Positions 1 through 64,000 of a stretch of 64,000 bases of DNA are shown here, in pieces. Position 1 is the stretch's first letter; each line of letters begins with the position of its first letter. Location: the NCBI RefSeq assembly GCF_028368995.1, contig NZ_JAQNDL010000001.1, positions 1,568,001 through 1,632,000 on the forward strand, written 5' to 3'. The stretch is from Nannocystis bainbridge (GTDB taxonomy: Bacteria; Myxococcota_A; Polyangia; Nannocystales; Nannocystaceae). The notes under the pieces were generated by a model. That model was not told where the DNA came from. It saw only the letters and a list, made by a program, of their open reading frames with translations, and made no database searches. The position numbers were made by a program, and so were the translations under genes.

Positions 1-107
1 GCTGCACGTCGTCGCCGCCGTCGTCGCGCGCGACCGGGCGGACACCTGTCAACCTGCACGTAATGGCCGCTGCGCCCGGGATCGCAGCACCTGTCGGGCG
101 CGACAGG

Positions 108-159
108 TAGCATGCACCTCGGGACATGCACCTTCAAACATGTTCCAAAGGACATCCTA
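108..159. repeat. 14-bp-phased RRRCATGYYY array (4 units)
   Basis: CATG cores at 111, 125, 139 and CATC at 153 (gggacatgcac, aaacatgttcc, ggacatcct); abuts the SDR stop codon. Confidence 0.8.
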
Positions 160-930
160 TTCGACGTAGATCATCGCCCGCGTCATGCCGCCGTCGACCA
201 CGAAGTCCTGGCCGGTGACGAAGCCGGCGCGGTCCGAGACGAGGAAGGCGACCATCGCCGCGACGTCGTCGGGGCGGCCGACCCGCCCGACCGGGTGCTG
301 CGCGTGGTCGACCGGGCGCAGCGGCGCCGGCTCCGGGCGGCCGGGGCCGCGCTCGTCACGGGTGTCGATCCAGCCCGGGCTGACGCAGTTGACGCGGACC
401 GCCGGCCCGAGGCTGCGCGCGAGCGCGTGGGTCAGCGCGACCAGCCCGCCCTTGCTGGCCGCGTAGGCCTCGCTGTCGGGCTCCGACTGGTGGGCGCGCG
501 TCGAGGCGATGTTGACGATCGCCCCGCGGGTCGCCTCGAGGTGCGGCGCCGCGTGCTTGCAGCACAGCATCGGCCCGGTGAGGTTGACCGCCAGCACCCG
601 CTCCCACCGCTCGAGCGCCAGCTTCGCCACCGGCCCGCCGTGTGGGTCGGCGACCGCCGCGTTGTTGACGAGGGCGTCGACCCGGCCGAGCCGCTCCGCC
701 GCCGCCGCCGCCGCCGCTGCGACCTCGGGCTCGCGTGCGAGGTCCGCCTGCACGAACCACGCGGCCTCCGGGCGGGCGAGAGCGGCGAGCGCGTCCTCGC
801 CGGCCTCGCGGTCGACATCGACGAGCACCACGCCGAAGCCGTCGGCCAGCAGCGCGCGGGCGATCGCTCGCCCGATCCCTCGGCCCGCTCCGGTGACGAT
901 CGCGCCGCGCCGGGGACTGGAAGAGCTCAT
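157..930 (-). CDS. Short-chain dehydrogenase/reductase (SDR, FabG-like)
   Basis: TGAGRGIG Rossmann motif, NNAA, catalytic YAASK, VNCVSPG. Confidence 0.93.
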
Positions 931-981
931 CGGCCTTTTTTAGCACCGCCGGCGCCGCACCGCGAGGCCCGCGAAACTCGA

Positions 982-1019
982 TCACATGCCCCGAAGGACA
1001 TGCCCCTTCCGACATGTCC
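982..1019. repeat. 14-bp-phased RRRCATGYYY array (3 units)
   Basis: CATG at 985, 999, 1013 (tcacatgccc cgaa ggacatgccc cttc cgacatgtcc). Confidence 0.85.
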
Positions 1020-1031
1020 TCGCCGCCAGGC

Positions 1032-2210
1032 TCACGGCGCGACGCGCACGATCTCGTTGGCGCCGGCGTCCGCGTACCAGAGATCGCCTTCCGGCCCGAT
1101 CGTGATGCCCATGATGCGCTTGGCCGGCGTCGCCATGCGATCGATCTCCGTGCCTTCGAGGTCGAACGCGACGATGTCCCCGGTCCCGTGCTCGGACACC
1201 AGCAGCCGGCCCTCGTGCAGCGCCAGGCCTGACGGCTCGTCGAGGCCCTCGGCCAGCACCTGCACGTCGGCGCCCTCGACCCCGGTGTACTCGGCCCCGT
1301 CCCAGTCGCCGATCAGCTTGCCGGTGTTGGTGCCGGACGCGGTGTCGAGGCGCAGCAGCCGACCGGCGCCGGTGTCGGCGATGTAGAGCATCCCGGTCGC
1401 GTGGTCGAGCTCCATGTGGCCCGGGATGTTGCCGAGCCGGGTCACCGTCACGTCCTTGTAGCGGGTGATGACGCCGTCGGTGTGGTCGCTGCCGCCGGGC
1501 CCGTGGTCCGACTGGAAATCGTAGCGGACGATGTTGCCGTTCATCCCGTCGAAGGCCCAGAACGCGTTGCCGGCCTCGTGGGCGATGCCCATGCACAGCG
1601 GGCTCTGGTGCAGCATGTCGAGGTGGCTGCCCTCTTGCCCGTTGGGCGGGAACTCCTGGCCGACCTTGGCGAAGATGTCCAGGTCGGCCGGCCACAGCGC
1701 CGGGCCCATGAAATCGTCGGGGTCCTGCGGCCCGACGTTCCACTCGTTGCGCGACTCCTGACAGGTCGCAAACGTGTCGAGGTCGCCGAACGCCGCCGAC
1801 GACACGTACGCCATGAAGTGCTGCCCGTACGCGTCGATGCGCTCCTCCGAGGTCTGCTGCGGCGTGCCGGGGTCGAAGTAGATCACCACCCCGTGGCTCA
1901 GCATGTTGAACGTCCACAGCTGCTCCGGCGCGGCCGGGTTGAACTCGAGGTCGCGGACCGCGTGCAGGCCGTCGGCGGCGGTGCCGATGACGACGAAGGT
2001 CGCGCCGAACTCGGGCACCACGGGCGCCTCGCCGGTCGTGCCGCTGGTCGGCGCGTCGGTGGTGCCCACGGTCGGATCGACGGTCCCGGTGGTCGTGCCG
2101 GGCTCGCCCGTGCTGCTGCTCGTCGCCCCGGTCTCCGCGCCCGGGTCACCTCCGCAGGACGCGAGGGCGAGCGACGACAGGAGCAGCGACAGCGAGCGAA
2201 GCGAAGGCAT
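1032..2210 (-). CDS. Secreted lipoprotein, Thr-rich linker plus probable beta-propeller (NHL/SGL-like)
   Basis: Lipobox LASC, T/S/G-rich stalk, blade-like repeats (PSGLAL, MGITIGPEGDLWYAD, LYIADTG). Confidence 0.8.
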   Translation of the reverse strand: MPSLRSLSLLLSSLALASCGGDPGAETGATSSSTGEPGTTTGTVDPTVGTTDAPTSGTTGEAPVVPEFGATFVVIGTAADGLHAVRDLEFNPAAPEQLWTFNMLSHGVVIYFDPGTPQQTSEERIDAYGQHFMAYVSSAAFGDLDTFATCQESRNEWNVGPQDPDDFMGPALWPADLDIFAKVGQEFPPNGQEGSHLDMLHQSPLCMGIAHEAGNAFWAFDGMNGNIVRYDFQSDHGPGGSDHTDGVITRYKDVTVTRLGNIPGHMELDHATGMLYIADTGAGRLLRLDTASGTNTGKLIGDWDGAEYTGVEGADVQVLAEGLDEPSGLALHEGRLLVSEHGTGDIVAFDLEGTEIDRMATPAKRIMGITIGPEGDLWYADAGANEIVRVAP

Positions 2211-2334
2211 GACGGGGAGGATACACGACCCCCGCGGACCCGTCGCGCGGTGCAGCCGAATACGACGCCAGCGTGCAAACGCGAGGCACGGTCGAGCTCG
2301 CCGCCGGCCGCGTGTTCGCGCCGCGCCGCCCGCC

Positions 2335-3033
2335 TCAGCGCAAGCGGGCCAGCGTCGCCGCGATCGCGGCCCGCGTGCGCTTGGAGGTCACGTCGCGGAC
2401 CAGCGGATCCACCGGCGGAGCGAACCTCACTAGCGCGATCACCCCGGCGTAGAGCATCACCGTGCCGAGCAGCTGGCGTCGACTGCCGAGCTTCAGCGCC
2501 GTGCCGAACGATCGCTTCATGCGGGCGCCCAGCAGATCGACGCTGAACAGCTCGTCGAGCGCGAGGTGGACCAGAAAGCCGCCGGTGAGGAACAGCCCCG
2601 CGAGCCAGGCCTGGGTCGGCCCGAGGTGGAACGCCTGGGCCGCGACGCACACCACGATCGCGCCGACCAGCGCCGCGAACGGCAGCGAGTGGACCAGCCC
2701 GCGATGGACGCACAGCCAGGCGGTGAAGCCCCGCAGGCCGACGCGGATCGCCACGAAGGCCGCCACCGCCGCGAGCGCCACCAGCCCCGGCGCGGTGTCG
2801 ACATGAAGCGCCGAGGCGACCACGACCGCGGCGACCACGGCGAGGGCGCCGAAGATGATGCGCGTCGGCACCGAGTTGTCGGCGTCGATGTCGGGCAGCA
2901 TGCCCCCGAGCACCCCGAGGCCGAAGCAGACCCCACCGACCTGCGGCGTCACCAATCCGCCCGCGATCGCCAGCCCGGCCGCCAGCGCCGAGGGGATCGC
3001 CGCACCGAGCACGTGGACGCGAAAATTGGCCAT
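2335..3033 (-). CDS. YdjM-like membrane-bound metal-dependent hydrolase
   Basis: N-terminal His, LPDID, HRGLVHS, HLALDE motifs with multiple TM helices. Confidence 0.85.
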   Translation of the reverse strand: MANFRVHVLGAAIPSALAAGLAIAGGLVTPQVGGVCFGLGVLGGMLPDIDADNSVPTRIIFGALAVVAAVVVASALHVDTAPGLVALAAVAAFVAIRVGLRGFTAWLCVHRGLVHSLPFAALVGAIVVCVAAQAFHLGPTQAWLAGLFLTGGFLVHLALDELFSVDLLGARMKRSFGTALKLGSRRQLLGTVMLYAGVIALVRFAPPVDPLVRDVTSKRTRAAIAATLARLR

Positions 3034-3326
3034 GGGGCGGCGGAGCTTAGGCCGGACCGCCCGCCGCGGACAACATCGGGCGCTCCGTCGACTCGCCCGC
3101 GCGCGTCAGCGCCTCGCGAGCGCCCGATCGCGCCTCAAGAGCGCGCGGGACCGCGACCCTCGACGAACCCGGCGGTCTCGATCGGCCACGAACGACGATC
3201 CGCTCGGGGCGACGCGACTCCAACCTCGATCACCCGGGCGGAGCGACGCCGGAGTCTCGCCCCGCGGGCAACAGCCCGCAGGCCCACGACATCCCGCGCT
3301 CGTGCCATTGTCGGTATCATCCGCCG

Positions 3327-4433
3327 ATGCGCTCTCGACCTCCTGCTCAGGCGCTGCTGTGGCTCATGGCGCTGACGTCGTGCTTGACCACCGCGCGCGC
3401 CGACAGCATGCCCGAGGAGGAGCTCTACGGCTTCGAGCTCACCGCCGTCACCGAGCTGTCCGGGCTGTCGCGCTTCCCCGAGCATGTCTTTTACGTGTAT
3501 CCCGCCGCCTGCACCGAGACGATGGCGAGGTTCACGGGATGGCTGGAGACGGGCGACGAGAACCCGGCGCTCGAATATCAGTACTCGTACTCCAGCCGGA
3601 AGGACGACCTGCCCCATTACTTCGTGGTCGGCGACGGCGAGGTGCCGGAGTGGATCGGCGACGGCGCTCCTTGCATCCCCTCGGTCCTCTACGCGCTCGC
3701 CCGCGACGTCGCCGCCACCGTCGATCTCGCGCCCATGACGCTCGCGCAGCTCCACAAGTTCTTCACCGAGGACCCACGACTGTTTCGCAGCAGCTTCGAG
3801 TTCCAGCGCTCCCCGCTGTACGCCAACAACGGCTCACCGCTGCGCGCCGTCCGCGAGCTCGTGCGGGTCCTTCACATCGGTCCTGACGAGATCGTCGCGG
3901 TCCTCGACAGCACCACCTATCGCTTCGAGGACGGCACCGAGCAGACGCTGAAGCTGGCCCACACCAAGCGCCCGCCGTCGCTCCCGTTCAAGCCGCTCAA
4001 GCCCGACAAGCTCACCAAATACGCCGACAAGTACGCCAAGTGGGAGGCCCGCCAACCCCTCGAGCCCCCGCCGGCGCCGCGGCTCCCCGTGATCGACGGC
4101 GCCGATACCGGCTGCAGCGAGGGCACCATCGGGACCGAGCCTGCGCCCGCGCTGCCCGTCGAAGCGCCCGCGCTGCCCGTCGAAGCGCCCGCACCCGACC
4201 CTGTCGCTGCCCCGCCGATCGCCGCCGCGCCCGCCCCGGTCGCCGCGCCATCGGTGATTCCGCCGCCGCCCGAGCCCGAGCCCGCGGAGCCGCTCGAGGA
4301 TGTCTCCGAGGACATGGTCGAAGAGACAGCGCCCGCCACCGATCCGCTGTGGCCGATGGGCGCCGCGATCGCCGGCGGCCTGGCGCTGGTCGCCGTGATC
4401 GCCCTGGCCCGGCGGCCGCGCGCCACGACCTGA
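3327..4433 (+). CDS. Secreted hypothetical protein with Pro/Ala linker and C-terminal TM anchor
   Basis: Signal peptide ending ARA-D, PA-rich region (PALPVEA x2), hydrophobic tail followed by RRPR. Confidence 0.75.
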   Translation: MRSRPPAQALLWLMALTSCLTTARADSMPEEELYGFELTAVTELSGLSRFPEHVFYVYPAACTETMARFTGWLETGDENPALEYQYSYSSRKDDLPHYFVVGDGEVPEWIGDGAPCIPSVLYALARDVAATVDLAPMTLAQLHKFFTEDPRLFRSSFEFQRSPLYANNGSPLRAVRELVRVLHIGPDEIVAVLDSTTYRFEDGTEQTLKLAHTKRPPSLPFKPLKPDKLTKYADKYAKWEARQPLEPPPAPRLPVIDGADTGCSEGTIGTEPAPALPVEAPALPVEAPAPDPVAAPPIAAAPAPVAAPSVIPPPPEPEPAEPLEDVSEDMVEETAPATDPLWPMGAAIAGGLALVAVIALARRPRATT

Positions 4434-4439
4434 CCGTCG

Positions 4440-4449
4440 GGACATGTCC
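4440..4449. repeat. Single perfect GGACATGTCC palindrome
   Basis: Exact decamer 7 bp after the stop of 3327..4433; a degenerate pair (TGTC-N6-GGCA) also at about 4560-4583. Confidence 0.6.
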
Positions 4450-4585
4450 TCGCTGCGCCCCTGCCGCGACGCTCCATGGCCTTCGGGCCATTCCTCACGT
4501 CACCTCGCGGACCTCCGGTCGCCACCGAGCGACCTCGACCGTCACGCTCACCCGCGCCGCCACCTGTCCCGAGAGGCAGCCTCGC

Positions 4586-4852
4586 TCAGTCTCGCTCCGC
4601 CGGCCGGACCACCGCCGCGCCGTCGGGCCGCTGCCAGTCCGGCAGCTCCGTCCCCAGCGCCAGGCCCATCGCCCTCATGGCCTCGCGCAGCTCGGCCACC
4701 AGCGTCTTGCTCGACTCCTCGTGCTGCAGGAGGTCGTGCTCGCGCCACTGCACCAGCTCGCCGACGTAGGCGATGCCGAGCTTGTGGAGGACGTTCCAGG
4801 CGCGGACCGAGATCTCGAGCTCGTCGACCGGGTCGTTGAGGCGCTCATCCAT
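4586..4852 (-). CDS. Stand-alone RNA polymerase alpha-subunit C-terminal-domain homolog
   Basis: PVDELEISVRAWNVL..LGI.YVGELVQ...DLL...GLALG..LPDW aligns by eye with RpoA CTD (PVDDLELTVRSANCL...YIGDLVQ...GLSLG..LENW); 88 aa, no alpha-NTD. Confidence 0.85.
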   Translation of the reverse strand: MDERLNDPVDELEISVRAWNVLHKLGIAYVGELVQWREHDLLQHEESSKTLVAELREAMRAMGLALGTELPDWQRPDGAAVVRPAERD

Positions 4853-4959
4853 CGCGCGAGTGTTCCGAGGCGCGGCCCGGCCTGTCAAGCGACGGCGGTC
4901 GCACGCCCCGCGGCGGCGCCGTGTGCATCCCCCGCGGACCGATCTACACTCTCCGCACC

Positions 4960-5976
4960 ATGACGACGACCATGCGAGCCTACGTGATGACGCGCTACGG
5001 CGGGCCGAGCTCGGCCGAGCTGCGGGAGATGCCGGTGCCCGCGCCCGGCCCGGGCGAGCTGCAGATCCGCGTCCACGCCGCGGGCCTCAACCCGGTCGAC
5101 TTCAAGATCCGCCAGGGCCAGCTCCGGGTCATTCGCCGCTACCCGCTGCCGATCGTGATGGGCAACGAGCTGGCCGGGGTCGTCAGCGCGTGCGGGGCCG
5201 GCGTGACCCGCTTCGCGCCCGGCGACCGCGTGTTCGCCCGCGTCGAAAAGGACACCATGGGCGCGTTCGCCGAGTACGCCTGCGTGCCCGAGGCGCTGGT
5301 CGCCGCGATGCCGGCGGGGCTCGACTTCGCGACCGCCGCGGCGGTGCCGCTGGCCGGGTTGACGGCGCTGCAGGGCCTGCGCGACGAGCTGCACGCGGGC
5401 CCCGGGCAGCGGCTGTTCATCCCCGGCGGCGCCGGCGGCGTCGGCACGTTCGCCCTGCAGCTCGCCAAGCAATTCGGCGCCCAGGTCGCGACCACGGCCT
5501 CGCCTCGCGGCGACGCGCTGGTCCGCCGGCTCGGCGCCGACGTGGTCGTCGATTACACCACCCAGCGCTTCGAGCAGGTGCTGGCCGACTACGACGGCGT
5601 CTACGACCTCGTCGGCGGCGACACGCTGGCGCGCTCGTTCGCCGTGGTCAAGCCCGGCAGCCTGGTGCTTTCGATCGCCGGCCCCCCGGAGCCGCAGACC
5701 GCCAGCAAGGACCTCGAACGCGCCGGCCTGGTGCCGCTGTTCTGGCTGACCAGCGTCGCCGCGCGCCTGCGGGCCCGCCTCCGCGGGGCCCGCTACCGCT
5801 ACCTCTTCATGCACCCGAGCGGCAGCGACCTCGCCGATCTGGCGCGCCGCATCGACGCCGGCACGCTCGAGGTGGTGATCGATCGGGTCGTCCCGTTCGC
5901 GCAGATCGCCGAGGCGTTCGCGCACCTCGAGTCCGGCCACGCCAAGGGCAAGATCGTCGTCCGCACCGTCGAGTGA
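4960..5976 (+). CDS. NADP-dependent oxidoreductase (MDR / quinone oxidoreductase family)
   Basis: GLNPVD, GAFAEY, GGAGGVG, GHAKGKIV motifs. Confidence 0.92.
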   Translation: MTTTMRAYVMTRYGGPSSAELREMPVPAPGPGELQIRVHAAGLNPVDFKIRQGQLRVIRRYPLPIVMGNELAGVVSACGAGVTRFAPGDRVFARVEKDTMGAFAEYACVPEALVAAMPAGLDFATAAAVPLAGLTALQGLRDELHAGPGQRLFIPGGAGGVGTFALQLAKQFGAQVATTASPRGDALVRRLGADVVVDYTTQRFEQVLADYDGVYDLVGGDTLARSFAVVKPGSLVLSIAGPPEPQTASKDLERAGLVPLFWLTSVAARLRARLRGARYRYLFMHPSGSDLADLARRIDAGTLEVVIDRVVPFAQIAEAFAHLESGHAKGKIVVRTVE

Positions 5977-5984
5977 GCGCGAGA

Positions 5985-6025
5985 CGACATGGCCTCTCGG
6001 ACAGGATGTCCGAAAGGCCATGTCC
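5985..6025. repeat. RRRCATGYYY-type units, two 14-bp-spaced pairs
   Basis: CATG 5988/CAGG 6002 and GATG 6005/CATG 6019 (tgtcc gaaa ggcca); between convergent genes. Confidence 0.65.
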
Positions 6026-6057
6026 TTCGCGGGCGCCCGGTCACCCGGACGCGGCGC

Positions 6058-7605
6058 TCACAGGTCGACCGTCAGCCCGCTCGGCACCGTCAGCGGGACC
6101 AGGTGCGAGAAGTCGGGCCCGGCGGGGTCGCTGAGCGCATTCATGAAGTGCACCAGGTAGTCGAGCGTCCCCGAGCCGGAGACGCTGACGGTGGCCATCA
6201 GCGGGTCGACGCCCTCGGCGATGATCGCCGTCCGGTTCTCGAGGAACTGCGAGTGCATCGCCACCTCGTCGACGCTGTCGGTGATGTCGTAGTCGAGCAG
6301 CGCGTCGTCGGGGTCGCGGTAGTGGCGGATGAATTCCTTGATGTCGTTGTAGTGGCTCTGCCGGCCCCAGGGCCCGGTATGCATCACGTTGCGCAAGGGC
6401 GCGGTGCGCCACGCGTACTTGTCGTCCGGGTCGCCGGAGATCCGCATGCGCCCGAAGTCGTCGAGCCCGCCCGGGCCGTCGCCGCCGGGGACCGTGCCGC
6501 CCGGGCCGAACTGCGGCGCCAGGGTCTTGTGAAATTCCTCGTCCGTGAACGCGTTGCCCGAGTGGCACGAGGTGCAGTTGCCGCGGTCGCTGTCGAGGAA
6601 ATGGCGGGCGCCGACCAGCTGGTTGTACGTGAGCGCGCTGTCGTCGCCCGGGACGAGCAGCCCGGTGGCAGGGTCGTAGCGGCCGACGAAGCGGTCCCAC
6701 GGGGTGTCGTTGGCGAAGAAGGTGCGGAACTCGTAGGCCGCGATCGCGTTGCCGGCGTAGGCGAAATGCATGTCCTCGAAGTCGACGCCGGGGTAGGCCG
6801 CCTCGAACATGTCGACGTAGTCCGGGATCGCACCCAGGCGATCCATCATCATGCCCCAGGCGCAGACGACGAAATTGAGCGGCGGATTGTCGAGCGCACA
6901 ATTGGTGGTGATGTCGTTCTCGTTGGGGTACCCGAGCATCTCCTGGTCCGTCACCTGCGGCATCATCGCCTGGCCGGCGGCGACCATCATGTCGGGGTCG
7001 AACGCGTCGTCCTGCCAGCTGAACGGAATGAACGGTCCGCCCAGCGGAATGACGTGGCCGGTGTTGTCGAGCGGGACCTTGTGGTCGACGGCCAGGCCGG
7101 TGGTCAGCTCGTGGAGGTTCCACAGCGGCTGGGTCGTGCGCCCGCCGACCACCGAGCCGACGCGGGACGGGCCGATGCCGACCCCACGGATGCCCCGATT
7201 CATCGTCAGGCTGTCGGTCGTGCCGAGCCGCGGGTGGTGGCAGGTCGAACACGACACGTCCATGTTGCCGCTCAAGATCTTGTCGTAGAACAGCGCCTCG
7301 CCGAGCTCCACCAGCTCGTCCGACGACGCCGGCGGCAGCGCGAGCGGCGTGATGCCGTTCTCCGCGATCAGCGTGCGGACCTGGTAGACGAGGTACCAGC
7401 GCGAGCCGAACGAGTTCAGCTCCCCGAGCTCCTCGGCCTCGCTCTCGGACTCCGACGCGGCGTCGCCGTCGTCGTCGTCGCGCAGGCCGAGCGGCTCGGC
7501 CAAGGGAGAATCGTCGCACGCGACCATGGGCATCATCGACAACCACAGAACCGCCCCGACACGATGCGCCCCGACACGATGCGCCACACTACGATGCTTC
7601 GACAT
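6058..7605 (-). CDS. Diheme cytochrome c peroxidase / MauG-family lipoprotein
   Basis: Two CxxCH (CSTCH, CTSCH), LGEALFYDKILSG, RTAPLRNV..TGPW; GGAGG RBS before ATG 7605; VAC lipobox-like. Confidence 0.88.
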   Translation of the reverse strand: MSKHRSVAHRVGAHRVGAVLWLSMMPMVACDDSPLAEPLGLRDDDDGDAASESESEAEELGELNSFGSRWYLVYQVRTLIAENGITPLALPPASSDELVELGEALFYDKILSGNMDVSCSTCHHPRLGTTDSLTMNRGIRGVGIGPSRVGSVVGGRTTQPLWNLHELTTGLAVDHKVPLDNTGHVIPLGGPFIPFSWQDDAFDPDMMVAAGQAMMPQVTDQEMLGYPNENDITTNCALDNPPLNFVVCAWGMMMDRLGAIPDYVDMFEAAYPGVDFEDMHFAYAGNAIAAYEFRTFFANDTPWDRFVGRYDPATGLLVPGDDSALTYNQLVGARHFLDSDRGNCTSCHSGNAFTDEEFHKTLAPQFGPGGTVPGGDGPGGLDDFGRMRISGDPDDKYAWRTAPLRNVMHTGPWGRQSHYNDIKEFIRHYRDPDDALLDYDITDSVDEVAMHSQFLENRTAIIAEGVDPLMATVSVSGSGTLDYLVHFMNALSDPAGPDFSHLVPLTVPSGLTVDL

Positions 7606-8393
7606 GATACCCTCCAGGCAGGAGAAATGACCCGGGAACGGCTCCGCAGAGCCCCCGTACGTCGAGGTTCTTGTTTGTCCGGCACTCTGCCGTTTCCCTA
7701 CGTCACATGCGTGTACCCCAGCTCTCGTCGCCGCGCGGGCACGTCGATCTCCCGCCCGTGCCACGAACCGTCGCACGAATGCCCCGCGGCCACTCCAAAA
7801 GCTGGATGATCATTTTGCACGAACGGTTGAGCTCGTCAAGGCGAGCGCCACGAATCATCATTTCTTTTTTGCCGAGTGTCCACAATGTACCCCTGTGGCC
7901 TTCACCCTCGCCCCACAGGCCTCGGGACGACCCGTAGCGCGAAGGCCCGCCGCCACGCGCCAGCGCTCACCGCCTCGCACCCGGTCGCCGCCGCGGCCAC
8001 CCGGGAATCGCCGATCCGCCGCAGTTTCACCGTTATTCTCACCGTTAGTTTCCCCGCAATTCGGCCACACACCGCGGGCTTGGCGGCCTCCCCCCGCCCC
8101 TTTCGCTCGCAGATGCCTCCCGCGGCCCCCGGGTGAAGCCTCTGCGGTATCAGCCGTGATGCATGTCGCGTCCACTCGCCTTGACGCATGGTGGCAGGAT
8201 CCGCGGTCTGCGCAGCAGATATCGCGGACGAGACTGGATTTTCGCTGCACCCGCAGCTGGGGTCATTCACGCGCCCCCCGGGCGCGAGATCGATGAATCG
8301 CCGCGGCGATTCCATTGCAGCGTCAACGACCCCGGCCGGGGCGAGGTGCCGCGATTTCCATTGCAGGGCCAACGAATCGCGCGACCGGCCCGC

Positions 8394-9620
8394 TCACCGC
8401 GGGTCTGCCAGCCCCTCGGTGACGTAGAAGAAGCCGATGCACATCTCGTCGGCGGTGCCGTAGCCCCAGGAGGTCGTCATGGTCCGGCCGGTGGTGTCGT
8501 AGGTGCAGTCGATCTGCAGGGTGTCGCCGGCGCGCACGTGCAGCGGCCGCTCGTAGAACGCGAACTGCTGCCAGTGGAATCGATAGTCGTTCACCTGCGC
8601 CAGGCAGGTGTCGCCGCCGGGGCCGCGGGCGGTGACGCGCAATTGTCGGCCGAGGTCGTGCATGTGCGGCCACACGCCCCACAGCGTGAAGTCCTCGTGA
8701 AGCTCGCGCGTGTCCGACTCGACCACCGCCGGCCGGCCCGGCGGCAGCTCGAGGTAGGCGTCCTCGACCCGCTTGACGGACGCCTCGTGGGCCACGCTGG
8801 CCGCCAACTGCAGGTCGATCGCGGTCTGGTCGGAGCCGGCGCCGTGGACCTGGTTGTAGTGCATCTGCAGCACCGCCTGGCGCCCGGCCGCCATGCGCAG
8901 CCCCGTGCCCTCCGGCAGCCGCCCGCCGGGGTCGCCCGGGCCGGTGCCCACCAGCCAGCGCGACGGCACCAGCGGGTCGCCGAAGCAGGTGTACCCGGGG
9001 CCGGCGTCGGCGGCGTCGAGCGCGGCGGCCTCGGCCTCGTCCTCGGCCGCGTCGAGCGCGTAGAGCGTCAGGTGATGCACCATCGACCGCCGGCCGAGGC
9101 GCACCGCGAAGGCGACCACGAACGCGTCGTGGTCGAGCTGTGGGTCGAGGATGAAGCAGCGGTAGACATCGTCCTCGCCGGGGTCGGGCGTGTACGGCTC
9201 CGGCATCGCCAGGGTCAGGTCGACGCGGTCCAGCTGCCACGCGGGCGCGGGCGCGGGCTCCGGGGCCACGGCTGGGCCCGCGGGCGCCCCCGCCTGGGCC
9301 CACGCGTCCAGGGTGGCGAGGTCGTCGTCGGCCAGCCAGCGCGCGCCGGCGAAGGTGTTGCACGCGCCGCTGTTGTCGAGGTTGAACGGCGGCATGCTGC
9401 GCCCGGCCGTGACCTCCGCGATCGCCCCGGCGTGCGGCGCGACCTCCTCGTAGGTGGTGAGCGGAAACGGCCCGATCCCGCCCTGCTGGTGGCACTCCAC
9501 GCAATGGGCGGCGACGATCGGCGCGACGTCGCGGTGATACGTCGGCCCGCCGGCCGACAACCCGGTCGAGCATTGCACGAGCGCGGCGGACCCGACCGTG
9601 AGCGCCTGGAACAGCTGCAT
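8394..9620 (-). CDS. Cytochrome c (CxxCH) fused to copper type II (PHM/DBH-like) monooxygenase domains
   Basis: HCVECH heme motif, MPP, YRCF, VHHL, PHMH, DEMC copper-ligand motifs; start uncertain. Confidence 0.82.
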   Translation of the reverse strand: MQLFQALTVGSAALVQCSTGLSAGGPTYHRDVAPIVAAHCVECHQQGGIGPFPLTTYEEVAPHAGAIAEVTAGRSMPPFNLDNSGACNTFAGARWLADDDLATLDAWAQAGAPAGPAVAPEPAPAPAWQLDRVDLTLAMPEPYTPDPGEDDVYRCFILDPQLDHDAFVVAFAVRLGRRSMVHHLTLYALDAAEDEAEAAALDAADAGPGYTCFGDPLVPSRWLVGTGPGDPGGRLPEGTGLRMAAGRQAVLQMHYNQVHGAGSDQTAIDLQLAASVAHEASVKRVEDAYLELPPGRPAVVESDTRELHEDFTLWGVWPHMHDLGRQLRVTARGPGGDTCLAQVNDYRFHWQQFAFYERPLHVRAGDTLQIDCTYDTTGRTMTTSWGYGTADEMCIGFFYVTEGLADPR

Positions 9621-9898
9621 GCCCGCAAGCAAGCACGGACCGCCCGCGCCGCCCGATGCGACGCGCCAGGACGGGCCCACGTCGCCCACGAGCTCGCCGC
9701 GCCGATCGCCGCCGCGGCTGCGGGGCCGTCGCCGCGCCCGAATCATCGCACTCACGGCTGGCCGCCCGGCGCCGCGACTGCGGCCCGGCCGTCCGTGGCC
9801 GCCTGCCACGATTCCCCGCACCGCACGGCCTCCACCGGATCGACCGCCCGCCCGCTCCCACGATTCACGCCCGCGCCGCGTCGCGGGGCTTCATCGTG

Positions 9899-10246
9899 CT
9901 AGCCGCATCCCCACGCGATCTCGGCGCAGGTCAGCACGCGTCCGTCGCCCTCGGCCTCGCACACCCCGGCGTCCTCGCAGGCGGATGCGCCGTAGCTCGG
10001 ATCGGTCCCGGGCGGCACGCAGCCGCACGTCGCGTCCTCGTCGCACGCAGCAGGCAGCGGCACGCACGTCGAGCAGCGGTCCGAACCGCCGACGATGCAC
10101 AGCTGGGTGGCCGCATCGCAGTGACCGCCGTTGTCGCCGCAGGGGAACGAGCCGTCTTCCCCCGCGGTCACCGAATCCCCGCGGCCCTCCGGGCAGCCGA
10201 CCAGCAACAAACACACCAGCCCTCGCAAGCGAAGCTCGAACATCAT
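9899..10246 (-). CDS. Small Cys-rich lipoprotein
   Basis: LVGC lipobox, about 12 further Cys in about 95 aa, ends WGCG. Confidence 0.7.
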   Translation of the reverse strand: MMFELRLRGLVCLLLVGCPEGRGDSVTAGEDGSFPCGDNGGHCDAATQLCIVGGSDRCSTCVPLPAACDEDATCGCVPPGTDPSYGASACEDAGVCEAEGDGRVLTCAEIAWGCG

Positions 10247-10409
10247 GACAGCGACGATACCCACGAGCCCCCGCCGCGGCAATGCGCCGCCCCCGCGCCC
10301 CTGCCCGGGAGCCGAACCGGACCGGCGTTCGGTGCGGCCCGCCGACCCCGGAGACGCGGTCATGCCCTTTGTGCCACGCGGTAAAGACCCCTCACGCTCC
10401 CACGGCGCC

Positions 10410-10447
10410 GGACATGTCCCTGAGTACAGGACCCAAAGGACAGCCGG
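10410..10447. repeat. 14-bp-phased array (3 units, first perfect GGACATGTCC)
   Basis: Cores at 10413 (CATG), 10427 (CAGG), 10441 (CAGC). Confidence 0.65.
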
Positions 10448-10474
10448 TAACTCGCCAATTTAAAACAAGGGGAT

Positions 10475-11563
10475 TCACTGCCGGAGCGTGCGCAGGCAGT
10501 GCTGCAGCGCGTCGCGCAGCTTGGCGCGGACCACGACGCGGGACAGATCGACGCCGAGGTCGACGATCGTCTGGGCGATCGTCGGGTGGATGCCGGTGAG
10601 GATGCCCTGCGCGCCGAGCAGCGCGATCGCCTCGATCATCTTGATGAGGTGGCTGGCGGTGCCCGTGTCGACCACCTCGACGCCGGTGAGGTCGAGGATG
10701 GCGAAGCGGGCCCGCGTGCGCGTCACCGCCTGCAGCAGCCCGTCCATGATGTCGGCGGTGCGGGCCGTGTCGATGAGGCCGACGATCGGCATCGTCAGGA
10801 TCCCGTCCCACACCTCGATGATCGGCGTCGCCAGCTCGCGGATGACCGCCTGCTGGCGCTCGATGAGCTCGACCCGGCTGCGCGCGTCGAGCTCCGCCCG
10901 CTTCGTCTCGGTGATGTTGAGCGACACCCCGACCAGCCGCGCCCCGCTCGGGTTGTCCGCCACCGGGATGTAATGAGTGTCCCAGTAGAGCCCGTGCAGC
11001 TCGGCCGAGCGGGTGTGCGCCGGCTCGCCCGCGATCGCCCGCGCGATCAGCTCGCCGTTGCCCTGGGCCTTGTAGAGCTCGAAGATGTTCTTGCCGACCA
11101 GGAAATTGCGCGGCACCCCGGCCAGCTCGCTCGCCTTGCCGTCCTGGAACAGGAACTTACCGCGCTCGTCGACCGCCCACAGCGCGACCTCGAGGTTCTC
11201 CTTGATCGCCATCAGCATCGTCGAATCGAGCGCGGTCCGGGCCTGGGCCGCCTCGCGCGCGCTGACGTCGTGGCCGAACAGCCGCAGCCCGCCGCCGCGC
11301 AGCGCCTGCACCCACGCCTCGAGCGACCAGGCGGCGTCCGGCCGGCGGACCTGCCACACCTGGGGGCCCTCGCCGTCGCTCGCCAGCGTCGACCATTGCC
11401 CCTGGTCCAGCGGCAACACCTCGGCCAGCGGCCGGCCCACGGCGTCGTCCGCGGCTGTCCCGAAGACCAGCTCGGCCCGTCGGTTCCAGCCGGTCACCAC
11501 CAGCCCCGCGTCGACCTCGATCACCACCAGCGGCGCCCCATGCAGCTCGTTCCCTGCTTCCAC
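10475..11563 (-). CDS. PAS-PAS-STAS (RsbR-like) sensor protein
   Basis: WNRRAELVFG PAS, second PAS, then ELATPIIEVWDGIL.MPIVGLID...ILDLTGVEVVDT STAS; GTG start at 11563 inferred, ORF-track extension to 12007 is unlikely. Confidence 0.87.
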   Translation of the reverse strand: MEAGNELHGAPLVVIEVDAGLVVTGWNRRAELVFGTAADDAVGRPLAEVLPLDQGQWSTLASDGEGPQVWQVRRPDAAWSLEAWVQALRGGGLRLFGHDVSAREAAQARTALDSTMLMAIKENLEVALWAVDERGKFLFQDGKASELAGVPRNFLVGKNIFELYKAQGNGELIARAIAGEPAHTRSAELHGLYWDTHYIPVADNPSGARLVGVSLNITETKRAELDARSRVELIERQQAVIRELATPIIEVWDGILTMPIVGLIDTARTADIMDGLLQAVTRTRARFAILDLTGVEVVDTGTASHLIKMIEAIALLGAQGILTGIHPTIAQTIVDLGVDLSRVVVRAKLRDALQHCLRTLRQ

Positions 11564-11702
11564 CCGCGGTGGTGTATCCGAGACCGGCGCCGCCGTCTTC
11601 CTTCCCCATTCGCCAGCCTCGCGCCGCCACGCGGCCCAGGGCGCGCCCAGGGGCCACGCAGCCCCTGAAAAGCCGCCCTGCGCGTCTCGCAGGGCGCCGA
11701 TA

Positions 11703-12011
11703 CGTCCTGTCTCCAGGGACACCTCGCGCATCGGCCCACGACGGGGAACACCCCACAGCTGCGACCCAGACACCCGGCGGCCCCGCTTGTGTCTCCAGGG
11801 ACAGGCCCGATGTCGCGTCCTGGCCCCGATCTGCGACCTCGGGGCCGAAACAATCGGCCTGTCTCGCAGGACATGTCGCAACAGACAGCTGGTTCCGCCG
11901 CCGCCCGGCTCTCGACCTGCCTCGAAGGACATCATGACATGTCCCGAAGACCATGTAACGAGGCAGCCCGCGACCCGCACGCGATCACCGCCTGTCCCGA
12001 AGGCCATGTCC
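11703..12011. repeat. Cluster of 14-bp-spaced TGTC-N6-GACA/RRRCATGYYY units in a divergent intergenic region
   Basis: TGTCTCCAGGGACA twice (11708, 11790); phased cores 11858/11872/11886, 11916/11930, 11938/11952, 11991/12005. Confidence 0.75.
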
Positions 12012-12100
12012 CTCGCCTCGCTTGACCGCCTCCGCTCACGCCGCCCGCCCCGGCCCGCCTGTGACCGGCGCCCGCCGGTCTGCTAGCCTGCGCCCGCCGC

Positions 12101-14179
12101 ATGGACTGGACCGCCGAACAGACCGCGATCCTCGCCCACCCGCTCGACGCCCACGCGCTCGTGCACGCCGCGCCCGGCGCCGGCAAGACCACCACGCTCG
12201 TCGGGCGCGTCGCCCGCGTCGCCGCCCAGGTCGAGCCCGAGCGCATGCGCGTCGTCATGTTCAACAAAGCCATCCAGGAGACCTTCACGGCCCGCCTCGA
12301 AGCGGCCGGCGTCGTCGGCGTCAAGGTCACCACCTTCGACGCGCTCGGCCTCGAGGTGCTCGGCCGCGCCGACCGTCGCGGCCTGCTCACGCGCCCGCTC
12401 GAGGTCGCGGCCTTCGGCACGATCGAGTGGGCCCGCGCGGTCCACCGCCGGTTCGCCCGCAAGATCGAGTCGGCCGACGACATCGCCGCCGCCGTCGGCT
12501 TCTGGAAGGCCCACCTCGTCACCCCCAACCGCGCCGCCTGCGAGGCCGCGCCAGAGCTCGTCGAGGCTTACCAGGCGCTCGAGGACCTGCGCACCCGCGG
12601 CGGCCAGGCGCTGCAGGTCGATTTCCCCGACATGGTCTACACCGCGGTCGCGGTGCTGCGCCGCTACCCGCGGCTGCTCGGGCCGATCGATCACCTGCTG
12701 GTCGACGAGTTCCAGGACGTGAACCCGGCCCGCGTCGAGCTGCTGCGCCTGCTCATGCACGAGCGCACCACCCTCATGGCCGTGGGCGACGCCGATCAAG
12801 CCATTTATGAGTTCTCGGGCGCGCACCCGCGGTTCTTCCGCGAGTTCGCCAGCACCTTCCCGCACCGCCCGACTCGCACCTATCCGCTGGCACACAGCTT
12901 CCGCTTCGGCGAGACCATCGCCGCCGCCGCGCGGGCCCTCATCGGCCACAACGACGGCCGCTACCCGATCGAGGTCGTCGGCCGCGGCGCCCACCCGGGC
13001 CGGCTCGAGCGCACCGACGACATCCCCGGCACGATCGAGCGCCAGCTCGCCGCGGGCCACCCGGCGCCCGAGCTCGCGGTCCTCTACCGCGGCCGCGTCC
13101 AGGCCACCAGCGTGCTCGCCGAGCTGGCCGCGCGCCGGATCGGCATGGTCACCGACGACCTCGATTACGTCCGCAAGGGCCGCGGCCCCGAGCTCGCGCT
13201 GGCCTACCTCCGCTTCGCCACCAGCGACGCGCCGGTCGGCTTCGACGACGCCTGGCTGGTCGCCTTCGCCCCCGACCGCTACATCCGCAAGGAGGCGTTC
13301 GCCAGCCAGATCCTGCGGCTCGGCAGCAAGGGCCTGCGCGTGGTGCTCGGCAACAAGAAGGCCGCCCGCGAGGTCGACCAGCCGCACGGCGCGATCGAGA
13401 CCATGAGCGCGCTGTCGGACCTGCTCGCGCGCATGGGAAAGTGCCGGACCGCCGGCGCCGCGCTCGACCTGCTGGTCGCCGAGACCGACATCGCCGGCCA
13501 GCTCGCCGGTCGCAAGCGCACCGAGGCCGAGCTCGAGCACGCCGTCGCCGGCTTCGAGGCCGTGCGCACCCTGCTCAAGGGCCTGAAGGTCGCCCCGGCC
13601 GAGGCCACGCGGGCGCTCGCCGAGCTCGACCCGCGCGCCGGCAAGCCGCGCGAGCAGTGCGTGTGGGTGTCGACGATCCACAAGGCCAAGGGCAAGGAGT
13701 GGCGCACCGTCCTGCTGCCGCGCCTGACCGAGGGCCTGTGCCCGGCCGACCGGCAGGACCAGGCCCTCGGCACCGTCGAATCGCCCGCCGGCGTCGACCA
13801 GAGCGACCCGCTCGAGCAGGAGCGGCGGATCTTCTACGTCGGCCTGACGCGCGCCAGCGAATGCGTGTACCTCGAGGTCACGCCGCAGGCCCCGAGCCGG
13901 TTCGTCGCCGAGCTCGGGCTCGCCAAGCCCGCGCTCGTCGCCCCGGCGAGCCGGCCCCGCGTGCGCAAGCCGGCCGCCGCCGCCACCAACACCCGCGCGT
14001 GGAAGCCGATCGAGGACGCCAAGCTGACGGCCACGCGTGACGCCGGCGAGGACCTCGACGAGCTCGCCGAGCAGCTCGGGCGCGGCCGCGAGGCCCTCGA
14101 CGCCCGGCTCGAGATCCTCGACGCCATCCGCCAGCGGACCGAGGCGAGGCGGCGCCGCTTCGAGGAGGAGGAGGAGTGA
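12101..14179 (+). CDS. UvrD/Rep-family ATP-dependent DNA helicase with C-terminal small HTH
   Basis: APGAGKT, VDEFQD, VGDADQAIY, STIHKAKGKEW, ERRIFYVGLTRA. Confidence 0.93.
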   Translation: MDWTAEQTAILAHPLDAHALVHAAPGAGKTTTLVGRVARVAAQVEPERMRVVMFNKAIQETFTARLEAAGVVGVKVTTFDALGLEVLGRADRRGLLTRPLEVAAFGTIEWARAVHRRFARKIESADDIAAAVGFWKAHLVTPNRAACEAAPELVEAYQALEDLRTRGGQALQVDFPDMVYTAVAVLRRYPRLLGPIDHLLVDEFQDVNPARVELLRLLMHERTTLMAVGDADQAIYEFSGAHPRFFREFASTFPHRPTRTYPLAHSFRFGETIAAAARALIGHNDGRYPIEVVGRGAHPGRLERTDDIPGTIERQLAAGHPAPELAVLYRGRVQATSVLAELAARRIGMVTDDLDYVRKGRGPELALAYLRFATSDAPVGFDDAWLVAFAPDRYIRKEAFASQILRLGSKGLRVVLGNKKAAREVDQPHGAIETMSALSDLLARMGKCRTAGAALDLLVAETDIAGQLAGRKRTEAELEHAVAGFEAVRTLLKGLKVAPAEATRALAELDPRAGKPREQCVWVSTIHKAKGKEWRTVLLPRLTEGLCPADRQDQALGTVESPAGVDQSDPLEQERRIFYVGLTRASECVYLEVTPQAPSRFVAELGLAKPALVAPASRPRVRKPAAAATNTRAWKPIEDAKLTATRDAGEDLDELAEQLGRGREALDARLEILDAIRQRTEARRRRFEEEEE

Positions 14180-14567
14180 TCCTCGCGCCCCGGGCCGAGC
14201 GCCTCGCCCGCTCGCAGCGACCCACGACCGCGAGTGACACCTGCTGCCACGCGCCGCCCTTCGCCACGCGCACCCGGACGCGGGTCGCCGGCGCGGCCGC
14301 GATCGTCGCTTTCGAGTCGCTGCATTTCGCAGTCACGCCGCCCAGCGTGTAGCTGCCCGGCGCCGCCCTCGGCGACCCGCGGATCACCGCACAAAGGCGC
14401 AGGACCGACCGCCACACCCGCCGCAGGACGGGCTGGCCGGCCGGGGGCGCTGTCGGCCGTTGCCAGGGTGATGGCCGGATGTCACAATACTGCGATCGTC
14501 GTTCGGCGCGGCCCTTCGCGGCGCGCGGCGGTCATCGAATGGCTATTGTCTTGAAGGAGGTGGTGCG

Positions 14568-14903
14568 ATGGCGAAGAAGAAAGATTGTGAATGTCCCGCT
14601 CCGTCGGAGCTGCGCGTCTTCCGGCTCGGCGCCGAGATGGGAGATCACCTGAACTACGTGGTGCCGGCGGGAAAGGTGCTGATCATCAATGCGTGGATGA
14701 CCGGTATCATGAATTCGACCCTCGGCTACAAGATCCTGCGCAACAGCGAGGTCGTGGCGGAGCGTTCGCAGTACACGTCGTCGCAGGAGTCGGTCGCGCA
14801 GGTGTTCCCCACCGGGATCGCGTTCTTCGCGGGGGATACGTTCACCCTCGAGTCGTACTCCAGCAAGCCGACGTTCGCGTACGGGTACGAGCGCGACGCA
14901 TGA
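14568..14903 (+). CDS. Small hypothetical beta-rich protein
   Basis: Strong AAGGAGGT RBS, protein-like composition (YVVPAGKVLII motif). Confidence 0.75.
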   Translation: MAKKKDCECPAPSELRVFRLGAEMGDHLNYVVPAGKVLIINAWMTGIMNSTLGYKILRNSEVVAERSQYTSSQESVAQVFPTGIAFFAGDTFTLESYSSKPTFAYGYERDA

Positions 14904-15750
14904 GGCGGCGATTCATCACAGTACGTGGCGGATGAACGCGAACGCGTCGAGCCGGGCCCGTGCTTGCGGGCCCGCGCTGCTCCGGCCGTCGTGGCTGGTC
15001 GAGGAGCCGTCGCCACGAGCGTCTCCTCGCCACGGCGGAGCTTCGGCGGCGGTGAACGGAGAGTCGCTCGCGCCGAGCCCCGGCTGCGACCCAGGCTCCC
15101 CGCCGAGTGTCCGGGCTCCGCTGGCAGGACAGCGGTCGGGCTACGAACCGGCTGTCGTCGCCGGCCGCCCACGCCCGAGGGCGCTCCCGGCGACTCCGCA
15201 CTGCCACGAACATCCCGCTCGCCCCGGCCGCGACGACCCGCGGCGCGCGGATGAATCGTCTCCGCCCGGGAAATACCCCGAGCGCCGGCATTGGTGAGTC
15301 CCTCGCGTCGCCGTCGGAGAGGGCCGGCGGCCTCGACCATACGCGCAGGAGCGCCGACGTCCGCGCCCAGGCCGACCCTCGCGTAAACCCTCGCGCGACC
15401 CGGCGCTCTCGCGTGAAGGATGCCGGGTCGCGGGATTGTCAAGGGTGAAAAAATATCGAGACCGAAGTTCACGAATCACACAACTACGGTCGCGGCCGCA
15501 CACCGCCGGGTCTGCAGACGAGCGGGATTTTGCGGGCCACACCGCAGCATTGGCGGGACCCCGCCGGGGCCCGCTGCTGGCCCGCCACGCCACGTTCGAG
15601 CGCAAACGACCCGAGGGGGCTACGAACCCCGATATCTTCAATGGAAGGACCGCGACGTTTTTGTCGCGGTGATCGGTGTCACCGGTGCGTGCGATTGTTG
15701 CGGACCGTGCAGCGCCGGCCATCGTAACATCCCCGCGGACGCATTCCCTC

Positions 15751-17946
15751 ATGCAAAAATACCATCTTGACCGTAACATCTCATTGCTCCTCGCCAACGT
15801 GCTCGTGATGACGCTGTCGGGATGCAACAATCCCTCGCAGAACGGCACCGACACCGACACCTCGACGGGGACCGAGACGGACGGCACGGACACCGACGCC
15901 ACCGACACCAATTCGACGCCGTCGACCCAGACCGACACGCTGCCGACGAGCACCGAGCCGACGACCACCGAGACGGTCACGACCACCCCGACGAGCACCG
16001 AGCCGACGACCGGGCCGTCGACCGACACCGACACCACCGACACCGACACCACCGACACCGACACCACCGGTGAGCCGGCGATCGAGGTCGTGCGGGTGTG
16101 GGCCACCGCCAACCCGCCGCTGCTCGAGCAGGACCGCATCGTCGCCCTGACGCCGGCGCTCGACGCCGCCACCGCGACCCTCACCGTCGCCGGCGACGTC
16201 GTCAGCATCCAGAGCGTCGCGGTCACCCAGCAGGGCCACGCGATCATCAGCTACGACGCCCCGGGCGCGACCGGCGGCGTCATCATCAAGACCGACCTCG
16301 CCGACAGCCCCGTCGACGGCCCGCTCGGCCTCGGCGACCGCGTCATCCGCGGCCCGGCGACCGGGCTGCAGACCCCGAAGGGCGTCGAGGTCGGTCCCAA
16401 CGCCACCTTCCTGGTCGCCGACACCACCGCCGCCTCGATCAAGATCTTCGAGTTCGCCGCTGACGGCGACATCGCCCCGATCGTCGAGATCACCGACCTC
16501 GGCAGCTCCGAGGCCATCTGGGACGTGCACTACATCGGCGGCAACACCGACACGCTGTACGCCGCCGGCACCAACGGCGAGGTCCAGGTCTACGAGGACT
16601 TCACCAACGCGATGGGCCAGGCCGGACCGGACCGCACGATCGTGCCGGTCGAGGGCGGCAACAAGGTCTCCGTCAACCTGCACGGCATCACCGTCGTCGG
16701 CAACAACCTGTTCCTCAGCGACGTCGGCGACCCGATGGAGGCGACCGACGGCCAGCTGTTCCGCATCGAGGACCCGGCCAACGCCGAGGGCGACGTCGAG
16801 GTGACGCAGCGCATCCAGGGCGGCGACCTCGGCAACCCGGTCGACCTCGAGGTCGGCGGCAATCCGAGCACCCTGTGGGTGGTCGAGAAGTCCAACGACA
16901 AGCTGCTGCGCTACCGGCCGCCGCTCCTCGGTCAGGACTTCGAGCTCGTCGACAGCATCGAGGTCATCAAGCCCGAGTCGGTCGCGCTGGCCACCAACAA
17001 CCGCCTGATCCTCACCCGCAACCCGACCGGCCTCGACGGCGACGGCGTGCTCGAGGTCGAGGTCCCGCTCATCGGCGCCCCGGCGATCACCGCCACCATC
17101 GACCGCCTCGGCTCGATCACCTCGATCCAGAGCCTGGCCCTCCACAGCGGCGGCGACGGCTTCGTCGGCTTCGACGGCACCCCGGCCTCCGACGGCGCCG
17201 GCGTGTTCTCGGCCCCGGCCCTCGCGCAGGCTGAGGACGGCGCCACGGTCGACGCCATCGCCACGCGGATCTGGGGCTCTGCCACCGGCCTCGTCGCGCC
17301 CAAGGGCATGACGCTGAACGCCGCGGGCGACCGCCTGTTCGTCGCCGACCTCGGTGACTCGACCATCAAGGTGTTCGACGCCGCCACCTTCGGCGACGCC
17401 GAGCCGCTGTTCCAGTTCGCCGAGCTCGGCGGCGGCGCGGTGTGGGACATCGACTACGACGACGAGAACGACCGCCTGTTCGCCGCCGGCGTCGACGGCA
17501 CCGTGCGGGTGTTCGACGCCGCCCTGACCGACGAGGGCACCAACGGCCCCGCGCGCACCTTCACGCCGGCCGACGACCAGGAGCAGGTCATCGGCGTCAA
17601 CCTCCACGGCATCCAGTACGACCCGATCAGCAAGACCTTGATCCTCACCGATGTCGGTGACGCGATGTCCGACACCGACGGCGCCATCTTCCTGATCGCC
17701 GACGCCGACACCGCCGAGGGCAACGTCGTCGTCGCCGCCAGCATCTCGGGCGACCAGACCCACCTCGGCAACCCGGTCGACCTCGCCTTCGACGGCACGC
17801 ACCTCTACGTGGCCGAGAAGGCCCAGTCGCGGGTGCTCCGCTACAGCGACATCCTCGGCTTCACCGGCGCCAACAACGTCGAAGAGGACGCGTTCATCGA
17901 GGTGACCAACGCCGAGTCGGTCCGCCTCGAGTTCGGCACGCCCTGA
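15751..17946 (+). CDS. Large lipoprotein with Thr/Asp stalk and two tandem homologous beta-propeller-like domains
   Basis: LSGC lipobox; duplicated blocks SIQS..ATGL..PKG..WD..VNLHGI..DVGD..TDG..AEG.V..LGNPVDL..EK..LRY..ESV. Confidence 0.85.
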   Translation: MQKYHLDRNISLLLANVLVMTLSGCNNPSQNGTDTDTSTGTETDGTDTDATDTNSTPSTQTDTLPTSTEPTTTETVTTTPTSTEPTTGPSTDTDTTDTDTTDTDTTGEPAIEVVRVWATANPPLLEQDRIVALTPALDAATATLTVAGDVVSIQSVAVTQQGHAIISYDAPGATGGVIIKTDLADSPVDGPLGLGDRVIRGPATGLQTPKGVEVGPNATFLVADTTAASIKIFEFAADGDIAPIVEITDLGSSEAIWDVHYIGGNTDTLYAAGTNGEVQVYEDFTNAMGQAGPDRTIVPVEGGNKVSVNLHGITVVGNNLFLSDVGDPMEATDGQLFRIEDPANAEGDVEVTQRIQGGDLGNPVDLEVGGNPSTLWVVEKSNDKLLRYRPPLLGQDFELVDSIEVIKPESVALATNNRLILTRNPTGLDGDGVLEVEVPLIGAPAITATIDRLGSITSIQSLALHSGGDGFVGFDGTPASDGAGVFSAPALAQAEDGATVDAIATRIWGSATGLVAPKGMTLNAAGDRLFVADLGDSTIKVFDAATFGDAEPLFQFAELGGGAVWDIDYDDENDRLFAAGVDGTVRVFDAALTDEGTNGPARTFTPADDQEQVIGVNLHGIQYDPISKTLILTDVGDAMSDTDGAIFLIADADTAEGNVVVAASISGDQTHLGNPVDLAFDGTHLYVAEKAQSRVLRYSDILGFTGANNVEEDAFIEVTNAESVRLEFGTP

Positions 17947-17987
17947 ACCATCCCCGCTGACCCGCGGCGCCAGCCCGCCGCGGGCCG

Positions 17988-18025
17988 AAGCGCCGACCCG
18001 CGGCTGTCCGCGCGTCGGCGCTTTT
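17988..18025 (+). terminator. Intrinsic terminator-like hairpin between convergent genes
   Basis: AAGCGCCGAC-CCGCGG / CCGCGC-GTCGGCGCTT stem ending in a short T run. Confidence 0.65.
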
Positions 18026-18042
18026 CATGTGCGCCAATCACC

Positions 18043-19113
18043 TCACTGCGGCCGCTTGCGCCACACCTGCGGTGAATGGCCGGTCCAGCGCTTGAATGCG
18101 CGGTGGAACGCGCTCGGCTCGGAGAACCCCAGCAGATAGGCGACCTCGGAGATCGCCAGGCGGCGGTCGCCGAGGTAGCCGAGGGCCAGCTCGCAGCGCA
18201 GCTCGGCCAGCTGATCGCGGAAGCTGGTGCCCTCGGCCTGCAGCTGGCGGTTCAGCGTGCGCACCCCGATCGCCAGGCGGCGGGCGACCTGCTCGCAGGT
18301 CGGCACCCCGCCGCGCAGCTCCTGGCTCAGCGCCTGGCGCACCTGCGCCGTCAGGCCGGTGGCCGCGCGCTGGCGGGCCAGCACCTCGCTGGCGGCCCGC
18401 TCGAGCACGACCCGCAGGCGGGCGTCGGCGCCCGGCTGGCGCAGCTCGAGCGTCGCCCGCGTGAATCGCAGCACCGTCGCGTCGGCGCCGAAGCGCAGCG
18501 GGCAGGCGAACACGCGCCGGTACTCGCTCACGTGGGCCGGCTCGGGGTAGCCCAGGCGCATCTCGCTCGGGGCGAACCGCACCTGCGTGGTGACGCGAAA
18601 GCGCGTGAGCATGCAGGCGAGCGTGAACTCGATGGAGTACGGCGCGGCCGGCCCGAAGCTCGGCGGCAATTCGAGGCGCAGGCGGCCCTCGTCGGCGTCA
18701 GCCTCGAATTGCAGGCGAAAGTCGGCGCGCACGATGCGGAAGTAGCGGGCCAGCGCCGCGAGCCCCTCGCCGAGGGTCGGCGCCGCCCCGGCCACGTAGT
18801 CGACGACGTCGAAGTGCCCGAACGGGATGGCCTCGGCGGCGTGCAGCGCCAGCGCCGGGTCGCCGCTGCGCTGCAGCGCCTCGCGCCACAGCGTCGCGCG
18901 CACGGCCGGCCCCAGCCGCAGGTCGGCGTCGTCGGCCGCGCGCCGGTCGATGCCCACGTCGGCCAGCAATGCCTCGACGTCGACCCCGGCCAGCGCCGCG
19001 CCGACCAGCGGCGGACACACGGCGATGTTGAGCGGCACCTCGAAGGTCGGCGCCAGGGCGCGCAGGGCCGCCGGTTTGTCGGGAAGGGTCAATTCTTTGA
19101 CGCCGACGGTCAT
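18043..19113 (-). CDS. AraC-family transcriptional regulator
   Basis: C-terminal RTLNRQL..EGTSF...ISEVAYLLGFSEPSAFHRAFKRWTG. Confidence 0.93.
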   Translation of the reverse strand: MTVGVKELTLPDKPAALRALAPTFEVPLNIAVCPPLVGAALAGVDVEALLADVGIDRRAADDADLRLGPAVRATLWREALQRSGDPALALHAAEAIPFGHFDVVDYVAGAAPTLGEGLAALARYFRIVRADFRLQFEADADEGRLRLELPPSFGPAAPYSIEFTLACMLTRFRVTTQVRFAPSEMRLGYPEPAHVSEYRRVFACPLRFGADATVLRFTRATLELRQPGADARLRVVLERAASEVLARQRAATGLTAQVRQALSQELRGGVPTCEQVARRLAIGVRTLNRQLQAEGTSFRDQLAELRCELALGYLGDRRLAISEVAYLLGFSEPSAFHRAFKRWTGHSPQVWRKRPQ

Positions 19114-19147
19114 CGAACGCTGGGCCGCGCCCGCCTACCGTAACAGC

Positions 19148-19579
19148 ATGTCCAGGACCCATCCAGCCGAGCACCGGCCGCCCCGAGGCGCGCGCGCGTT
19201 CACCCTGGCGTTATCGCTCGCGGCCGCGGCTTGCAGCGTCGCCGACGCCCGCCCGCAGCCCGAGCCGGCCCCCGTGGCCCCGCAGCCCGTCGCGCCCCGC
19301 GAAAACCCGCTCGTCGGCCCCGAGTTCGTCAAGGGCCAGCAGACGCTCGCCGGTCGGATCGAGGAGCGGCTGGTCGCCGGCTCCTACGTCTATCTGGCGA
19401 TCCGCGGCCAGGACGGCGCCACGCAGTGGGCCGCCGTCCTCGGCGCCGCGCCGGCCGTCGGCAGCGACGTCGCGCTCGTCAGCGTCGGCCGCCGCAGCGA
19501 TTTCCATTCACCCCGGCTGCAGCGCGATTTCCCCGTCCTCCACTTCGCGGTCGTCCCCGAACCTCCCGCCTCGCATTGA
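19148..19579 (+). CDS. Putative lipoprotein, OB-fold-like
   Basis: AAAC lipobox; GRIEE..AGSYVYL..WAAV..VG..V...F.S..L.R.F pattern. Confidence 0.65.
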   Translation: MSRTHPAEHRPPRGARAFTLALSLAAAACSVADARPQPEPAPVAPQPVAPRENPLVGPEFVKGQQTLAGRIEERLVAGSYVYLAIRGQDGATQWAAVLGAAPAVGSDVALVSVGRRSDFHSPRLQRDFPVLHFAVVPEPPASH

Positions 19580-19595
19580 AATCAGGAGCCTCCTC

Positions 19596-20174
19596 ATGTC
19601 GATCTTTACCCATACTCCCTGCATCGCCCTCGCCCTCACCCTCGCCGCCTGCGCCAGCGAGCCCGCCGGGGACAGCACCACCGATTCCCCTGACACCGGC
19701 ACCGACACCGATGATTCGACCGGCACCGGCGAACCGGCGTGCGTCGAGGACGACCTCATGCCCAGCCCGTTCGCCGGCCCCGGCTTCGACCCCGACAAGG
19801 GCGGCCTGCAGGAGCCGCTGCAGGACAGCTACGTGGCCAGCACCACCGTGCTGGTGCTCCGCCCGGAGAAGGCCCAGGAATTCGTCGAGACCGTGACCGC
19901 GATGATCCCGGTGCTGCTGGCCAACCCTGGCCTCGTCGGCTTCTCGACCGCGCAATCGATGAAGTGCGGCACGGCGCGGACCCTGGCGGTGTGGCGCGAC
20001 GACGCGGCGATGATGAACTTCGTCGTCTCGGACGAGCACGTGGCCGGCATGACGCGCACGAGCGAGTTCAGCACCACCGGCACTGTCACCTCGTGGAAGG
20101 TCACACGCGCCGAGCTGCCGATCGCCTGGGACGTCGCCATGACCCGGGCCAGCGAAGCGACGCCCTCGTATTGA
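19596..20174 (+). CDS. Lipoprotein with ABM/DUF3291-like dimeric alpha-beta barrel domain
   Basis: LAAC lipobox, AGGAG RBS; NPGLVGF..TLAVWRD.AAM.NFV.S..H..M pattern. Confidence 0.7.
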   Translation: MSIFTHTPCIALALTLAACASEPAGDSTTDSPDTGTDTDDSTGTGEPACVEDDLMPSPFAGPGFDPDKGGLQEPLQDSYVASTTVLVLRPEKAQEFVETVTAMIPVLLANPGLVGFSTAQSMKCGTARTLAVWRDDAAMMNFVVSDEHVAGMTRTSEFSTTGTVTSWKVTRAELPIAWDVAMTRASEATPSY

Positions 20175-20426
20175 TGGCAGACGCGCGCGCCCGAGGTCGT
20201 CGATTCACGCCCCATCGTGCCGCGGCATCGAGGTCGAGCCATCATGCGCGCCGCCTCGTCCCCGTGATCGAGGCGGCCTTCGACTCCACGACGTCGCTCG
20301 CCTCGCGTCCGCGCGCCCGCCGCGAGCGCGCATGCCGGCTCTCTCGCGGGCGCCATGGACCGCTGGATCGCCGACCGCCTCGCCGCGCGGGTCTCCGCGC
20401 CCGCGCGTGATACGTTCCCGCCCATC

Positions 20427-21512
20427 ATGCGCGCGCTCGCCCTCGCCTCCGCGCTGCTGCTGCCCGCGTGCGCCGGCCGCTACCCGGACGCGCACGACCG
20501 CGTGCGCGAGCTGACCGGGGCCGCCGAGCCGCCCGCCTGGCCGCGCGACTGCCTGGTCGCCAACCACGTCCACACCCTCGTCTCCGACCGCTACAGCCAC
20601 GACCCGACCGCCGCCAACGAGCCCCGGGCCTACGACCCCGCCGGTCTGCGCGCCGCCATCGCCCTGTTCGCGCGCGACGGCGTCGGCGCCATCGTCGTCA
20701 CCGATCACAACAGCCCCCACGCCGGCTTCGACCCGGCCGTGGCCACCGCGCCGCTGACCGTGATCCCCGGCATGGAGTGGACCACCCGCCGCGGCCACGC
20801 CCTGCAGATCGGCCTGCGCCTGGACCGGCCGGCCGACGCGATCCTGCCGCCGCGCTGGCGCGACCGCGTCGTCGCCGAAGATTTCCGCCGCATGGTCGAG
20901 GCCACCCATTCGCACGGCGGCCTCGTGATCATCGCCCACCCGCGGGTCCCGTTCCGCACCTGGCCCGACGACACCTTCGGGGCCGACGGCGTCGAGATCT
21001 GGGGCCTCGACAGTGTGGTGATTCGCAACCGCCAGGCGGTGCGCTGGTGGCACGATCGGCTGATCCGCGGCGAGCGGCTCATCGCCGTCGCCGGCACCGA
21101 CCTGCATCCCGGCGCCTGGTTGCGAGATCACCGGAGGCCGCTCAATCGGGTCACCGCGGCCACCTGCGGCGCCGACGACGTGCTCGCCGGCCTGCGCTCC
21201 GGGCACGTCCTGCTGGTCGACGATGGCGCGGCGCCGCGCGTAGTGCTCGCGGTCGACGGCGAGGCGCGGCCGGGCGACACTCTCCCCCTCGAGGGCCGCG
21301 GCGAGATCGATCTGCAGCTACGCGTGCTCGCCGGCAAAGGGGCCCGGGTCCGCCTGCTGGGCCCGGCGGGCGAGCTGTTCGCCCGCACCGTCGCGGGGCC
21401 CGACGAGACGGTGCGACTGCGGCTGCGCGTGCGCCCGGGCGAGTTCGTGCGGGCCGAGCTGCACCGCCGGCGCAAGCCGCTCGCGCTGACCAACCCGGTG
21501 TATTTCCGCTGA
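20427..21512 (+). CDS. PHP-domain (CehA/McbA-like) metallohydrolase lipoprotein
   Basis: HVHT..SD, VTDHN, GMEWT..GH, IAHP, AGTDLH, TNPVY. Confidence 0.85.
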   Translation: MRALALASALLLPACAGRYPDAHDRVRELTGAAEPPAWPRDCLVANHVHTLVSDRYSHDPTAANEPRAYDPAGLRAAIALFARDGVGAIVVTDHNSPHAGFDPAVATAPLTVIPGMEWTTRRGHALQIGLRLDRPADAILPPRWRDRVVAEDFRRMVEATHSHGGLVIIAHPRVPFRTWPDDTFGADGVEIWGLDSVVIRNRQAVRWWHDRLIRGERLIAVAGTDLHPGAWLRDHRRPLNRVTAATCGADDVLAGLRSGHVLLVDDGAAPRVVLAVDGEARPGDTLPLEGRGEIDLQLRVLAGKGARVRLLGPAGELFARTVAGPDETVRLRLRVRPGEFVRAELHRRRKPLALTNPVYFR

Positions 21513-21646
21513 CCGGACGACCCTCGCCGCATCGGCGACCGGCGTGGCGAGCTGCACGCCCCGCCGCGTCGGGGTGGTCGAGAAGGCCGACGGCCTGTTC
21601 GCGCTCGCGCGCCTCGGCGACGGCGCGGGCCAGCAGGTCCACGAGA

Positions 21647-21711
21647 GGACATGTCCTGGAGGGCATGCTCTTTCGGTCATGCCCTTTAGGACATGCCCCC
21701 GAGGACATGCC

Positions 21712-21712
<1 letters not shown>
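21647..21712. repeat. 14-bp-phased RRRCATGYYY array (5 units)
   Basis: CATG at 21650, 21664, 21678, 21692, 21706; abuts the stop of the CoA ligase. Confidence 0.92.
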
Positions 21713-23268
<1,556 letters not shown>

Positions 23269-23569
23269 CGCCCGCATCGTACCAGGCGCGGCCGCCCGCT
23301 GCTGGCCGCCCGCCGCGGCCCCGACGGCCCGATCCACCCATCGCCGCCGACGCTGCGTCACCCGCGACCAGCGGCGCCTCGCGCGGCGATCCCACCTCGG
23401 CCGGACGGGCGCCGCGGCTCCTACGATTCGCCGCGCTCTCGCCAATGCCCGGCGGCCGCGAATGCGCATAGCGGCCCGATTGGCGGCCCGCGGGGCCTCC
23501 CTGCCCCCTTCCCTCCCGCGTGAACTCGCTCACCCGGGCCGGGCGCGCGCGTGTGCGAGACTGCGGCGA

Positions 23570-24511
23570 ATGACCGCGAGGGCCCCCTTCGCCACCTTCG
23601 ACCGCGACGCGTGGGCCCGGCTGCGCGAGCAGACCCCGCTGACGCTCGGCGAGGCCGACCTCGACGCGCTGCGAGGCATCAACGAGCGGCTGTCGCTGGT
23701 CGAGGTGCAGGAGATCTGGCTGCCGGTCACGCGCCTCCTCAACCTCCGCTTCGCCGCCTTACGCGAGCTCGGGCGCGTCACCCAGACCTTCCTCGGCCGC
23801 ACCGGCCCGGGCCTCGCCTCGCCGTTCATCCTCGGCCTCGCGGGCAGCGTCGCCGTCGGCAAGAGCACCGCCGGGCGCGTGCTGCAGACCATCCTCTCGC
23901 GCTGGCCCGAGCACCCGCGCGTCGACCTCGTCACCACCGACGGCTTCCTGTTCCCCAACGCCCAGCTCGAGGCGCGCGGGATCCTCGGGCGGAAGGGCTT
24001 CCCCGAGAGCTACGACCTGCGCCAGCTGATGCGCTTCGTCGCCGACGTGCGCGAGGGCGCCGAAGACGTCTCGGCCCCCGTCTACTCGCACCTCATCTAC
24101 GACATCGTCCCCGACGAGCGGCAGCACGTGCGCCGGCCCGACATCCTCATCCTCGAGGGCCTCAACGTGCTGCAGCGCGGCGCGCACGCGACCGGCCGCA
24201 AGGGCGTCTACATCTCCGACTACTTCGACTTCTCGATCTACGTCGACGCCGACGAGGCCGCGATCCGCGAGTGGTTCTTCCAGCGGTTCCGTCGCCTGCG
24301 CGAGACCGCCTTCCGCGACCCGCACTCGTACTTCCACAAGTACGCCAGCATGCCCGAGGCCACCGCCATGCAGCTCGCGCACACGGTGTGGGACACCATC
24401 AACGGCGTCAACCTGCGGCAGAACATCGCCCCGACCCGCGAGCGCGCCGACCTCATCCTCGAGAAGGCCGCCGACCACTCGGTCCAGCGCGTCCGCCTGC
24501 GCGCCGGCTGA
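23570..24511 (+). CDS. coaA: Type I pantothenate kinase
   Basis: [55 protein letters not shown]. Confidence 0.96.
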
Positions 24512-24683
24512 AGGCCGCGAGGGCGAGCATCGGCGCTCGCGCGACGACCTCCGCGGCGATCACCCGCGCGACGGAGTGCGCGGGCGAACTCGAGCCATCG
24601 CCGATCTCGCCGCGCTATCGGGACGGGCGACGCCCGGATCCTGGACAGCACATCGCCTCCCGAGGTACGGCTGGCGCTCCGTC

Positions 24684-25373
24684 ATGACCGGCCTCCTCAT
24701 CAGCCCGGGCGCCGTCAGCGTGCATTTCTCGGGCGCCTCGGACCACGATCTCGAGCGCGGCTTCGCCGGGCTGAAGGCGCTGGCGCGGCGGCTGCATCTG
24801 CGGCGCCTCGTCTGCTGGGATACCGACGGCCGCACCGACACCACCGAGTGCCACCAGGGCTCCGCGCTGTTCGACGGCCCGCTCGAGCTCGAATTTCCCC
24901 GCCTCGTCGGCGTCTCCGCCGACTACGCGCTGCCCGACAGCGACGCTCTCGCCCGCCTGCTCGTCACCCGCGCCGACGCGGGCCTGGCCGTCAGCGGCGG
25001 GTTCCCGCCGTTCGAGGCCGACCTGGAGTTCGCCGATCCGCAGCGGACGCGCGGCCATGCCTGCCTCGAATTCGTGCTCGCCGCCGCCGACGCGCTCGAC
25101 GCCCGGATCGCCGTGTTCGTCAGCGGCACCGGCGACGCCATGCCCTCGGCGACCGAGTCCGACGCGCGGGTCCGCCTCGTCGCCCTGCCGGCGGCGCAGA
25201 TCGACGAGGCCACGCGCGAGCGCCTGCGCAGCGCCGGTGCCATCGTCGACGCACCTGACGAGCGCGCCGTCGCCGTGTGGCTGCTCGGCGAGCGCTCGTT
25301 CGCCCCGGGCCGGGCCCCGACCGAGGAATTGCTGCGACATGTCGAGCGGCTGCTCCGCGGCCCTGCGCGCTGA
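24684..25373 (+). CDS. Hypothetical protein
   Basis: GC-rich third positions, globular composition; no recognised motif. Confidence 0.55.
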   Translation: MTGLLISPGAVSVHFSGASDHDLERGFAGLKALARRLHLRRLVCWDTDGRTDTTECHQGSALFDGPLELEFPRLVGVSADYALPDSDALARLLVTRADAGLAVSGGFPPFEADLEFADPQRTRGHACLEFVLAAADALDARIAVFVSGTGDAMPSATESDARVRLVALPAAQIDEATRERLRSAGAIVDAPDERAVAVWLLGERSFAPGRAPTEELLRHVERLLRGPAR

Positions 25374-25764
25374 TCCCCGCCAATCACCACAGTCCGTCAC
25401 TACGGTCGCTCGCCAGGCGACCGGCGGTCGCCACGAACACTCACCGTCACGCGATCATCCTCCGATCGCGCGCCATCGACCCGAACTCCTCGCGCCGGAT
25501 CGCCTCGCTACGCCTCCGGTCACGCAGCGCCCTCACTACGCAGCTCGAGCGCGCCGTCGCAAAAGCGCGCACAAAGGCTCGCCGGACCGAGAAATTCGCG
25601 TGGGCCGGCGTGCTCAGCAGGACGGCCCACGCTCGCGGCACCGCCATTCTCGCGGCGCGATGCCGGATCGCCGCTACCTCGACGCCACGCGTGCAGGCAG
25701 CCCTCATGGGGCCCTCCGAGGCTCGCCGATCGCGGGGCTCGGCGGCCCGGTGATACGGTTCGCC

Positions 25765-26412
25765 ATGCTCCGCCGATCGTCGCTCTTGCTGGTCCTCACC
25801 GCCGCGGCCTGCTTCTCCGACAATGGGCTGTCGACCAACAGCGGCGTCAGCGTGAGCACTGCCGGCACGACCGCGACCGGCACCGACGCGACAGGCACCG
25901 ACGCGACCTCGAGCTCGACCTCGGACGCGCCGGTGACGACCTCGGCGGCGACGACGACCACCACCACCTCCGCCACCACTGCGCCGGCGACCACCGACGA
26001 GCTGACCTCGGACGCGCTGACCACCGGCGCCACGACTTCGAGCACGAGCGAGCCCGGCACCACCACCGGACCGGACACCGGCGAGGCCACCACCGACGCC
26101 GGCCCCTACGCCGCCTGCGCCGCCGCGGCGACCAACTACGAGTGCTTCGCCTGCTGTCAGGTCAACCACGGCGACTGGGAGGTGTTCCGCGGGACCGTCG
26201 CCGGGTGCGTCTGCGAGGACATCAATCACCAGTGCTACCCCGGCTGCGCCGGCCCGCTGTGCAACAGCGACGAGCTCGAGCAGTCGTGCTTCGGCTGCTT
26301 CCCCGCCGACGACGCCTGCATCGCGGCGGGGCTCACCGAGTGCGTGACGATCGCCGAGTGCGCCGCCTTCGCCAGCTGCCTCGAGGGCGCGGCCTGCAGC
26401 GCCAAGGGTTGA
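25765..26412 (+). CDS. Lipoprotein with Thr/Ser stalk and Cys-rich C-terminal domain
   Basis: AAAC lipobox, T/S-rich linker, about 16 Cys in the last about 100 aa. Confidence 0.75.
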   Translation: MLRRSSLLLVLTAAACFSDNGLSTNSGVSVSTAGTTATGTDATGTDATSSSTSDAPVTTSAATTTTTTSATTAPATTDELTSDALTTGATTSSTSEPGTTTGPDTGEATTDAGPYAACAAAATNYECFACCQVNHGDWEVFRGTVAGCVCEDINHQCYPGCAGPLCNSDELEQSCFGCFPADDACIAAGLTECVTIAECAAFASCLEGAACSAKG

Positions 26413-26529
26413 GCGGAGTCGCCGCGCCCGCGCTCACCGATCCCCTCGTCGCTGCCGGTTCAGGACCCTCCCCGGCGCGCCGTCGCCTTGCATCGCTCCC
26501 GGCCGCCGGCGGGAGTATCCTCGACCTCC

Positions 26530-27678
26530 ATGGCCGAGTTCACCGCGGGTCAGCGCATCGTCGGCCTCAAGTCCGGGTACCTCGTCGGCGAGCGGCTCGG
26601 CGAGGGCGGCTTCGGGCTCGCCTTCGTGGCGACCGCCGACGACGGGCGGCGGGTCGTGCTCAAGCAGCTTCGGCTCGCGCGCATGGGCGACTGGAAGGCC
26701 ATGGAGCTGTTCGAGCGCGAGGCGCGGGTGCTCGCCGCGCTCGCCCACCCCAACATCCCGCGCTGCCACGAGTTCTTCGCCACCGACGGCGCCCGCGCCG
26801 TCGACCCGGGCGAGCTGTCCGGCCTCACCGGCGACGCCTCGCTCGTGCTCGTGCAGGACCACGTCGACGGCGCCTCGCTGGCCGCGTGGGTCGCCGCCAG
26901 CACCCGCACCACCGCCGCCCAGGCCGAGGCCTTGCTGCGCAAGCTGCTCGGCGTCCTCGACTACCTGCACGGCCTTCATCCGCCGGTGGTGCACCGCGAC
27001 ATCAAGCCCGGCAACATCGTCGTCACCGCCGCCGGCGAGCCGATGCTGATCGATTTCGGCGCGATCCAGGACCGGGCCCGGCGCGACTCCGAGGTCGGCT
27101 CGACCAGCGTCGGCACCTTTGGGTTCTTCCCCATCGAGCAGGTCCTCGGCAAGGCCCGGCCGGCCTCCGATCTCTACGCCCTGGCGATGACCATGGTCGT
27201 CGTCCTCAGCCATCGCCAGCCCGACGAGCTGCCGCTCGACCCGTCGACCAGCAAGGTCGACGTGCGCGAGGCCTGCCCCGGCCTGCCCGAGCGACTGACG
27301 CGGGCGCTCGACGGCATGCTCGAGCCGGCCGTCGGCCAGCGCCTCGCCAGCGCGCGCGACGTGCTGGCGGTGCTCGACGGCGAGGTGCTGCAGCCGCAGG
27401 CCGCGGACATACCTGTCCCCAAGGCCAGGTCGCTGCCGGCGATCGTCTCGCGGGTCCCGCTGTACACCGGCGGCGCCGCGGCGCTGCTGCTCTACGGCTT
27501 CTTCTTCGACGCGTTCTCGGAGTCCGAGCTGGTCTCGCTCAGCTTCCTGTGGCTGATCCCGCTCGCGTTCGGCCTCGGCGCTCGCCTCAACGACTCGATC
27601 GGCGGCGGCCTGCGCTGGGCCGTCGGCGCCACCCTGCTGCTCGGGGCGTTCCTGCTGCTCGTGTTCCCGGCGCTGTGA
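26530..27678 (+). CDS. Ser/Thr protein kinase with C-terminal TM helices
   Basis: LGEGGFG, VVLK, FEREA, HRDIKPGN, IDFG, GTFGF.P.EQ, SDLY. Confidence 0.92.
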   Translation: MAEFTAGQRIVGLKSGYLVGERLGEGGFGLAFVATADDGRRVVLKQLRLARMGDWKAMELFEREARVLAALAHPNIPRCHEFFATDGARAVDPGELSGLTGDASLVLVQDHVDGASLAAWVAASTRTTAAQAEALLRKLLGVLDYLHGLHPPVVHRDIKPGNIVVTAAGEPMLIDFGAIQDRARRDSEVGSTSVGTFGFFPIEQVLGKARPASDLYALAMTMVVVLSHRQPDELPLDPSTSKVDVREACPGLPERLTRALDGMLEPAVGQRLASARDVLAVLDGEVLQPQAADIPVPKARSLPAIVSRVPLYTGGAAALLLYGFFFDAFSESELVSLSFLWLIPLAFGLGARLNDSIGGGLRWAVGATLLLGAFLLLVFPAL

Positions 27679-27854
27679 CGCCGCGGCCGGTGCGTGCGAC
27701 CAGCTCGATCCGCCGCCGCGCCGAGTCACCGGCGAAGTGCGAGGGCGCTCGCTGCCACGTCCGCGCGGCGTGCGTGCGTGCGTGCAGACGGATCTCGCAA
27801 CCACGCGCGCCGCGCCCCGCGAGGTTGCGGATATCATGGCCGCCGGAGACCGGC

Positions 27855-28655
27855 GTGCATCCTGCGACCATCGACATCGGCGTCAACCTCACCCACCGCT
27901 CGTTCGCCTCCGACCTGCCGGCGGTGCTCAGCCGCGCTCGTGAGGCCGGGGTCGCCCACATGGTCGTCACGGGCACGAGCCTGGCCGGCAGCAGCCGCGC
28001 CGTGGAGCTGGCGGTGGCGCACCCGGGGCTGCTGTCGGCCACGGCGGGCGTGCATCCGCACGACGCCAGCCACTGGGAGGCCGATGCACCCGCGCGGCTG
28101 GCAAAGCTCGCGGAGCGGCCGCAGGTGCTGGCGATCGGCGAGTGCGGCCTCGATTTCGACCGCGACTTCTCGCCGCGTCCCGTGCAAGAGCGGTGCTTCG
28201 CGGCGCAGCTCGAGATCGCAGCCGCGACCGGCCTGCCGGTGTTCCTGCACGAGCGCTCGGCGCACGCGCGCTTCGCGGAGATCCTCGCCGAGCACCGCTC
28301 GCGGCTGTGCGACGCGGTGGTGCACTGCTTCACGGGTACCAAAGCCGAGCTGCACCGCTACCTCGACATGGACTGCCACATCGGCATCACCGGGTGGATC
28401 TGCGACGAGCGCCGCGGCCTGCACCTGCGCGAGCTCGTGCGATCGATCCCCGCTGGCCGCCTCATGATCGAGACCGACGCGCCGTTCCTCGCCCCGCGCG
28501 ACCTCAAGCCCACCCCCAAGCGCAACGAGCCGGCCTTGCTGGCGCACGTGGCCGTCGCTGTGGCCAGGGCCCGCGGCGAGACTGTCGAGGCGCTGGCGGC
28601 CAGCAGCACCGCCACGGCGTGCGCGTTCTTCGGGCTGAAGCTCGCGGCGGGCTAG
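27855..28655 (+). CDS. tatD: TatD-family DNase
   Basis: IDIGVNL, TAGVHPH, IGECGLDF.R, FLHER, VVHCFTG, GITGW, ETDAPFL; GTG start. Confidence 0.92.
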   Translation: MHPATIDIGVNLTHRSFASDLPAVLSRAREAGVAHMVVTGTSLAGSSRAVELAVAHPGLLSATAGVHPHDASHWEADAPARLAKLAERPQVLAIGECGLDFDRDFSPRPVQERCFAAQLEIAAATGLPVFLHERSAHARFAEILAEHRSRLCDAVVHCFTGTKAELHRYLDMDCHIGITGWICDERRGLHLRELVRSIPAGRLMIETDAPFLAPRDLKPTPKRNEPALLAHVAVAVARARGETVEALAASSTATACAFFGLKLAAG

Positions 28656-28774
28656 GAGCCTGTCCGAGATGCGCGTCCGAAGACGCGGGGCCTGGAGAGC
28701 TGGGTGATGGCGGGCACGGAGCGGCAGAGTGGGGCCCCGCGTCTTCGGCCGCGCGATTTCCTGGACAGGCTCCT
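28654..28774. mobile_element. MITE-like / long hairpin element with 12-bp perfect terminal inverted repeats
   Basis: AGGAGCCTGTCC (28654-65) and GGACAGGCTCCT (28763-74); inner arms CCGAAGACGCGGGGCC / GGCCCCGCGTCTTCGG; overlaps the tatD TAG. Confidence 0.55.
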
Positions 28775-28946
28775 CGCGCTCAGCGCGGCAGGATCTTGCC
28801 CCCATTCACGCCGAAGGTGACGCACTCGGCGGTGAGGACCGCGTCGTCGCGGCGCCAGGCCACCCCGGGCGGCAGGCCCGCCCTGGGCCCGCGGCGCTCG
28901 CGGCCGCGCGGCGGCTGTCAACGGCGAGCCGCCCTCCCACGCCGAT

Positions 28947-28984
28947 AAACATGTCCCGATGGACATGTACCTCGGGACATTCAT
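28947..28984. repeat. 14-bp-phased RRRCATGYYY array (3 units)
   Basis: Cores at 28950, 28964, 28978 (aaacatgtcc cgat ggacatgtac ctcg ggacattcat). Confidence 0.85.
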
Positions 28985-28989
28985 CAATT

Positions 28990-29454
28990 TCAGCAGCCGG
29001 CGTCGGTCACGAACAGCACCGCGACCACGCCGTCGATCTCGACCAGATCGACGGCCTCGCAGCCGGCCGCGGGCTTCCCCGTGGCGATGCCCAGCGACGC
29101 CGCCGCGACGTCGTTGGCCAGGCGGAAGCGGCCGCTGGTCAGCGCCGCGAAGCCGATCCCCTGGGCCGAGGCGAACGCGTCGAGCCACACCTGCAGCGGC
29201 CGGCGCACGCCCTCCGGCGTGGCGATCTCGATGCGCCCGAAATCGAGGGCTCCGCGCCGACCATCGAACTCGAACACCACCGGGTATTCGCCGTCGAGCG
29301 CGACCAGCACCGACTCGCCGCGGTCCAGCGCCCGCAGGTCGCCGGCGGTGATGCTCGTGAACACGGGGGTCGCCGTGGCCACACCGCCGGCCGACAAGAC
29401 GTCTTCGCACCCCGTCACGAGCCACAATGATGCCACCAGCGTCCGTACCCACAT
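28990..29454 (-). CDS. Hypothetical lipoprotein
   Basis: MWVRTLVASLWLVTGC signal/lipobox, GAGGGGG upstream. Confidence 0.65.
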   Translation of the reverse strand: MWVRTLVASLWLVTGCEDVLSAGGVATATPVFTSITAGDLRALDRGESVLVALDGEYPVVFEFDGRRGALDFGRIEIATPEGVRRPLQVWLDAFASAQGIGFAALTSGRFRLANDVAAASLGIATGKPAAGCEAVDLVEIDGVVAVLFVTDAGC

Positions 29455-29582
29455 CCTAATTGCCCCCTCGCGCCAATGCTCGGCGCGCGTCGACCCTCGC
29501 GTCTTGCGGCGGCAGGCCCAGCGCGCCGCCGCCTTCTCCATCGGACGCGAGGTCGGGGCGGAGCCCGGCCTCGCGTGAATGT

Positions 29583-30518
29583 TCAGCTCTCGTCGACCAC
29601 CGTGTCTTGCGGCAGCAGATACAGCTCGACGTTGCCCTTGCCGTCGGGCCGCACCAGGTCGGGGCGGATCCCGGCCTCGCGCAATTGGGCCCGCAGCCGC
29701 CGCAGGTTGCGGTCCCAGTTCTGGCGCATGATCCCGCGGTCGGTCTCGTCGCCCCAGATCTCGCGCGCCACCGCCTCCCACGAGACGAGGCGGTTGATGG
29801 TCGCCAGCTCGCTGACGATGCGCGCCAGCAGGCCCGCGATCACGCACTCGGGCCGGCCCGGCATGCGCACGTAGACCGTGTCGTAGCGGGCCACGATCGT
29901 CAGCGGTGGGTCGTTCTGGCCGATGCTGCGGGTGCTGAGCGCCCCGTCGCCGAGCGGGCGGGCCTGGACGGCGAAGTGGTGCCCGCGCAGCTCCCACGAC
30001 GCACCGGCCGCCAGCTCGACCGGCTCGCGGTCGCCGACGCGCAGGGTGAAGCCGTCGGAAGTGCCCCAGATATACGCCTCGGCCCCCGGCAGGTACTCCG
30101 GGTGCAGCTTGTAGCTCGGCGTCTGCGACGGCCCGCTGCTCGCTGTCACGATCGAATAGACCGACTCGCTGAGGGTGCACTGCTCCTGGCCGTCGCCGTA
30201 GAGCACCATCACCCGGTCCGGCAGCTCGACCGCCTCGACGTCGAGCGTCACGTTCTGCGACAGCCGGATCCGCTGGCCCGGCGCGAGGATGATCGAAGAC
30301 TTGCGCTCGCCGTCGAGGATGATCCAGCGCCGCAGCGACAGGATCTGCAGGTGACGCCCGCGCATGCTGATGAACGCGTGCGCCTCCGACACCTCGGGGC
30401 TCTCGATCCGCAGCTCGGCCGTCGAGGCGCGGCCGATGAGCCCACCGGCTGCGACCTGGGCGGTGCGCCCGTCAGGGAGGCGAAAACGGACGAACGGGGT
30501 GTAGCGACCTTGCAACAC
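29583..30518 (-). CDS. FHA-domain protein with C-terminal winged-HTH (putative transcription regulator)
   Basis: IGR..AELRI..PEVSEAHA FHA motif; VSWEAVAREIWG...NLRRLRAQL..GIR.DLV..DGKG OmpR-like wHTH. Confidence 0.8.
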   Translation of the reverse strand: MLQGRYTPFVRFRLPDGRTAQVAAGGLIGRASTAELRIESPEVSEAHAFISMRGRHLQILSLRRWIILDGERKSSIILAPGQRIRLSQNVTLDVEAVELPDRVMVLYGDGQEQCTLSESVYSIVTASSGPSQTPSYKLHPEYLPGAEAYIWGTSDGFTLRVGDREPVELAAGASWELRGHHFAVQARPLGDGALSTRSIGQNDPPLTIVARYDTVYVRMPGRPECVIAGLLARIVSELATINRLVSWEAVAREIWGDETDRGIMRQNWDRNLRRLRAQLREAGIRPDLVRPDGKGNVELYLLPQDTVVDES

Positions 30519-30593
30519 GGCGGGCCTCCTTCGAGCGGGGAACGACGATTGTACCAGTGAACCTGCGCGCGCAGCGGACCTGCGCCGGACTCG

Positions 30594-30809
30594 TCACAGC
30601 GACGGCGGGATGTTGATGCCCGACGGCGGCCGCGCGCGGAACTTGGCGCAAGCGCCGCAATCGCCGCCCTTGCCTTCGAGCGAGTCCGCGTCCTCCTTGA
30701 GCGTGGCCGGCCCTCCGTGGGTCGCAGCGGCGCGTTGAACCAGATCGTCGCAGCCGGACACGGCGGTGAGGGCGAGGGCGGCGAGGGCGAGAGTGACGGT
30801 GCGGGACAT
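30594..30809 (-). CDS. Small lipoprotein (71 aa) with CxxC
   Basis: GGAGG RBS, VSGC lipobox, DCGAC. Confidence 0.65.
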   Translation of the reverse strand: MSRTVTLALAALALTAVSGCDDLVQRAAATHGGPATLKEDADSLEGKGGDCGACAKFRARPPSGINIPPSL

Positions 30810-30819
30810 GAGGACCTCC

Positions 30820-30871
30820 AGACAAGTTGTTTGAGACATGTGCTTAGGGACAGGAATCTTCGGACATGGAA
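30820..30871. repeat. 14-bp-phased array (4 units)
   Basis: Cores CAAG 30823, CATG 30837, CAGG 30851, CATG 30865; fills the gap between the kinase stop and the next RBS. Confidence 0.8.
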
Positions 30872-30876
30872 TGGAG

Positions 30877-33849
<2,973 letters not shown>

Positions 33850-34094
33850 GAGGCTGAAACCACAATACCAACATTCACGCCGTTACGTGATCCGACCCCG
33901 ATCGGAACGGAAGAAACATCCTCACGAGCGGACTTGCCGCCGATTCCCCCCAAACCGCCGAAGCTCCGCCGCGGGCCCTCGTGACGGCGCGGACTGGCCG
34001 CCGGCGGCCTCGAAGGGCGCCTGCAGGTGCGCGAAGCCGCTCACGGGCCCCGCGACGGAGCAGCCCGAGCGACGCGGCGGCTCCGGCGCGCCTC

Positions 34095-34970
34095 TCAGCG
34101 CGAGTCCAGCCGGAACGGTCGGCCGTCGCGGCCCTCGAGCAGCGGCACCAGCTCGGCCACGGTCGCCGGCAGCGCGACCCCCTCGGCCTCCGGCGCGCGC
34201 GTGAGCGGCACCCCGAGCTGGCGCACGGCGGCGGCCGTCTTGCCGCCCAGCTGCCACGCGACGGCCAGCAGGGTCGGAAAATCGACCCCCTCGCAGCGGC
34301 ACTGCTCGAGCGCGCCGGGCAGGCCGTCGAGCAGGACCTGACTGCGCTGGTCGGGCGCGGCGTCGCGGACCGCCTCGAACACCCCGCCGATCGGCGCGCA
34401 GGCCTTCGCGCTCGGCTCCAGCAGCGCCGCCAGCGTGCTCGCCCGCTGCTCGGCGGGCGCGGCGAGCACGGCCTGCACGGCCGGCGGCGTCGACGGCGGC
34501 GCGGGCACCACGTCCCCGGCGACGGCCACGACGAGCGCGACGGTCGTGCCCTCGGGCACCATCCCCGCGACCTCGGCCAGCGCGCGCGCCGGCGCCCCTG
34601 CGTCGGCGGCCAACAGGAGGTGGGCCGACCGCGCCTGACCGGTGTTGCGCGCCAGCTGACCCGCCCGCTCGAGCTCCTCCGCGAGCCGCTCCTGGAGGCC
34701 CGCGGCGGTCAGCGGCTGGGTGTCGAACACATAACCGCCGTCGGCCATGACGAACACCGGCAGGCCGTCTGCCACGGCGACCCCGCGGCTCGACGGCGGG
34801 AACTGCCCGCCCCCTGGCAATTGCAGGACCACCGGCTCGCCCGCGCCCTGGGCGAACTGGGCCCGCATCTGCGCGACCTTGGCGGCGCACTCGCTCACGG
34901 GCGCCTCCGGTGCCACGGCGGACGAGGTGCAGGCGAACAGACAGGCGAGGGCGAGCCATGCGCGCGACAT
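34095..34970 (-). CDS. Lipoprotein containing an ExbD/TolR-like periplasmic domain
   Basis: LFAC lipobox; VFVMADGGYVFD.QPL...LQERL...LLLAADAGAP...LAEV pattern. Confidence 0.6.
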   Translation of the reverse strand: MSRAWLALACLFACTSSAVAPEAPVSECAAKVAQMRAQFAQGAGEPVVLQLPGGGQFPPSSRGVAVADGLPVFVMADGGYVFDTQPLTAAGLQERLAEELERAGQLARNTGQARSAHLLLAADAGAPARALAEVAGMVPEGTTVALVVAVAGDVVPAPPSTPPAVQAVLAAPAEQRASTLAALLEPSAKACAPIGGVFEAVRDAAPDQRSQVLLDGLPGALEQCRCEGVDFPTLLAVAWQLGGKTAAAVRQLGVPLTRAPEAEGVALPATVAELVPLLEGRDGRPFRLDSR

Positions 34971-35239
34971 CCGGCCATGGTAGCGGATCTCGCAGGCCGC
35001 GAGCGCGCGCCCCGGCGGCTCGCCGGTGCCCAACGCGAACCGCCGGGCGCGGAGGAGACGCCTGACCCAAGAGACAGCCTCGCTCGCGCGGCCCCCCGAG
35101 GCGCGGACGAGGACGACGGTTCGGCGACGAGACATCGATCTCGCGGCGACCGGCCCCCGGCGCGCGCCCGGGTCGGCGTCGTCCGACGCGGGGCGGTCGC
35201 GCAGCCGCGCGAGCCGAGGAGGTTGCAGGGGGAGCCTCA

Positions 35240-35277
35240 CCGCATGTCCGCGAGGACATGTCTGTTCGGACATCCGC
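35240..35277. repeat. 14-bp-phased array (3 units) in a divergent intergenic region
   Basis: Cores 35243, 35257, 35271 (catgtcc gcga ggacatgtct gttc ggacatcc). Confidence 0.82.
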
Positions 35278-35328
35278 GCGCGCCCGAGCGCCTGTCGAAC
35301 GGTCCGCGCCTGTGGCATCGTCCCGGCC

Positions 35329-36045
35329 ATGCGTCCCCTCGCCGCCGCCCTCGCCGTCCTGCTGGTCCCGCTCGCCGCCCGCGCCGACATGCTGCCCGAC
35401 GGGCACAAGGGCGTCGAACTGTCCGTGCGCGTCGAGGCCCAGGTCCCGAAGGGCAAGGCGCTGGTGCTGGCCAACACCTTCGAGGGCGGCACCCTCATCG
35501 TCCCCGGCACCGACCAGAAGATCTCGTGGCACCCGCTCGGCGGCGAGATGCAGCTGCGCCTGATCGCCGCCGGCGACACCGATGCGATCAAGGCCGCCGG
35601 CGCCGACCTCGACCGCGACAAGATCAAGCCCCTGCTCGCCGCCGGCGCCGCGTGTGGCCCGACGTTCCCCGGCGTGCGCACGATCGTCGACACCTCGCCC
35701 GCCGTCGAGGTCCGCTGGACCTGGCGCGCCACGATCGACGGCGCCAAGTGCAGCGCCGAGTTGGTCAAGCAGGAGTACCTCGACGCCACCGGCAAGGCCG
35801 TGGGCACCCCGCCGTCGCCCGAGGCGCCCAAGCCCGTGAACGCCCCGCTCGCCGACCCGCCGAAGCCGCCCGACGCTCCCGCTCCGGCCGACAAGACGCC
35901 CGCCCAGGCCCCGGTCCCCGTCAAGGCCGTCGAGCCGCCCGCCAAAGCTCCGGAGTCCGCCAGCGGCTGCGACGCCGGCGGCTCGGCCCCGGGCGGCCTC
36001 GTCGGCCTCGCCCTGGTCCTGTGGCTGCGCCGGCGCCGGGCCTGA
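35329..36045 (+). CDS. Secreted protein with MYXO-CTERM-like sorting signal
   Basis: Signal peptide ARA-D, Pro-rich linker, SGCDAGG..GLVGLALVLWLRRRRA tail. Confidence 0.8.
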   Translation: MRPLAAALAVLLVPLAARADMLPDGHKGVELSVRVEAQVPKGKALVLANTFEGGTLIVPGTDQKISWHPLGGEMQLRLIAAGDTDAIKAAGADLDRDKIKPLLAAGAACGPTFPGVRTIVDTSPAVEVRWTWRATIDGAKCSAELVKQEYLDATGKAVGTPPSPEAPKPVNAPLADPPKPPDAPAPADKTPAQAPVPVKAVEPPAKAPESASGCDAGGSAPGGLVGLALVLWLRRRRA

Positions 36046-36275
36046 TGTCCAACAGGACATGTCCCGAAGTTCTTGTCAACCGCACACGCGCGGCCGCGCC
36101 GGCGCCGGTCCTGATGTCCGCAAGGACATGTCCATAAGTTCATGTCGCCCGCACACGCGCGGCCGCGCCGGCGCGCGATCCGATGTCTTCAAGGACATGT
36201 CTCGAAGCGCAGGTCACCCCCACGCGGACGCCGGGGCGAGCCGGCGCCGCTCCTGATGCCCGCAAGGACATGTCC
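36027..36275. repeat. Higher-order tandem repeat (about 69 bp x 3.6), each unit carrying a 14-bp-phased motif run
   Basis: CATG cores of GGACATGTC at 36058, 36127, 36196 (69-bp period) and 36269; each full unit gcgccggcgcc..cctgatgtcc-N4-ggacatgtcc-N4-..tgtc plus cgcacacgcgcggcc. Confidence 0.9.
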
Positions 36276-36712
36276 CGCCCGGCGGTCGCCGACCAAGCTC
36301 CACCCGCAGCGCCCGGCTCATGGCGAGATCTCGCCCACTCCCGGCGGCGCGGTGCCCTGTCCGCGAGGCCATCTGCACGCCCCGGCTGCTCCGTTCGCGC
36401 CCGCGCGCAGGGTCGGCGGTGACCGCATTCGGCGCCCCGGGAGGGCGAGCTCGCAGCAGCCAGACGCGTGCGCCGCCCTCGTAGCATTGCGACCTCGCCC
36501 CGATGCTCGCCGCTCGCCGACCCACCGCGGCCCGGGCGCCGCCCCCCGCGAACCAGGGGCGGCGGTCGACGATCGGGGGCCGACCGACTCCGCACCGGCC
36601 GGTAGGTCCGGGCGACGCCCCGCGACCGCCCTGTCCTTGCGAGTTCGTAACGCGTAAGTTCGCGCCCGAACGCGCCGGTGGTTTTGCACGCCGGACGAGA
36701 CGACCGAGGAAC

Positions 36713-37738
36713 ATGCGGATCTGCGTCCTTCTCTCCGCCTACGAGGCGTCCCCGATGGTCGAACAGGAGACGACCTACGAGCCGGCGCGCTGGCTGACCG
36801 GCCACGAGGTCGAGGTCGTGACGCTCGGCAAATCGAGCTCCGCCGCGACCCTCCGGCGCCTGGCCGCCCGCGGATTCGACGTGTTCCTCAACCTCTGCGA
36901 CGGCGCGTGGTTCGAGGAAGTCGCCGGCCTCGAGGTCGTCGAGGAGCTCGAGCGGCTCGGCGTCGCCTTCACCGGCCCGACCTCGCGGGCCTACGCGCTC
37001 ACCAAGGCCGACATGAAGCGGACCGCGCTGGCCCTCGGCGTCGCCACCCCGGCCCACGCCTTTGTCACGGCCGACATCGAGGTCGAGCGCGCCGCCCGGT
37101 CGCTGCGCCTGCCGGTCATCGTCAAGCACTTCGACGGCTGCGCCAGCATCGGCCTCACCCCGGAGTCGCGCGTGCGCACGCCCGACGAGCTGCTCGCGCG
37201 GGCCCGCGGCACGATCGACGAGTTCGGCGGCGCGCTGCTCGAGGAGTTCGTCGAAGGCCACGAATACACCGTGCTGGTCGCCGAGAACCCCGACGACCCG
37301 GCGCGGCCGCTGGTGTTCCCGCCGGTGGTCTGCACATTCCCCCCGGGCGAGAGCTTCAAGCACTTCGCCCTCAAATGGCACGAGTACCAGGGCATGCGCT
37401 GGTCCCCGTGCGCCGACCCGCAGCTGGCCGAGCGATTGGTGGCAGCGACGCGGCAGATCTTCCTCGCCACCGACGGCGTCAGCTACGCGCGCTGCGACTT
37501 CCGCGTCGACGCCGACGGCCAGCCCTGGTACCTCGAGATCAACACCTCCTGCGGGATCTTCTACCCGCCCGGCGCCGAGGGCAGCGCCGACATGATCCTG
37601 CAGAACGACCCCACCCTCGGTCACCGCGGGTTCATGGACCACATCCTGCGCTGCGCCCTGCTCCGGGCCCGAAAGCCGGCGCGGAGGCCCCGCCGCGGCT
37701 TCGCGGCGACCTTCTCGCCCGAGCCCGAGCCGGCGTAG
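36713..37738 (+). CDS. D-alanine--D-alanine ligase-like ATP-grasp protein
   Basis: DVFLNLCDG, AFTG, LPVIVK...SIG, EEFVEGHEYTV, YARCDFRVD..G.PW.LEIN. Confidence 0.85.
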   Translation: MRICVLLSAYEASPMVEQETTYEPARWLTGHEVEVVTLGKSSSAATLRRLAARGFDVFLNLCDGAWFEEVAGLEVVEELERLGVAFTGPTSRAYALTKADMKRTALALGVATPAHAFVTADIEVERAARSLRLPVIVKHFDGCASIGLTPESRVRTPDELLARARGTIDEFGGALLEEFVEGHEYTVLVAENPDDPARPLVFPPVVCTFPPGESFKHFALKWHEYQGMRWSPCADPQLAERLVAATRQIFLATDGVSYARCDFRVDADGQPWYLEINTSCGIFYPPGAEGSADMILQNDPTLGHRGFMDHILRCALLRARKPARRPRRGFAATFSPEPEPA

Positions 37739-37788
37739 ACCGTCGACGCTGCGACGGCGCGACGGCCCTCGCCGTCACGCCGCGGCCG

Positions 37789-39330
37789 TCAGCCGCAGGT
37801 CGGCCCGTACGACAGGTCGTTGATGCTGGCCTCGAGGTCCGGCAGCTGCATGTAGTCGTTCGAGCCGTCGAGCGAGATCTGGTACAGCTCGTCGCCGTTG
37901 TTCGAGAACGCCTGCTTCGTCACCGGGTCGAACTCGAGCCCGACCGAATTCCACTGACCCTCGGGGATGTCGGCGACCACCGTGCCCTCGCCGGTCGCGG
38001 GGTCGATGCTGAGGATCCGGCTGTTCTGGCCGTCGGTGACGAGCATGCGCTCGCCGACGCAGTCGACCGCCATGCCGCAGGCCTGGATGTTGACCCCGTT
38101 GCCGCCGGCGGTGATCGGCTTGGCGTCGGTGACCTCGCCGGTGGCCGGGTCGAAGGTGACGAGCTCGTCGGCGTCGGAGTCGACGCCGTAGAGGGTGCCG
38201 TCGTCGAGGAAGCCGAGGCCGCAGATCGATCGCCCGTGGTCGGCCAGCTCGGTCGGGGTGTCGCCGCTGCAGTAGTCGACGACGATGAGGACCTGCTTGG
38301 CCGACTGCGAGCAATAGATGCTGCCGTCGGCCGGGGAGATCGCGCAGGTGATCACCGCGTAGGGCGGCGCCAGCGGGCCGATGTCGACGCTGGCGAACGG
38401 CGTGATGTCGCCGTTCTCGACGTTGACCTCGGCGAACTCGCCGTTGTCGAGCGCGGTGTAGAGCACGCGGTCGCCCGGGTTGATGTCCGCGTTCGAATCA
38501 TAGCAGTCGGAGCCGACATCGACCCCCGGAGGGACGCTGGTGTCGCCCCAGCCGTCGCCGTCCTCGTCCTTCATGCACTTCGTCGGGTCTTCGACCTCGG
38601 CCGAGCCCGGGAAGGTGGCGGCGTCGTCGTCGTCACAGTCGGTCCCGGGCGTCACGTCCGGGTTCATCGGCATGCTCTCGCCCCAGTCGTCGCCGTCGAC
38701 GTCGGTCATGCACGCCATCGCGTCGTCGTTCGGCGCCGCCCCCGGGAAGGTGTGCTCCGAGCCGTCGTCGCAGTCGGTCCCCGGCGTCGCGTCCGGGTCG
38801 TCCGGGGTGCTGTCGCCCCAGCCGTCGCCGTCGAGGTCCTGCATGCAAGCGTCGGGCGGGTCCTCGTTCTCGGCCGCGCCCGGGAAGGTGTTCGGGTCGT
38901 CGTCGGCGCAGTCGTCGTCGTTGGGCACGAACCCGTCCGGCGGGTCCTCGCCGGGCTCCTGCGGCACGCAGTTGGCGGGGTCGCCGAAGCCGTCGCCGTC
39001 CTTGTCCTCGCACCACACCCCGCCCCCGCCGCCGGTGATCGTCTCGCTCTCGCTGTTCGAGTTCGAGTTCGAGTTCGATTCGCTGTTGCTGTTGCTGCCC
39101 TCGGTCGCGCTGCCCTCGGACGCGCTGCCCTCCGTCGGCGCCGACGCCGACCCCTCGGTGTCCGATTCGCTGCCCTCCGTCGCGCCGCTCTCGCTCGCGC
39201 TCGCGGTCAGCCCCGCCGTCATGCACGCCTCGAGCGACTGATTGAACACCGCGCCGTCGTCGACGCACGTGCTCGAACAACCGGGCGCGTGGCACAGCCC
39301 CGCCGCCAGCAACCAACCGAATCGACGCAT
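37789..39330 (-). CDS. Secreted protein with Asp-rich metal-binding repeats (D.DGDG.GD..DCDD..FPGAA) and C-terminal propeller
   Basis: Four DxDGDGxGD/DCDDD..FPG repeats, S/E/N-rich stalk, blade-like repeats. Confidence 0.8.
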   Translation of the reverse strand: MRRFGWLLAAGLCHAPGCSSTCVDDGAVFNQSLEACMTAGLTASASESGATEGSESDTEGSASAPTEGSASEGSATEGSNSNSESNSNSNSNSESETITGGGGGVWCEDKDGDGFGDPANCVPQEPGEDPPDGFVPNDDDCADDDPNTFPGAAENEDPPDACMQDLDGDGWGDSTPDDPDATPGTDCDDGSEHTFPGAAPNDDAMACMTDVDGDDWGESMPMNPDVTPGTDCDDDDAATFPGSAEVEDPTKCMKDEDGDGWGDTSVPPGVDVGSDCYDSNADINPGDRVLYTALDNGEFAEVNVENGDITPFASVDIGPLAPPYAVITCAISPADGSIYCSQSAKQVLIVVDYCSGDTPTELADHGRSICGLGFLDDGTLYGVDSDADELVTFDPATGEVTDAKPITAGGNGVNIQACGMAVDCVGERMLVTDGQNSRILSIDPATGEGTVVADIPEGQWNSVGLEFDPVTKQAFSNNGDELYQISLDGSNDYMQLPDLEASINDLSYGPTCG

Positions 39331-39597
39331 GGAGGCCATGCACCACCGTATCGGCCCCGCCCCAGGCCCGCAAGAGCGCGCCGCGCGGGCGAACGTTCTC
39401 GCGCGAGGTCCACGCGTCACGAGGGGTCACGCCTGTCGCATCGCGCCGGAGATCGGGGTTCCCGATCGACACGCCCCAAGATGGGGACACGGCCCGCTCC
39501 CGAGGCGAGCCTCATGGTCACCGGAGCGACTCCGACACCCAAAGCCGCGACGAACCACACCTGCCCGAAGAGACAGGTTGGAATCGAGGCGAGGCGC

Positions 39598-41334
39598 TCA
39601 CGGGGCCAGCATCGGGTTGCGCGACGCCGGCAGCGTGCGCGTCGCCCCGACCTCCGGCAGCTCGAACGGCGCGGGACCGTGGGCCTCCCACGACCACCAG
39701 GCGAAGCTCGGGTCCTCGAGGTCGCGATCGAAGCGCATCCGCGTCGCCAGCGGCCGGCCCTCGGGCGACACCGCCACGATCTCGACGCTCATCGTGCCCG
39801 ACTCGATGCGCTCGCCGACCCGGAAGCGATCGGCCTCGGCGCGGAACAGGCGGTCGAGCGGGGCGTACAGCCAGCCGCCGTCGGGTCGCAGCTCGAGGGT
39901 GCGCGCGTCGACGCGGGTCACGGTCAGCGCGCCCAGGCCGGCGTACAGATAGCGCAGCTCGGCCGGGAACGGCAGCCCCGCCAATCGCCGCCCGGCCCGC
40001 GCATACAACATCAGCAGATCGCTCGGGGCCCGCAGCAAGACGACCCGTTCGGGCGGCGCGGCGGTCAAGTAGACGTCCGCGGCCCGCGAGGCGAGCCCGT
40101 CGATCTGCGCCAGCGACGTCGCGCGCACCGGCAGCATCACCGCGGACAGCAGCACGTGCAGCACGAACCACCCGCGGCCGAACCACCGCAGCCCGGCGCG
40201 GCGGTCCCCGGTCTCGCGCAGCTCGGCGCACAGCTGCGCCGCGAAGCCGAACACGCCGAAGCCGATCAGCAACAGCTGACGATCGGTCGGCAGCGTCGAT
40301 CCGAGAGGCAACGCGCACAACAGCGTGCCGACCGCCCAGAACCGCAGCGCCGCGCTGCGCCGCAGCTCGGCCCGAAACCACGCCGCCAGGCCCGCGAGCG
40401 TCACCGCGGCGACCAGCGCAGCCGGCAGGAACAGGCCCGGCGCCATGGCGAGCGCCTCGCCGGCGCTGATGAACACCTGCGACCATACGAGGATCAGCCC
40501 GTGCGCGAGCGAGCGGACCAGGAAGCCGGGCTGGTCGCCCGGATCGAAGTAAAACCCGGAATGTGCGGTGCCGTATCCGGCCGCGACGTAGGCGACCCGC
40601 CACGCCACCACCACCGCGGCCGCGGGCAGCAGCGACACCAGCCGCCGGGTCACCGGCCCGCGCTCGATGCACAGGGCATACGCGGCGAGGAACCCGCAGA
40701 CGGCCACCGCGCCCTCGCTGGCGAGCAATCCGAGCAGCAACAGGGCAGGAGCCAGCGCCGCGCCCGGGCGCCAGCCCTCACGCCAGCGCACGTACGCGGC
40801 CAGGCACCCGAGCGCCAGCGTGGCGCCCATCATGCCGTTGCGCGCCGCGAGCCAGCCGACCACCATGCCGTGGCTGTGATCGATCGCGTAAAGCAGCGTC
40901 GCCAGCCCGCAGGCCCAGCGCGCCGGGATCAGCCGGCCGTAGACCCGCGCCGCGACGACCAGCAGCAGCGCGTACCACCCCAGGCTTTGCACGTGCATCC
41001 ACACGGGCTGTCCGGGCCACAGGCGCAGATCGACGAGGTGGGTGACGGCCGCGAGCGGACGCAGGAGCGCGAGTGACATCGCCTCGTGCTTCCACCACGG
41101 CGCGTCGGCGCCGGCGAACAGCGGCGTCGGCCCGCCGAACAGCACGAACAGATCCCCCGGGTCGCCGCCGCCGTCGGCCACGCGGGCCGCCTGCAGCAGG
41201 TCGTCGAGGTTGAGCCCGTTGGCGAGGCTGGGCGCGCAGAGCAACACCCCGAGCAACACCGCGACCCACGTCGCCCCGGGCCGGGCGAGCGCGCGGACGT
41301 ACAGCGGTTCGGTGCTCGCATTCACTCGCTCCAA
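39598..41334 (-). CDS. Polytopic membrane protein, GT-C glycosyltransferase-like
   Basis: TM1 followed by LDD, RPL..., H..VGWLAARN, LLASE; more than 10 TM helices; start uncertain. Confidence 0.7.
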   Translation of the reverse strand: MERVNASTEPLYVRALARPGATWVAVLLGVLLCAPSLANGLNLDDLLQAARVADGGGDPGDLFVLFGGPTPLFAGADAPWWKHEAMSLALLRPLAAVTHLVDLRLWPGQPVWMHVQSLGWYALLLVVAARVYGRLIPARWACGLATLLYAIDHSHGMVVGWLAARNGMMGATLALGCLAAYVRWREGWRPGAALAPALLLLGLLASEGAVAVCGFLAAYALCIERGPVTRRLVSLLPAAAVVVAWRVAYVAAGYGTAHSGFYFDPGDQPGFLVRSLAHGLILVWSQVFISAGEALAMAPGLFLPAALVAAVTLAGLAAWFRAELRRSAALRFWAVGTLLCALPLGSTLPTDRQLLLIGFGVFGFAAQLCAELRETGDRRAGLRWFGRGWFVLHVLLSAVMLPVRATSLAQIDGLASRAADVYLTAAPPERVVLLRAPSDLLMLYARAGRRLAGLPFPAELRYLYAGLGALTVTRVDARTLELRPDGGWLYAPLDRLFRAEADRFRVGERIESGTMSVEIVAVSPEGRPLATRMRFDRDLEDPSFAWWSWEAHGPAPFELPEVGATRTLPASRNPMLAP

Positions 41335-41533
41335 TCGATCTCACGCCGCCGCGCCCCGGGCAAGGGGTGGCCGAGCCTCACAGGTGCCCCCCAGCCACGC
41401 GTAACGCCGTGCTCTCGATGGTTGCGCGCGACAGCCTCGGTGTTGCGCTTCGGCACTCGAACGACGCTCCGCCGGCTCCCCGCGAGCGCGGGGGCCCGGT
41501 GCACCGAGCTCGCCACACCCGGCCCGCCTCACC

Positions 41534-41613
41534 GGACATGGCTCAAAAATTATGCCCGCATGGACATGTCCACTCGAACATGCTCTTCCATGCATGTCCT
41601 TAGGGACATGCAT
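41534..41613. repeat. 14-bp-phased RRRCATGYYY array (6 units, longest simple array)
   Basis: Cores at 41537, 41551 (TATG), 41565, 41579, 41593, 41607. Confidence 0.92.
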
Positions 41614-41757
41614 GTTCTCCGCTCAGCTGGCGCACGCGAGCTCGCCGCCCTGACCATGCCGCCGTCGCTCGTGCTGGCGACCGCTGCTCGCCTGCGCGAC
41701 GGGCCTGCGCCGCGCAGGTCGGTGAGCTCGAGCTACGACCCTTCGCGCCGTGGACGT

Positions 41758-42882
41758 TCACAGGCGACGCACGCGGAAGTCCGGCGAAAAATAATCCTCG
41801 TAGTTCGGGTCGTTACGCCATACCCAGATCTCGTAGGTCCCCGCCGGCAGCTCGAGCGGGTTGTCCTGTTCCCCGATCAAGCCCACCGACTCCGGCGTCG
41901 GCTCCAGGCTGACATCGTCGCCCACCCGCCGCGGAAGAATCGGCAATTCGTCCTCGTCGGCCGGCTCGCTCAGGCAGCGCAGCAAACTAAAGACCCGCCC
42001 GCCAGTCTCGAACGCATAGCGACCGTCCTCCGCCAGCTCGAGCGTCCTCCGATTACGGCCGAAGTCGGTCGAGAGCGCGTACCACCCCCCGGTCGCACAG
42101 GCGCCCGACATCGTCCAGCTCGCCGAGTCGCCCTGCCACTCGATCGGCTCCGCCGTTCCGCACGCGAGACCGCCGGCCCCCGGGTAGTACTGCTTCGAAT
42201 GCTTCGAGTAGTCGTCCATGACAGCTTGCGACGAGCTGCCCAGCACCTCGACGAACAGCGCCGAGATCGCGGCGGGCTGCATACCCCGCGAGCTCCGCAC
42301 GTACAGATCCATGAAGCGCTCGACCCCGTAGGTCTCGATCAGCCAGGCGACGAAGTGCCCGGCCGACGGATACTTCTCCCATGGCACGGCCGCTGCCAGA
42401 TCCTCGACGGTCAGCGGCAGCAGAGTGCGCTGAGCGTTGCCCTGCAGGCGGACCGCGATGCCCTCCTTCAGCAGCGTCAACGGATTGCTGCGAGCCATCG
42501 CCGTCCAGGCGTGCACGATCTCGTGCGCTGCTACCTCGAGGGTCGTGCGCACCACCGGCGACTTGTAACACCCCCTGAGTTCGTGGTCCCGGCCGCAGTC
42601 GGCCCCGATCGCCGCCAGCTCCTCGTCGGCGTACAGATACAGCCACACGTATTCGCGCGAGACCCCGAGCATCGCCTCGATCGCGTCGATCTGCGCCTCC
42701 CAGCCATCCATGACCTCCTGGCACAGCTCGGCCTCGAACGAGGTCCCGATCCGCAGCCGCTCCGTCGCGTAGCGCGGCACGAACGGCGCCTCGACCTCGG
42801 CCTCGCAGGCCGCCGCCGCAATGGCCAGGGCGACCAGCGACCGCTTCGCCGTCCGGGTGATTGACGCCTCATACTCGTGCAT
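41758..42882 (-). CDS. Lipoprotein with HExxH...E gluzincin (peptidase MA-like) domain
   Basis: AAAC lipobox, AHEIVH, LKEGIA, YPSAGHFVAWLIETYG. Confidence 0.75.
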   Translation of the reverse strand: MHEYEASITRTAKRSLVALAIAAAACEAEVEAPFVPRYATERLRIGTSFEAELCQEVMDGWEAQIDAIEAMLGVSREYVWLYLYADEELAAIGADCGRDHELRGCYKSPVVRTTLEVAAHEIVHAWTAMARSNPLTLLKEGIAVRLQGNAQRTLLPLTVEDLAAAVPWEKYPSAGHFVAWLIETYGVERFMDLYVRSSRGMQPAAISALFVEVLGSSSQAVMDDYSKHSKQYYPGAGGLACGTAEPIEWQGDSASWTMSGACATGGWYALSTDFGRNRRTLELAEDGRYAFETGGRVFSLLRCLSEPADEDELPILPRRVGDDVSLEPTPESVGLIGEQDNPLELPAGTYEIWVWRNDPNYEDYFSPDFRVRRL

Positions 42883-43041
42883 AAAAAACCTGCGCCCGCG
42901 CCTCCACGCATACCCGGCAGGCGCCCCCGCGTCGAGCGTCTCGCCCCTCGGCATCGACCCCCTCGCGTCCCGCACAGCCGTGATGACCCCCACGGGCGCC
43001 CGCGTTGACGCGCGCGGGCGCGTACGCGAGCCTGCTCGAAG

Positions 43042-44781
43042 ATGCCCCGTCCTCACGCCTCTGCCCTCTCGCTCATCGTCCTCGGGCTCGCGCAGGCCGC
43101 CTGCGGCGACTCGGCCGGCAATACTGCCGGCGCGACCACCACCGGACTGACGAGCGCGACCGCGCCGACCGGCACCGACGCCACCACCACCACCACCACC
43201 GGCGTCCCGACCACCAGCGTCGGCAGCGAGAGCGCCACCGGCTCGACCTCGACCGCCAGCACCACCGACGAGGTCTCGGCCAGCGGCAGCAGCACCGGCT
43301 TCAAGTTCGACACCCCGCAGGGCGGCGACATCGGCGACATCGAGACCGACGGCCCCGCGTCGACCTGCCACGTCGTCGACGACATGGACGCGATCGGCGA
43401 TTGCAACAAGGAGGCCCCGCCTGACAGCTTCGAGCCCGAGGTCCAGTGGTCGTGGGGCAATCAGGGCACCGGCGGCAGCTCGACCACCCCGCTGGTCGCC
43501 AACCTCACCGACGACAACGGCGACGGCGCGATCGACCTGTGCGACATCCCGGACATCGTCGTCGTCACCGGCGGCCCGATCGGCGGCAAGATCCACGTCC
43601 TCGACGGCGCCACCGGCGTCGAGCACTTCGCCATCCCCACCCCCGTCGACGGCTTCGTGACCCCGGCGATCGGCGACATCGACAACGACGGCCTGCCCGA
43701 GATCGTCGCTGCCACCCCTGGCGGCACCTTCCTCGGCCCCAGCGCGCTGCTGGCGTTCGAGCACGACGGCGCGCTCAAGTGGACCTCCGCCGACAAGTTC
43801 AACCACGACCAGGGCGGCGCCGTCGCTCTCGGCGACCTCGACAACGACGGCGACGTCGAGATCGTGTGCGACGACCTCGTCGTCGACCACGAGGGCAAGA
43901 CCCTGTTCATCGCCCCCGAGCAGGCGCTGTGGGACATCGTGTTTCACTGCACCGCCACCACCCTCGCCGACCTCGACGGCGACCTCGACCTCGAGATCGT
44001 CCTCGGTCAGGCCGCGTATCACCACGACGGCACCGTCTACTACAACGACGTCACGCTCAAGCCCGGCTTCCCCGCGGTCGCCAACCTCGACCCCGACCCG
44101 ATGCCGGAGATCCTCCTCACCAACAACAATGGCATCACCGTGCTCGAGCACGACGGCAAGGTGAAGTTCAAGGACATCAAGCCGACCGGCGACAACGGCC
44201 CCGGCGCGTGGTTCCGGCCCTCGACGATCCACGACTTCGACGGCGACAAGCAGAGCGAGTTCGCCACCAGCTCCGCCGCCCGCTATTCGATGTTCGAGCC
44301 CGGCGGCAAGGTCGCGTGGTCGGCCAACGTCCAGGACAGCAGCGGCTGGGCCGCCGGCACCGCCTTCGATTTCCTCGGCGACGGCGTCGCCGAGGCCATG
44401 TACGCCGACGAGGTCAAGCTGTTCGTGTTCGACGGCGCCGGCGTGCCGCTGCTGGCGGTCCCGCGCAGCTCCAAGACCCTGATCGAGTACCCCGTGGTCG
44501 CCGACGTCGACAACGACGGCTCGGCCGAGATCGTCGTCGTCTCCAGCGCCGGCTACGACGACCTCCAGACCGCCCCCACCGTCCAGGTCATCCGCGACAA
44601 GCAGGACCGGTGGATCCAGGCGCGACGGATCTGGAATCAGCACACTTATCACGTGACCAACGTCCGCGAGGATTCGACCATCCCGCAGTACGAGCCGCGC
44701 TCGTGGGAGCTGCTCAACACCTTCCGCACCAACGCGCAGATCGAAGGCGGCGCCCTCTGCAAGCCCGAGCCGCCGATGTGA
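43042..44781 (+). CDS. FG-GAP/VCBS-repeat lipoprotein
   Basis: QAAC lipobox, Thr stalk, repeated D(L/I)DxDG..EI motifs, IWNQHTYHVTN. Confidence 0.88.
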   Translation: MPRPHASALSLIVLGLAQAACGDSAGNTAGATTTGLTSATAPTGTDATTTTTTGVPTTSVGSESATGSTSTASTTDEVSASGSSTGFKFDTPQGGDIGDIETDGPASTCHVVDDMDAIGDCNKEAPPDSFEPEVQWSWGNQGTGGSSTTPLVANLTDDNGDGAIDLCDIPDIVVVTGGPIGGKIHVLDGATGVEHFAIPTPVDGFVTPAIGDIDNDGLPEIVAATPGGTFLGPSALLAFEHDGALKWTSADKFNHDQGGAVALGDLDNDGDVEIVCDDLVVDHEGKTLFIAPEQALWDIVFHCTATTLADLDGDLDLEIVLGQAAYHHDGTVYYNDVTLKPGFPAVANLDPDPMPEILLTNNNGITVLEHDGKVKFKDIKPTGDNGPGAWFRPSTIHDFDGDKQSEFATSSAARYSMFEPGGKVAWSANVQDSSGWAAGTAFDFLGDGVAEAMYADEVKLFVFDGAGVPLLAVPRSSKTLIEYPVVADVDNDGSAEIVVVSSAGYDDLQTAPTVQVIRDKQDRWIQARRIWNQHTYHVTNVREDSTIPQYEPRSWELLNTFRTNAQIEGGALCKPEPPM

Positions 44782-44789
44782 CGCCCCGC

Positions 44790-44826
44790 GCGGCGGGCCG
44801 CTGCCTTCTTTACGGCGGCCCGCCGC
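44790..44826. other. Intergenic stem-loop (12-bp perfect arms)
   Basis: GCGGCGGGCCGC ... GCGGCCCGCCGC after the FG-GAP stop; no U-tract, so possibly an mRNA-stabilising hairpin. Confidence 0.5.
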
Positions 44827-44846
44827 TTCGCATCCGGAATCGAAGC

Positions 44847-45530
44847 ATGCGCGTCCCCACCACGATCGGCTGCGCCCTCCCGCTCCTGCTCGCCCTCGCC
44901 TGCGGCCCCGCGCCGGCGCCCGGGGACACCGACGCCGAACCCACGAGCACCACCACCTCGAGCACCACCGGCACCACGACGGGCACCACGCTCGCGCCGA
45001 CCACGAGCGAGGGCGACACCACCACCGGCGAGGCCTGTCTGGAAGCCACGCGTCCAGGCGAGCTGTGGTCCGACCAGGAGCCGGCGTTGACCTGCGGCGG
45101 CCCTGAGCTGTGCCCTGGCGGCGACCCGATCTACTTCGAGCTCGACGGCCCGATCTTCGACGGCGACTTCTCGGCCCCGACCTCCGCCGTGACCGACCTC
45201 GAGCGCGCCCGCTGCCTCGCCGTCGCCCTGCGCGATCGCACCCCCGGCCAGTTCATGTTCATGCCGGGCCACTCGCCGCAGGTCTTGCACGTCTTCGGCC
45301 TCGAGATCGTCGGCGAGTTCGCCGTGACGCGCAGCGATCGCTCGGGCTGCGAGCTGAGTCACCCCGAGCCCAAATCGTGCCACGTGCGCGAGCGACTGCG
45401 GCAGCTCCGCCCGCCGGCGTTCTTCGCCGACTGCGTCGACGGTGACGCCCTCGCGCTGTGGCAATGCCTGTACCACGCCGCCGAGCCCGAGCCGGCCTGC
45501 GCCGCCGGCCCGCTCGTATGTCCGCCGTAG
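44847..45530 (+). CDS. Hypothetical Cys-containing lipoprotein with Thr stalk
   Basis: ALAC lipobox, T-rich linker, multiple Cys. Confidence 0.7.
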   Translation: MRVPTTIGCALPLLLALACGPAPAPGDTDAEPTSTTTSSTTGTTTGTTLAPTTSEGDTTTGEACLEATRPGELWSDQEPALTCGGPELCPGGDPIYFELDGPIFDGDFSAPTSAVTDLERARCLAVALRDRTPGQFMFMPGHSPQVLHVFGLEIVGEFAVTRSDRSGCELSHPEPKSCHVRERLRQLRPPAFFADCVDGDALALWQCLYHAAEPEPACAAGPLVCPP

Positions 45531-45598
45531 CCGTATAACGCTCGAAGCCCGCTGCCAGCATTCGCGCCGACCGCCACGAATCTCCGGAGTAACCGCCC

Positions 45599-46363
45599 TT
45601 GACCGAGTCCAGTGATTCACCCCGCACCGTCCTTATCACCGGCGCCGGTCGCGGCATCGGGGCTGCCACCGCGCGGCTCGCCGCTCGCGCTGGCTATCGC
45701 GTGTGCATCAACTACGCCGCCGACGACGCCAGCGCCCAGCAGGTCGTCGCCGACTGTCGCGCCTGCGGCGTCGATGCGATCGCCGTCAAGGCCGACGTCG
45801 CCGCGCCCGCCGATGTCGAGCGCCTCTTCCTCACCTGCGAGCGCGACCTCGGCAGGGTCACCCACCTCGTCAACAACGCCGGCATCATCGGCGCCCCCGC
45901 GCGGGTCGAGGACATCGCCGCCGCCACCGTTCACGCCGTGCTCGCCGTCAACGTCGCCGGCGCCATCTTCTGCGCCCAGCAGGCCATCCGGCGCATGTCG
46001 AACGAACGCGGCGGGCGCGGCGGCGTCATCGTCAACGTCTCCTCGATCGCCGCCGTCACCGGCAGCCCCGGCGAGTACGTGCATTACGCTGCATCCAAGG
46101 CCGCGCTCGAGACCTTCACGGTCGGCCTCGCCCGCGAGGTCGGCCCGCTCGGGATCCGCGTCAACGCCGTCCAGCCCGGCACCACCGCCACCGAGATCCA
46201 CGCCCGCTCCGGCAACCCCGACCGCCCGGCGATGGTCGCCCGGATCGCCCCCTTGCGCCGCGTCGCGGACGCCGACGAGGTCGCCGAGGCGATCCTGTGG
46301 CTGCTCTCCGACCGCGCGGCCTACGTCTCCGGCGCCGTCCTCAAGGTCACCGGCGGTTTGTGA
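45599..46363 (+). CDS. SDR family oxidoreductase
   Basis: [29 protein letters not shown]. Confidence 0.92.
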   Translation: MTESSDSPRTVLITGAGRGIGAATARLAARAGYRVCINYAADDASAQQVVADCRACGVDAIAVKADVAAPADVERLFLTCERDLGRVTHLVNNAGIIGAPARVEDIAAATVHAVLAVNVAGAIFCAQQAIRRMSNERGGRGGVIVNVSSIAAVTGSPGEYVHYAASKAALETFTVGLAREVGPLGIRVNAVQPGTTATEIHARSGNPDRPAMVARIAPLRRVADADEVAEAILWLLSDRAAYVSGAVLKVTGGL

Positions 46364-46373
46364 GCTGATGAAT

Positions 46374-46411
46374 GGGCATGTCTTTTAAGACATGTCTATG
46401 CGCACAGCCCG
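46374..46411. repeat. 14-bp-phased array (2 good units plus 1 degenerate)
   Basis: gggcatgtct ttta agacatgtct; cores 46377, 46391, (46405). Confidence 0.8.
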
Positions 46412-46467
46412 GAGTCTGGGCCCAGGAGGTTGTGACGGTGGGAGCGGGCGGAGTACAGTCGAGGCCG

Positions 46468-47583
46468 ATGCGAGCGGATTTTCGCTACAGGTCCTCGGAG
46501 CCGCGGAGGAATCGGACGAAGTCGGTGCGTGGCTTGTGCGCAGCACTGGCGGGGCTGTGCCTGGGCGCGTGCGTGGCGGAGGGGTCGCGGGAGGGCAAGC
46601 GCGTCGATTTCGTGTATGAGACCCACGAATACGAGTTGTGTGCTGGCACCGCCACGCACCTCGATGGTTACATCGAGCGGGTGTTCGGGTTCCTGGGCGC
46701 GGCGCCGGGCGACTTCCTGGTCCCGGTCGATGTCGTCGCTACGGTGACGTGCGGGGAGCGGGAGGACGCGACCGGGTGCTACGATCCGAACGACGAGCGG
46801 GTGATCGTGAGCCTCGCCGAGCACTTTCGCTTTCGACCGACAGCGGTGCTCCGTCACGAGGTCACGCACGCGGTCGTCCACCGGGTCTGGGGGAAGAGCA
46901 TCCCCTTCTTCCAGGAGGGGCTCGCCGAATCGCTGTCGCGCACGGAGGCGGTGAACACGGAGTGGACGCCCGAGCCCGGTCCGATTCTGGACATGCTCGA
47001 CAAGCCGGCCGAGGAGGTCGACTACGAGGCCGCGGCGTTGTTCACGCGCTACCTGATCGATCGCGTGGGGGTCGCGTCGTTTCGCGCGATCTACCAGGGG
47101 GTCCGTGACGGGACACGGGGCGAGATCGTGGCGCAGATCGAAGCTGGCACGGGGGAGGCTTTCGCCACGCTCGAGGCGGACTTCCTGTCCGGCGCCCCGC
47201 GTTGTACCTTCGCAATCGATCTCTGCGATTCGCAGGGCGCAGTGACGGTGGCGGCGGGCGACTCGTGGTCGACGGAGTTCACCGCGTCGTGCCTCGCCCC
47301 GGAGTTCTACGGCAGCCAATCGAGCGAGGCGATGTTCACGGCCACGCAGATGCGCGTGGAACTGCAGGGGACAGGCCGCTATCGCGTGCATCTGGTGGAC
47401 GATGCCGAGTTCGATCCCTCGGTCGAGCTGACGCGCTGCGGTGATTGTGAGGAGCAGTTCGTGCGCCGGATCTGGGACGGCGTGGAGCTCGAGCTCGAAG
47501 CCGGCCTGTACGCGGTGGAGGTCACCGTCAAGCCGTTCGCGCACCACGTCGAGTTCGGGCTCGAGTACCTGGGCTCCGGGTGA
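46468..47583 (+). CDS. Lipoprotein with HExxH...E gluzincin domain (paralog of 41758..42882)
   Basis: LGAC lipobox, RHEVTH, FQEGLAE, YEAAALFTRYLIDRVG; start may be GTG at about 46525. Confidence 0.75.
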   Translation: MRADFRYRSSEPRRNRTKSVRGLCAALAGLCLGACVAEGSREGKRVDFVYETHEYELCAGTATHLDGYIERVFGFLGAAPGDFLVPVDVVATVTCGEREDATGCYDPNDERVIVSLAEHFRFRPTAVLRHEVTHAVVHRVWGKSIPFFQEGLAESLSRTEAVNTEWTPEPGPILDMLDKPAEEVDYEAAALFTRYLIDRVGVASFRAIYQGVRDGTRGEIVAQIEAGTGEAFATLEADFLSGAPRCTFAIDLCDSQGAVTVAAGDSWSTEFTASCLAPEFYGSQSSEAMFTATQMRVELQGTGRYRVHLVDDAEFDPSVELTRCGDCEEQFVRRIWDGVELELEAGLYAVEVTVKPFAHHVEFGLEYLGSG

Positions 47584-47783
47584 ACGGCGGGGGCGCTCGG
47601 CCCGGCGAGGGTCGCCCGGGTCGCCCGCTTGCGCCGCGTCGCGGAAGCTCGATGGGCCCGCCGAGCGGTCCCTATCCCGCCGATGGGCGACGCGTCGCAA
47701 CTGTGCAATTCATGCTCGCAGCGTTGCGAGCCGCCGCGGGCACCGCCATGGGCAGGATGCCGGGGCAGAGAGAGATCGGCGAC

Positions 47784-48371
47784 ATGACGGACACCAGCAC
47801 CCCCCTGCCGCGCTTCGGACTCGACCACGAGCATTACGCCGCCCTCGTCATCGGGCGCCCCGCCACCGTCGAGGGCTCGTTTGACGGCCTCGCGGCCATC
47901 CACGCGCGCTTCGCCACGCTGTCCGCCGAGCTCGGTCTCCCCGTCGCGTTCATCGCCGGAGCGCGCGTCGAGGAGGACGAGGACCACGAGGTCGAGGGCG
48001 TGGTCGGCCTCGTGCTGGCGGTCGCGCGCTTCGGCGACCGCCCGGCGACGCCGGAGGGGGCCCTGCTGCAGCGCCACGCCGTCGCCGACGTGCCCGACGC
48101 GGTGTGGACCGCGGCCCGCGAGCTCGGGCTGACGCTCGGCGAGGATACCGGCCTCTTCCTCGCCGCCGGCGGCTGGTCGGTCGCCACGCTGCACGCGGGC
48201 GAGCCCGACGACATGGGCTGGGACGCGAGCTCGGGCCGCGACTGGCCAGGCGAGATCGTCGGCAAGAAGCTGGCGTCGGCCAGCGCCGACGGCACGCCCT
48301 ACCGCCTGCTCACCGCGGAGGTCATCGCGGCCGCGGCAGCCTCGCCGTGCCTGTCGGCGAGCTACGCGTAA
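47784..48371 (+). CDS. Hypothetical protein
   Basis: GC-rich third positions; no recognised motif. Confidence 0.55.
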   Translation: MTDTSTPLPRFGLDHEHYAALVIGRPATVEGSFDGLAAIHARFATLSAELGLPVAFIAGARVEEDEDHEVEGVVGLVLAVARFGDRPATPEGALLQRHAVADVPDAVWTAARELGLTLGEDTGLFLAAGGWSVATLHAGEPDDMGWDASSGRDWPGEIVGKKLASASADGTPYRLLTAEVIAAAAASPCLSASYA

Positions 48372-48507
48372 ACGCGACCCAGGCGCACGGCGCCGGGACG
48401 TTGGATGCGCCCGGCGGCGTGCTCGCCGGGCCACCGGATGGTGTCGAGAGCCCACGCCAAGAGCGCGACCCGCAACAACACCTCGCCAATCACGCGAGGC
48501 GGCGCAC

Positions 48508-49869
48508 TCAGCCGCGAGAGTTCCGCGCCTTGTGAGTGTAGACGAGGCTGTGTCGCGCGAGACGAGGCTCGCGCGCCGCGCGAACGGGTTCGCTGACCAT
48601 CTGCGCCAAGCTCTTCAGCGCCAGGCTCTCCTGCGCGAGCGCCGGCGACGGACCGATCGCAAGCTGGACGAAATCAGTATAGAGCGGCGGAAGGTTGCCG
48701 ATCGTCCGGGTGAGCTCCAGCAAGCTGCCGGCCTGGGGGCCTCGCGCATATTGCAGGTTGGTCGGGAAGACCTGCGGAATCGGGCCCTCCATGGTCGATC
48801 CGTAAGCCCCGAGCGTCATGAGCCCCGGTGCCGTATTCGGATCCGGCGCGTGCAGGAACAGGAACGTCCCGTACTTCGGCACGGTCAGGTGCGCCGATGC
48901 CACGCCACGGGTCGCCTCCGCGTTCATCAACTCCCAGCGGGTCTGCGCATACGCCTGCGTGACCTCCATGAACGGGGTCCGGACGGGAGCGAACCTCTCG
49001 CGGCCGGGCAAACACAGGATCAGATTCCCGAATGGATCGAGGAAGCCGACGGCGTTGCCGTCTCCCTCCTCGCCCGCGGCCGCCACCGCCTTGAGCTCCT
49101 CGAGGATGTCTTGGCCGGGGATGCGGGCATCCTGGGTCTTCAGCATGAAGGCCCTGGGATAGACCTTGCGAAACGCCTGCTTGACGGGCGAGTCCTCGGG
49201 GAGCCCGGACGGATCTTTCAGCTTGTCGGGAGTCAGGCCGGACTCCTCGCTGCTGATCCTGCGGACCATGTTGCTGCTGTCGGCGAAGATGGCGCCGCAC
49301 CCCATCAGGTTCGCCGACGATACGGTGCCCGTCCGAAATGCGACGTGTTCACCGCCCTGGTAGGACCGCACGTAGAGCTCGGGATCCCCCTTGTGTCCGC
49401 AGGCGTAATAGCCGAACTTGTGCTTCGCGGTCCCCTGGAGGCTCGGCGGTAGGCTGTGAAACTCGAACTTCTCGTCGTAGTTGACGCCGGCATAGTCGTC
49501 GACGGCGATGACGCCAATGTTGAACCCCGCGGTGAGGAGCGCGCCGGCGCACATCACACATGGGTCGAGCGAGGTCACGACCGTCAGCTCGGATGGTGGC
49601 GGCAGTTGCAGCGCCTCGCGGTGCTCGTAGTACCAATAGACGAGCTGACGCTCCCCGTGCGCGGTCGGGTCCCAGGTGAACACCTCGCCCGAAGACAGCG
49701 GGCGCAGCACGTTATTGTGCATCCTGTGGACGAGCGCGCCGGTCTTGTTGTCCACGATGAGCCCGCCGACGGCGAACGTGCCCTGACTCGCCGCGTGCAT
49801 CGCCCGGTCGAGCACGAGAGAAGCCGCCCGGTCGGCGTCGGAAATGATGATCGAATCCTCTGGTCCCAC
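48508..49869 (-). CDS. Cytidine/nucleoside deaminase-fold protein with long C-terminal extension
   Basis: DPTAHGE and DPCVMC zinc motifs; GGAGGT RBS before GTG 49869. Confidence 0.82.
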   Translation of the reverse strand: MGPEDSIIISDADRAASLVLDRAMHAASQGTFAVGGLIVDNKTGALVHRMHNNVLRPLSSGEVFTWDPTAHGERQLVYWYYEHREALQLPPPSELTVVTSLDPCVMCAGALLTAGFNIGVIAVDDYAGVNYDEKFEFHSLPPSLQGTAKHKFGYYACGHKGDPELYVRSYQGGEHVAFRTGTVSSANLMGCGAIFADSSNMVRRISSEESGLTPDKLKDPSGLPEDSPVKQAFRKVYPRAFMLKTQDARIPGQDILEELKAVAAAGEEGDGNAVGFLDPFGNLILCLPGRERFAPVRTPFMEVTQAYAQTRWELMNAEATRGVASAHLTVPKYGTFLFLHAPDPNTAPGLMTLGAYGSTMEGPIPQVFPTNLQYARGPQAGSLLELTRTIGNLPPLYTDFVQLAIGPSPALAQESLALKSLAQMVSEPVRAAREPRLARHSLVYTHKARNSRG

Positions 49870-50359
49870 TGTACACCTCCACCGACCTAAACATCGGCCA
49901 GACATTCAACGCTGGTTCCCTCGCTCGTGTCAACCGAGGGCGAGCGACGCCTCGGGACGCCGTCTGGCGCTACACACAATCGGCAGAGAGAGCACGCGGA
50001 CAAATTCAGGACGGCGTTTCGAGAAGAACAGGCCTCAGCACAGGCCGACGCCCTCCATTTCACGAACGAGGCGCGACGATACATCGCCATTCGTATGGAA
50101 CATGGTCCCGCGGCCGCGAGACGTGGATCCGCGGCACCCGAGAGCTCGAGTCGCGGCCTGCGTCGGCAAATTTCGCGACGCGCATTCGCGCCGTACGCTG
50201 CCGGTCGCTCGCGTACGAGGACCGCGAATGCGTGCGAAGGCGGGCGCAAGAATTCGCTCGGACATCACGCGGAGCGTGCGATCGCGCGCGAACGCAACGT
50301 CGCCTCCATTTCCGCCCGTAGGGTTTCGCCGCCCGCCGACACTGCAGCGGTGGAGCCCC

Positions 50360-51253
50360 ATGCGCCTGACCATCCGCGACCTCTCGAAGACCTACCCCAA
50401 CGGCGTGCGCGCCCTGCGGGGCGTCGATTTGACGATCGACGCCGGCATGTTCGGTTTGCTCGGCCCCAACGGCGCCGGAAAGTCGACCCTCATGCGCACG
50501 ATCGCCACCTTGCAGGAGCCTGATCGCGGCGCCATCGACCTCGGCGGCCTCGACGTGCTGCGGAACAAGCCGGCCGTGCGTGAGCGCCTCGGCTACCTCC
50601 CGCAGGAGTTCGGCCTCTACCCCAACCTCAGCGCGGAGCACGTCCTCGATCACTTCGCCGTCCTCAAGGGCATCACCGACGCCCGCGAGCGGCGGGCCCA
50701 GCTCGAATTCCTGTTCGAGCAGACCAACCTCGGCGCCGCGCGCAAGCTGGCCGTCGGCGGCTTCTCCGGCGGCATGAAGCAGCGCCTCGGCATCGCCATC
50801 GCGCTCCTGGGTGCGCCGCGGCTCATCATCGTCGACGAGCCGACCGCTGGCCTCGACCCGACCGAGCGGCACCGCTTCCTCAACCTCCTGAGCGACATCG
50901 GCCACGACGTCATCGTCATCCTCGGCACCCACATCGTCGAGGACGTGGCCGAGCTGTGCCCCAAGTTCGCCATCCTCGCCGGCGGCGAGATCGTCTACAC
51001 CGGCGCGCCCGAGGCCGGCGTCGCCGAGCTGCGCGGACGGCTGTGGCGGCGCGTCGTCGCCAAGGCCGAGCTGCCCGAGCTCGCCGCGCGGCTGCACGTC
51101 ATCTCCACCCGGCTCGTCACCGGGCGCCCCGTCGTCCACGTCCACCACTTCGAGGCCCCGGGCCCGGGCTTCGAGCCGGTCGCCCCCGATCTCGAGGACG
51201 TGTACTTCTATCATATCACCCGCGCCACCCGCCTGGCCGCGCGCGCCGCCTGA
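50360..51253 (+). CDS. ABC transporter ATP-binding protein
   Basis: GPNGAGKST, FSGGMKQR, IIVDEPTAGLDP. Confidence 0.95.
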   Translation: MRLTIRDLSKTYPNGVRALRGVDLTIDAGMFGLLGPNGAGKSTLMRTIATLQEPDRGAIDLGGLDVLRNKPAVRERLGYLPQEFGLYPNLSAEHVLDHFAVLKGITDARERRAQLEFLFEQTNLGAARKLAVGGFSGGMKQRLGIAIALLGAPRLIIVDEPTAGLDPTERHRFLNLLSDIGHDVIVILGTHIVEDVAELCPKFAILAGGEIVYTGAPEAGVAELRGRLWRRVVAKAELPELAARLHVISTRLVTGRPVVHVHHFEAPGPGFEPVAPDLEDVYFYHITRATRLAARAA

Positions 51254-51308
51254 CGATCGTGCGCGCCGGGGGTGTAGGGTCTGTCGCGGCCGCGACACTG
51301 CAAGCGGC

Positions 51309-54300
51309 ATGAGTCCGTTCTCGACGTTCGCGGGCATCGAGATCCGCTACCACCTGCGCCGGCCGGTCAACTACATCTTCATGGTCCTGATGCTGCTCGG
51401 GGGCTGGCTCTACACCGCCACCCCGTTCGCGTGGGCGGGGCCGTTCGGCGGGGCGGTCGACAACGACGCCCCACACAAGCTGAACACCATCGTCATGTTC
51501 ATGACGCTGTTCGGCGCGATCTTCACCCCCGCGATCGCCGGCACCGCGCTGCTGCGCGACTTCGAGTTTCGCAGCCACGAGCTGCTCTTCACCACCCGCC
51601 TGCGCAAGTTCGATTTCGTGCTCGGCCGCTTCCTCGGCGCGTGTCTGTTCACCGCCCTGGTCACCGGCTGCTCCGCGCTCGGCCTGTGGCTCGGCGCGCA
51701 CATGCCATGGGTCGACCCGGCCCGCCTCGGCCCCGGCGGCGCCCTCGCCTACGTGTGGCCGGTGCTCGTCTACGTGGTGCCCAACGCCTTTGTCACCTGC
51801 GCCGTCTTCATCGCCGTCGGCGTGCTGACCCGCAGCTTCCTCGCCGTCTACGTCGCCGGCATCGTCATGTTCGTCGGCCGCCAGATCGGCCTGAGCGTCA
51901 TGGACGGGGCCTTCCATGCCGGCCCGCAGATCGAGCGCATCATCGCCCTGATCGATCCGTTCGGCCTCGCGGCCAGCGGGCTCGTCACTCGCCACTGGAC
52001 GATCGACGAGCAGAACACGCGGCTCATCGCCGTTGTCGACGCCCTGCTGTGGAACCGCCTGCTGTGGCTCGCCCTCGGCGGCCTCTTGCTGCTCGTCGCC
52101 TATCGCTGGTTCCGCATGGAGGCGTCCCCAGGCGTGCGCCGTCGCGCCCGCTCGATCGTCGATCTGCCCGTCGTCGACCCGCACCGCCCCCCGCGGCCGC
52201 GACCGCCGGTCCGCCCGCGCTCGGGCCCCGCCGCCACCTGGGCCGCCTTCGTCGCCATGACGCGCCTCTACTTCCGCGACGTCACGCGGGCGCGCCCGTT
52301 TCAGGCGGTCGTCGCCGTGCTGCTGCTGTTCATGCTGCACGCCGTCGACCTCAACTTCCAGATGATGATCACGCTGCCCGTGACCCACACGATGGTGCTC
52401 ATCGTCCAGGAGTTCGGCCTGTTCTTCTCGATCCTGCTCGCGGTCTACGCCGGCCAGTTGATCTGGCGCGAGCGCGACCTGCACTGCGACCAGCTCCTCG
52501 ACGCCACGCCGGTCGCCTCGGTCGCGGTGATCGCCGCCAAGATCGCCGCCCTCCTGCTCGTCCAGATCGTGCTCCTGGGCCTGCTGCTCGGCTGCGGCGT
52601 GATCTTCCAGGCGCTGTCCGGGTACATGCATTTCGAGCTCCCGGTCTATTTCGGCCACCTCTTCGGCCTCGACGTCCCCAGGCACACGCTCACGATCCTG
52701 CTCGCGGTCGCCCTCCAGCTGCTGGTCCCGCACAAGGGCCTCGGCGTCGCCCTGCTGGTCGCCTATTACGTGCTGTTCCCCCTGCTCAAGGACATCGGGC
52801 TCGAGCACCGCCTGCTGCGCTACGCCGACCTGCCGCAGATCCTCTATTCGGACATGAACGGGTTCGGCCCCAACGTGTGGTCCTTCGCGGTCCTGTGGGC
52901 TTATTACTTCGCGTTCGCCATGCTCCTGCTGGCATTCGGGCGCCTGCTGCTCGTCCGCGGCACCCCGGGCGGCCTGCGCGCCCGCCTGCGCATCGCCAGG
53001 GGGCGGGCCACCGGGGCGTGGTGGCGATTCGTCGGCCTCGCCGCCGCCGCCTGGCTCGGCCTCGGGGCCTACGCCGCCCACAACTTCCACGTGCGCAACA
53101 CCTACGTGACCGAGCGCGGCGTCGAGGCGCTGCAGGCCGTGTACGAGCGCGCGTACAAACAATACGAGGGGCTGTTGCAGCCGCAGCTGGCCGCGGTCGA
53201 GCTCCGGATCGACCTGTCCCCCGAGACAGCCTCGGCGCGGGTCCGCGGCACTTACCGGATCGTCAATACGCACGAGGTCGCGGTGCCCGACGTCCACCTG
53301 CACCTCCCCGAAGAGGTGACGATCCACGCACTCTCGTTCGCCGGCGGCGCCACGCTCGTGCACGAGGATCCGCGGATCCGCCACCAGATCTGGCAGCTCG
53401 CGGCGCCGCTCGCCCCGGGCGCCGAGACGACCCTGCGCTTCGAGCTCGGCGTCGAGCGGACCGGCTTCGCCCACCGCGATCGTGACACCGAGATCCACGC
53501 CAACGGCGCGCTCCAGAGCGAGTCGCAGCTGCTGCCGTGGATCGGCTACGACCGCGACGGCGAGGTCGCGGACCGCGACGCGCGCCGGCGCCTCGGCCTG
53601 CCCGAGCGCGCCCGCATGCTGGCGGTCGACGACCCGCTGGCCAAGGGTGGCCTTGTCGTCCGCCACACCCACGCGCGCATCGATTTCTCGACCACCGTCT
53701 GCACCGCGCCCGACCAGATCGCCGTGGCCCCCGGCGCGCTCGTCCGCGAATGGCAGCAAGACGGCCGGCGCTGCTTCGCCTATGTCGTCGACAACCCGAT
53801 CCTCAACTCCTGGGTGGTGCAGTCGGCCCGCTACGAGGTGGCTCGCGAGCGCCACGCCGGCATCGACCTCGAGATCTACTATCACGCCGATCACCCCTAC
53901 AACATCGCGCGCATGATGACGGCGATGAAGCGGTCGCTCGATTATTATCAGGCCCAATTCACCCCGTACCAGGCGCGTCAGCTCCGCATCCTCGAGTTCC
54001 CGCGGCGGCACCAGGACTTCGCCATGGCCATGCCGGGCACCATCCCGTTCTCCGAGGGCATCGGCTTCATCCTCAAGTTCGACCCCGACGACGCGACCAC
54101 CTACGATCGCCCGTTCTGGATCACCGCCCACGAGGTCGCCCACCAGTGGTGGGGCCACCAGGTGTCGGCGCGCTTCGTCCAGGGCGGGACGATGGTGATC
54201 GAGTCGCTGTCCGAGTACTTTGCGATCCTGGTGATGGAGCAGGAGTACGGGATCGAAGGCGTGGCGCCGATGCTGCGCGAGAAGCTCGAGATCTACCTGC

Positions 54301-54926
54301 GGGGCCGCGCGCAGGAGCGCGAGCGCGAGGTCCCGCTGGTCCGCAGCGAGGGCCAGGAGTACATCCGCTACGCGAAGGGCATGATCGCGTTTTATGGCCT
54401 CGCCGACCTCGTCGGCAAGGACCGCGTCAACGCGGCGCTGGCCGAGTTCTTGCGCGCCCGCGGCTTCGGGCCCGTCCCGCAGCCGATCGCCGACGACGTG
54501 ATCGCGGCCCTGCGCGCCGTCACGCCGCCGCAATACCAGTACTTCATCACCGACACCTTCGAGACGATCACCCTCTACGACAACCGGATCTGCGACGCCG
54601 CCGTCACCGAGGAGCAGGGCCGATTCCGCGTGCGGGTCACCGCCTGCGCCCGCAAGGTCCGCGCCGACGAGCACGGCCGCGAGACCCCGGCGCCGCTGGC
54701 CGACACCATCGAAGTCGGCGTGTTCACGGCCCCGGGCCCGCGGCAGCTCCGGCTCGGCAAGCCGCTCGCGCTCGAGAAGCACGTGTTCACCTCGAAATCC
54801 GCCGACGACCCGGGCGCCGAGCTCGTGCTCGAGTTCGTGGTCGACGAGCGCCCCGCCGTGGTCGCCATCGACCCGTACTACAAGCTGATCGAGAGCCGGT
54901 CGAACGACAATTTCTTCGACCTGTGA
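51309..54926 (+). CDS. ABC-2-type permease fused to M1-family aminopeptidase
   Basis: Two multi-TM permease halves, then AHEVAHQWWG..ESLSEY..YAKG M1 motifs. Confidence 0.9.
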   Translation: MSPFSTFAGIEIRYHLRRPVNYIFMVLMLLGGWLYTATPFAWAGPFGGAVDNDAPHKLNTIVMFMTLFGAIFTPAIAGTALLRDFEFRSHELLFTTRLRKFDFVLGRFLGACLFTALVTGCSALGLWLGAHMPWVDPARLGPGGALAYVWPVLVYVVPNAFVTCAVFIAVGVLTRSFLAVYVAGIVMFVGRQIGLSVMDGAFHAGPQIERIIALIDPFGLAASGLVTRHWTIDEQNTRLIAVVDALLWNRLLWLALGGLLLLVAYRWFRMEASPGVRRRARSIVDLPVVDPHRPPRPRPPVRPRSGPAATWAAFVAMTRLYFRDVTRARPFQAVVAVLLLFMLHAVDLNFQMMITLPVTHTMVLIVQEFGLFFSILLAVYAGQLIWRERDLHCDQLLDATPVASVAVIAAKIAALLLVQIVLLGLLLGCGVIFQALSGYMHFELPVYFGHLFGLDVPRHTLTILLAVALQLLVPHKGLGVALLVAYYVLFPLLKDIGLEHRLLRYADLPQILYSDMNGFGPNVWSFAVLWAYYFAFAMLLLAFGRLLLVRGTPGGLRARLRIARGRATGAWWRFVGLAAAAWLGLGAYAAHNFHVRNTYVTERGVEALQAVYERAYKQYEGLLQPQLAAVELRIDLSPETASARVRGTYRIVNTHEVAVPDVHLHLPEEVTIHALSFAGGATLVHEDPRIRHQIWQLAAPLAPGAETTLRFELGVERTGFAHRDRDTEIHANGALQSESQLLPWIGYDRDGEVADRDARRRLGLPERARMLAVDDPLAKGGLVVRHTHARIDFSTTVCTAPDQIAVAPGALVREWQQDGRRCFAYVVDNPILNSWVVQSARYEVARERHAGIDLEIYYHADHPYNIARMMTAMKRSLDYYQAQFTPYQARQLRILEFPRRHQDFAMAMPGTIPFSEGIGFILKFDPDDATTYDRPFWITAHEVAHQWWGHQVSARFVQGGTMVIESLSEYFAILVMEQEYGIEGVAPMLREKLEIYLRGRAQEREREVPLVRSEGQEYIRYAKGMIAFYGLADLVGKDRVNAALAEFLRARGFGPVPQPIADDVIAALRAVTPPQYQYFITDTFETITLYDNRICDAAVTEEQGRFRVRVTACARKVRADEHGRETPAPLADTIEVGVFTAPGPRQLRLGKPLALEKHVFTSKSADDPGAELVLEFVVDERPAVVAIDPYYKLIESRSNDNFFDL

Positions 54927-55033
54927 CGCCCGCGGCCCGGCGCGGGCGATGCCGCGTCCTCACGGCATCGTCCGCCGGGTCGGGGCATCGTCGGCGCCGG
55001 GCGGCCGACCTGCGACAGTCGGCCCGACGCGCC

Positions 55034-55468
55034 TCATTTCTTCTGCTGCTGCTCGAGCTCGGCGCGGAGGCGGTCCTCCTGCGCGCGAATCTCCGGCGTG
55101 TATTCCTCGCCGAAGTCCTCCGCCTCGAAGATCGGCCGGATCTCGAGCTCGGCCTCCTCGTTCGGCATCGGCTCCGGGCAGCGGCGCGCCCACTCGACCG
55201 CCTCGTCCATCGATCGCACCTGCCAGATCCAGTAGCCGGCCACCAGCTCCTTGGTCTCGGCGAATGGACCGTCGATCACGTCGCGCGTCTTACCCGAGAT
55301 CCGGATCCGCTTGCCCTTCACGCTCGGGTGCAGGCCGTCGCCGCCCAGCATCACGCCCGCCTTGACCAGCGCCTCGTTGTAGTTGCCCATCTCGGCCATC
55401 AGCTTCTCGCTCGGCATGACGCCCGCTTCGCTGTTCTTCGTGGCCTTTACGATCACCATGACCTTCAT
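55034..55468 (-). CDS. YciI/DGPF-family protein
   Basis: GDGLHPS, IDGPFAETKELVAGYW, EIRP; AAGGA RBS. Confidence 0.92.
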   Translation of the reverse strand: MKVMVIVKATKNSEAGVMPSEKLMAEMGNYNEALVKAGVMLGGDGLHPSVKGKRIRISGKTRDVIDGPFAETKELVAGYWIWQVRSMDEAVEWARRCPEPMPNEEAELEIRPIFEAEDFGEEYTPEIRAQEDRLRAELEQQQKK

Positions 55469-55747
55469 CGTCGTGTCCTTTCGCTGCGGCACCGCGCCGG
55501 TGCCGGTAGGTTGTTCGTACACGCGACGAACGGCCAGCCGCCAGATCGACACGGCCTCGACGAATTTTTTCGTCGGCCCGCGCGGTGGGCGAAATTCTGT
55601 TTCATGACGATGATTTATGCGATCCGCCCCGGACCGCTGCGGCCTGAGCCGTGGCGCCTCGCGCCGGGCCCCTCCCCAGGTCCCTCGCCCGCGGCCGAGT
55701 CCGCGGAGACGACGCGGTTCATCTCCCGCCATCCCGGCGCGAACCAC

Positions 55748-55785
55748 AAGGCTGTCTTTTAAGGCATGTCCTTCCAGACATGAAA
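55748..55785. repeat. 14-bp-phased array (3 units)
   Basis: Cores GCTG 55751, CATG 55765, CATG 55779. Confidence 0.75.
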
Positions 55786-55860
55786 CGAGACCCTCGCCGC
55801 GCAGATCCGAGCCATGATCGTCTGTCACGCCCGGGCCCGCTTTGTTAGCCTCGCCGGACG

Positions 55861-56466
55861 ATGAGCAAGGGCAAGAGCATCCACGGGTGCGTCGAGGGCG
55901 ACCTGACCGCCGACGAGGACGAATACCCGCACGGCCTGCCGACCGAGATCCGGCCGCCGAAGTTGTTCCGCGACGGCGGCTTCGAGCCGCGCGGCGGCCT
56001 CGTGCTCGCCGTCAAGACCCCGCTCGGCACCTACGGCATGGGCGGCCCCGGCTTCCTCGGCATCCAAGTCGGCGGCGGCCGCCCGCACGAGCCGCGCTGG
56101 CTCGTCGTGACGCTGTGGGCCGCGGCGGGCTGGGCCACGATCGACGGCGACCTCGTGAGCGAAGAATTCTTCGAGTGCGACCGCATCGCGCTCGCGGCCG
56201 CGGGGCGTCGCTTTCGCAGCATCACGACGGCGCTCACCGGGACCACGCTGATCGCCGCCGATTGCAGCGACGACCTGCTGGTGCTGGTGTTCGAGCGAGA
56301 CGGTGCGCGCCAGCGCCTCGAGATCTGGCGCGACGGCCGGGACGTGCCGCCGTGGCGCGGCAGCGGCCAGCCGCGCACGCTCGGGCCCGACGAGTCGATG
56401 CGCGACGCCGTGGTCGTCAGCGAGTCCGGCTACCTGTGGACAGCGGACGACGACGACGACGAGTGA
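55861..56466 (+). CDS. Hypothetical protein
   Basis: GC-rich third positions, LGTYGMGGPGFLG motif, acidic tail. Confidence 0.65.
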   Translation: MSKGKSIHGCVEGDLTADEDEYPHGLPTEIRPPKLFRDGGFEPRGGLVLAVKTPLGTYGMGGPGFLGIQVGGGRPHEPRWLVVTLWAAAGWATIDGDLVSEEFFECDRIALAAAGRRFRSITTALTGTTLIAADCSDDLLVLVFERDGARQRLEIWRDGRDVPPWRGSGQPRTLGPDESMRDAVVVSESGYLWTADDDDDE

Positions 56467-56482
56467 GCCGCGCTCGCCTGCT

Positions 56483-56872
56483 TCACTGCGCCACGCGCAG
56501 GCGGACCTCGATGTCGATGTCCCAGCCCGAGGTCTCGTTGTTGGTGAGGCGGTAGAGCGTGCCGTACTCGATGCGGCGGATGATGTAGCTGGTGGTCCGC
56601 TGGCCGCCGCGCGGCCCCTGCGTCACCTTGACCTCGATCTGGCTCGGCCCGCGCAGGACCACGAAGTCGCCGCGGTCTCCCAGCCGAATGGCGTCGTTCT
56701 CGACCGAGTCCAGCCCCTGGCTGTCGTCGATGTAGTCGAGGATCGAGGTCATCGCGCGGGCGTCCTCGGCGTCGGGCTCGGCCGCGATCGCGGGGGCGGA
56801 CAGGGCGACCAGGGCGACCAGCAGCGCCGCGGGGCCAGCTTTCGTGGTGATGTCGAAGATCCACATGAGCAT
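56483..56872 (-). CDS. Small secreted hypothetical protein
   Basis: AAGGAG RBS, signal peptide AIA-AE. Confidence 0.65.
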   Translation of the reverse strand: MLMWIFDITTKAGPAALLVALVALSAPAIAAEPDAEDARAMTSILDYIDDSQGLDSVENDAIRLGDRGDFVVLRGPSQIEVKVTQGPRGGQRTTSYIIRRIEYGTLYRLTNNETSGWDIDIEVRLRVAQ

Positions 56873-57552
56873 CGTCTCCTTGCGAAAATCGCGGGCGCCG
56901 CCCAATCGACGGCCCCGCAAGATTGAGCCGACCCGCGCTGGCGTCCAGCGAACGGCCGCAGAAATCAGCGCCTGTCCGCCCGCCGCGAGCGTCCGCTCGC
57001 ACGCCCGGCCCGCGCCCCTCGGCCGCTCGGATCGAGTCGCGGCGCTCGTCGCGATTGCATGGACTCGATCGATCGCCGAACACCGACAATCACAGCACCG
57101 CATGCCCCCGATCCCGGGGACTCTTATCGCGCTGCGGATCTCCGACCACGGTTCATTTCGACGTGAGGATGCGCCCGCGCCGCAAGCCGATCTCCCGCGC
57201 CACGATCGACGCGCTGCGGCCTGACGACCCTATGCATATCCGCGCCGGTGACATCGCGGCAATTGGCGAGAGCGCGCGTCGGTGGCGGATCGGCGCTTGT
57301 GCCATTCGCGCACCGCGAATTCGTGCTGCATTCGCCCGCGGCTCTCGTCGCGCCCCCGGCGGACCCGGGCGCGGGGCGGGCTCTGCAGCCATTCGCTGCC
57401 GCGCACGCGCGACGAAAGGGCGCCCGCGGGCCGGGGTTTCACGCGCGCCAGCGGATGTTCCTCTCGCGCGATTGCATCGAAGGACCCTGGTCACTGGCAT
57501 TTCGGATCCTATCCTTCATGACCCTTTTCCAACCAAAGGGTTCGGAGACATC

Positions 57553-58269
57553 ATGCGAAAATACCTTAGGCATCTCACCCACCTCACCCTCGTTCTCACC
57601 GCTTTCGCCGCCTGCGATTCCGGGGACATCACGCCGCGCGAGGCCGATCCGCTGGTCTGCGGCGGCTTCGCGGGCCTCGAATGCCCGGCCGGCCTCGTCT
57701 GCGTCGACGACCCGAGCGACGATTGCGACCCGCTCAAGGGCGGCGCCGATTGCATCGGCATCTGCGAGGACCCCGGCCCCGCGACCTGCGGCGGCTTCCT
57801 CGGAACCGAATGCCCCGAAGGACAGGTCTGCGTCGACGACCCGAACGACGATTGCGACCCGCAGAACGGCGGCGCCGACTGCATCGGCGTCTGCGAGGAG
57901 GCCCCCGCGACCTGCGGCGGCTTCCTCGGCACCGAATGCCCCGACGGCCAGGTCTGCGTCGACGACCCGAACGACGATTGCGACCCGCAGAACGGCGGCT
58001 CCGACTGCATCGGCGTCTGCGAGGACGGCCCGGCCGTGTGCGGCGGGATCCTCGGCACCGCCTGCCCCAAGGGCCAGACCTGCGTCGACGACCCCAGCGA
58101 CGACTGCGACCCGGAGAAGGGCGGGGACGACTGCATCGGCGTCTGCACCGACTCCGGCCGGGTGTACGTGAACCACGATCCGGCCGCCTGCCTGGCGATC
58201 AAGTTCGCGTGCCCCAAGGGCATGAAGCACTTCTTCGACGCGACCGGCTGCGGCTGCGAGCCGGAGTGA
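57553..58269 (+). CDS. Lipoprotein with four tandem 6-Cys repeats (CGGFxGxxCPxGxxCVDDPxDDCDPxxGGADCIGxC)
   Basis: FAAC lipobox; repeats start at 57658, 57787, 57913, 58039. Confidence 0.88.
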   Translation: MRKYLRHLTHLTLVLTAFAACDSGDITPREADPLVCGGFAGLECPAGLVCVDDPSDDCDPLKGGADCIGICEDPGPATCGGFLGTECPEGQVCVDDPNDDCDPQNGGADCIGVCEEAPATCGGFLGTECPDGQVCVDDPNDDCDPQNGGSDCIGVCEDGPAVCGGILGTACPKGQTCVDDPSDDCDPEKGGDDCIGVCTDSGRVYVNHDPAACLAIKFACPKGMKHFFDATGCGCEPE

Positions 58270-58428
58270 GCCTGGCGACGCGGCGATCCTGACCGCGCAC
58301 CGGGCCGCCCAGCCCGCCTTTGCGCGGCCCCGGACGGTCCAGCCCGCCCGCGCGCGCGCGGCGGCGTGTCCAACGGCACGCCGCCGCGCGCCCCGCGGGC
58401 GTTTTTAATCGGGTAGACGTTGCCGCGC

Positions 58429-60141
58429 ATGAGCGACGACGAAGACCTCCCCCCGCCGACCGGCTTCGCCGCGCTCGACCTGCCCGAGCCGCTCCTCAAG
58501 GCCCTGAGCGACGTCGGCTACGAGACGCCGTCACCGATCCAGTCGCAGACGATCCCGCACCTGCTGGCCGGACGCGACCTGCTCGGCCAGGCCCAGACCG
58601 GCACCGGCAAGACCGCGGCGTTCGCCCTGCCGATCCTCGCGCGCCTCGACCGGACCCGGCCGACCCTGCAGGCGCTGGTGCTCACGCCCACGCGCGAGCT
58701 GGCGATCCAGGTCGCCGAGGCGCTGCACCGCTACGCCGCCCACATGCCGGGCTTCCGCGTGCTGCCGATCTACGGCGGCCAGAGCTACGGCCCGCAGCTG
58801 CAAGCGCTCGGGCGCGGGGTCCATGTCGTCGTCGGCACCCCGGGGCGCATCATCGATCACCTCGGCCGCGGCTCGCTCGACCTGACGCAGCTGCGCCAGG
58901 TCGTGCTCGACGAGGCCGACGAGATGCTGCGCATGGGCTTCATCGACGACGTCGAGCACATCCTGCGCGCGACCCCGGCCGCGCGGCAGACCGCGCTGTT
59001 CTCGGCCACCCTGCCGCCGCCGATCCGGCGGATCGCCCAGACCTACCTGCGCGACCCGGTCGAGGTCACGATCGCCGGCAAGAGCCGCACCGCCGACAAC
59101 ATCCGCCAGCGCTACTGGGTCGTCAGCGGCATGCACAAGCTCGACGCGCTGACGCGGATCCTCGAGGCCGAGACGTTCGACGCGATGATCGTGTTCGCCC
59201 GCACCAAGGTCGCCACCGACGACCTGGCCGAGCGCCTGCAGGCCCGCGGCTTCGCGGCCGCGGCGATCAACGGCGACATCCCGCAGGCCCAGCGCGAGCG
59301 CACGATCGCCATGCTGCGCGACGGCGCGATCGACATCCTCGTCGCCACCGACGTCGCCGCCCGCGGGCTCGACGTCGACCGCATCAGCCACGTCATGAAC
59401 TACGACGTGCCGACCGACCCGGAGAGCTACGTCCACCGGATCGGCCGCACGGGCCGCGCCGGCCGCAGCGGCGAGGCGGTCCTGTTCATCGCCCCGCGCG
59501 AGCGCGGCCTGCTGCGCATGATCGAGCGCGCGACCCGACAGCCGATCACGCCGATGGAGCTGCCGACCATCAAGATGGTCAACGACGTGCGGCTGGCGCG
59601 GTTCAAGCAGCAGATCCGCGACAGCATCGCCGCTGGCGGCCTCGAGCCGTTCCAGAACGCGATCGAGGAGCTCGAGAAGGAGGACAACATCCCCGCGCTC
59701 GAGATCGCGGCCGCCCTGGCCAAGATGGTCCGCAAGGGCGAGCCGTTCATGCTGGCGGCCGAGCGCCGCGAGCCCGAGGAGCGGCACACGCACGAGGAGC
59801 GGCCGCCGGCGCGCGGCCCCGACCCCGGCATGGCCGCCTACCGCGTCGAGGTCGGCCACCTCCACGGCCTCCGGCCCGGCAACCTGGTCGGCGCGATCGC
59901 CAACGAGGCCCGGCTGACGAGCAAGCAGATCGGCCGCATCGACATCCAGAAGGACCACGCCTTCGTCGAGCTGCCCGCCGAGCTGCCCGACGAGCTGCTG
60001 CAGCACCTGAAGAACGTGTGGGTCGCCGGCGGCCAGCTGCGGATCACCCGCGACGGCGAGCCGCCCGACGACGAGGGCAAGCGCCCGCCCAAGCGCAACC
60101 TGCTGCGCGGGCGCCTGTTCGGCAAGCCGCGCCGGAACTGA
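58429..60141 (+). CDS. deaD: DEAD-box RNA helicase DeaD/CsdA
   Basis: AQTGTGKT, PTRELA, DEADEML.MGF, SAT, HRIGRTGRAG, DbpA-type RNA-binding tail (GNLVGAIANE). Confidence 0.93.
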   Translation: MSDDEDLPPPTGFAALDLPEPLLKALSDVGYETPSPIQSQTIPHLLAGRDLLGQAQTGTGKTAAFALPILARLDRTRPTLQALVLTPTRELAIQVAEALHRYAAHMPGFRVLPIYGGQSYGPQLQALGRGVHVVVGTPGRIIDHLGRGSLDLTQLRQVVLDEADEMLRMGFIDDVEHILRATPAARQTALFSATLPPPIRRIAQTYLRDPVEVTIAGKSRTADNIRQRYWVVSGMHKLDALTRILEAETFDAMIVFARTKVATDDLAERLQARGFAAAAINGDIPQAQRERTIAMLRDGAIDILVATDVAARGLDVDRISHVMNYDVPTDPESYVHRIGRTGRAGRSGEAVLFIAPRERGLLRMIERATRQPITPMELPTIKMVNDVRLARFKQQIRDSIAAGGLEPFQNAIEELEKEDNIPALEIAAALAKMVRKGEPFMLAAERREPEERHTHEERPPARGPDPGMAAYRVEVGHLHGLRPGNLVGAIANEARLTSKQIGRIDIQKDHAFVELPAELPDELLQHLKNVWVAGGQLRITRDGEPPDDEGKRPPKRNLLRGRLFGKPRRN

Positions 60142-60170
60142 GCCGCACGAGCGGCCGCCGATGACACGAG

Positions 60171-60236
60171 AGACATGTCCTAACGGACATGTCTCTTTTC
60201 ATATGTCTGTCGAGGCATGTCCTCTCGAACATGTCC
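60171..60236. repeat. 14-bp-phased RRRCATGYYY array (5 units)
   Basis: Cores at 60174, 60188, 60202 (TATG), 60216, 60230. Confidence 0.92.
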
Positions 60237-60269
60237 CGAGACGCTGCGAGGCGGGCTCGCGCGCCGCTC

Positions 60270-60425
60270 GCCGTCGGCCGCGCCCGACCCGCCTTCGCCC
60301 GCGACCTCGACCGGGGCACGGCGATCGCCCCGAGCTTCCGCGACGCGGTCAAGCTGCACCACCTCGTCGACACCATCGCCGAGGCGTCCGCCAGCGGCCA
60401 GCGCAAGCTGTGGCAGCGACCGTAA
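60270..60425 (+). pseudogene. 3' remnant of a Gfo/Idh/MocA-like oxidoreductase
   Basis: AFARDLDRGTAIAPSFRDAVKLHHLVDTIAEASASGQR resembles the family C-terminus; no N-terminal Rossmann part. Confidence 0.55.
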
Positions 60426-60484
60426 AACCAATGCCATGAGCCGCACGCGATCGCCGGTCCGCGGCGTGTGGTAGCGTGGCCGCG

Positions 60485-63400
60485 ATGACCCCGGCGGTCG
60501 CCCTGCACGAGTACCTCGTCCGCCGCTACCCCGACCCGCGCGACCTGCGACAGCTCGTCGAACTCCACCTCGGCGCGGAGATCGGCAGTGCGCTGCCCGT
60601 CGAGGTGCACGCGCAGAGGTTGGCATTCGTGCTGCTGCAGCACTGCGAACATCGCGGGCAGACGCTCGAGCTGTTCGCGGCCCTGCAGCACGACGCCGGC
60701 GGCCGCGGCGAGGAGCTCGCCCGCGTCGTCGCCGACTACCTGGCCGCGCACCCCGACCCGTCGCTGCGCCGCGCGATCGATCGCTACGCCGAGCACGCCC
60801 GCCTCACGGCCCGCCGCCCGCCGCTCGAGCAGCAAGTCGGCAAGTTCCTCGACGGCGCCGACCACGACCTCGACCGGGTGTGGATCTCGCTGACCTCACG
60901 ACCCGTCCCGGCGCCGCAGCTGCAGCCGCCGACCGACGCGCAGGGGCCGATGCCGCTGCCGGTGCTCGAGGTCGCCGCGCCGGTGCTCGAGCTGTGGCCG
61001 GCACAGGCGCCGTGGCTGCTGCTGCTCGGCGACCCGGGCGCGGGCAAGAGCGTGGTGGCCCGCCGGGCGCTGATCGAGCAGCTGGAGGCCGGAGGTCGGA
61101 CGCCGGTCCGCGTCGAGCTGGGGCGCTATGCGGCCTGGACGACCCGGGCGACCGGTCCGCACAGCTTCCTGCGCTTCCTCGGCGAGACCTTCGCTACCAC
61201 GGGCGTGCCGCTGTCGGCGACGCAGCTCCGCGGGCTGGCGCTGGCCGGCGAGGTGACGTGGATCGTCGACGGCCTCGACGAGGTGGCCGACGCCGAGCTG
61301 CGATCGCACTGCGTCGAACAGCTGATCCACCTGCGCGACCGCGGACCAGTGCTCGTCACCAGCCGCCCGCGCGGCGTGACCCCGGCCCGCGAGACCCTGC
61401 GTGAGGCCGGCTTCGCCATCCACGAGCTGGTCCCGCTCGACGATCCGATGCTGGCGAAGCTCGGAAACAACTGGTTCGGCGCGGGCCTCATCGACGCGGC
61501 GGCGCTGCAGCGCGCGCTCGGGACCGCGGCGGTGCGCGAGCAGATGCGGTCGCCGCTGATCGCCACGTTCGTGCTGGTGCTGGCCCGCCGGGGCATGCCG
61601 CTGCAGCAGCGCCACGCGGTGCTGTCGCAGATCTGCGCGCTCACGGTGCGCACCTGGGCCGACCGCCGCGGGCCGCTCTCGCTCGACGCCCGCGCCCGCA
61701 TGGCGTTCCTGCGCGGGCTGGCATGGACGATGCTGACCGCGCCCGGCCAAGGGGCCGAGAACATCGTCGAGCACGCCGCGCTGCACCGCTTCGCCGCCAG
61801 CTTCTTCCGCGAGCGCGAGCCGGGCCTGAGCCGCGACGAGGCGGTCGCGCGGGCCGAGTCGCTGATCGCCGAGCTCAACGAGGAGGTCCACGCGATCTCG
61901 CCGCTCGGCGGCGCTAGCTTCGGCTTCGTGCATCGCTCGCTGCTCGAGTTCTTCGCCGCCGACGCGCTGGCAGAGTCACAGGACCCGGATGTGGTGGCAC
62001 GATTCGCCGCCGATTGGCACCACAGCACCTGGACCGAGGTCCTGCCGATGGCCTGCGGGCTGATCGCGGAGAGTCGACCGGCGCTGGCGGTGCGGGCCTT
62101 GCGAGCGGTCGTCGCCGGCGGCCCCTCGCTCGCGGCCGCGCGCTTGCTGGCGGCCAGCGAGTTCGTGGTGCGCTGCTTCGCCGAGGTCGAGCCCATCGGT
62201 CCCGATCTGGCCGCGCTGGCAGATGCGCTGAGCGAGGCGTGGATCTCGCTCGCCGCGCTGGGCGAGCTCGACATGCGCGGGCTGGCGGCCGTGCTGCGCC
62301 CGATCGGCCCGCGCTGGCCCGGTGCGCGCCGGCTGGGCGAATGGTTCGAGGCGACCGGCGGGAGCGGACGGCTGCTGGGGATCCCGGAGTTTAACGTGCA
62401 GCTGTCGCACGGCAGCTCGACCCAGGTGTCGCTCGTCCACGCGGTGATCGCCGTGACCGCCGTCGCGTCCCGCCCGCGCCTGCTCGCGCGTCTGCTCGCC
62501 AGGTCGCCGGCCGTGCTCATGCCATTCGCCGATGGCCTGGCGAGCATGGGCCCGTGGACCGACGGCGAGCTCGAACAGCTGATCCGCAGCCTGGATCGCT
62601 TCGGCTGGGCGTGGGACGCCCAGGTCGTGGCCTGGCTCGGCGACCTCGCCGGCACCGCGGCCGAGCCCGAGCTGGCGCTGAGGATGCTCGACGAGGGCCG
62701 TGATTCGCTCGAGCGCATGTTCACCGCCGCTCTGCTGATCTCGTCGTCGACGATGCGTAGCGAGGCGATCTCCGCCCTCGATGGTGAGATTTCGGCGATC
62801 GCCGCCCACCAACCGAGCGTGATCTTGCAAGAGATCAACGCTCAAATCGTCGCCACCGCGCTGCGCCTCGAACCGACCGCCGCGGTCGACCTGTGTCGGC
62901 GATTGATGGCCCTCGGGGCCCCCGAGCCGCGTGCGACTGCCTGTCTGCTCGCGGCGCATTTCGGCGACGAAGAGGCCGCCGCCGCGCTGGTGACGATGTT
63001 GCGCTCCCAGGATCGCCGCACTCACGACGCGGCCAACTGGGCGCTCACCCACGGCCGCCTGCGCGACGGCATCGATCGGGTGCTGGCCTCGCTGGGCGAC
63101 GATATCGGCTGCGTGACGCTGGCGTGGGCGGCGATGACCCTGCCGCCGGTGGCCGAGCAACACGGCCGCTGGGCCGCCGCGCGGGCGCTGTGGTGCCATT
63201 TGGCCGATGCCGGCGAATGGAGCGGTCAATTGCGCTGGATGGCCGTCGCTGCCTTGATCAGCCGGCCGACCTGGCGCGACGCCGGGATCGAGCGTCTGTT
63301 ACGATTGCAGCCGGACACCCCGCCGAACAGCCCCAACATCGACACCGCCCTGCGCCGCCTCGGCGAGTACCCCGACGGCCCCGAGCACCTGCGGCGATTG

Positions 63401-63805
63401 CTGGCCGCCGAGCCCGGGCGTGTCCGTCGGCGGTGGATCGCCCAGGCGCTGCTCGAGCGCGACCCCGACAATCTCGCCGCCCGCGACGAGCTGCGCGCGC
63501 AGGCCGATTCCAGCGGTGATCGCCAGGAGCAGCACCTCCTCGCCCATGCGATGCGTCGCCTCGGTCTGCCGCGCGCCGACTGGGAGGCGGTCGCCCGCAA
63601 GGTCGCCGGCCACGGCGACGACCCGATCTCGCGCTGCGCCGTCGCCGTCCTGCTCGCCGACGTCGAGGCCCTGCGCAGCCTCGACGCCGAGCTCGCGGCG
63701 CGGACCGACGACCCCCGGCGCCCCTCGATCGACCCCGACGTGCGCGAGCTCGCCGGCCTGCTGCTGCGCGTCGAGGACCTCCGGCTGCGGCTCGCCGGCG
63801 GCTGA
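60485..63805 (+). CDS. NACHT/STAND NTPase with N-terminal EAD-like helical domain and C-terminal HEAT-like repeats
   Basis: LLLGDPGAGKS Walker A, WIVDGLDE Walker B, LVTSRP, PL motif, FVHRSLLEFFAA winged-helix motif. Confidence 0.87.
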   Translation: MTPAVALHEYLVRRYPDPRDLRQLVELHLGAEIGSALPVEVHAQRLAFVLLQHCEHRGQTLELFAALQHDAGGRGEELARVVADYLAAHPDPSLRRAIDRYAEHARLTARRPPLEQQVGKFLDGADHDLDRVWISLTSRPVPAPQLQPPTDAQGPMPLPVLEVAAPVLELWPAQAPWLLLLGDPGAGKSVVARRALIEQLEAGGRTPVRVELGRYAAWTTRATGPHSFLRFLGETFATTGVPLSATQLRGLALAGEVTWIVDGLDEVADAELRSHCVEQLIHLRDRGPVLVTSRPRGVTPARETLREAGFAIHELVPLDDPMLAKLGNNWFGAGLIDAAALQRALGTAAVREQMRSPLIATFVLVLARRGMPLQQRHAVLSQICALTVRTWADRRGPLSLDARARMAFLRGLAWTMLTAPGQGAENIVEHAALHRFAASFFREREPGLSRDEAVARAESLIAELNEEVHAISPLGGASFGFVHRSLLEFFAADALAESQDPDVVARFAADWHHSTWTEVLPMACGLIAESRPALAVRALRAVVAGGPSLAAARLLAASEFVVRCFAEVEPIGPDLAALADALSEAWISLAALGELDMRGLAAVLRPIGPRWPGARRLGEWFEATGGSGRLLGIPEFNVQLSHGSSTQVSLVHAVIAVTAVASRPRLLARLLARSPAVLMPFADGLASMGPWTDGELEQLIRSLDRFGWAWDAQVVAWLGDLAGTAAEPELALRMLDEGRDSLERMFTAALLISSSTMRSEAISALDGEISAIAAHQPSVILQEINAQIVATALRLEPTAAVDLCRRLMALGAPEPRATACLLAAHFGDEEAAAALVTMLRSQDRRTHDAANWALTHGRLRDGIDRVLASLGDDIGCVTLAWAAMTLPPVAEQHGRWAAARALWCHLADAGEWSGQLRWMAVAALISRPTWRDAGIERLLRLQPDTPPNSPNIDTALRRLGEYPDGPEHLRRLLAAEPGRVRRRWIAQALLERDPDNLAARDELRAQADSSGDRQEQHLLAHAMRRLGLPRADWEAVARKVAGHGDDPISRCAVAVLLADVEALRSLDAELAARTDDPRRPSIDPDVRELAGLLLRVEDLRLRLAGG

Positions 63806-63827
63806 CCGCCGGTCTATCCTCGCCGCG

Positions 63828-64000
63828 ATGTCGCCCTTCTCCGCCGAGTTCCTCGGGACCGCGCTCCTCATCGTGCTCGGCGACGGCGTGGTCGCCAACG
63901 TCGCCCTGGCGCGCACGCACGGGCACGGCGGCGGCCTCATGGCCATCACCGCCGGCTGGGCCGCCGCGGTGTTCGTCGCCGTCTACGCGGTCGCCTCGAC
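63828..64000 (+). CDS. MIP-family channel (glycerol facilitator-like), 5' part only
   Basis: MSPFSAEFLGTALLIVLGDGVVANVAL..G...ITAGW..AVFVAVY, typical GlpF N-terminus; runs off the window. Confidence 0.85.
   Translation, partial: MSPFSAEFLGTALLIVLGDGVVANVALARTHGHGGGLMAITAGWAAAVFVAVYAVAS

What the first reader, a model, noticed from the sequence alone, without database searches (positions are those of the whole stretch)
108..60236. Dispersed family of 14-bp-phased palindrome arrays (RRRCATGYYY-N4)n
Seen in sequence: at least 15 intergenic loci carry a palindromic decamer (ideal GGACATGTCC). All but the single copy at 4440 are tandem runs whose CATG cores are exactly 14 bp apart. Loci: 111/125/139/153; 985/999/1013; 4443; 5988-6019; 10413/27/41; 11858-12005; 21650/64/78/92/706; 28950/64/78; 30823/37/51/65; 35243/57/71; 36044-36269; 41537/51/65/79/93/607; 46377/91; 55751/65/79; 60174/88/202/16/30. 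The 4-nt spacers vary freely and the flanks keep only their purine/pyrimidine character, while the period is invariant. Slippage microsatellites do not look like this, and I do not recognise it as a described REP or CRISPR element. Eleven of the 15 loci lie within about 30 bp of a stop codon, next to functionally unrelated genes. Inference: conserved phase with degenerate sequence suggests cooperative binding by a polymerising DNA-binding protein. A 14-bp step is about 1.33 helical turns, so three sites span four turns and bound dimers would spiral around the DNA. At about one locus per 4-5 kb this could be an undescribed chromosome-organisation, roadblock/insulator or self-marking system. Alternatives are a REP-like element (TGTC-N6-GACA hairpins) or clustered methylation targets (CATG/RCATGY).
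Basis: partly seen in the sequence, partly recalled or inferred. Interest (0 to 1): 0.93.

Follow-up and report, generated by a model that had tools for sequence, protein, structure and literature searches.

The report
Phased CATG palindrome arrays after genes
A soil myxobacterium (genus Nannocystis) carries thousands of short rows of one 10-letter DNA palindrome spaced exactly 14 letters apart, mostly just after genes; no description of them was found, and they look like docking rows for an unknown protein.

Summary
The 11-Mb genome holds about 3,300 arrays (1,496 with 3 or more units) of a 10-bp palindrome, consensus GGACATGTCC. The step is an invariant 14 bp: 926 RRRCATGYYY pairs at 14 bp, against 13 at 13 bp, 3 at 15 bp and 0 in composition-matched shuffles.

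Arrays lie just after stop codons. They occupy 56% of convergent gene gaps and 13% of divergent ones. About 15% sit deep inside ORFs. No two arrays share spacer combinations, so they are not copies of each other.

Between species about 91% identical, 47 of 56 arrays persist at the same site. CATG cores are about 91-93% conserved, spacers 56-72% and ordinary intergenic DNA 80%. Size plateaus at 3-6 units.

Hairpin covariation is weak. No RAYT transposase, Rfam family or matching paper was found. An exact three-unit pattern hits only Nannocystis among 185,579 species genomes.

Best reading (about 45%): cooperative binding sites for an unidentified symmetric dsDNA-binding protein. Rivals are a REP/BIME-like hairpin element and a DNA-uptake-signal-like motif.

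The scan earlier found a different CATG-centred palindrome-array family in Solirubrobacterales.

Side finding: Rho was not detected in any of 61 Nannocystaceae genomes.

The parts
108..159 (.). 4-unit array (TAGCATGCAC, GGACATGCAC, AAACATGTTC, GGACATCCTA) that overlaps the stop of the SDR gene at 157-930 (-). A GC-rich hairpin lies just upstream, at about 90-107.
982..1019 (.). 3-unit array, 13 bp from the stop of the gene at 1032-2210 (-)
4426..4449 (.). One perfect unit (GGACATGTCC at 4440) preceded in phase by a weak unit; it abuts the stop of the gene at 3327-4433 (+)
5985..6025 (.). Two 2-unit runs offset by 17 bp (phase broken by 3 extra bases) between convergent genes that end at 5976 and 6058
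10410..10447 (.). One intact unit plus two decayed in-phase units. The orthologous gap in two sister species holds an intact 4-unit array.
11855..12005 (.). Cluster of short (2-unit) arrays and single units in a promoter-side gap
21647..21712 (.). 5-unit array that abuts the stop of the AMP-binding enzyme gene (21712-23469, -). Arrays of 4-6 units with different spacers sit at the same site in 5 of 5 sister species.
28947..28984 (.). 3-unit array present here but absent from the orthologous site in 3 of 3 sister species (lineage-specific gain or loss)
30820..30871 (.). 4 in-phase units with cores CAAG, CATG, CAGG, CATG, ending 6 bp before the stop of the kinase gene (30877-33849, -)
35240..35277 (.). 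3-unit array conserved, spacers partly included, in 3 of 3 sister species
36040..36277 (.). 69-bp tandem repeat (3.6 copies); each copy repeats a gene's 3' end (stop at 36043-36045) plus 2-3 array units
41534..41613 (.). 6-unit array in a long gap upstream of the gene at 39598-41334 (-); no orthologous anchors were found in relatives
46374..46397 (.). 2-unit array in the short gap between two co-directional genes (stop at 46361-46363)
55748..55785 (.). 2 units with CATG, preceded in phase by one weak unit, about 75 bp upstream of the gene at 55861 (+)
60171..60236 (.). 5-unit array (third unit degenerate) 30 bp after the stop of the DEAD-box helicase gene (58420-60141, +). In three relatives 2.4-11.5 kb of extra DNA follows this point.

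Best explanation
The arrays are rows of binding sites on double-stranded DNA. Each 10-bp palindrome (GGRCATGYCC) would be read by a symmetric dimer of one sequence-specific protein. Neighbouring dimers would bind in register at a fixed 14-bp step. That step is about 1.33 helical turns, so three sites span four turns. The assembly would be finite, typically 3-6 units.

Shown here:
- the motif, the invariant phase and the size plateau;
- the independence of arrays from one another;
- persistence at orthologous sites, with cores constrained and spacers turning over;
- the composition rules of the spacers;
- placement right after stop codons, but also inside ORFs.

Inferred, not shown: that a protein binds, that binding is cooperative, and what it achieves.

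My reading is that the job does not depend on location. It could be nucleoid organisation, a topological mark or a self-DNA mark. Gene ends would then be mainly where such rows are tolerated. Any effect on transcript 3' ends through the hairpins the rows can form would be secondary.
For: 1. Phase. 926 site pairs lie at 14 bp, against 13 at 13 bp, 3 at 15 bp and 0 in shuffles. With the PWM the counts are 5,009 against 76 and 101. A hairpin loop would tolerate length changes; a protein ruler would not.

2. Independence. One consensus recurs in 3,288 arrays whose spacer combinations are shared no more than chance predicts (573 shared signatures against 588 +/- 14 in shuffles). Adjacent spacers are identical in only 3.9% of 3,509 pairs, against 1.4% at random. 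The arrays are neither transposed copies nor fresh slippage products.

3. Constraint. 47 of 56 anchored arrays have an array at the same site in a species 90.8% identical. Identity is 0.91 for cores, 0.72 for arms and 0.555 for spacers. In the 13 equal-length arrays it is 0.926, 0.853 and 0.717. Non-array intergenic DNA is 0.803. The conservation has a 14-bp period, not a 3-bp one, even inside ORFs.

4. No palindrome-keeping covariation within a unit. Positions 2 and 7 form Watson-Crick pairs in 1,955 cases against 2,213 expected. Mirrored spacers are not complementary (1.424 against 1.412 +/- 0.022).

5. The spacer centre prefers AA/TT/AT, CG and GA/TC and avoids TA. This holds alike on both strands, and spacers are AT-enriched. 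This is typical of DNA-shape readout.

6. Both half-sites are equally conserved where only one gene runs into the array.

7. Size plateaus at 3-6 units and drops at 7-8 even with 100 bp or more of spare room.

8. Known precedent for short degenerate boxes at a fixed spacing with AT-rich spacers, bound by a ribbon-helix-helix protein: parH of plasmid TP228 (PMC3130281, abstract seen).
Against: No candidate protein was found, and no binding, ChIP or methylation data exist.

The arrays fold strongly as single strands: -17 to -40 kcal/mol, with z-scores of -2.8 to -6.6 for six strands of four window arrays.

Real arrays are 1.5-1.8 kcal/mol more stable than random re-assemblies of pooled units and spacers (p <= 5e-4).

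Adjacent units are slightly more complementary than chance: columns 7/16 pair in 2,347 cases against 2,201 expected, and columns 2/21 in 2,375 against 2,234. Some hairpin-related process therefore also acts.

Core identity in gapped alignments is inflated, because any unit aligns to any other unit.

Gene calls come from my own crude GC3-based ORF caller (6,555 genes covering about 77% of the genome). Position statistics and 'inside ORF' calls are therefore approximate.
Confidence: 0.45

Rival explanations
1. REP/BIME-like hairpin element. The rows would act as single-stranded structures: in RNA as 3'-end stabilisers or bidirectional U-tract-less terminators, and in ssDNA as substrates of an unknown maintenance enzyme. 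The palindromic consensus itself guarantees that any unit can pair with any other.
For: Gene-end and convergent-gap bias as for REP. REP roles in termination and mRNA stabilisation, and BIMEs as regularly spaced REPs in alternating orientation, come from PMC3733652 and PMC2817692 (abstracts seen).

Strong folding potential. A small but significant excess of stability over re-assembled controls, and sense RNA slightly more stable than antisense (-27.5 against -26.5 kcal/mol, p = 0.01).

Weak complementarity between adjacent units, and between spacers two apart (12.4% against 8.4% with 3 or more matches).

The family looks Rho-less, so intrinsic signals matter more.
Against: No Y1/RAYT transposase in the genome (the genome is 90.5% complete).

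No covariation that keeps units palindromic and none between mirrored spacers.

The loop length is invariant, although hairpins do not need that.

No T-run follows the arrays: TTTT occurs within 20 nt in 1% of 418 one-sided arrays.

The groEL, tuf and rpoC operon ends use ordinary hairpins instead.

Units are kept inside ORFs, where a terminator has no use.

Arrays are not copies of one another.
Confidence: 0.27
2. DNA-uptake-signal-like or self-recognition motif. A receptor, for instance of the type IV pilus or competence machinery, would prefer DNA that carries phased units. Biased uptake plus recombination (molecular drive) would then keep units everywhere they are tolerated, with no function at the site itself.
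For: The features parallel neisserial DUS as described in PMC2397512 (passages read): a genus-specific short motif about once per kb, mostly intergenic, often 'just after the stop codon', as close inverted pairs that act as terminators, lying in faster-diverging permissive regions and also inside genes.

Here the motif is genus-specific. Units are kept in non-conserved ORF linkers across 6 species. Array regions diverge faster than other intergenic DNA. Arrays are spread evenly along all contigs. ComEC and DprA genes are present, though these are also present in non-competent bacteria.
Against: Known uptake sequences are asymmetric single 9-12-mers, not phased palindrome rows. Competence of Nannocystis is unknown to me. 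No receptor was identified. Nothing here tests uptake.
Confidence: 0.18
3. Functionless minisatellite-type DNA. A 14-bp unit would seed and expand by slippage at gene ends, and the phase would be preserved simply because duplication copies whole units.
For: Some arrays are obvious recent tandem duplications, for example eight GGTCATGYCCctga units, and a 42-bp higher-order repeat. Adjacent spacers are identical somewhat more often than chance. Copy number differs between species.
Against: Most adjacent spacers are unrelated, yet fewer than 2% of neighbouring units are out of phase. Cores are more conserved than neutral DNA while spacers are less. One consensus is shared by thousands of independent loci and six species. 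Size is capped.
Confidence: 0.07

Closest known systems
REP elements and BIME clusters (Enterobacteria, Pseudomonas; mobilised by RAYT/TnpA_REP)
   Same: High-copy palindromic repeats between genes, preferentially at 3' ends. Clusters have regular spacing and alternating orientation. Proposed roles are in supercoiling, termination and mRNA stability, and as protein-binding sites (PMC2817692 and PMC3733652, abstracts seen).
   Different: REPs are 20-40-bp imperfect hairpins with a GTAG or CGTC tag and a cognate RAYT. Here the unit is a 10-bp palindrome without that tag, and no RAYT was found. The step is exactly 14 bp with non-conserved spacers. Arrays are not copies of each other, and hairpin covariation is weak.
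DNA uptake sequences (DUS of Neisseriaceae, USS of Pasteurellaceae)
   Same: Lineage-specific short motif at about one per kb, mostly intergenic, often just after stop codons and in terminator-forming inverted pairs. Also found in permissive parts of genes and kept across related species (PMC2397512, passages read; PMC3630211, abstract seen).
   Different: DUS and USS are asymmetric, and one copy suffices. Here the unit is a palindrome and occurs in strictly phased rows of 2-7 units. Uptake was not tested.
Operator or centromere arrays bound by ribbon-helix-helix proteins (e.g. parH of plasmid TP228, bound by ParG)
   Same: An array of short degenerate boxes at a fixed spacing with AT-rich spacers, coated by dimers (PMC3130281, abstract seen).
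   Different: That is one ~100-bp site per plasmid with 4-bp boxes. Here there are about 3,300 chromosomal sites with 10-bp palindromes at a 14-bp step, and no protein is known.
CATG-centred 24-bp perfect-palindrome arrays of Solirubrobacterales
   Same: Rows of palindromes with a CATG centre, dispersed, usually just after stop codons, sometimes inside genes, with no RAYT.
   Different: In those, each unit is a 24-bp perfect palindrome whose arms differ between units and covary. Here the arms follow one consensus, do not covary within a unit, and the period is 14 bp. The phylum also differs.
p53 response element (RRRCWWGYYY)
   Same: The decamer consensus is formally identical. The literature search for the decamer returned p53 papers at the top of the list (47 papers hold the term, 25 listed).
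   Different: This is a coincidence of motif only. No P53-domain match was found in the genome, but the control genomes did not ring either, so that search is uninformative.

Membership tests
REP/BIME | Unit is a 20-40-bp imperfect palindrome that forms a stem-loop | tested here: not met
   The unit is a 10-bp palindrome with a 4-bp spacer. Palindromy does not extend into the spacers: Watson-Crick pairs number 973 against 994 expected, and 834 against 786.
REP/BIME | Conserved GTAG or CGTC tag at one end of the palindrome | tested here: not met
   The position matrices of units and flanks show no such tag. The tag definition is from the PMC3733652 abstract.
REP/BIME | A cognate RAYT (Y1 transposase, PF01797) in the genome | tested here: not met
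   0 matches in G000 (90.5% complete), while the control rang in 6 of 14 genomes.
REP/BIME | High copy number, extragenic, biased to gene 3' ends | tested here: met
   3,288 arrays. 56% of convergent gaps hold one, against 13% of divergent gaps. 40% start within 20 bp of a stop.
DNA uptake sequences | The motif enhances uptake or transformation of DNA that carries it | not testable with these tools
   Needs uptake assays. Only ComEC and DprA were found, and these do not discriminate.
DNA uptake sequences | Lineage-specific over-representation, spread evenly over the genome, including permissive parts of genes | tested here: met
   GGACATGTCC occurs 956 times against 9.5 expected. The exact three-unit pattern hits only Nannocystis in the scan of 185,579 species genomes. 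There are 6-49 arrays per 200 kb on all contigs. 228 arrays lie deep inside ORFs.
Intrinsic (Rho-independent) terminator | Stable GC-rich hairpin followed by a U-tract | tested here: not met
   Hairpin potential is present. TTTT occurs within 20 nt downstream in only 1% of 418 one-sided arrays. Canonical terminators do exist elsewhere, after groEL and tuf.
Cooperative protein-binding array (RHH-type operator or centromere) | A cognate DNA-binding protein that coats the repeats in register | not tested
   No candidate was identified. Only the DNA-side features (fixed step, degenerate boxes, AT-rich spacers) are met.
CRISPR | Identical repeats of 23 bp or more separated by unique spacers of similar length | tested here: not met
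   10-bp degenerate units with 4-bp spacers.

The most novel reading that the evidence does not exclude
Nannocystis, a member of a myxobacterial family in which Rho was not detected, may use a dedicated oligomeric protein of about six dimers. It would dock on phased palindrome rows as a genome-wide punctuation system at gene ends. That would be a protein-based terminator, insulator or supercoil barrier with no described bacterial counterpart, and it would have been built and kept at more than 3,000 independent sites.
Probability: 0.15. Interest if true: 0.9.

Novelty: new variant of a known kind. Interest (0 to 1): 0.7.

Why it matters
If a protein reads these rows, this is a natural genome-scale case of cooperative, phase-dependent DNA recognition. 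It offers thousands of independent sites, so the binding grammar (core, arms, spacer shape, 14-bp ruler, roughly six-unit cap) can be read straight from sequence.

It would also give a handle on how a very large (11-13 Mb), 71% G+C genome that apparently lacks Rho marks gene ends or organises its chromosome.

If the rows instead prove to be uptake or self-recognition signals, they would extend that concept beyond Neisseriaceae and Pasteurellaceae and to a new architecture.

Either way, the element is a ready species marker and a source of rapid intergenic change in Nannocystis, a genus studied for natural products.

Tried and rejected
1. RNA-seq evidence. No RNA holder was listed for window 19500-29400, so transcript ends could not be examined.

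2. Rho-ruler idea. I rejected this: no Rho RNA-binding domain or full-length Rho model matched the genome, and the sense strand of the arrays has no C-over-G excess (summed by hand from the matrix).

3. RAYT/Y1 transposase: none found.

4. Rfam: no family in the window.

5. P53 domain: no match, but the control was silent, so the result is uninformative.

6. Arrays as recombination or indel breakpoints. 12 of 21 indel junctions have an array at an edge, against 42 of 75 other junctions, so there is no enrichment. Length differences between orthologous intervals are not mainly multiples of 14: 3 of 24 non-zero differences.

7. Spacer inversion between species: direct identity 2.87 of 4 against reverse-complement identity 1.03 of 4 (38 spacers), so this was rejected.

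8. Macrodomain restriction: arrays occur on all contigs, at 6-49 per 200 kb.

9. Mutual exclusion with ordinary hairpins in convergent gaps. The flanks of arrays fold less well than array-free gaps (-15.8 against -23.9 kcal/mol), but sequence length confounds this, so I left it inconclusive.

10. Viral contigs: 0 matches to a three-unit pattern. I draw no inference from this.

11. Binding-protein hunt. I found no practicable way to shortlist candidates. The neighbours of the longest arrays are ordinary convergent genes. The 14-bp row of a genome in another genus (G057) is a simple recent duplication.

12. Earlier scan notes: nothing on this genome or on look-alike sequence.

13. Literature: the decamer gave 47 papers, of which the 25 listed were led by p53 work and included none on bacterial repeats. 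'Nannocystis' with intergenic/repeat or with palindromic, 'myxobacteria' with 'repetitive extragenic palindromic' and 'termination factor Rho' with 'myxobacteria' gave nothing relevant. I saw listings and abstracts only. Subscription journals are not covered.

Full report
WHAT IS THERE. The window is G000:C1:1568001-1632000 of an 11.05-Mb, 71.5% G+C genome in 5 contigs. In the window RRRCATGYYY occurs 26 times against 2.48 expected; the largest of 100 dinucleotide shuffles gave 6. CATG cores pair at 14 bp (19 pairs), 28 bp (10) and 42 bp (10), and 4 times or fewer at any other distance.

Genome-wide, 39,940 CATG give 3,736 pairs at 14 bp, 2,073 at 28, 1,586 at 42 and 751 at 56, against 72 at 13 bp and 262 at 15 bp. 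RRRCATGYYY occurs 4,032 times against 430-432 in three composition-matched 500-bp block shuffles. Pairs at 14 bp number 926 against 0; at 13 bp 13; at 15 bp 3.

An unbiased look at units flanked on both sides by good units gives the consensus G(.71) G(.62) A/G(.47/.38) C A T G(.92-.95) and its mirror image. The 4-nt spacer is not conserved but is not random.

With a symmetric weight matrix I called 3,288 arrays of 2 or more units and 1,496 of 3 or more, 10,085 units in all. The sizes are 2:1792, 3:544, 4:354, 5:296, 6:202, 7:69, 8:16, 9:8 and a few up to 13. Arrays cover 1.16% of the genome. They are 57.7% G+C, and the spacers 47.5%. The perfect decamer occurs 956 times against 9.5 expected, and 743 of those lie in arrays. 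All 15 loci of the finding hold the motif, though several listed cores are degenerate.

WHERE THE ARRAYS LIE. No annotation was available, so I called genes with a crude GC3-based ORF picker. It gave 6,555 genes covering about 77% of the genome, so genes are under-called and starts are over-extended.

Of 988 CATG-chain arrays of 3 or more units, 450 lie between convergent genes, 345 between co-directional genes and 48 between divergent genes. A further 143 lie inside a called ORF and 2 at contig edges. The background of gaps is 1,147 convergent, 2,766 co-directional and 1,020 divergent. By gap, 609 of 1,088 convergent gaps (56%) hold an array. So do 381 of 1,399 and 318 of 1,345 co-directional gaps (27% and 24%) and 126 of 970 divergent gaps (13%).

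The first unit starts within 20 bp of a called stop in 600 of 1,496 arrays, against 4.3% of 5,000 random intergenic segments. Preferred registers put the TGA stop in phase with the row: there are peaks at +6 (85 arrays) and +11 (56). Long arrays often fill a convergent gap from stop to stop. Flanking genes in the window are unrelated: SDRs, a zinc alcohol dehydrogenase, a cytochrome c peroxidase, a PAS/STAS protein, an AMP-binding enzyme, Ser/Thr kinases and a DEAD-box helicase. Arrays occur on every contig at 6-49 per 200 kb.

ARRAYS INSIDE GENES. 347 of 1,496 arrays lie within called ORFs. Of these, 228 are more than 200 nt from the called start and more than 100 nt from the stop, with high GC3 in the same frame on both sides. 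They translate into low-complexity linkers. Their cores are more degenerate: 55% are CATG, against 78% in intergenic arrays, and CCTG and CAGG are the common variants.

Two such arrays were followed into five sister species. The ORF is collinear, the unit number is unchanged and the units are largely kept, while the spacers differ in most species. Conservation with a 14-bp period inside a coding region cannot come from codon constraints.

HOW THE ARRAYS EVOLVE. Consecutive-spacer signatures are shared between arrays no more than chance predicts (573 against 588 +/- 14 in shuffles). Arrays are therefore not transposed copies of one another. Adjacent spacers are identical in 3.9% of 3,509 pairs against 1.4% at random. 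A few arrays are plainly recent tandem duplications, but most are not.

At the 21647 locus all six large genomes carry an array against the same stop codon, with 4-6 units and unrelated spacers. The 28947 array is absent from 3 of 3 relatives. The 10410 remnant corresponds to intact 4-unit arrays in two relatives. The 35240 array is conserved in 3 of 3.

For a larger sample I aligned 390 kb of contig C1 with 400 kb of relative G010; 361 kb aligned at 90.8% identity. Of 84 arrays of 3 or more units, 24 lacked an anchor on one side and 4 had distant anchors. Of the remaining 56, 47 have an array of 2 or more units at the same site, 17 with the same unit count, and 9 have none.

Per-position identity in those 47 is 0.912 for cores, 0.717 for arms and 0.555 for spacers. 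In the 13 equal-length arrays, mostly intragenic and compared without gaps, it is 0.926, 0.853 and 0.717. Non-array intergenic DNA is 0.803 (52 gaps), and codon positions are 0.958, 0.975 and 0.889. One caveat applies: where copy number differs, any unit aligns to any other, which inflates core identity and deflates spacer identity. The ungapped subset shows the same ranking.

So cores, and to a lesser degree arms, are constrained, while spacers drift at least as fast as other non-coding DNA. Yet fewer than 2% of neighbouring units have slipped out of the 14-bp phase. Phase is either selected or built in.

HAIRPIN OR DUPLEX? A mutual-information scan by array size found only adjacent-column signals inside spacers. 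Within a unit the mirror positions do not covary so as to keep the palindrome. Positions 2 and 7 form Watson-Crick pairs in 1,955 cases against 2,213 expected, although my score threshold contributes to that deficit. Mirrored spacers are not complementary (best-centre statistic 1.424 against 1.412 +/- 0.022).

There is a weak signal between neighbours. Unit i position 7 pairs with unit i+1 position 2 in 2,347 cases against 2,201 expected. The outer pair 2/21 gives 2,375 against 2,234. Spacers two apart have 3 or more complementary bases in 12.4% of cases against 8.4%.

Because every unit is near one palindromic consensus, arrays fold well in any case. Six strands of four window arrays gave -17 to -40 kcal/mol with z-scores of -2.8 to -6.6. 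Real arrays are only 1.5-1.8 kcal/mol more stable than random re-assemblies of pooled units and spacers (p <= 5e-4). Sense RNA is marginally more stable than antisense (-27.5 against -26.5 kcal/mol; lower in 219 arrays, higher in 196). This genome's large GC skew could explain that.

There is no T-run downstream: TTTT lies within 20 nt in 1% of 418 one-sided arrays. Both half-sites are equally conserved where only one gene runs into the array. The spacer centre favours AA, TT, AT, CG, GA and TC and avoids TA, AC, GT and GC, alike on both strands. That looks like DNA-shape readout rather than an RNA loop.

Array size plateaus at 3-6 units and collapses at 7-8 even where 100 bp or more of gap is free: 203, 155, 129, 99, 32 and 4 arrays of 3 to 8 units. 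Taken together I read the rows as duplex sites for a symmetric protein that binds in register as a finite assembly. Some hairpin-driven process, either mutational template switching or a secondary RNA role, would act on top. The helical arithmetic is inference: 14 bp is 1.33 turns, so three sites span four turns.

WHAT THE ARRAYS ARE PROBABLY NOT. They are not RAYT-driven REPs: PF01797 gave no match in the genome while the controls rang. They match no Rfam family.

They are not the default terminators of highly expressed operons. groEL and one tuf copy end in classical hairpin-plus-T-run terminators and rpoC in GC-rich hairpins, so 0 of 3 have arrays. The second tuf copy runs on into rpsJ.

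They are not a Rho-loading ruler. The Rho RNA-binding domain is not found in this genome or in any of 61 genomes sampled from its family, 39 of which are 90% or more complete. The full-length Rho model also fails here. The same domain model matches 34 of 40 other genomes of the phylum at E-values of 1e-25 to 1e-36. That apparent loss of Rho is a side finding. It covers the whole family and so does not track the arrays.

WHO HAS THEM. The strict three-unit pattern occurs in 7 of 10 other genomes of the genus, in 0 of 14 genomes of other genera of the family and in 0 of 16 genomes of other families of the class. The same kind of pattern scanned over one genome for each of 185,579 species hit only records titled Nannocystis.

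Counting four CATG at 14-bp steps gives 869 in this genome and 409-527 in four large congeners. Three small, fragmented same-genus genomes give only 3-8. One genome of another genus (G071) gives 22 with the same consensus, two genomes of a third genus give 10 and 2, and all others sampled give 0. In all, 11 of 61 genomes have a match, and the reversed control pattern scored 0 everywhere. The one row inspected in the third genus is a plain recent 14-bp duplication. No match was found in 2.9 million viral contigs.

COMPARISON WITH KNOWN SYSTEMS. REP/BIME elements share copy number, palindromy, gene-end bias and regular clusters (PMC2817692 and PMC3733652, abstracts). They differ in unit size, end tag, RAYT, covariation and copy relationships.

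Neisserial uptake sequences share a striking list of distribution features (PMC2397512, passages read). However, they are asymmetric and are not phased rows.

Ribbon-helix-helix operator or centromere arrays such as parH share the grammar of degenerate boxes at a fixed step with AT-rich spacers (PMC3130281, abstract). They are single loci.

Earlier notes of this scan describe CATG-centred 24-bp perfect-palindrome rows after genes in Solirubrobacterales. The shared CATG centre and placement are intriguing. In that family the arms covary and differ from unit to unit, whereas here they follow one consensus and do not covary.

I found no paper describing the Nannocystis element (listings and abstracts only; subscription literature is not covered).

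VERDICT. Recognition of duplex DNA by a protein binding in register is the best-supported mechanism (about 0.45) but remains unproven. A REP-like hairpin role (about 0.27), an uptake or self-recognition signal kept by molecular drive (about 0.18) and neutral minisatellite behaviour (about 0.07) remain open.

I class the element as a new variant of the known kind 'dispersed gene-end palindromic repeats'. What is unusual is its invariant-phase, free-spacer, size-capped architecture.

Noticed in passing
whole genome G000 and 60 other genomes of its family: Termination factor Rho was not detected. PF07497 matched 0 of 61 Nannocystaceae genomes, and TIGR00767 gave no match in G000. PF07497 matched 34 of 40 other genomes of the phylum. 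The family appears to have lost Rho; one paper search found nothing on this.
   Followed up: partly
window 36023-36277: 69-bp tandem repeat (3.6 copies). Each copy repeats the last bases of an ORF, including its TGA, plus 2-3 array units, so a gene end and its array were amplified together.
   Followed up: partly
window 57657-58146 and 38541-38905: Long coding-type tandem repeats: 126 bp x 3.9 at 86% match, and 135 bp x 2.7. They are also repeated in the sister species and are unrelated to the arrays.
   Followed up: no
genome-wide (G000): Array starts prefer two registers relative to the stop codon: +6 (85 arrays) and +11 (56). With -8 (20) and -3 (31), these put the TGA in phase with the row, as if the stop codon counts as part of a unit.
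   Followed up: partly
genome-wide (G000): Adjacent units tend weakly to be reverse complements of each other, while within a unit the two halves tend to differ. Of pairs at distance 1, 572 are opposite-type against 471 same-type; the tendency reverses at distances 2-4. This may reflect hairpin-templated mutation.
   Followed up: partly
window 60236 onward; 21513-21647: Sister species carry 2.4-11.5 kb of extra DNA right after the 60171 array and 2.7-3.6 kb next to the 21647 array. The inserted gene brings its own array after its stop. Genome-wide there was no enrichment of arrays at indel junctions.
   Followed up: yes
L092 (G000:C1, groEL 3' end): The GroEL C-terminal GGM repeat ends in ggcatggacatgtga. 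This resembles array units by chance and is followed by a canonical hairpin-plus-T-run terminator.
   Followed up: no
G071 (another genus of the family): One 67%-complete genome of a different genus has 22 four-unit rows with the same consensus, while six other genomes of that genus have none. This could be patchy inheritance, horizontal transfer or a binning or classification problem.
   Followed up: no
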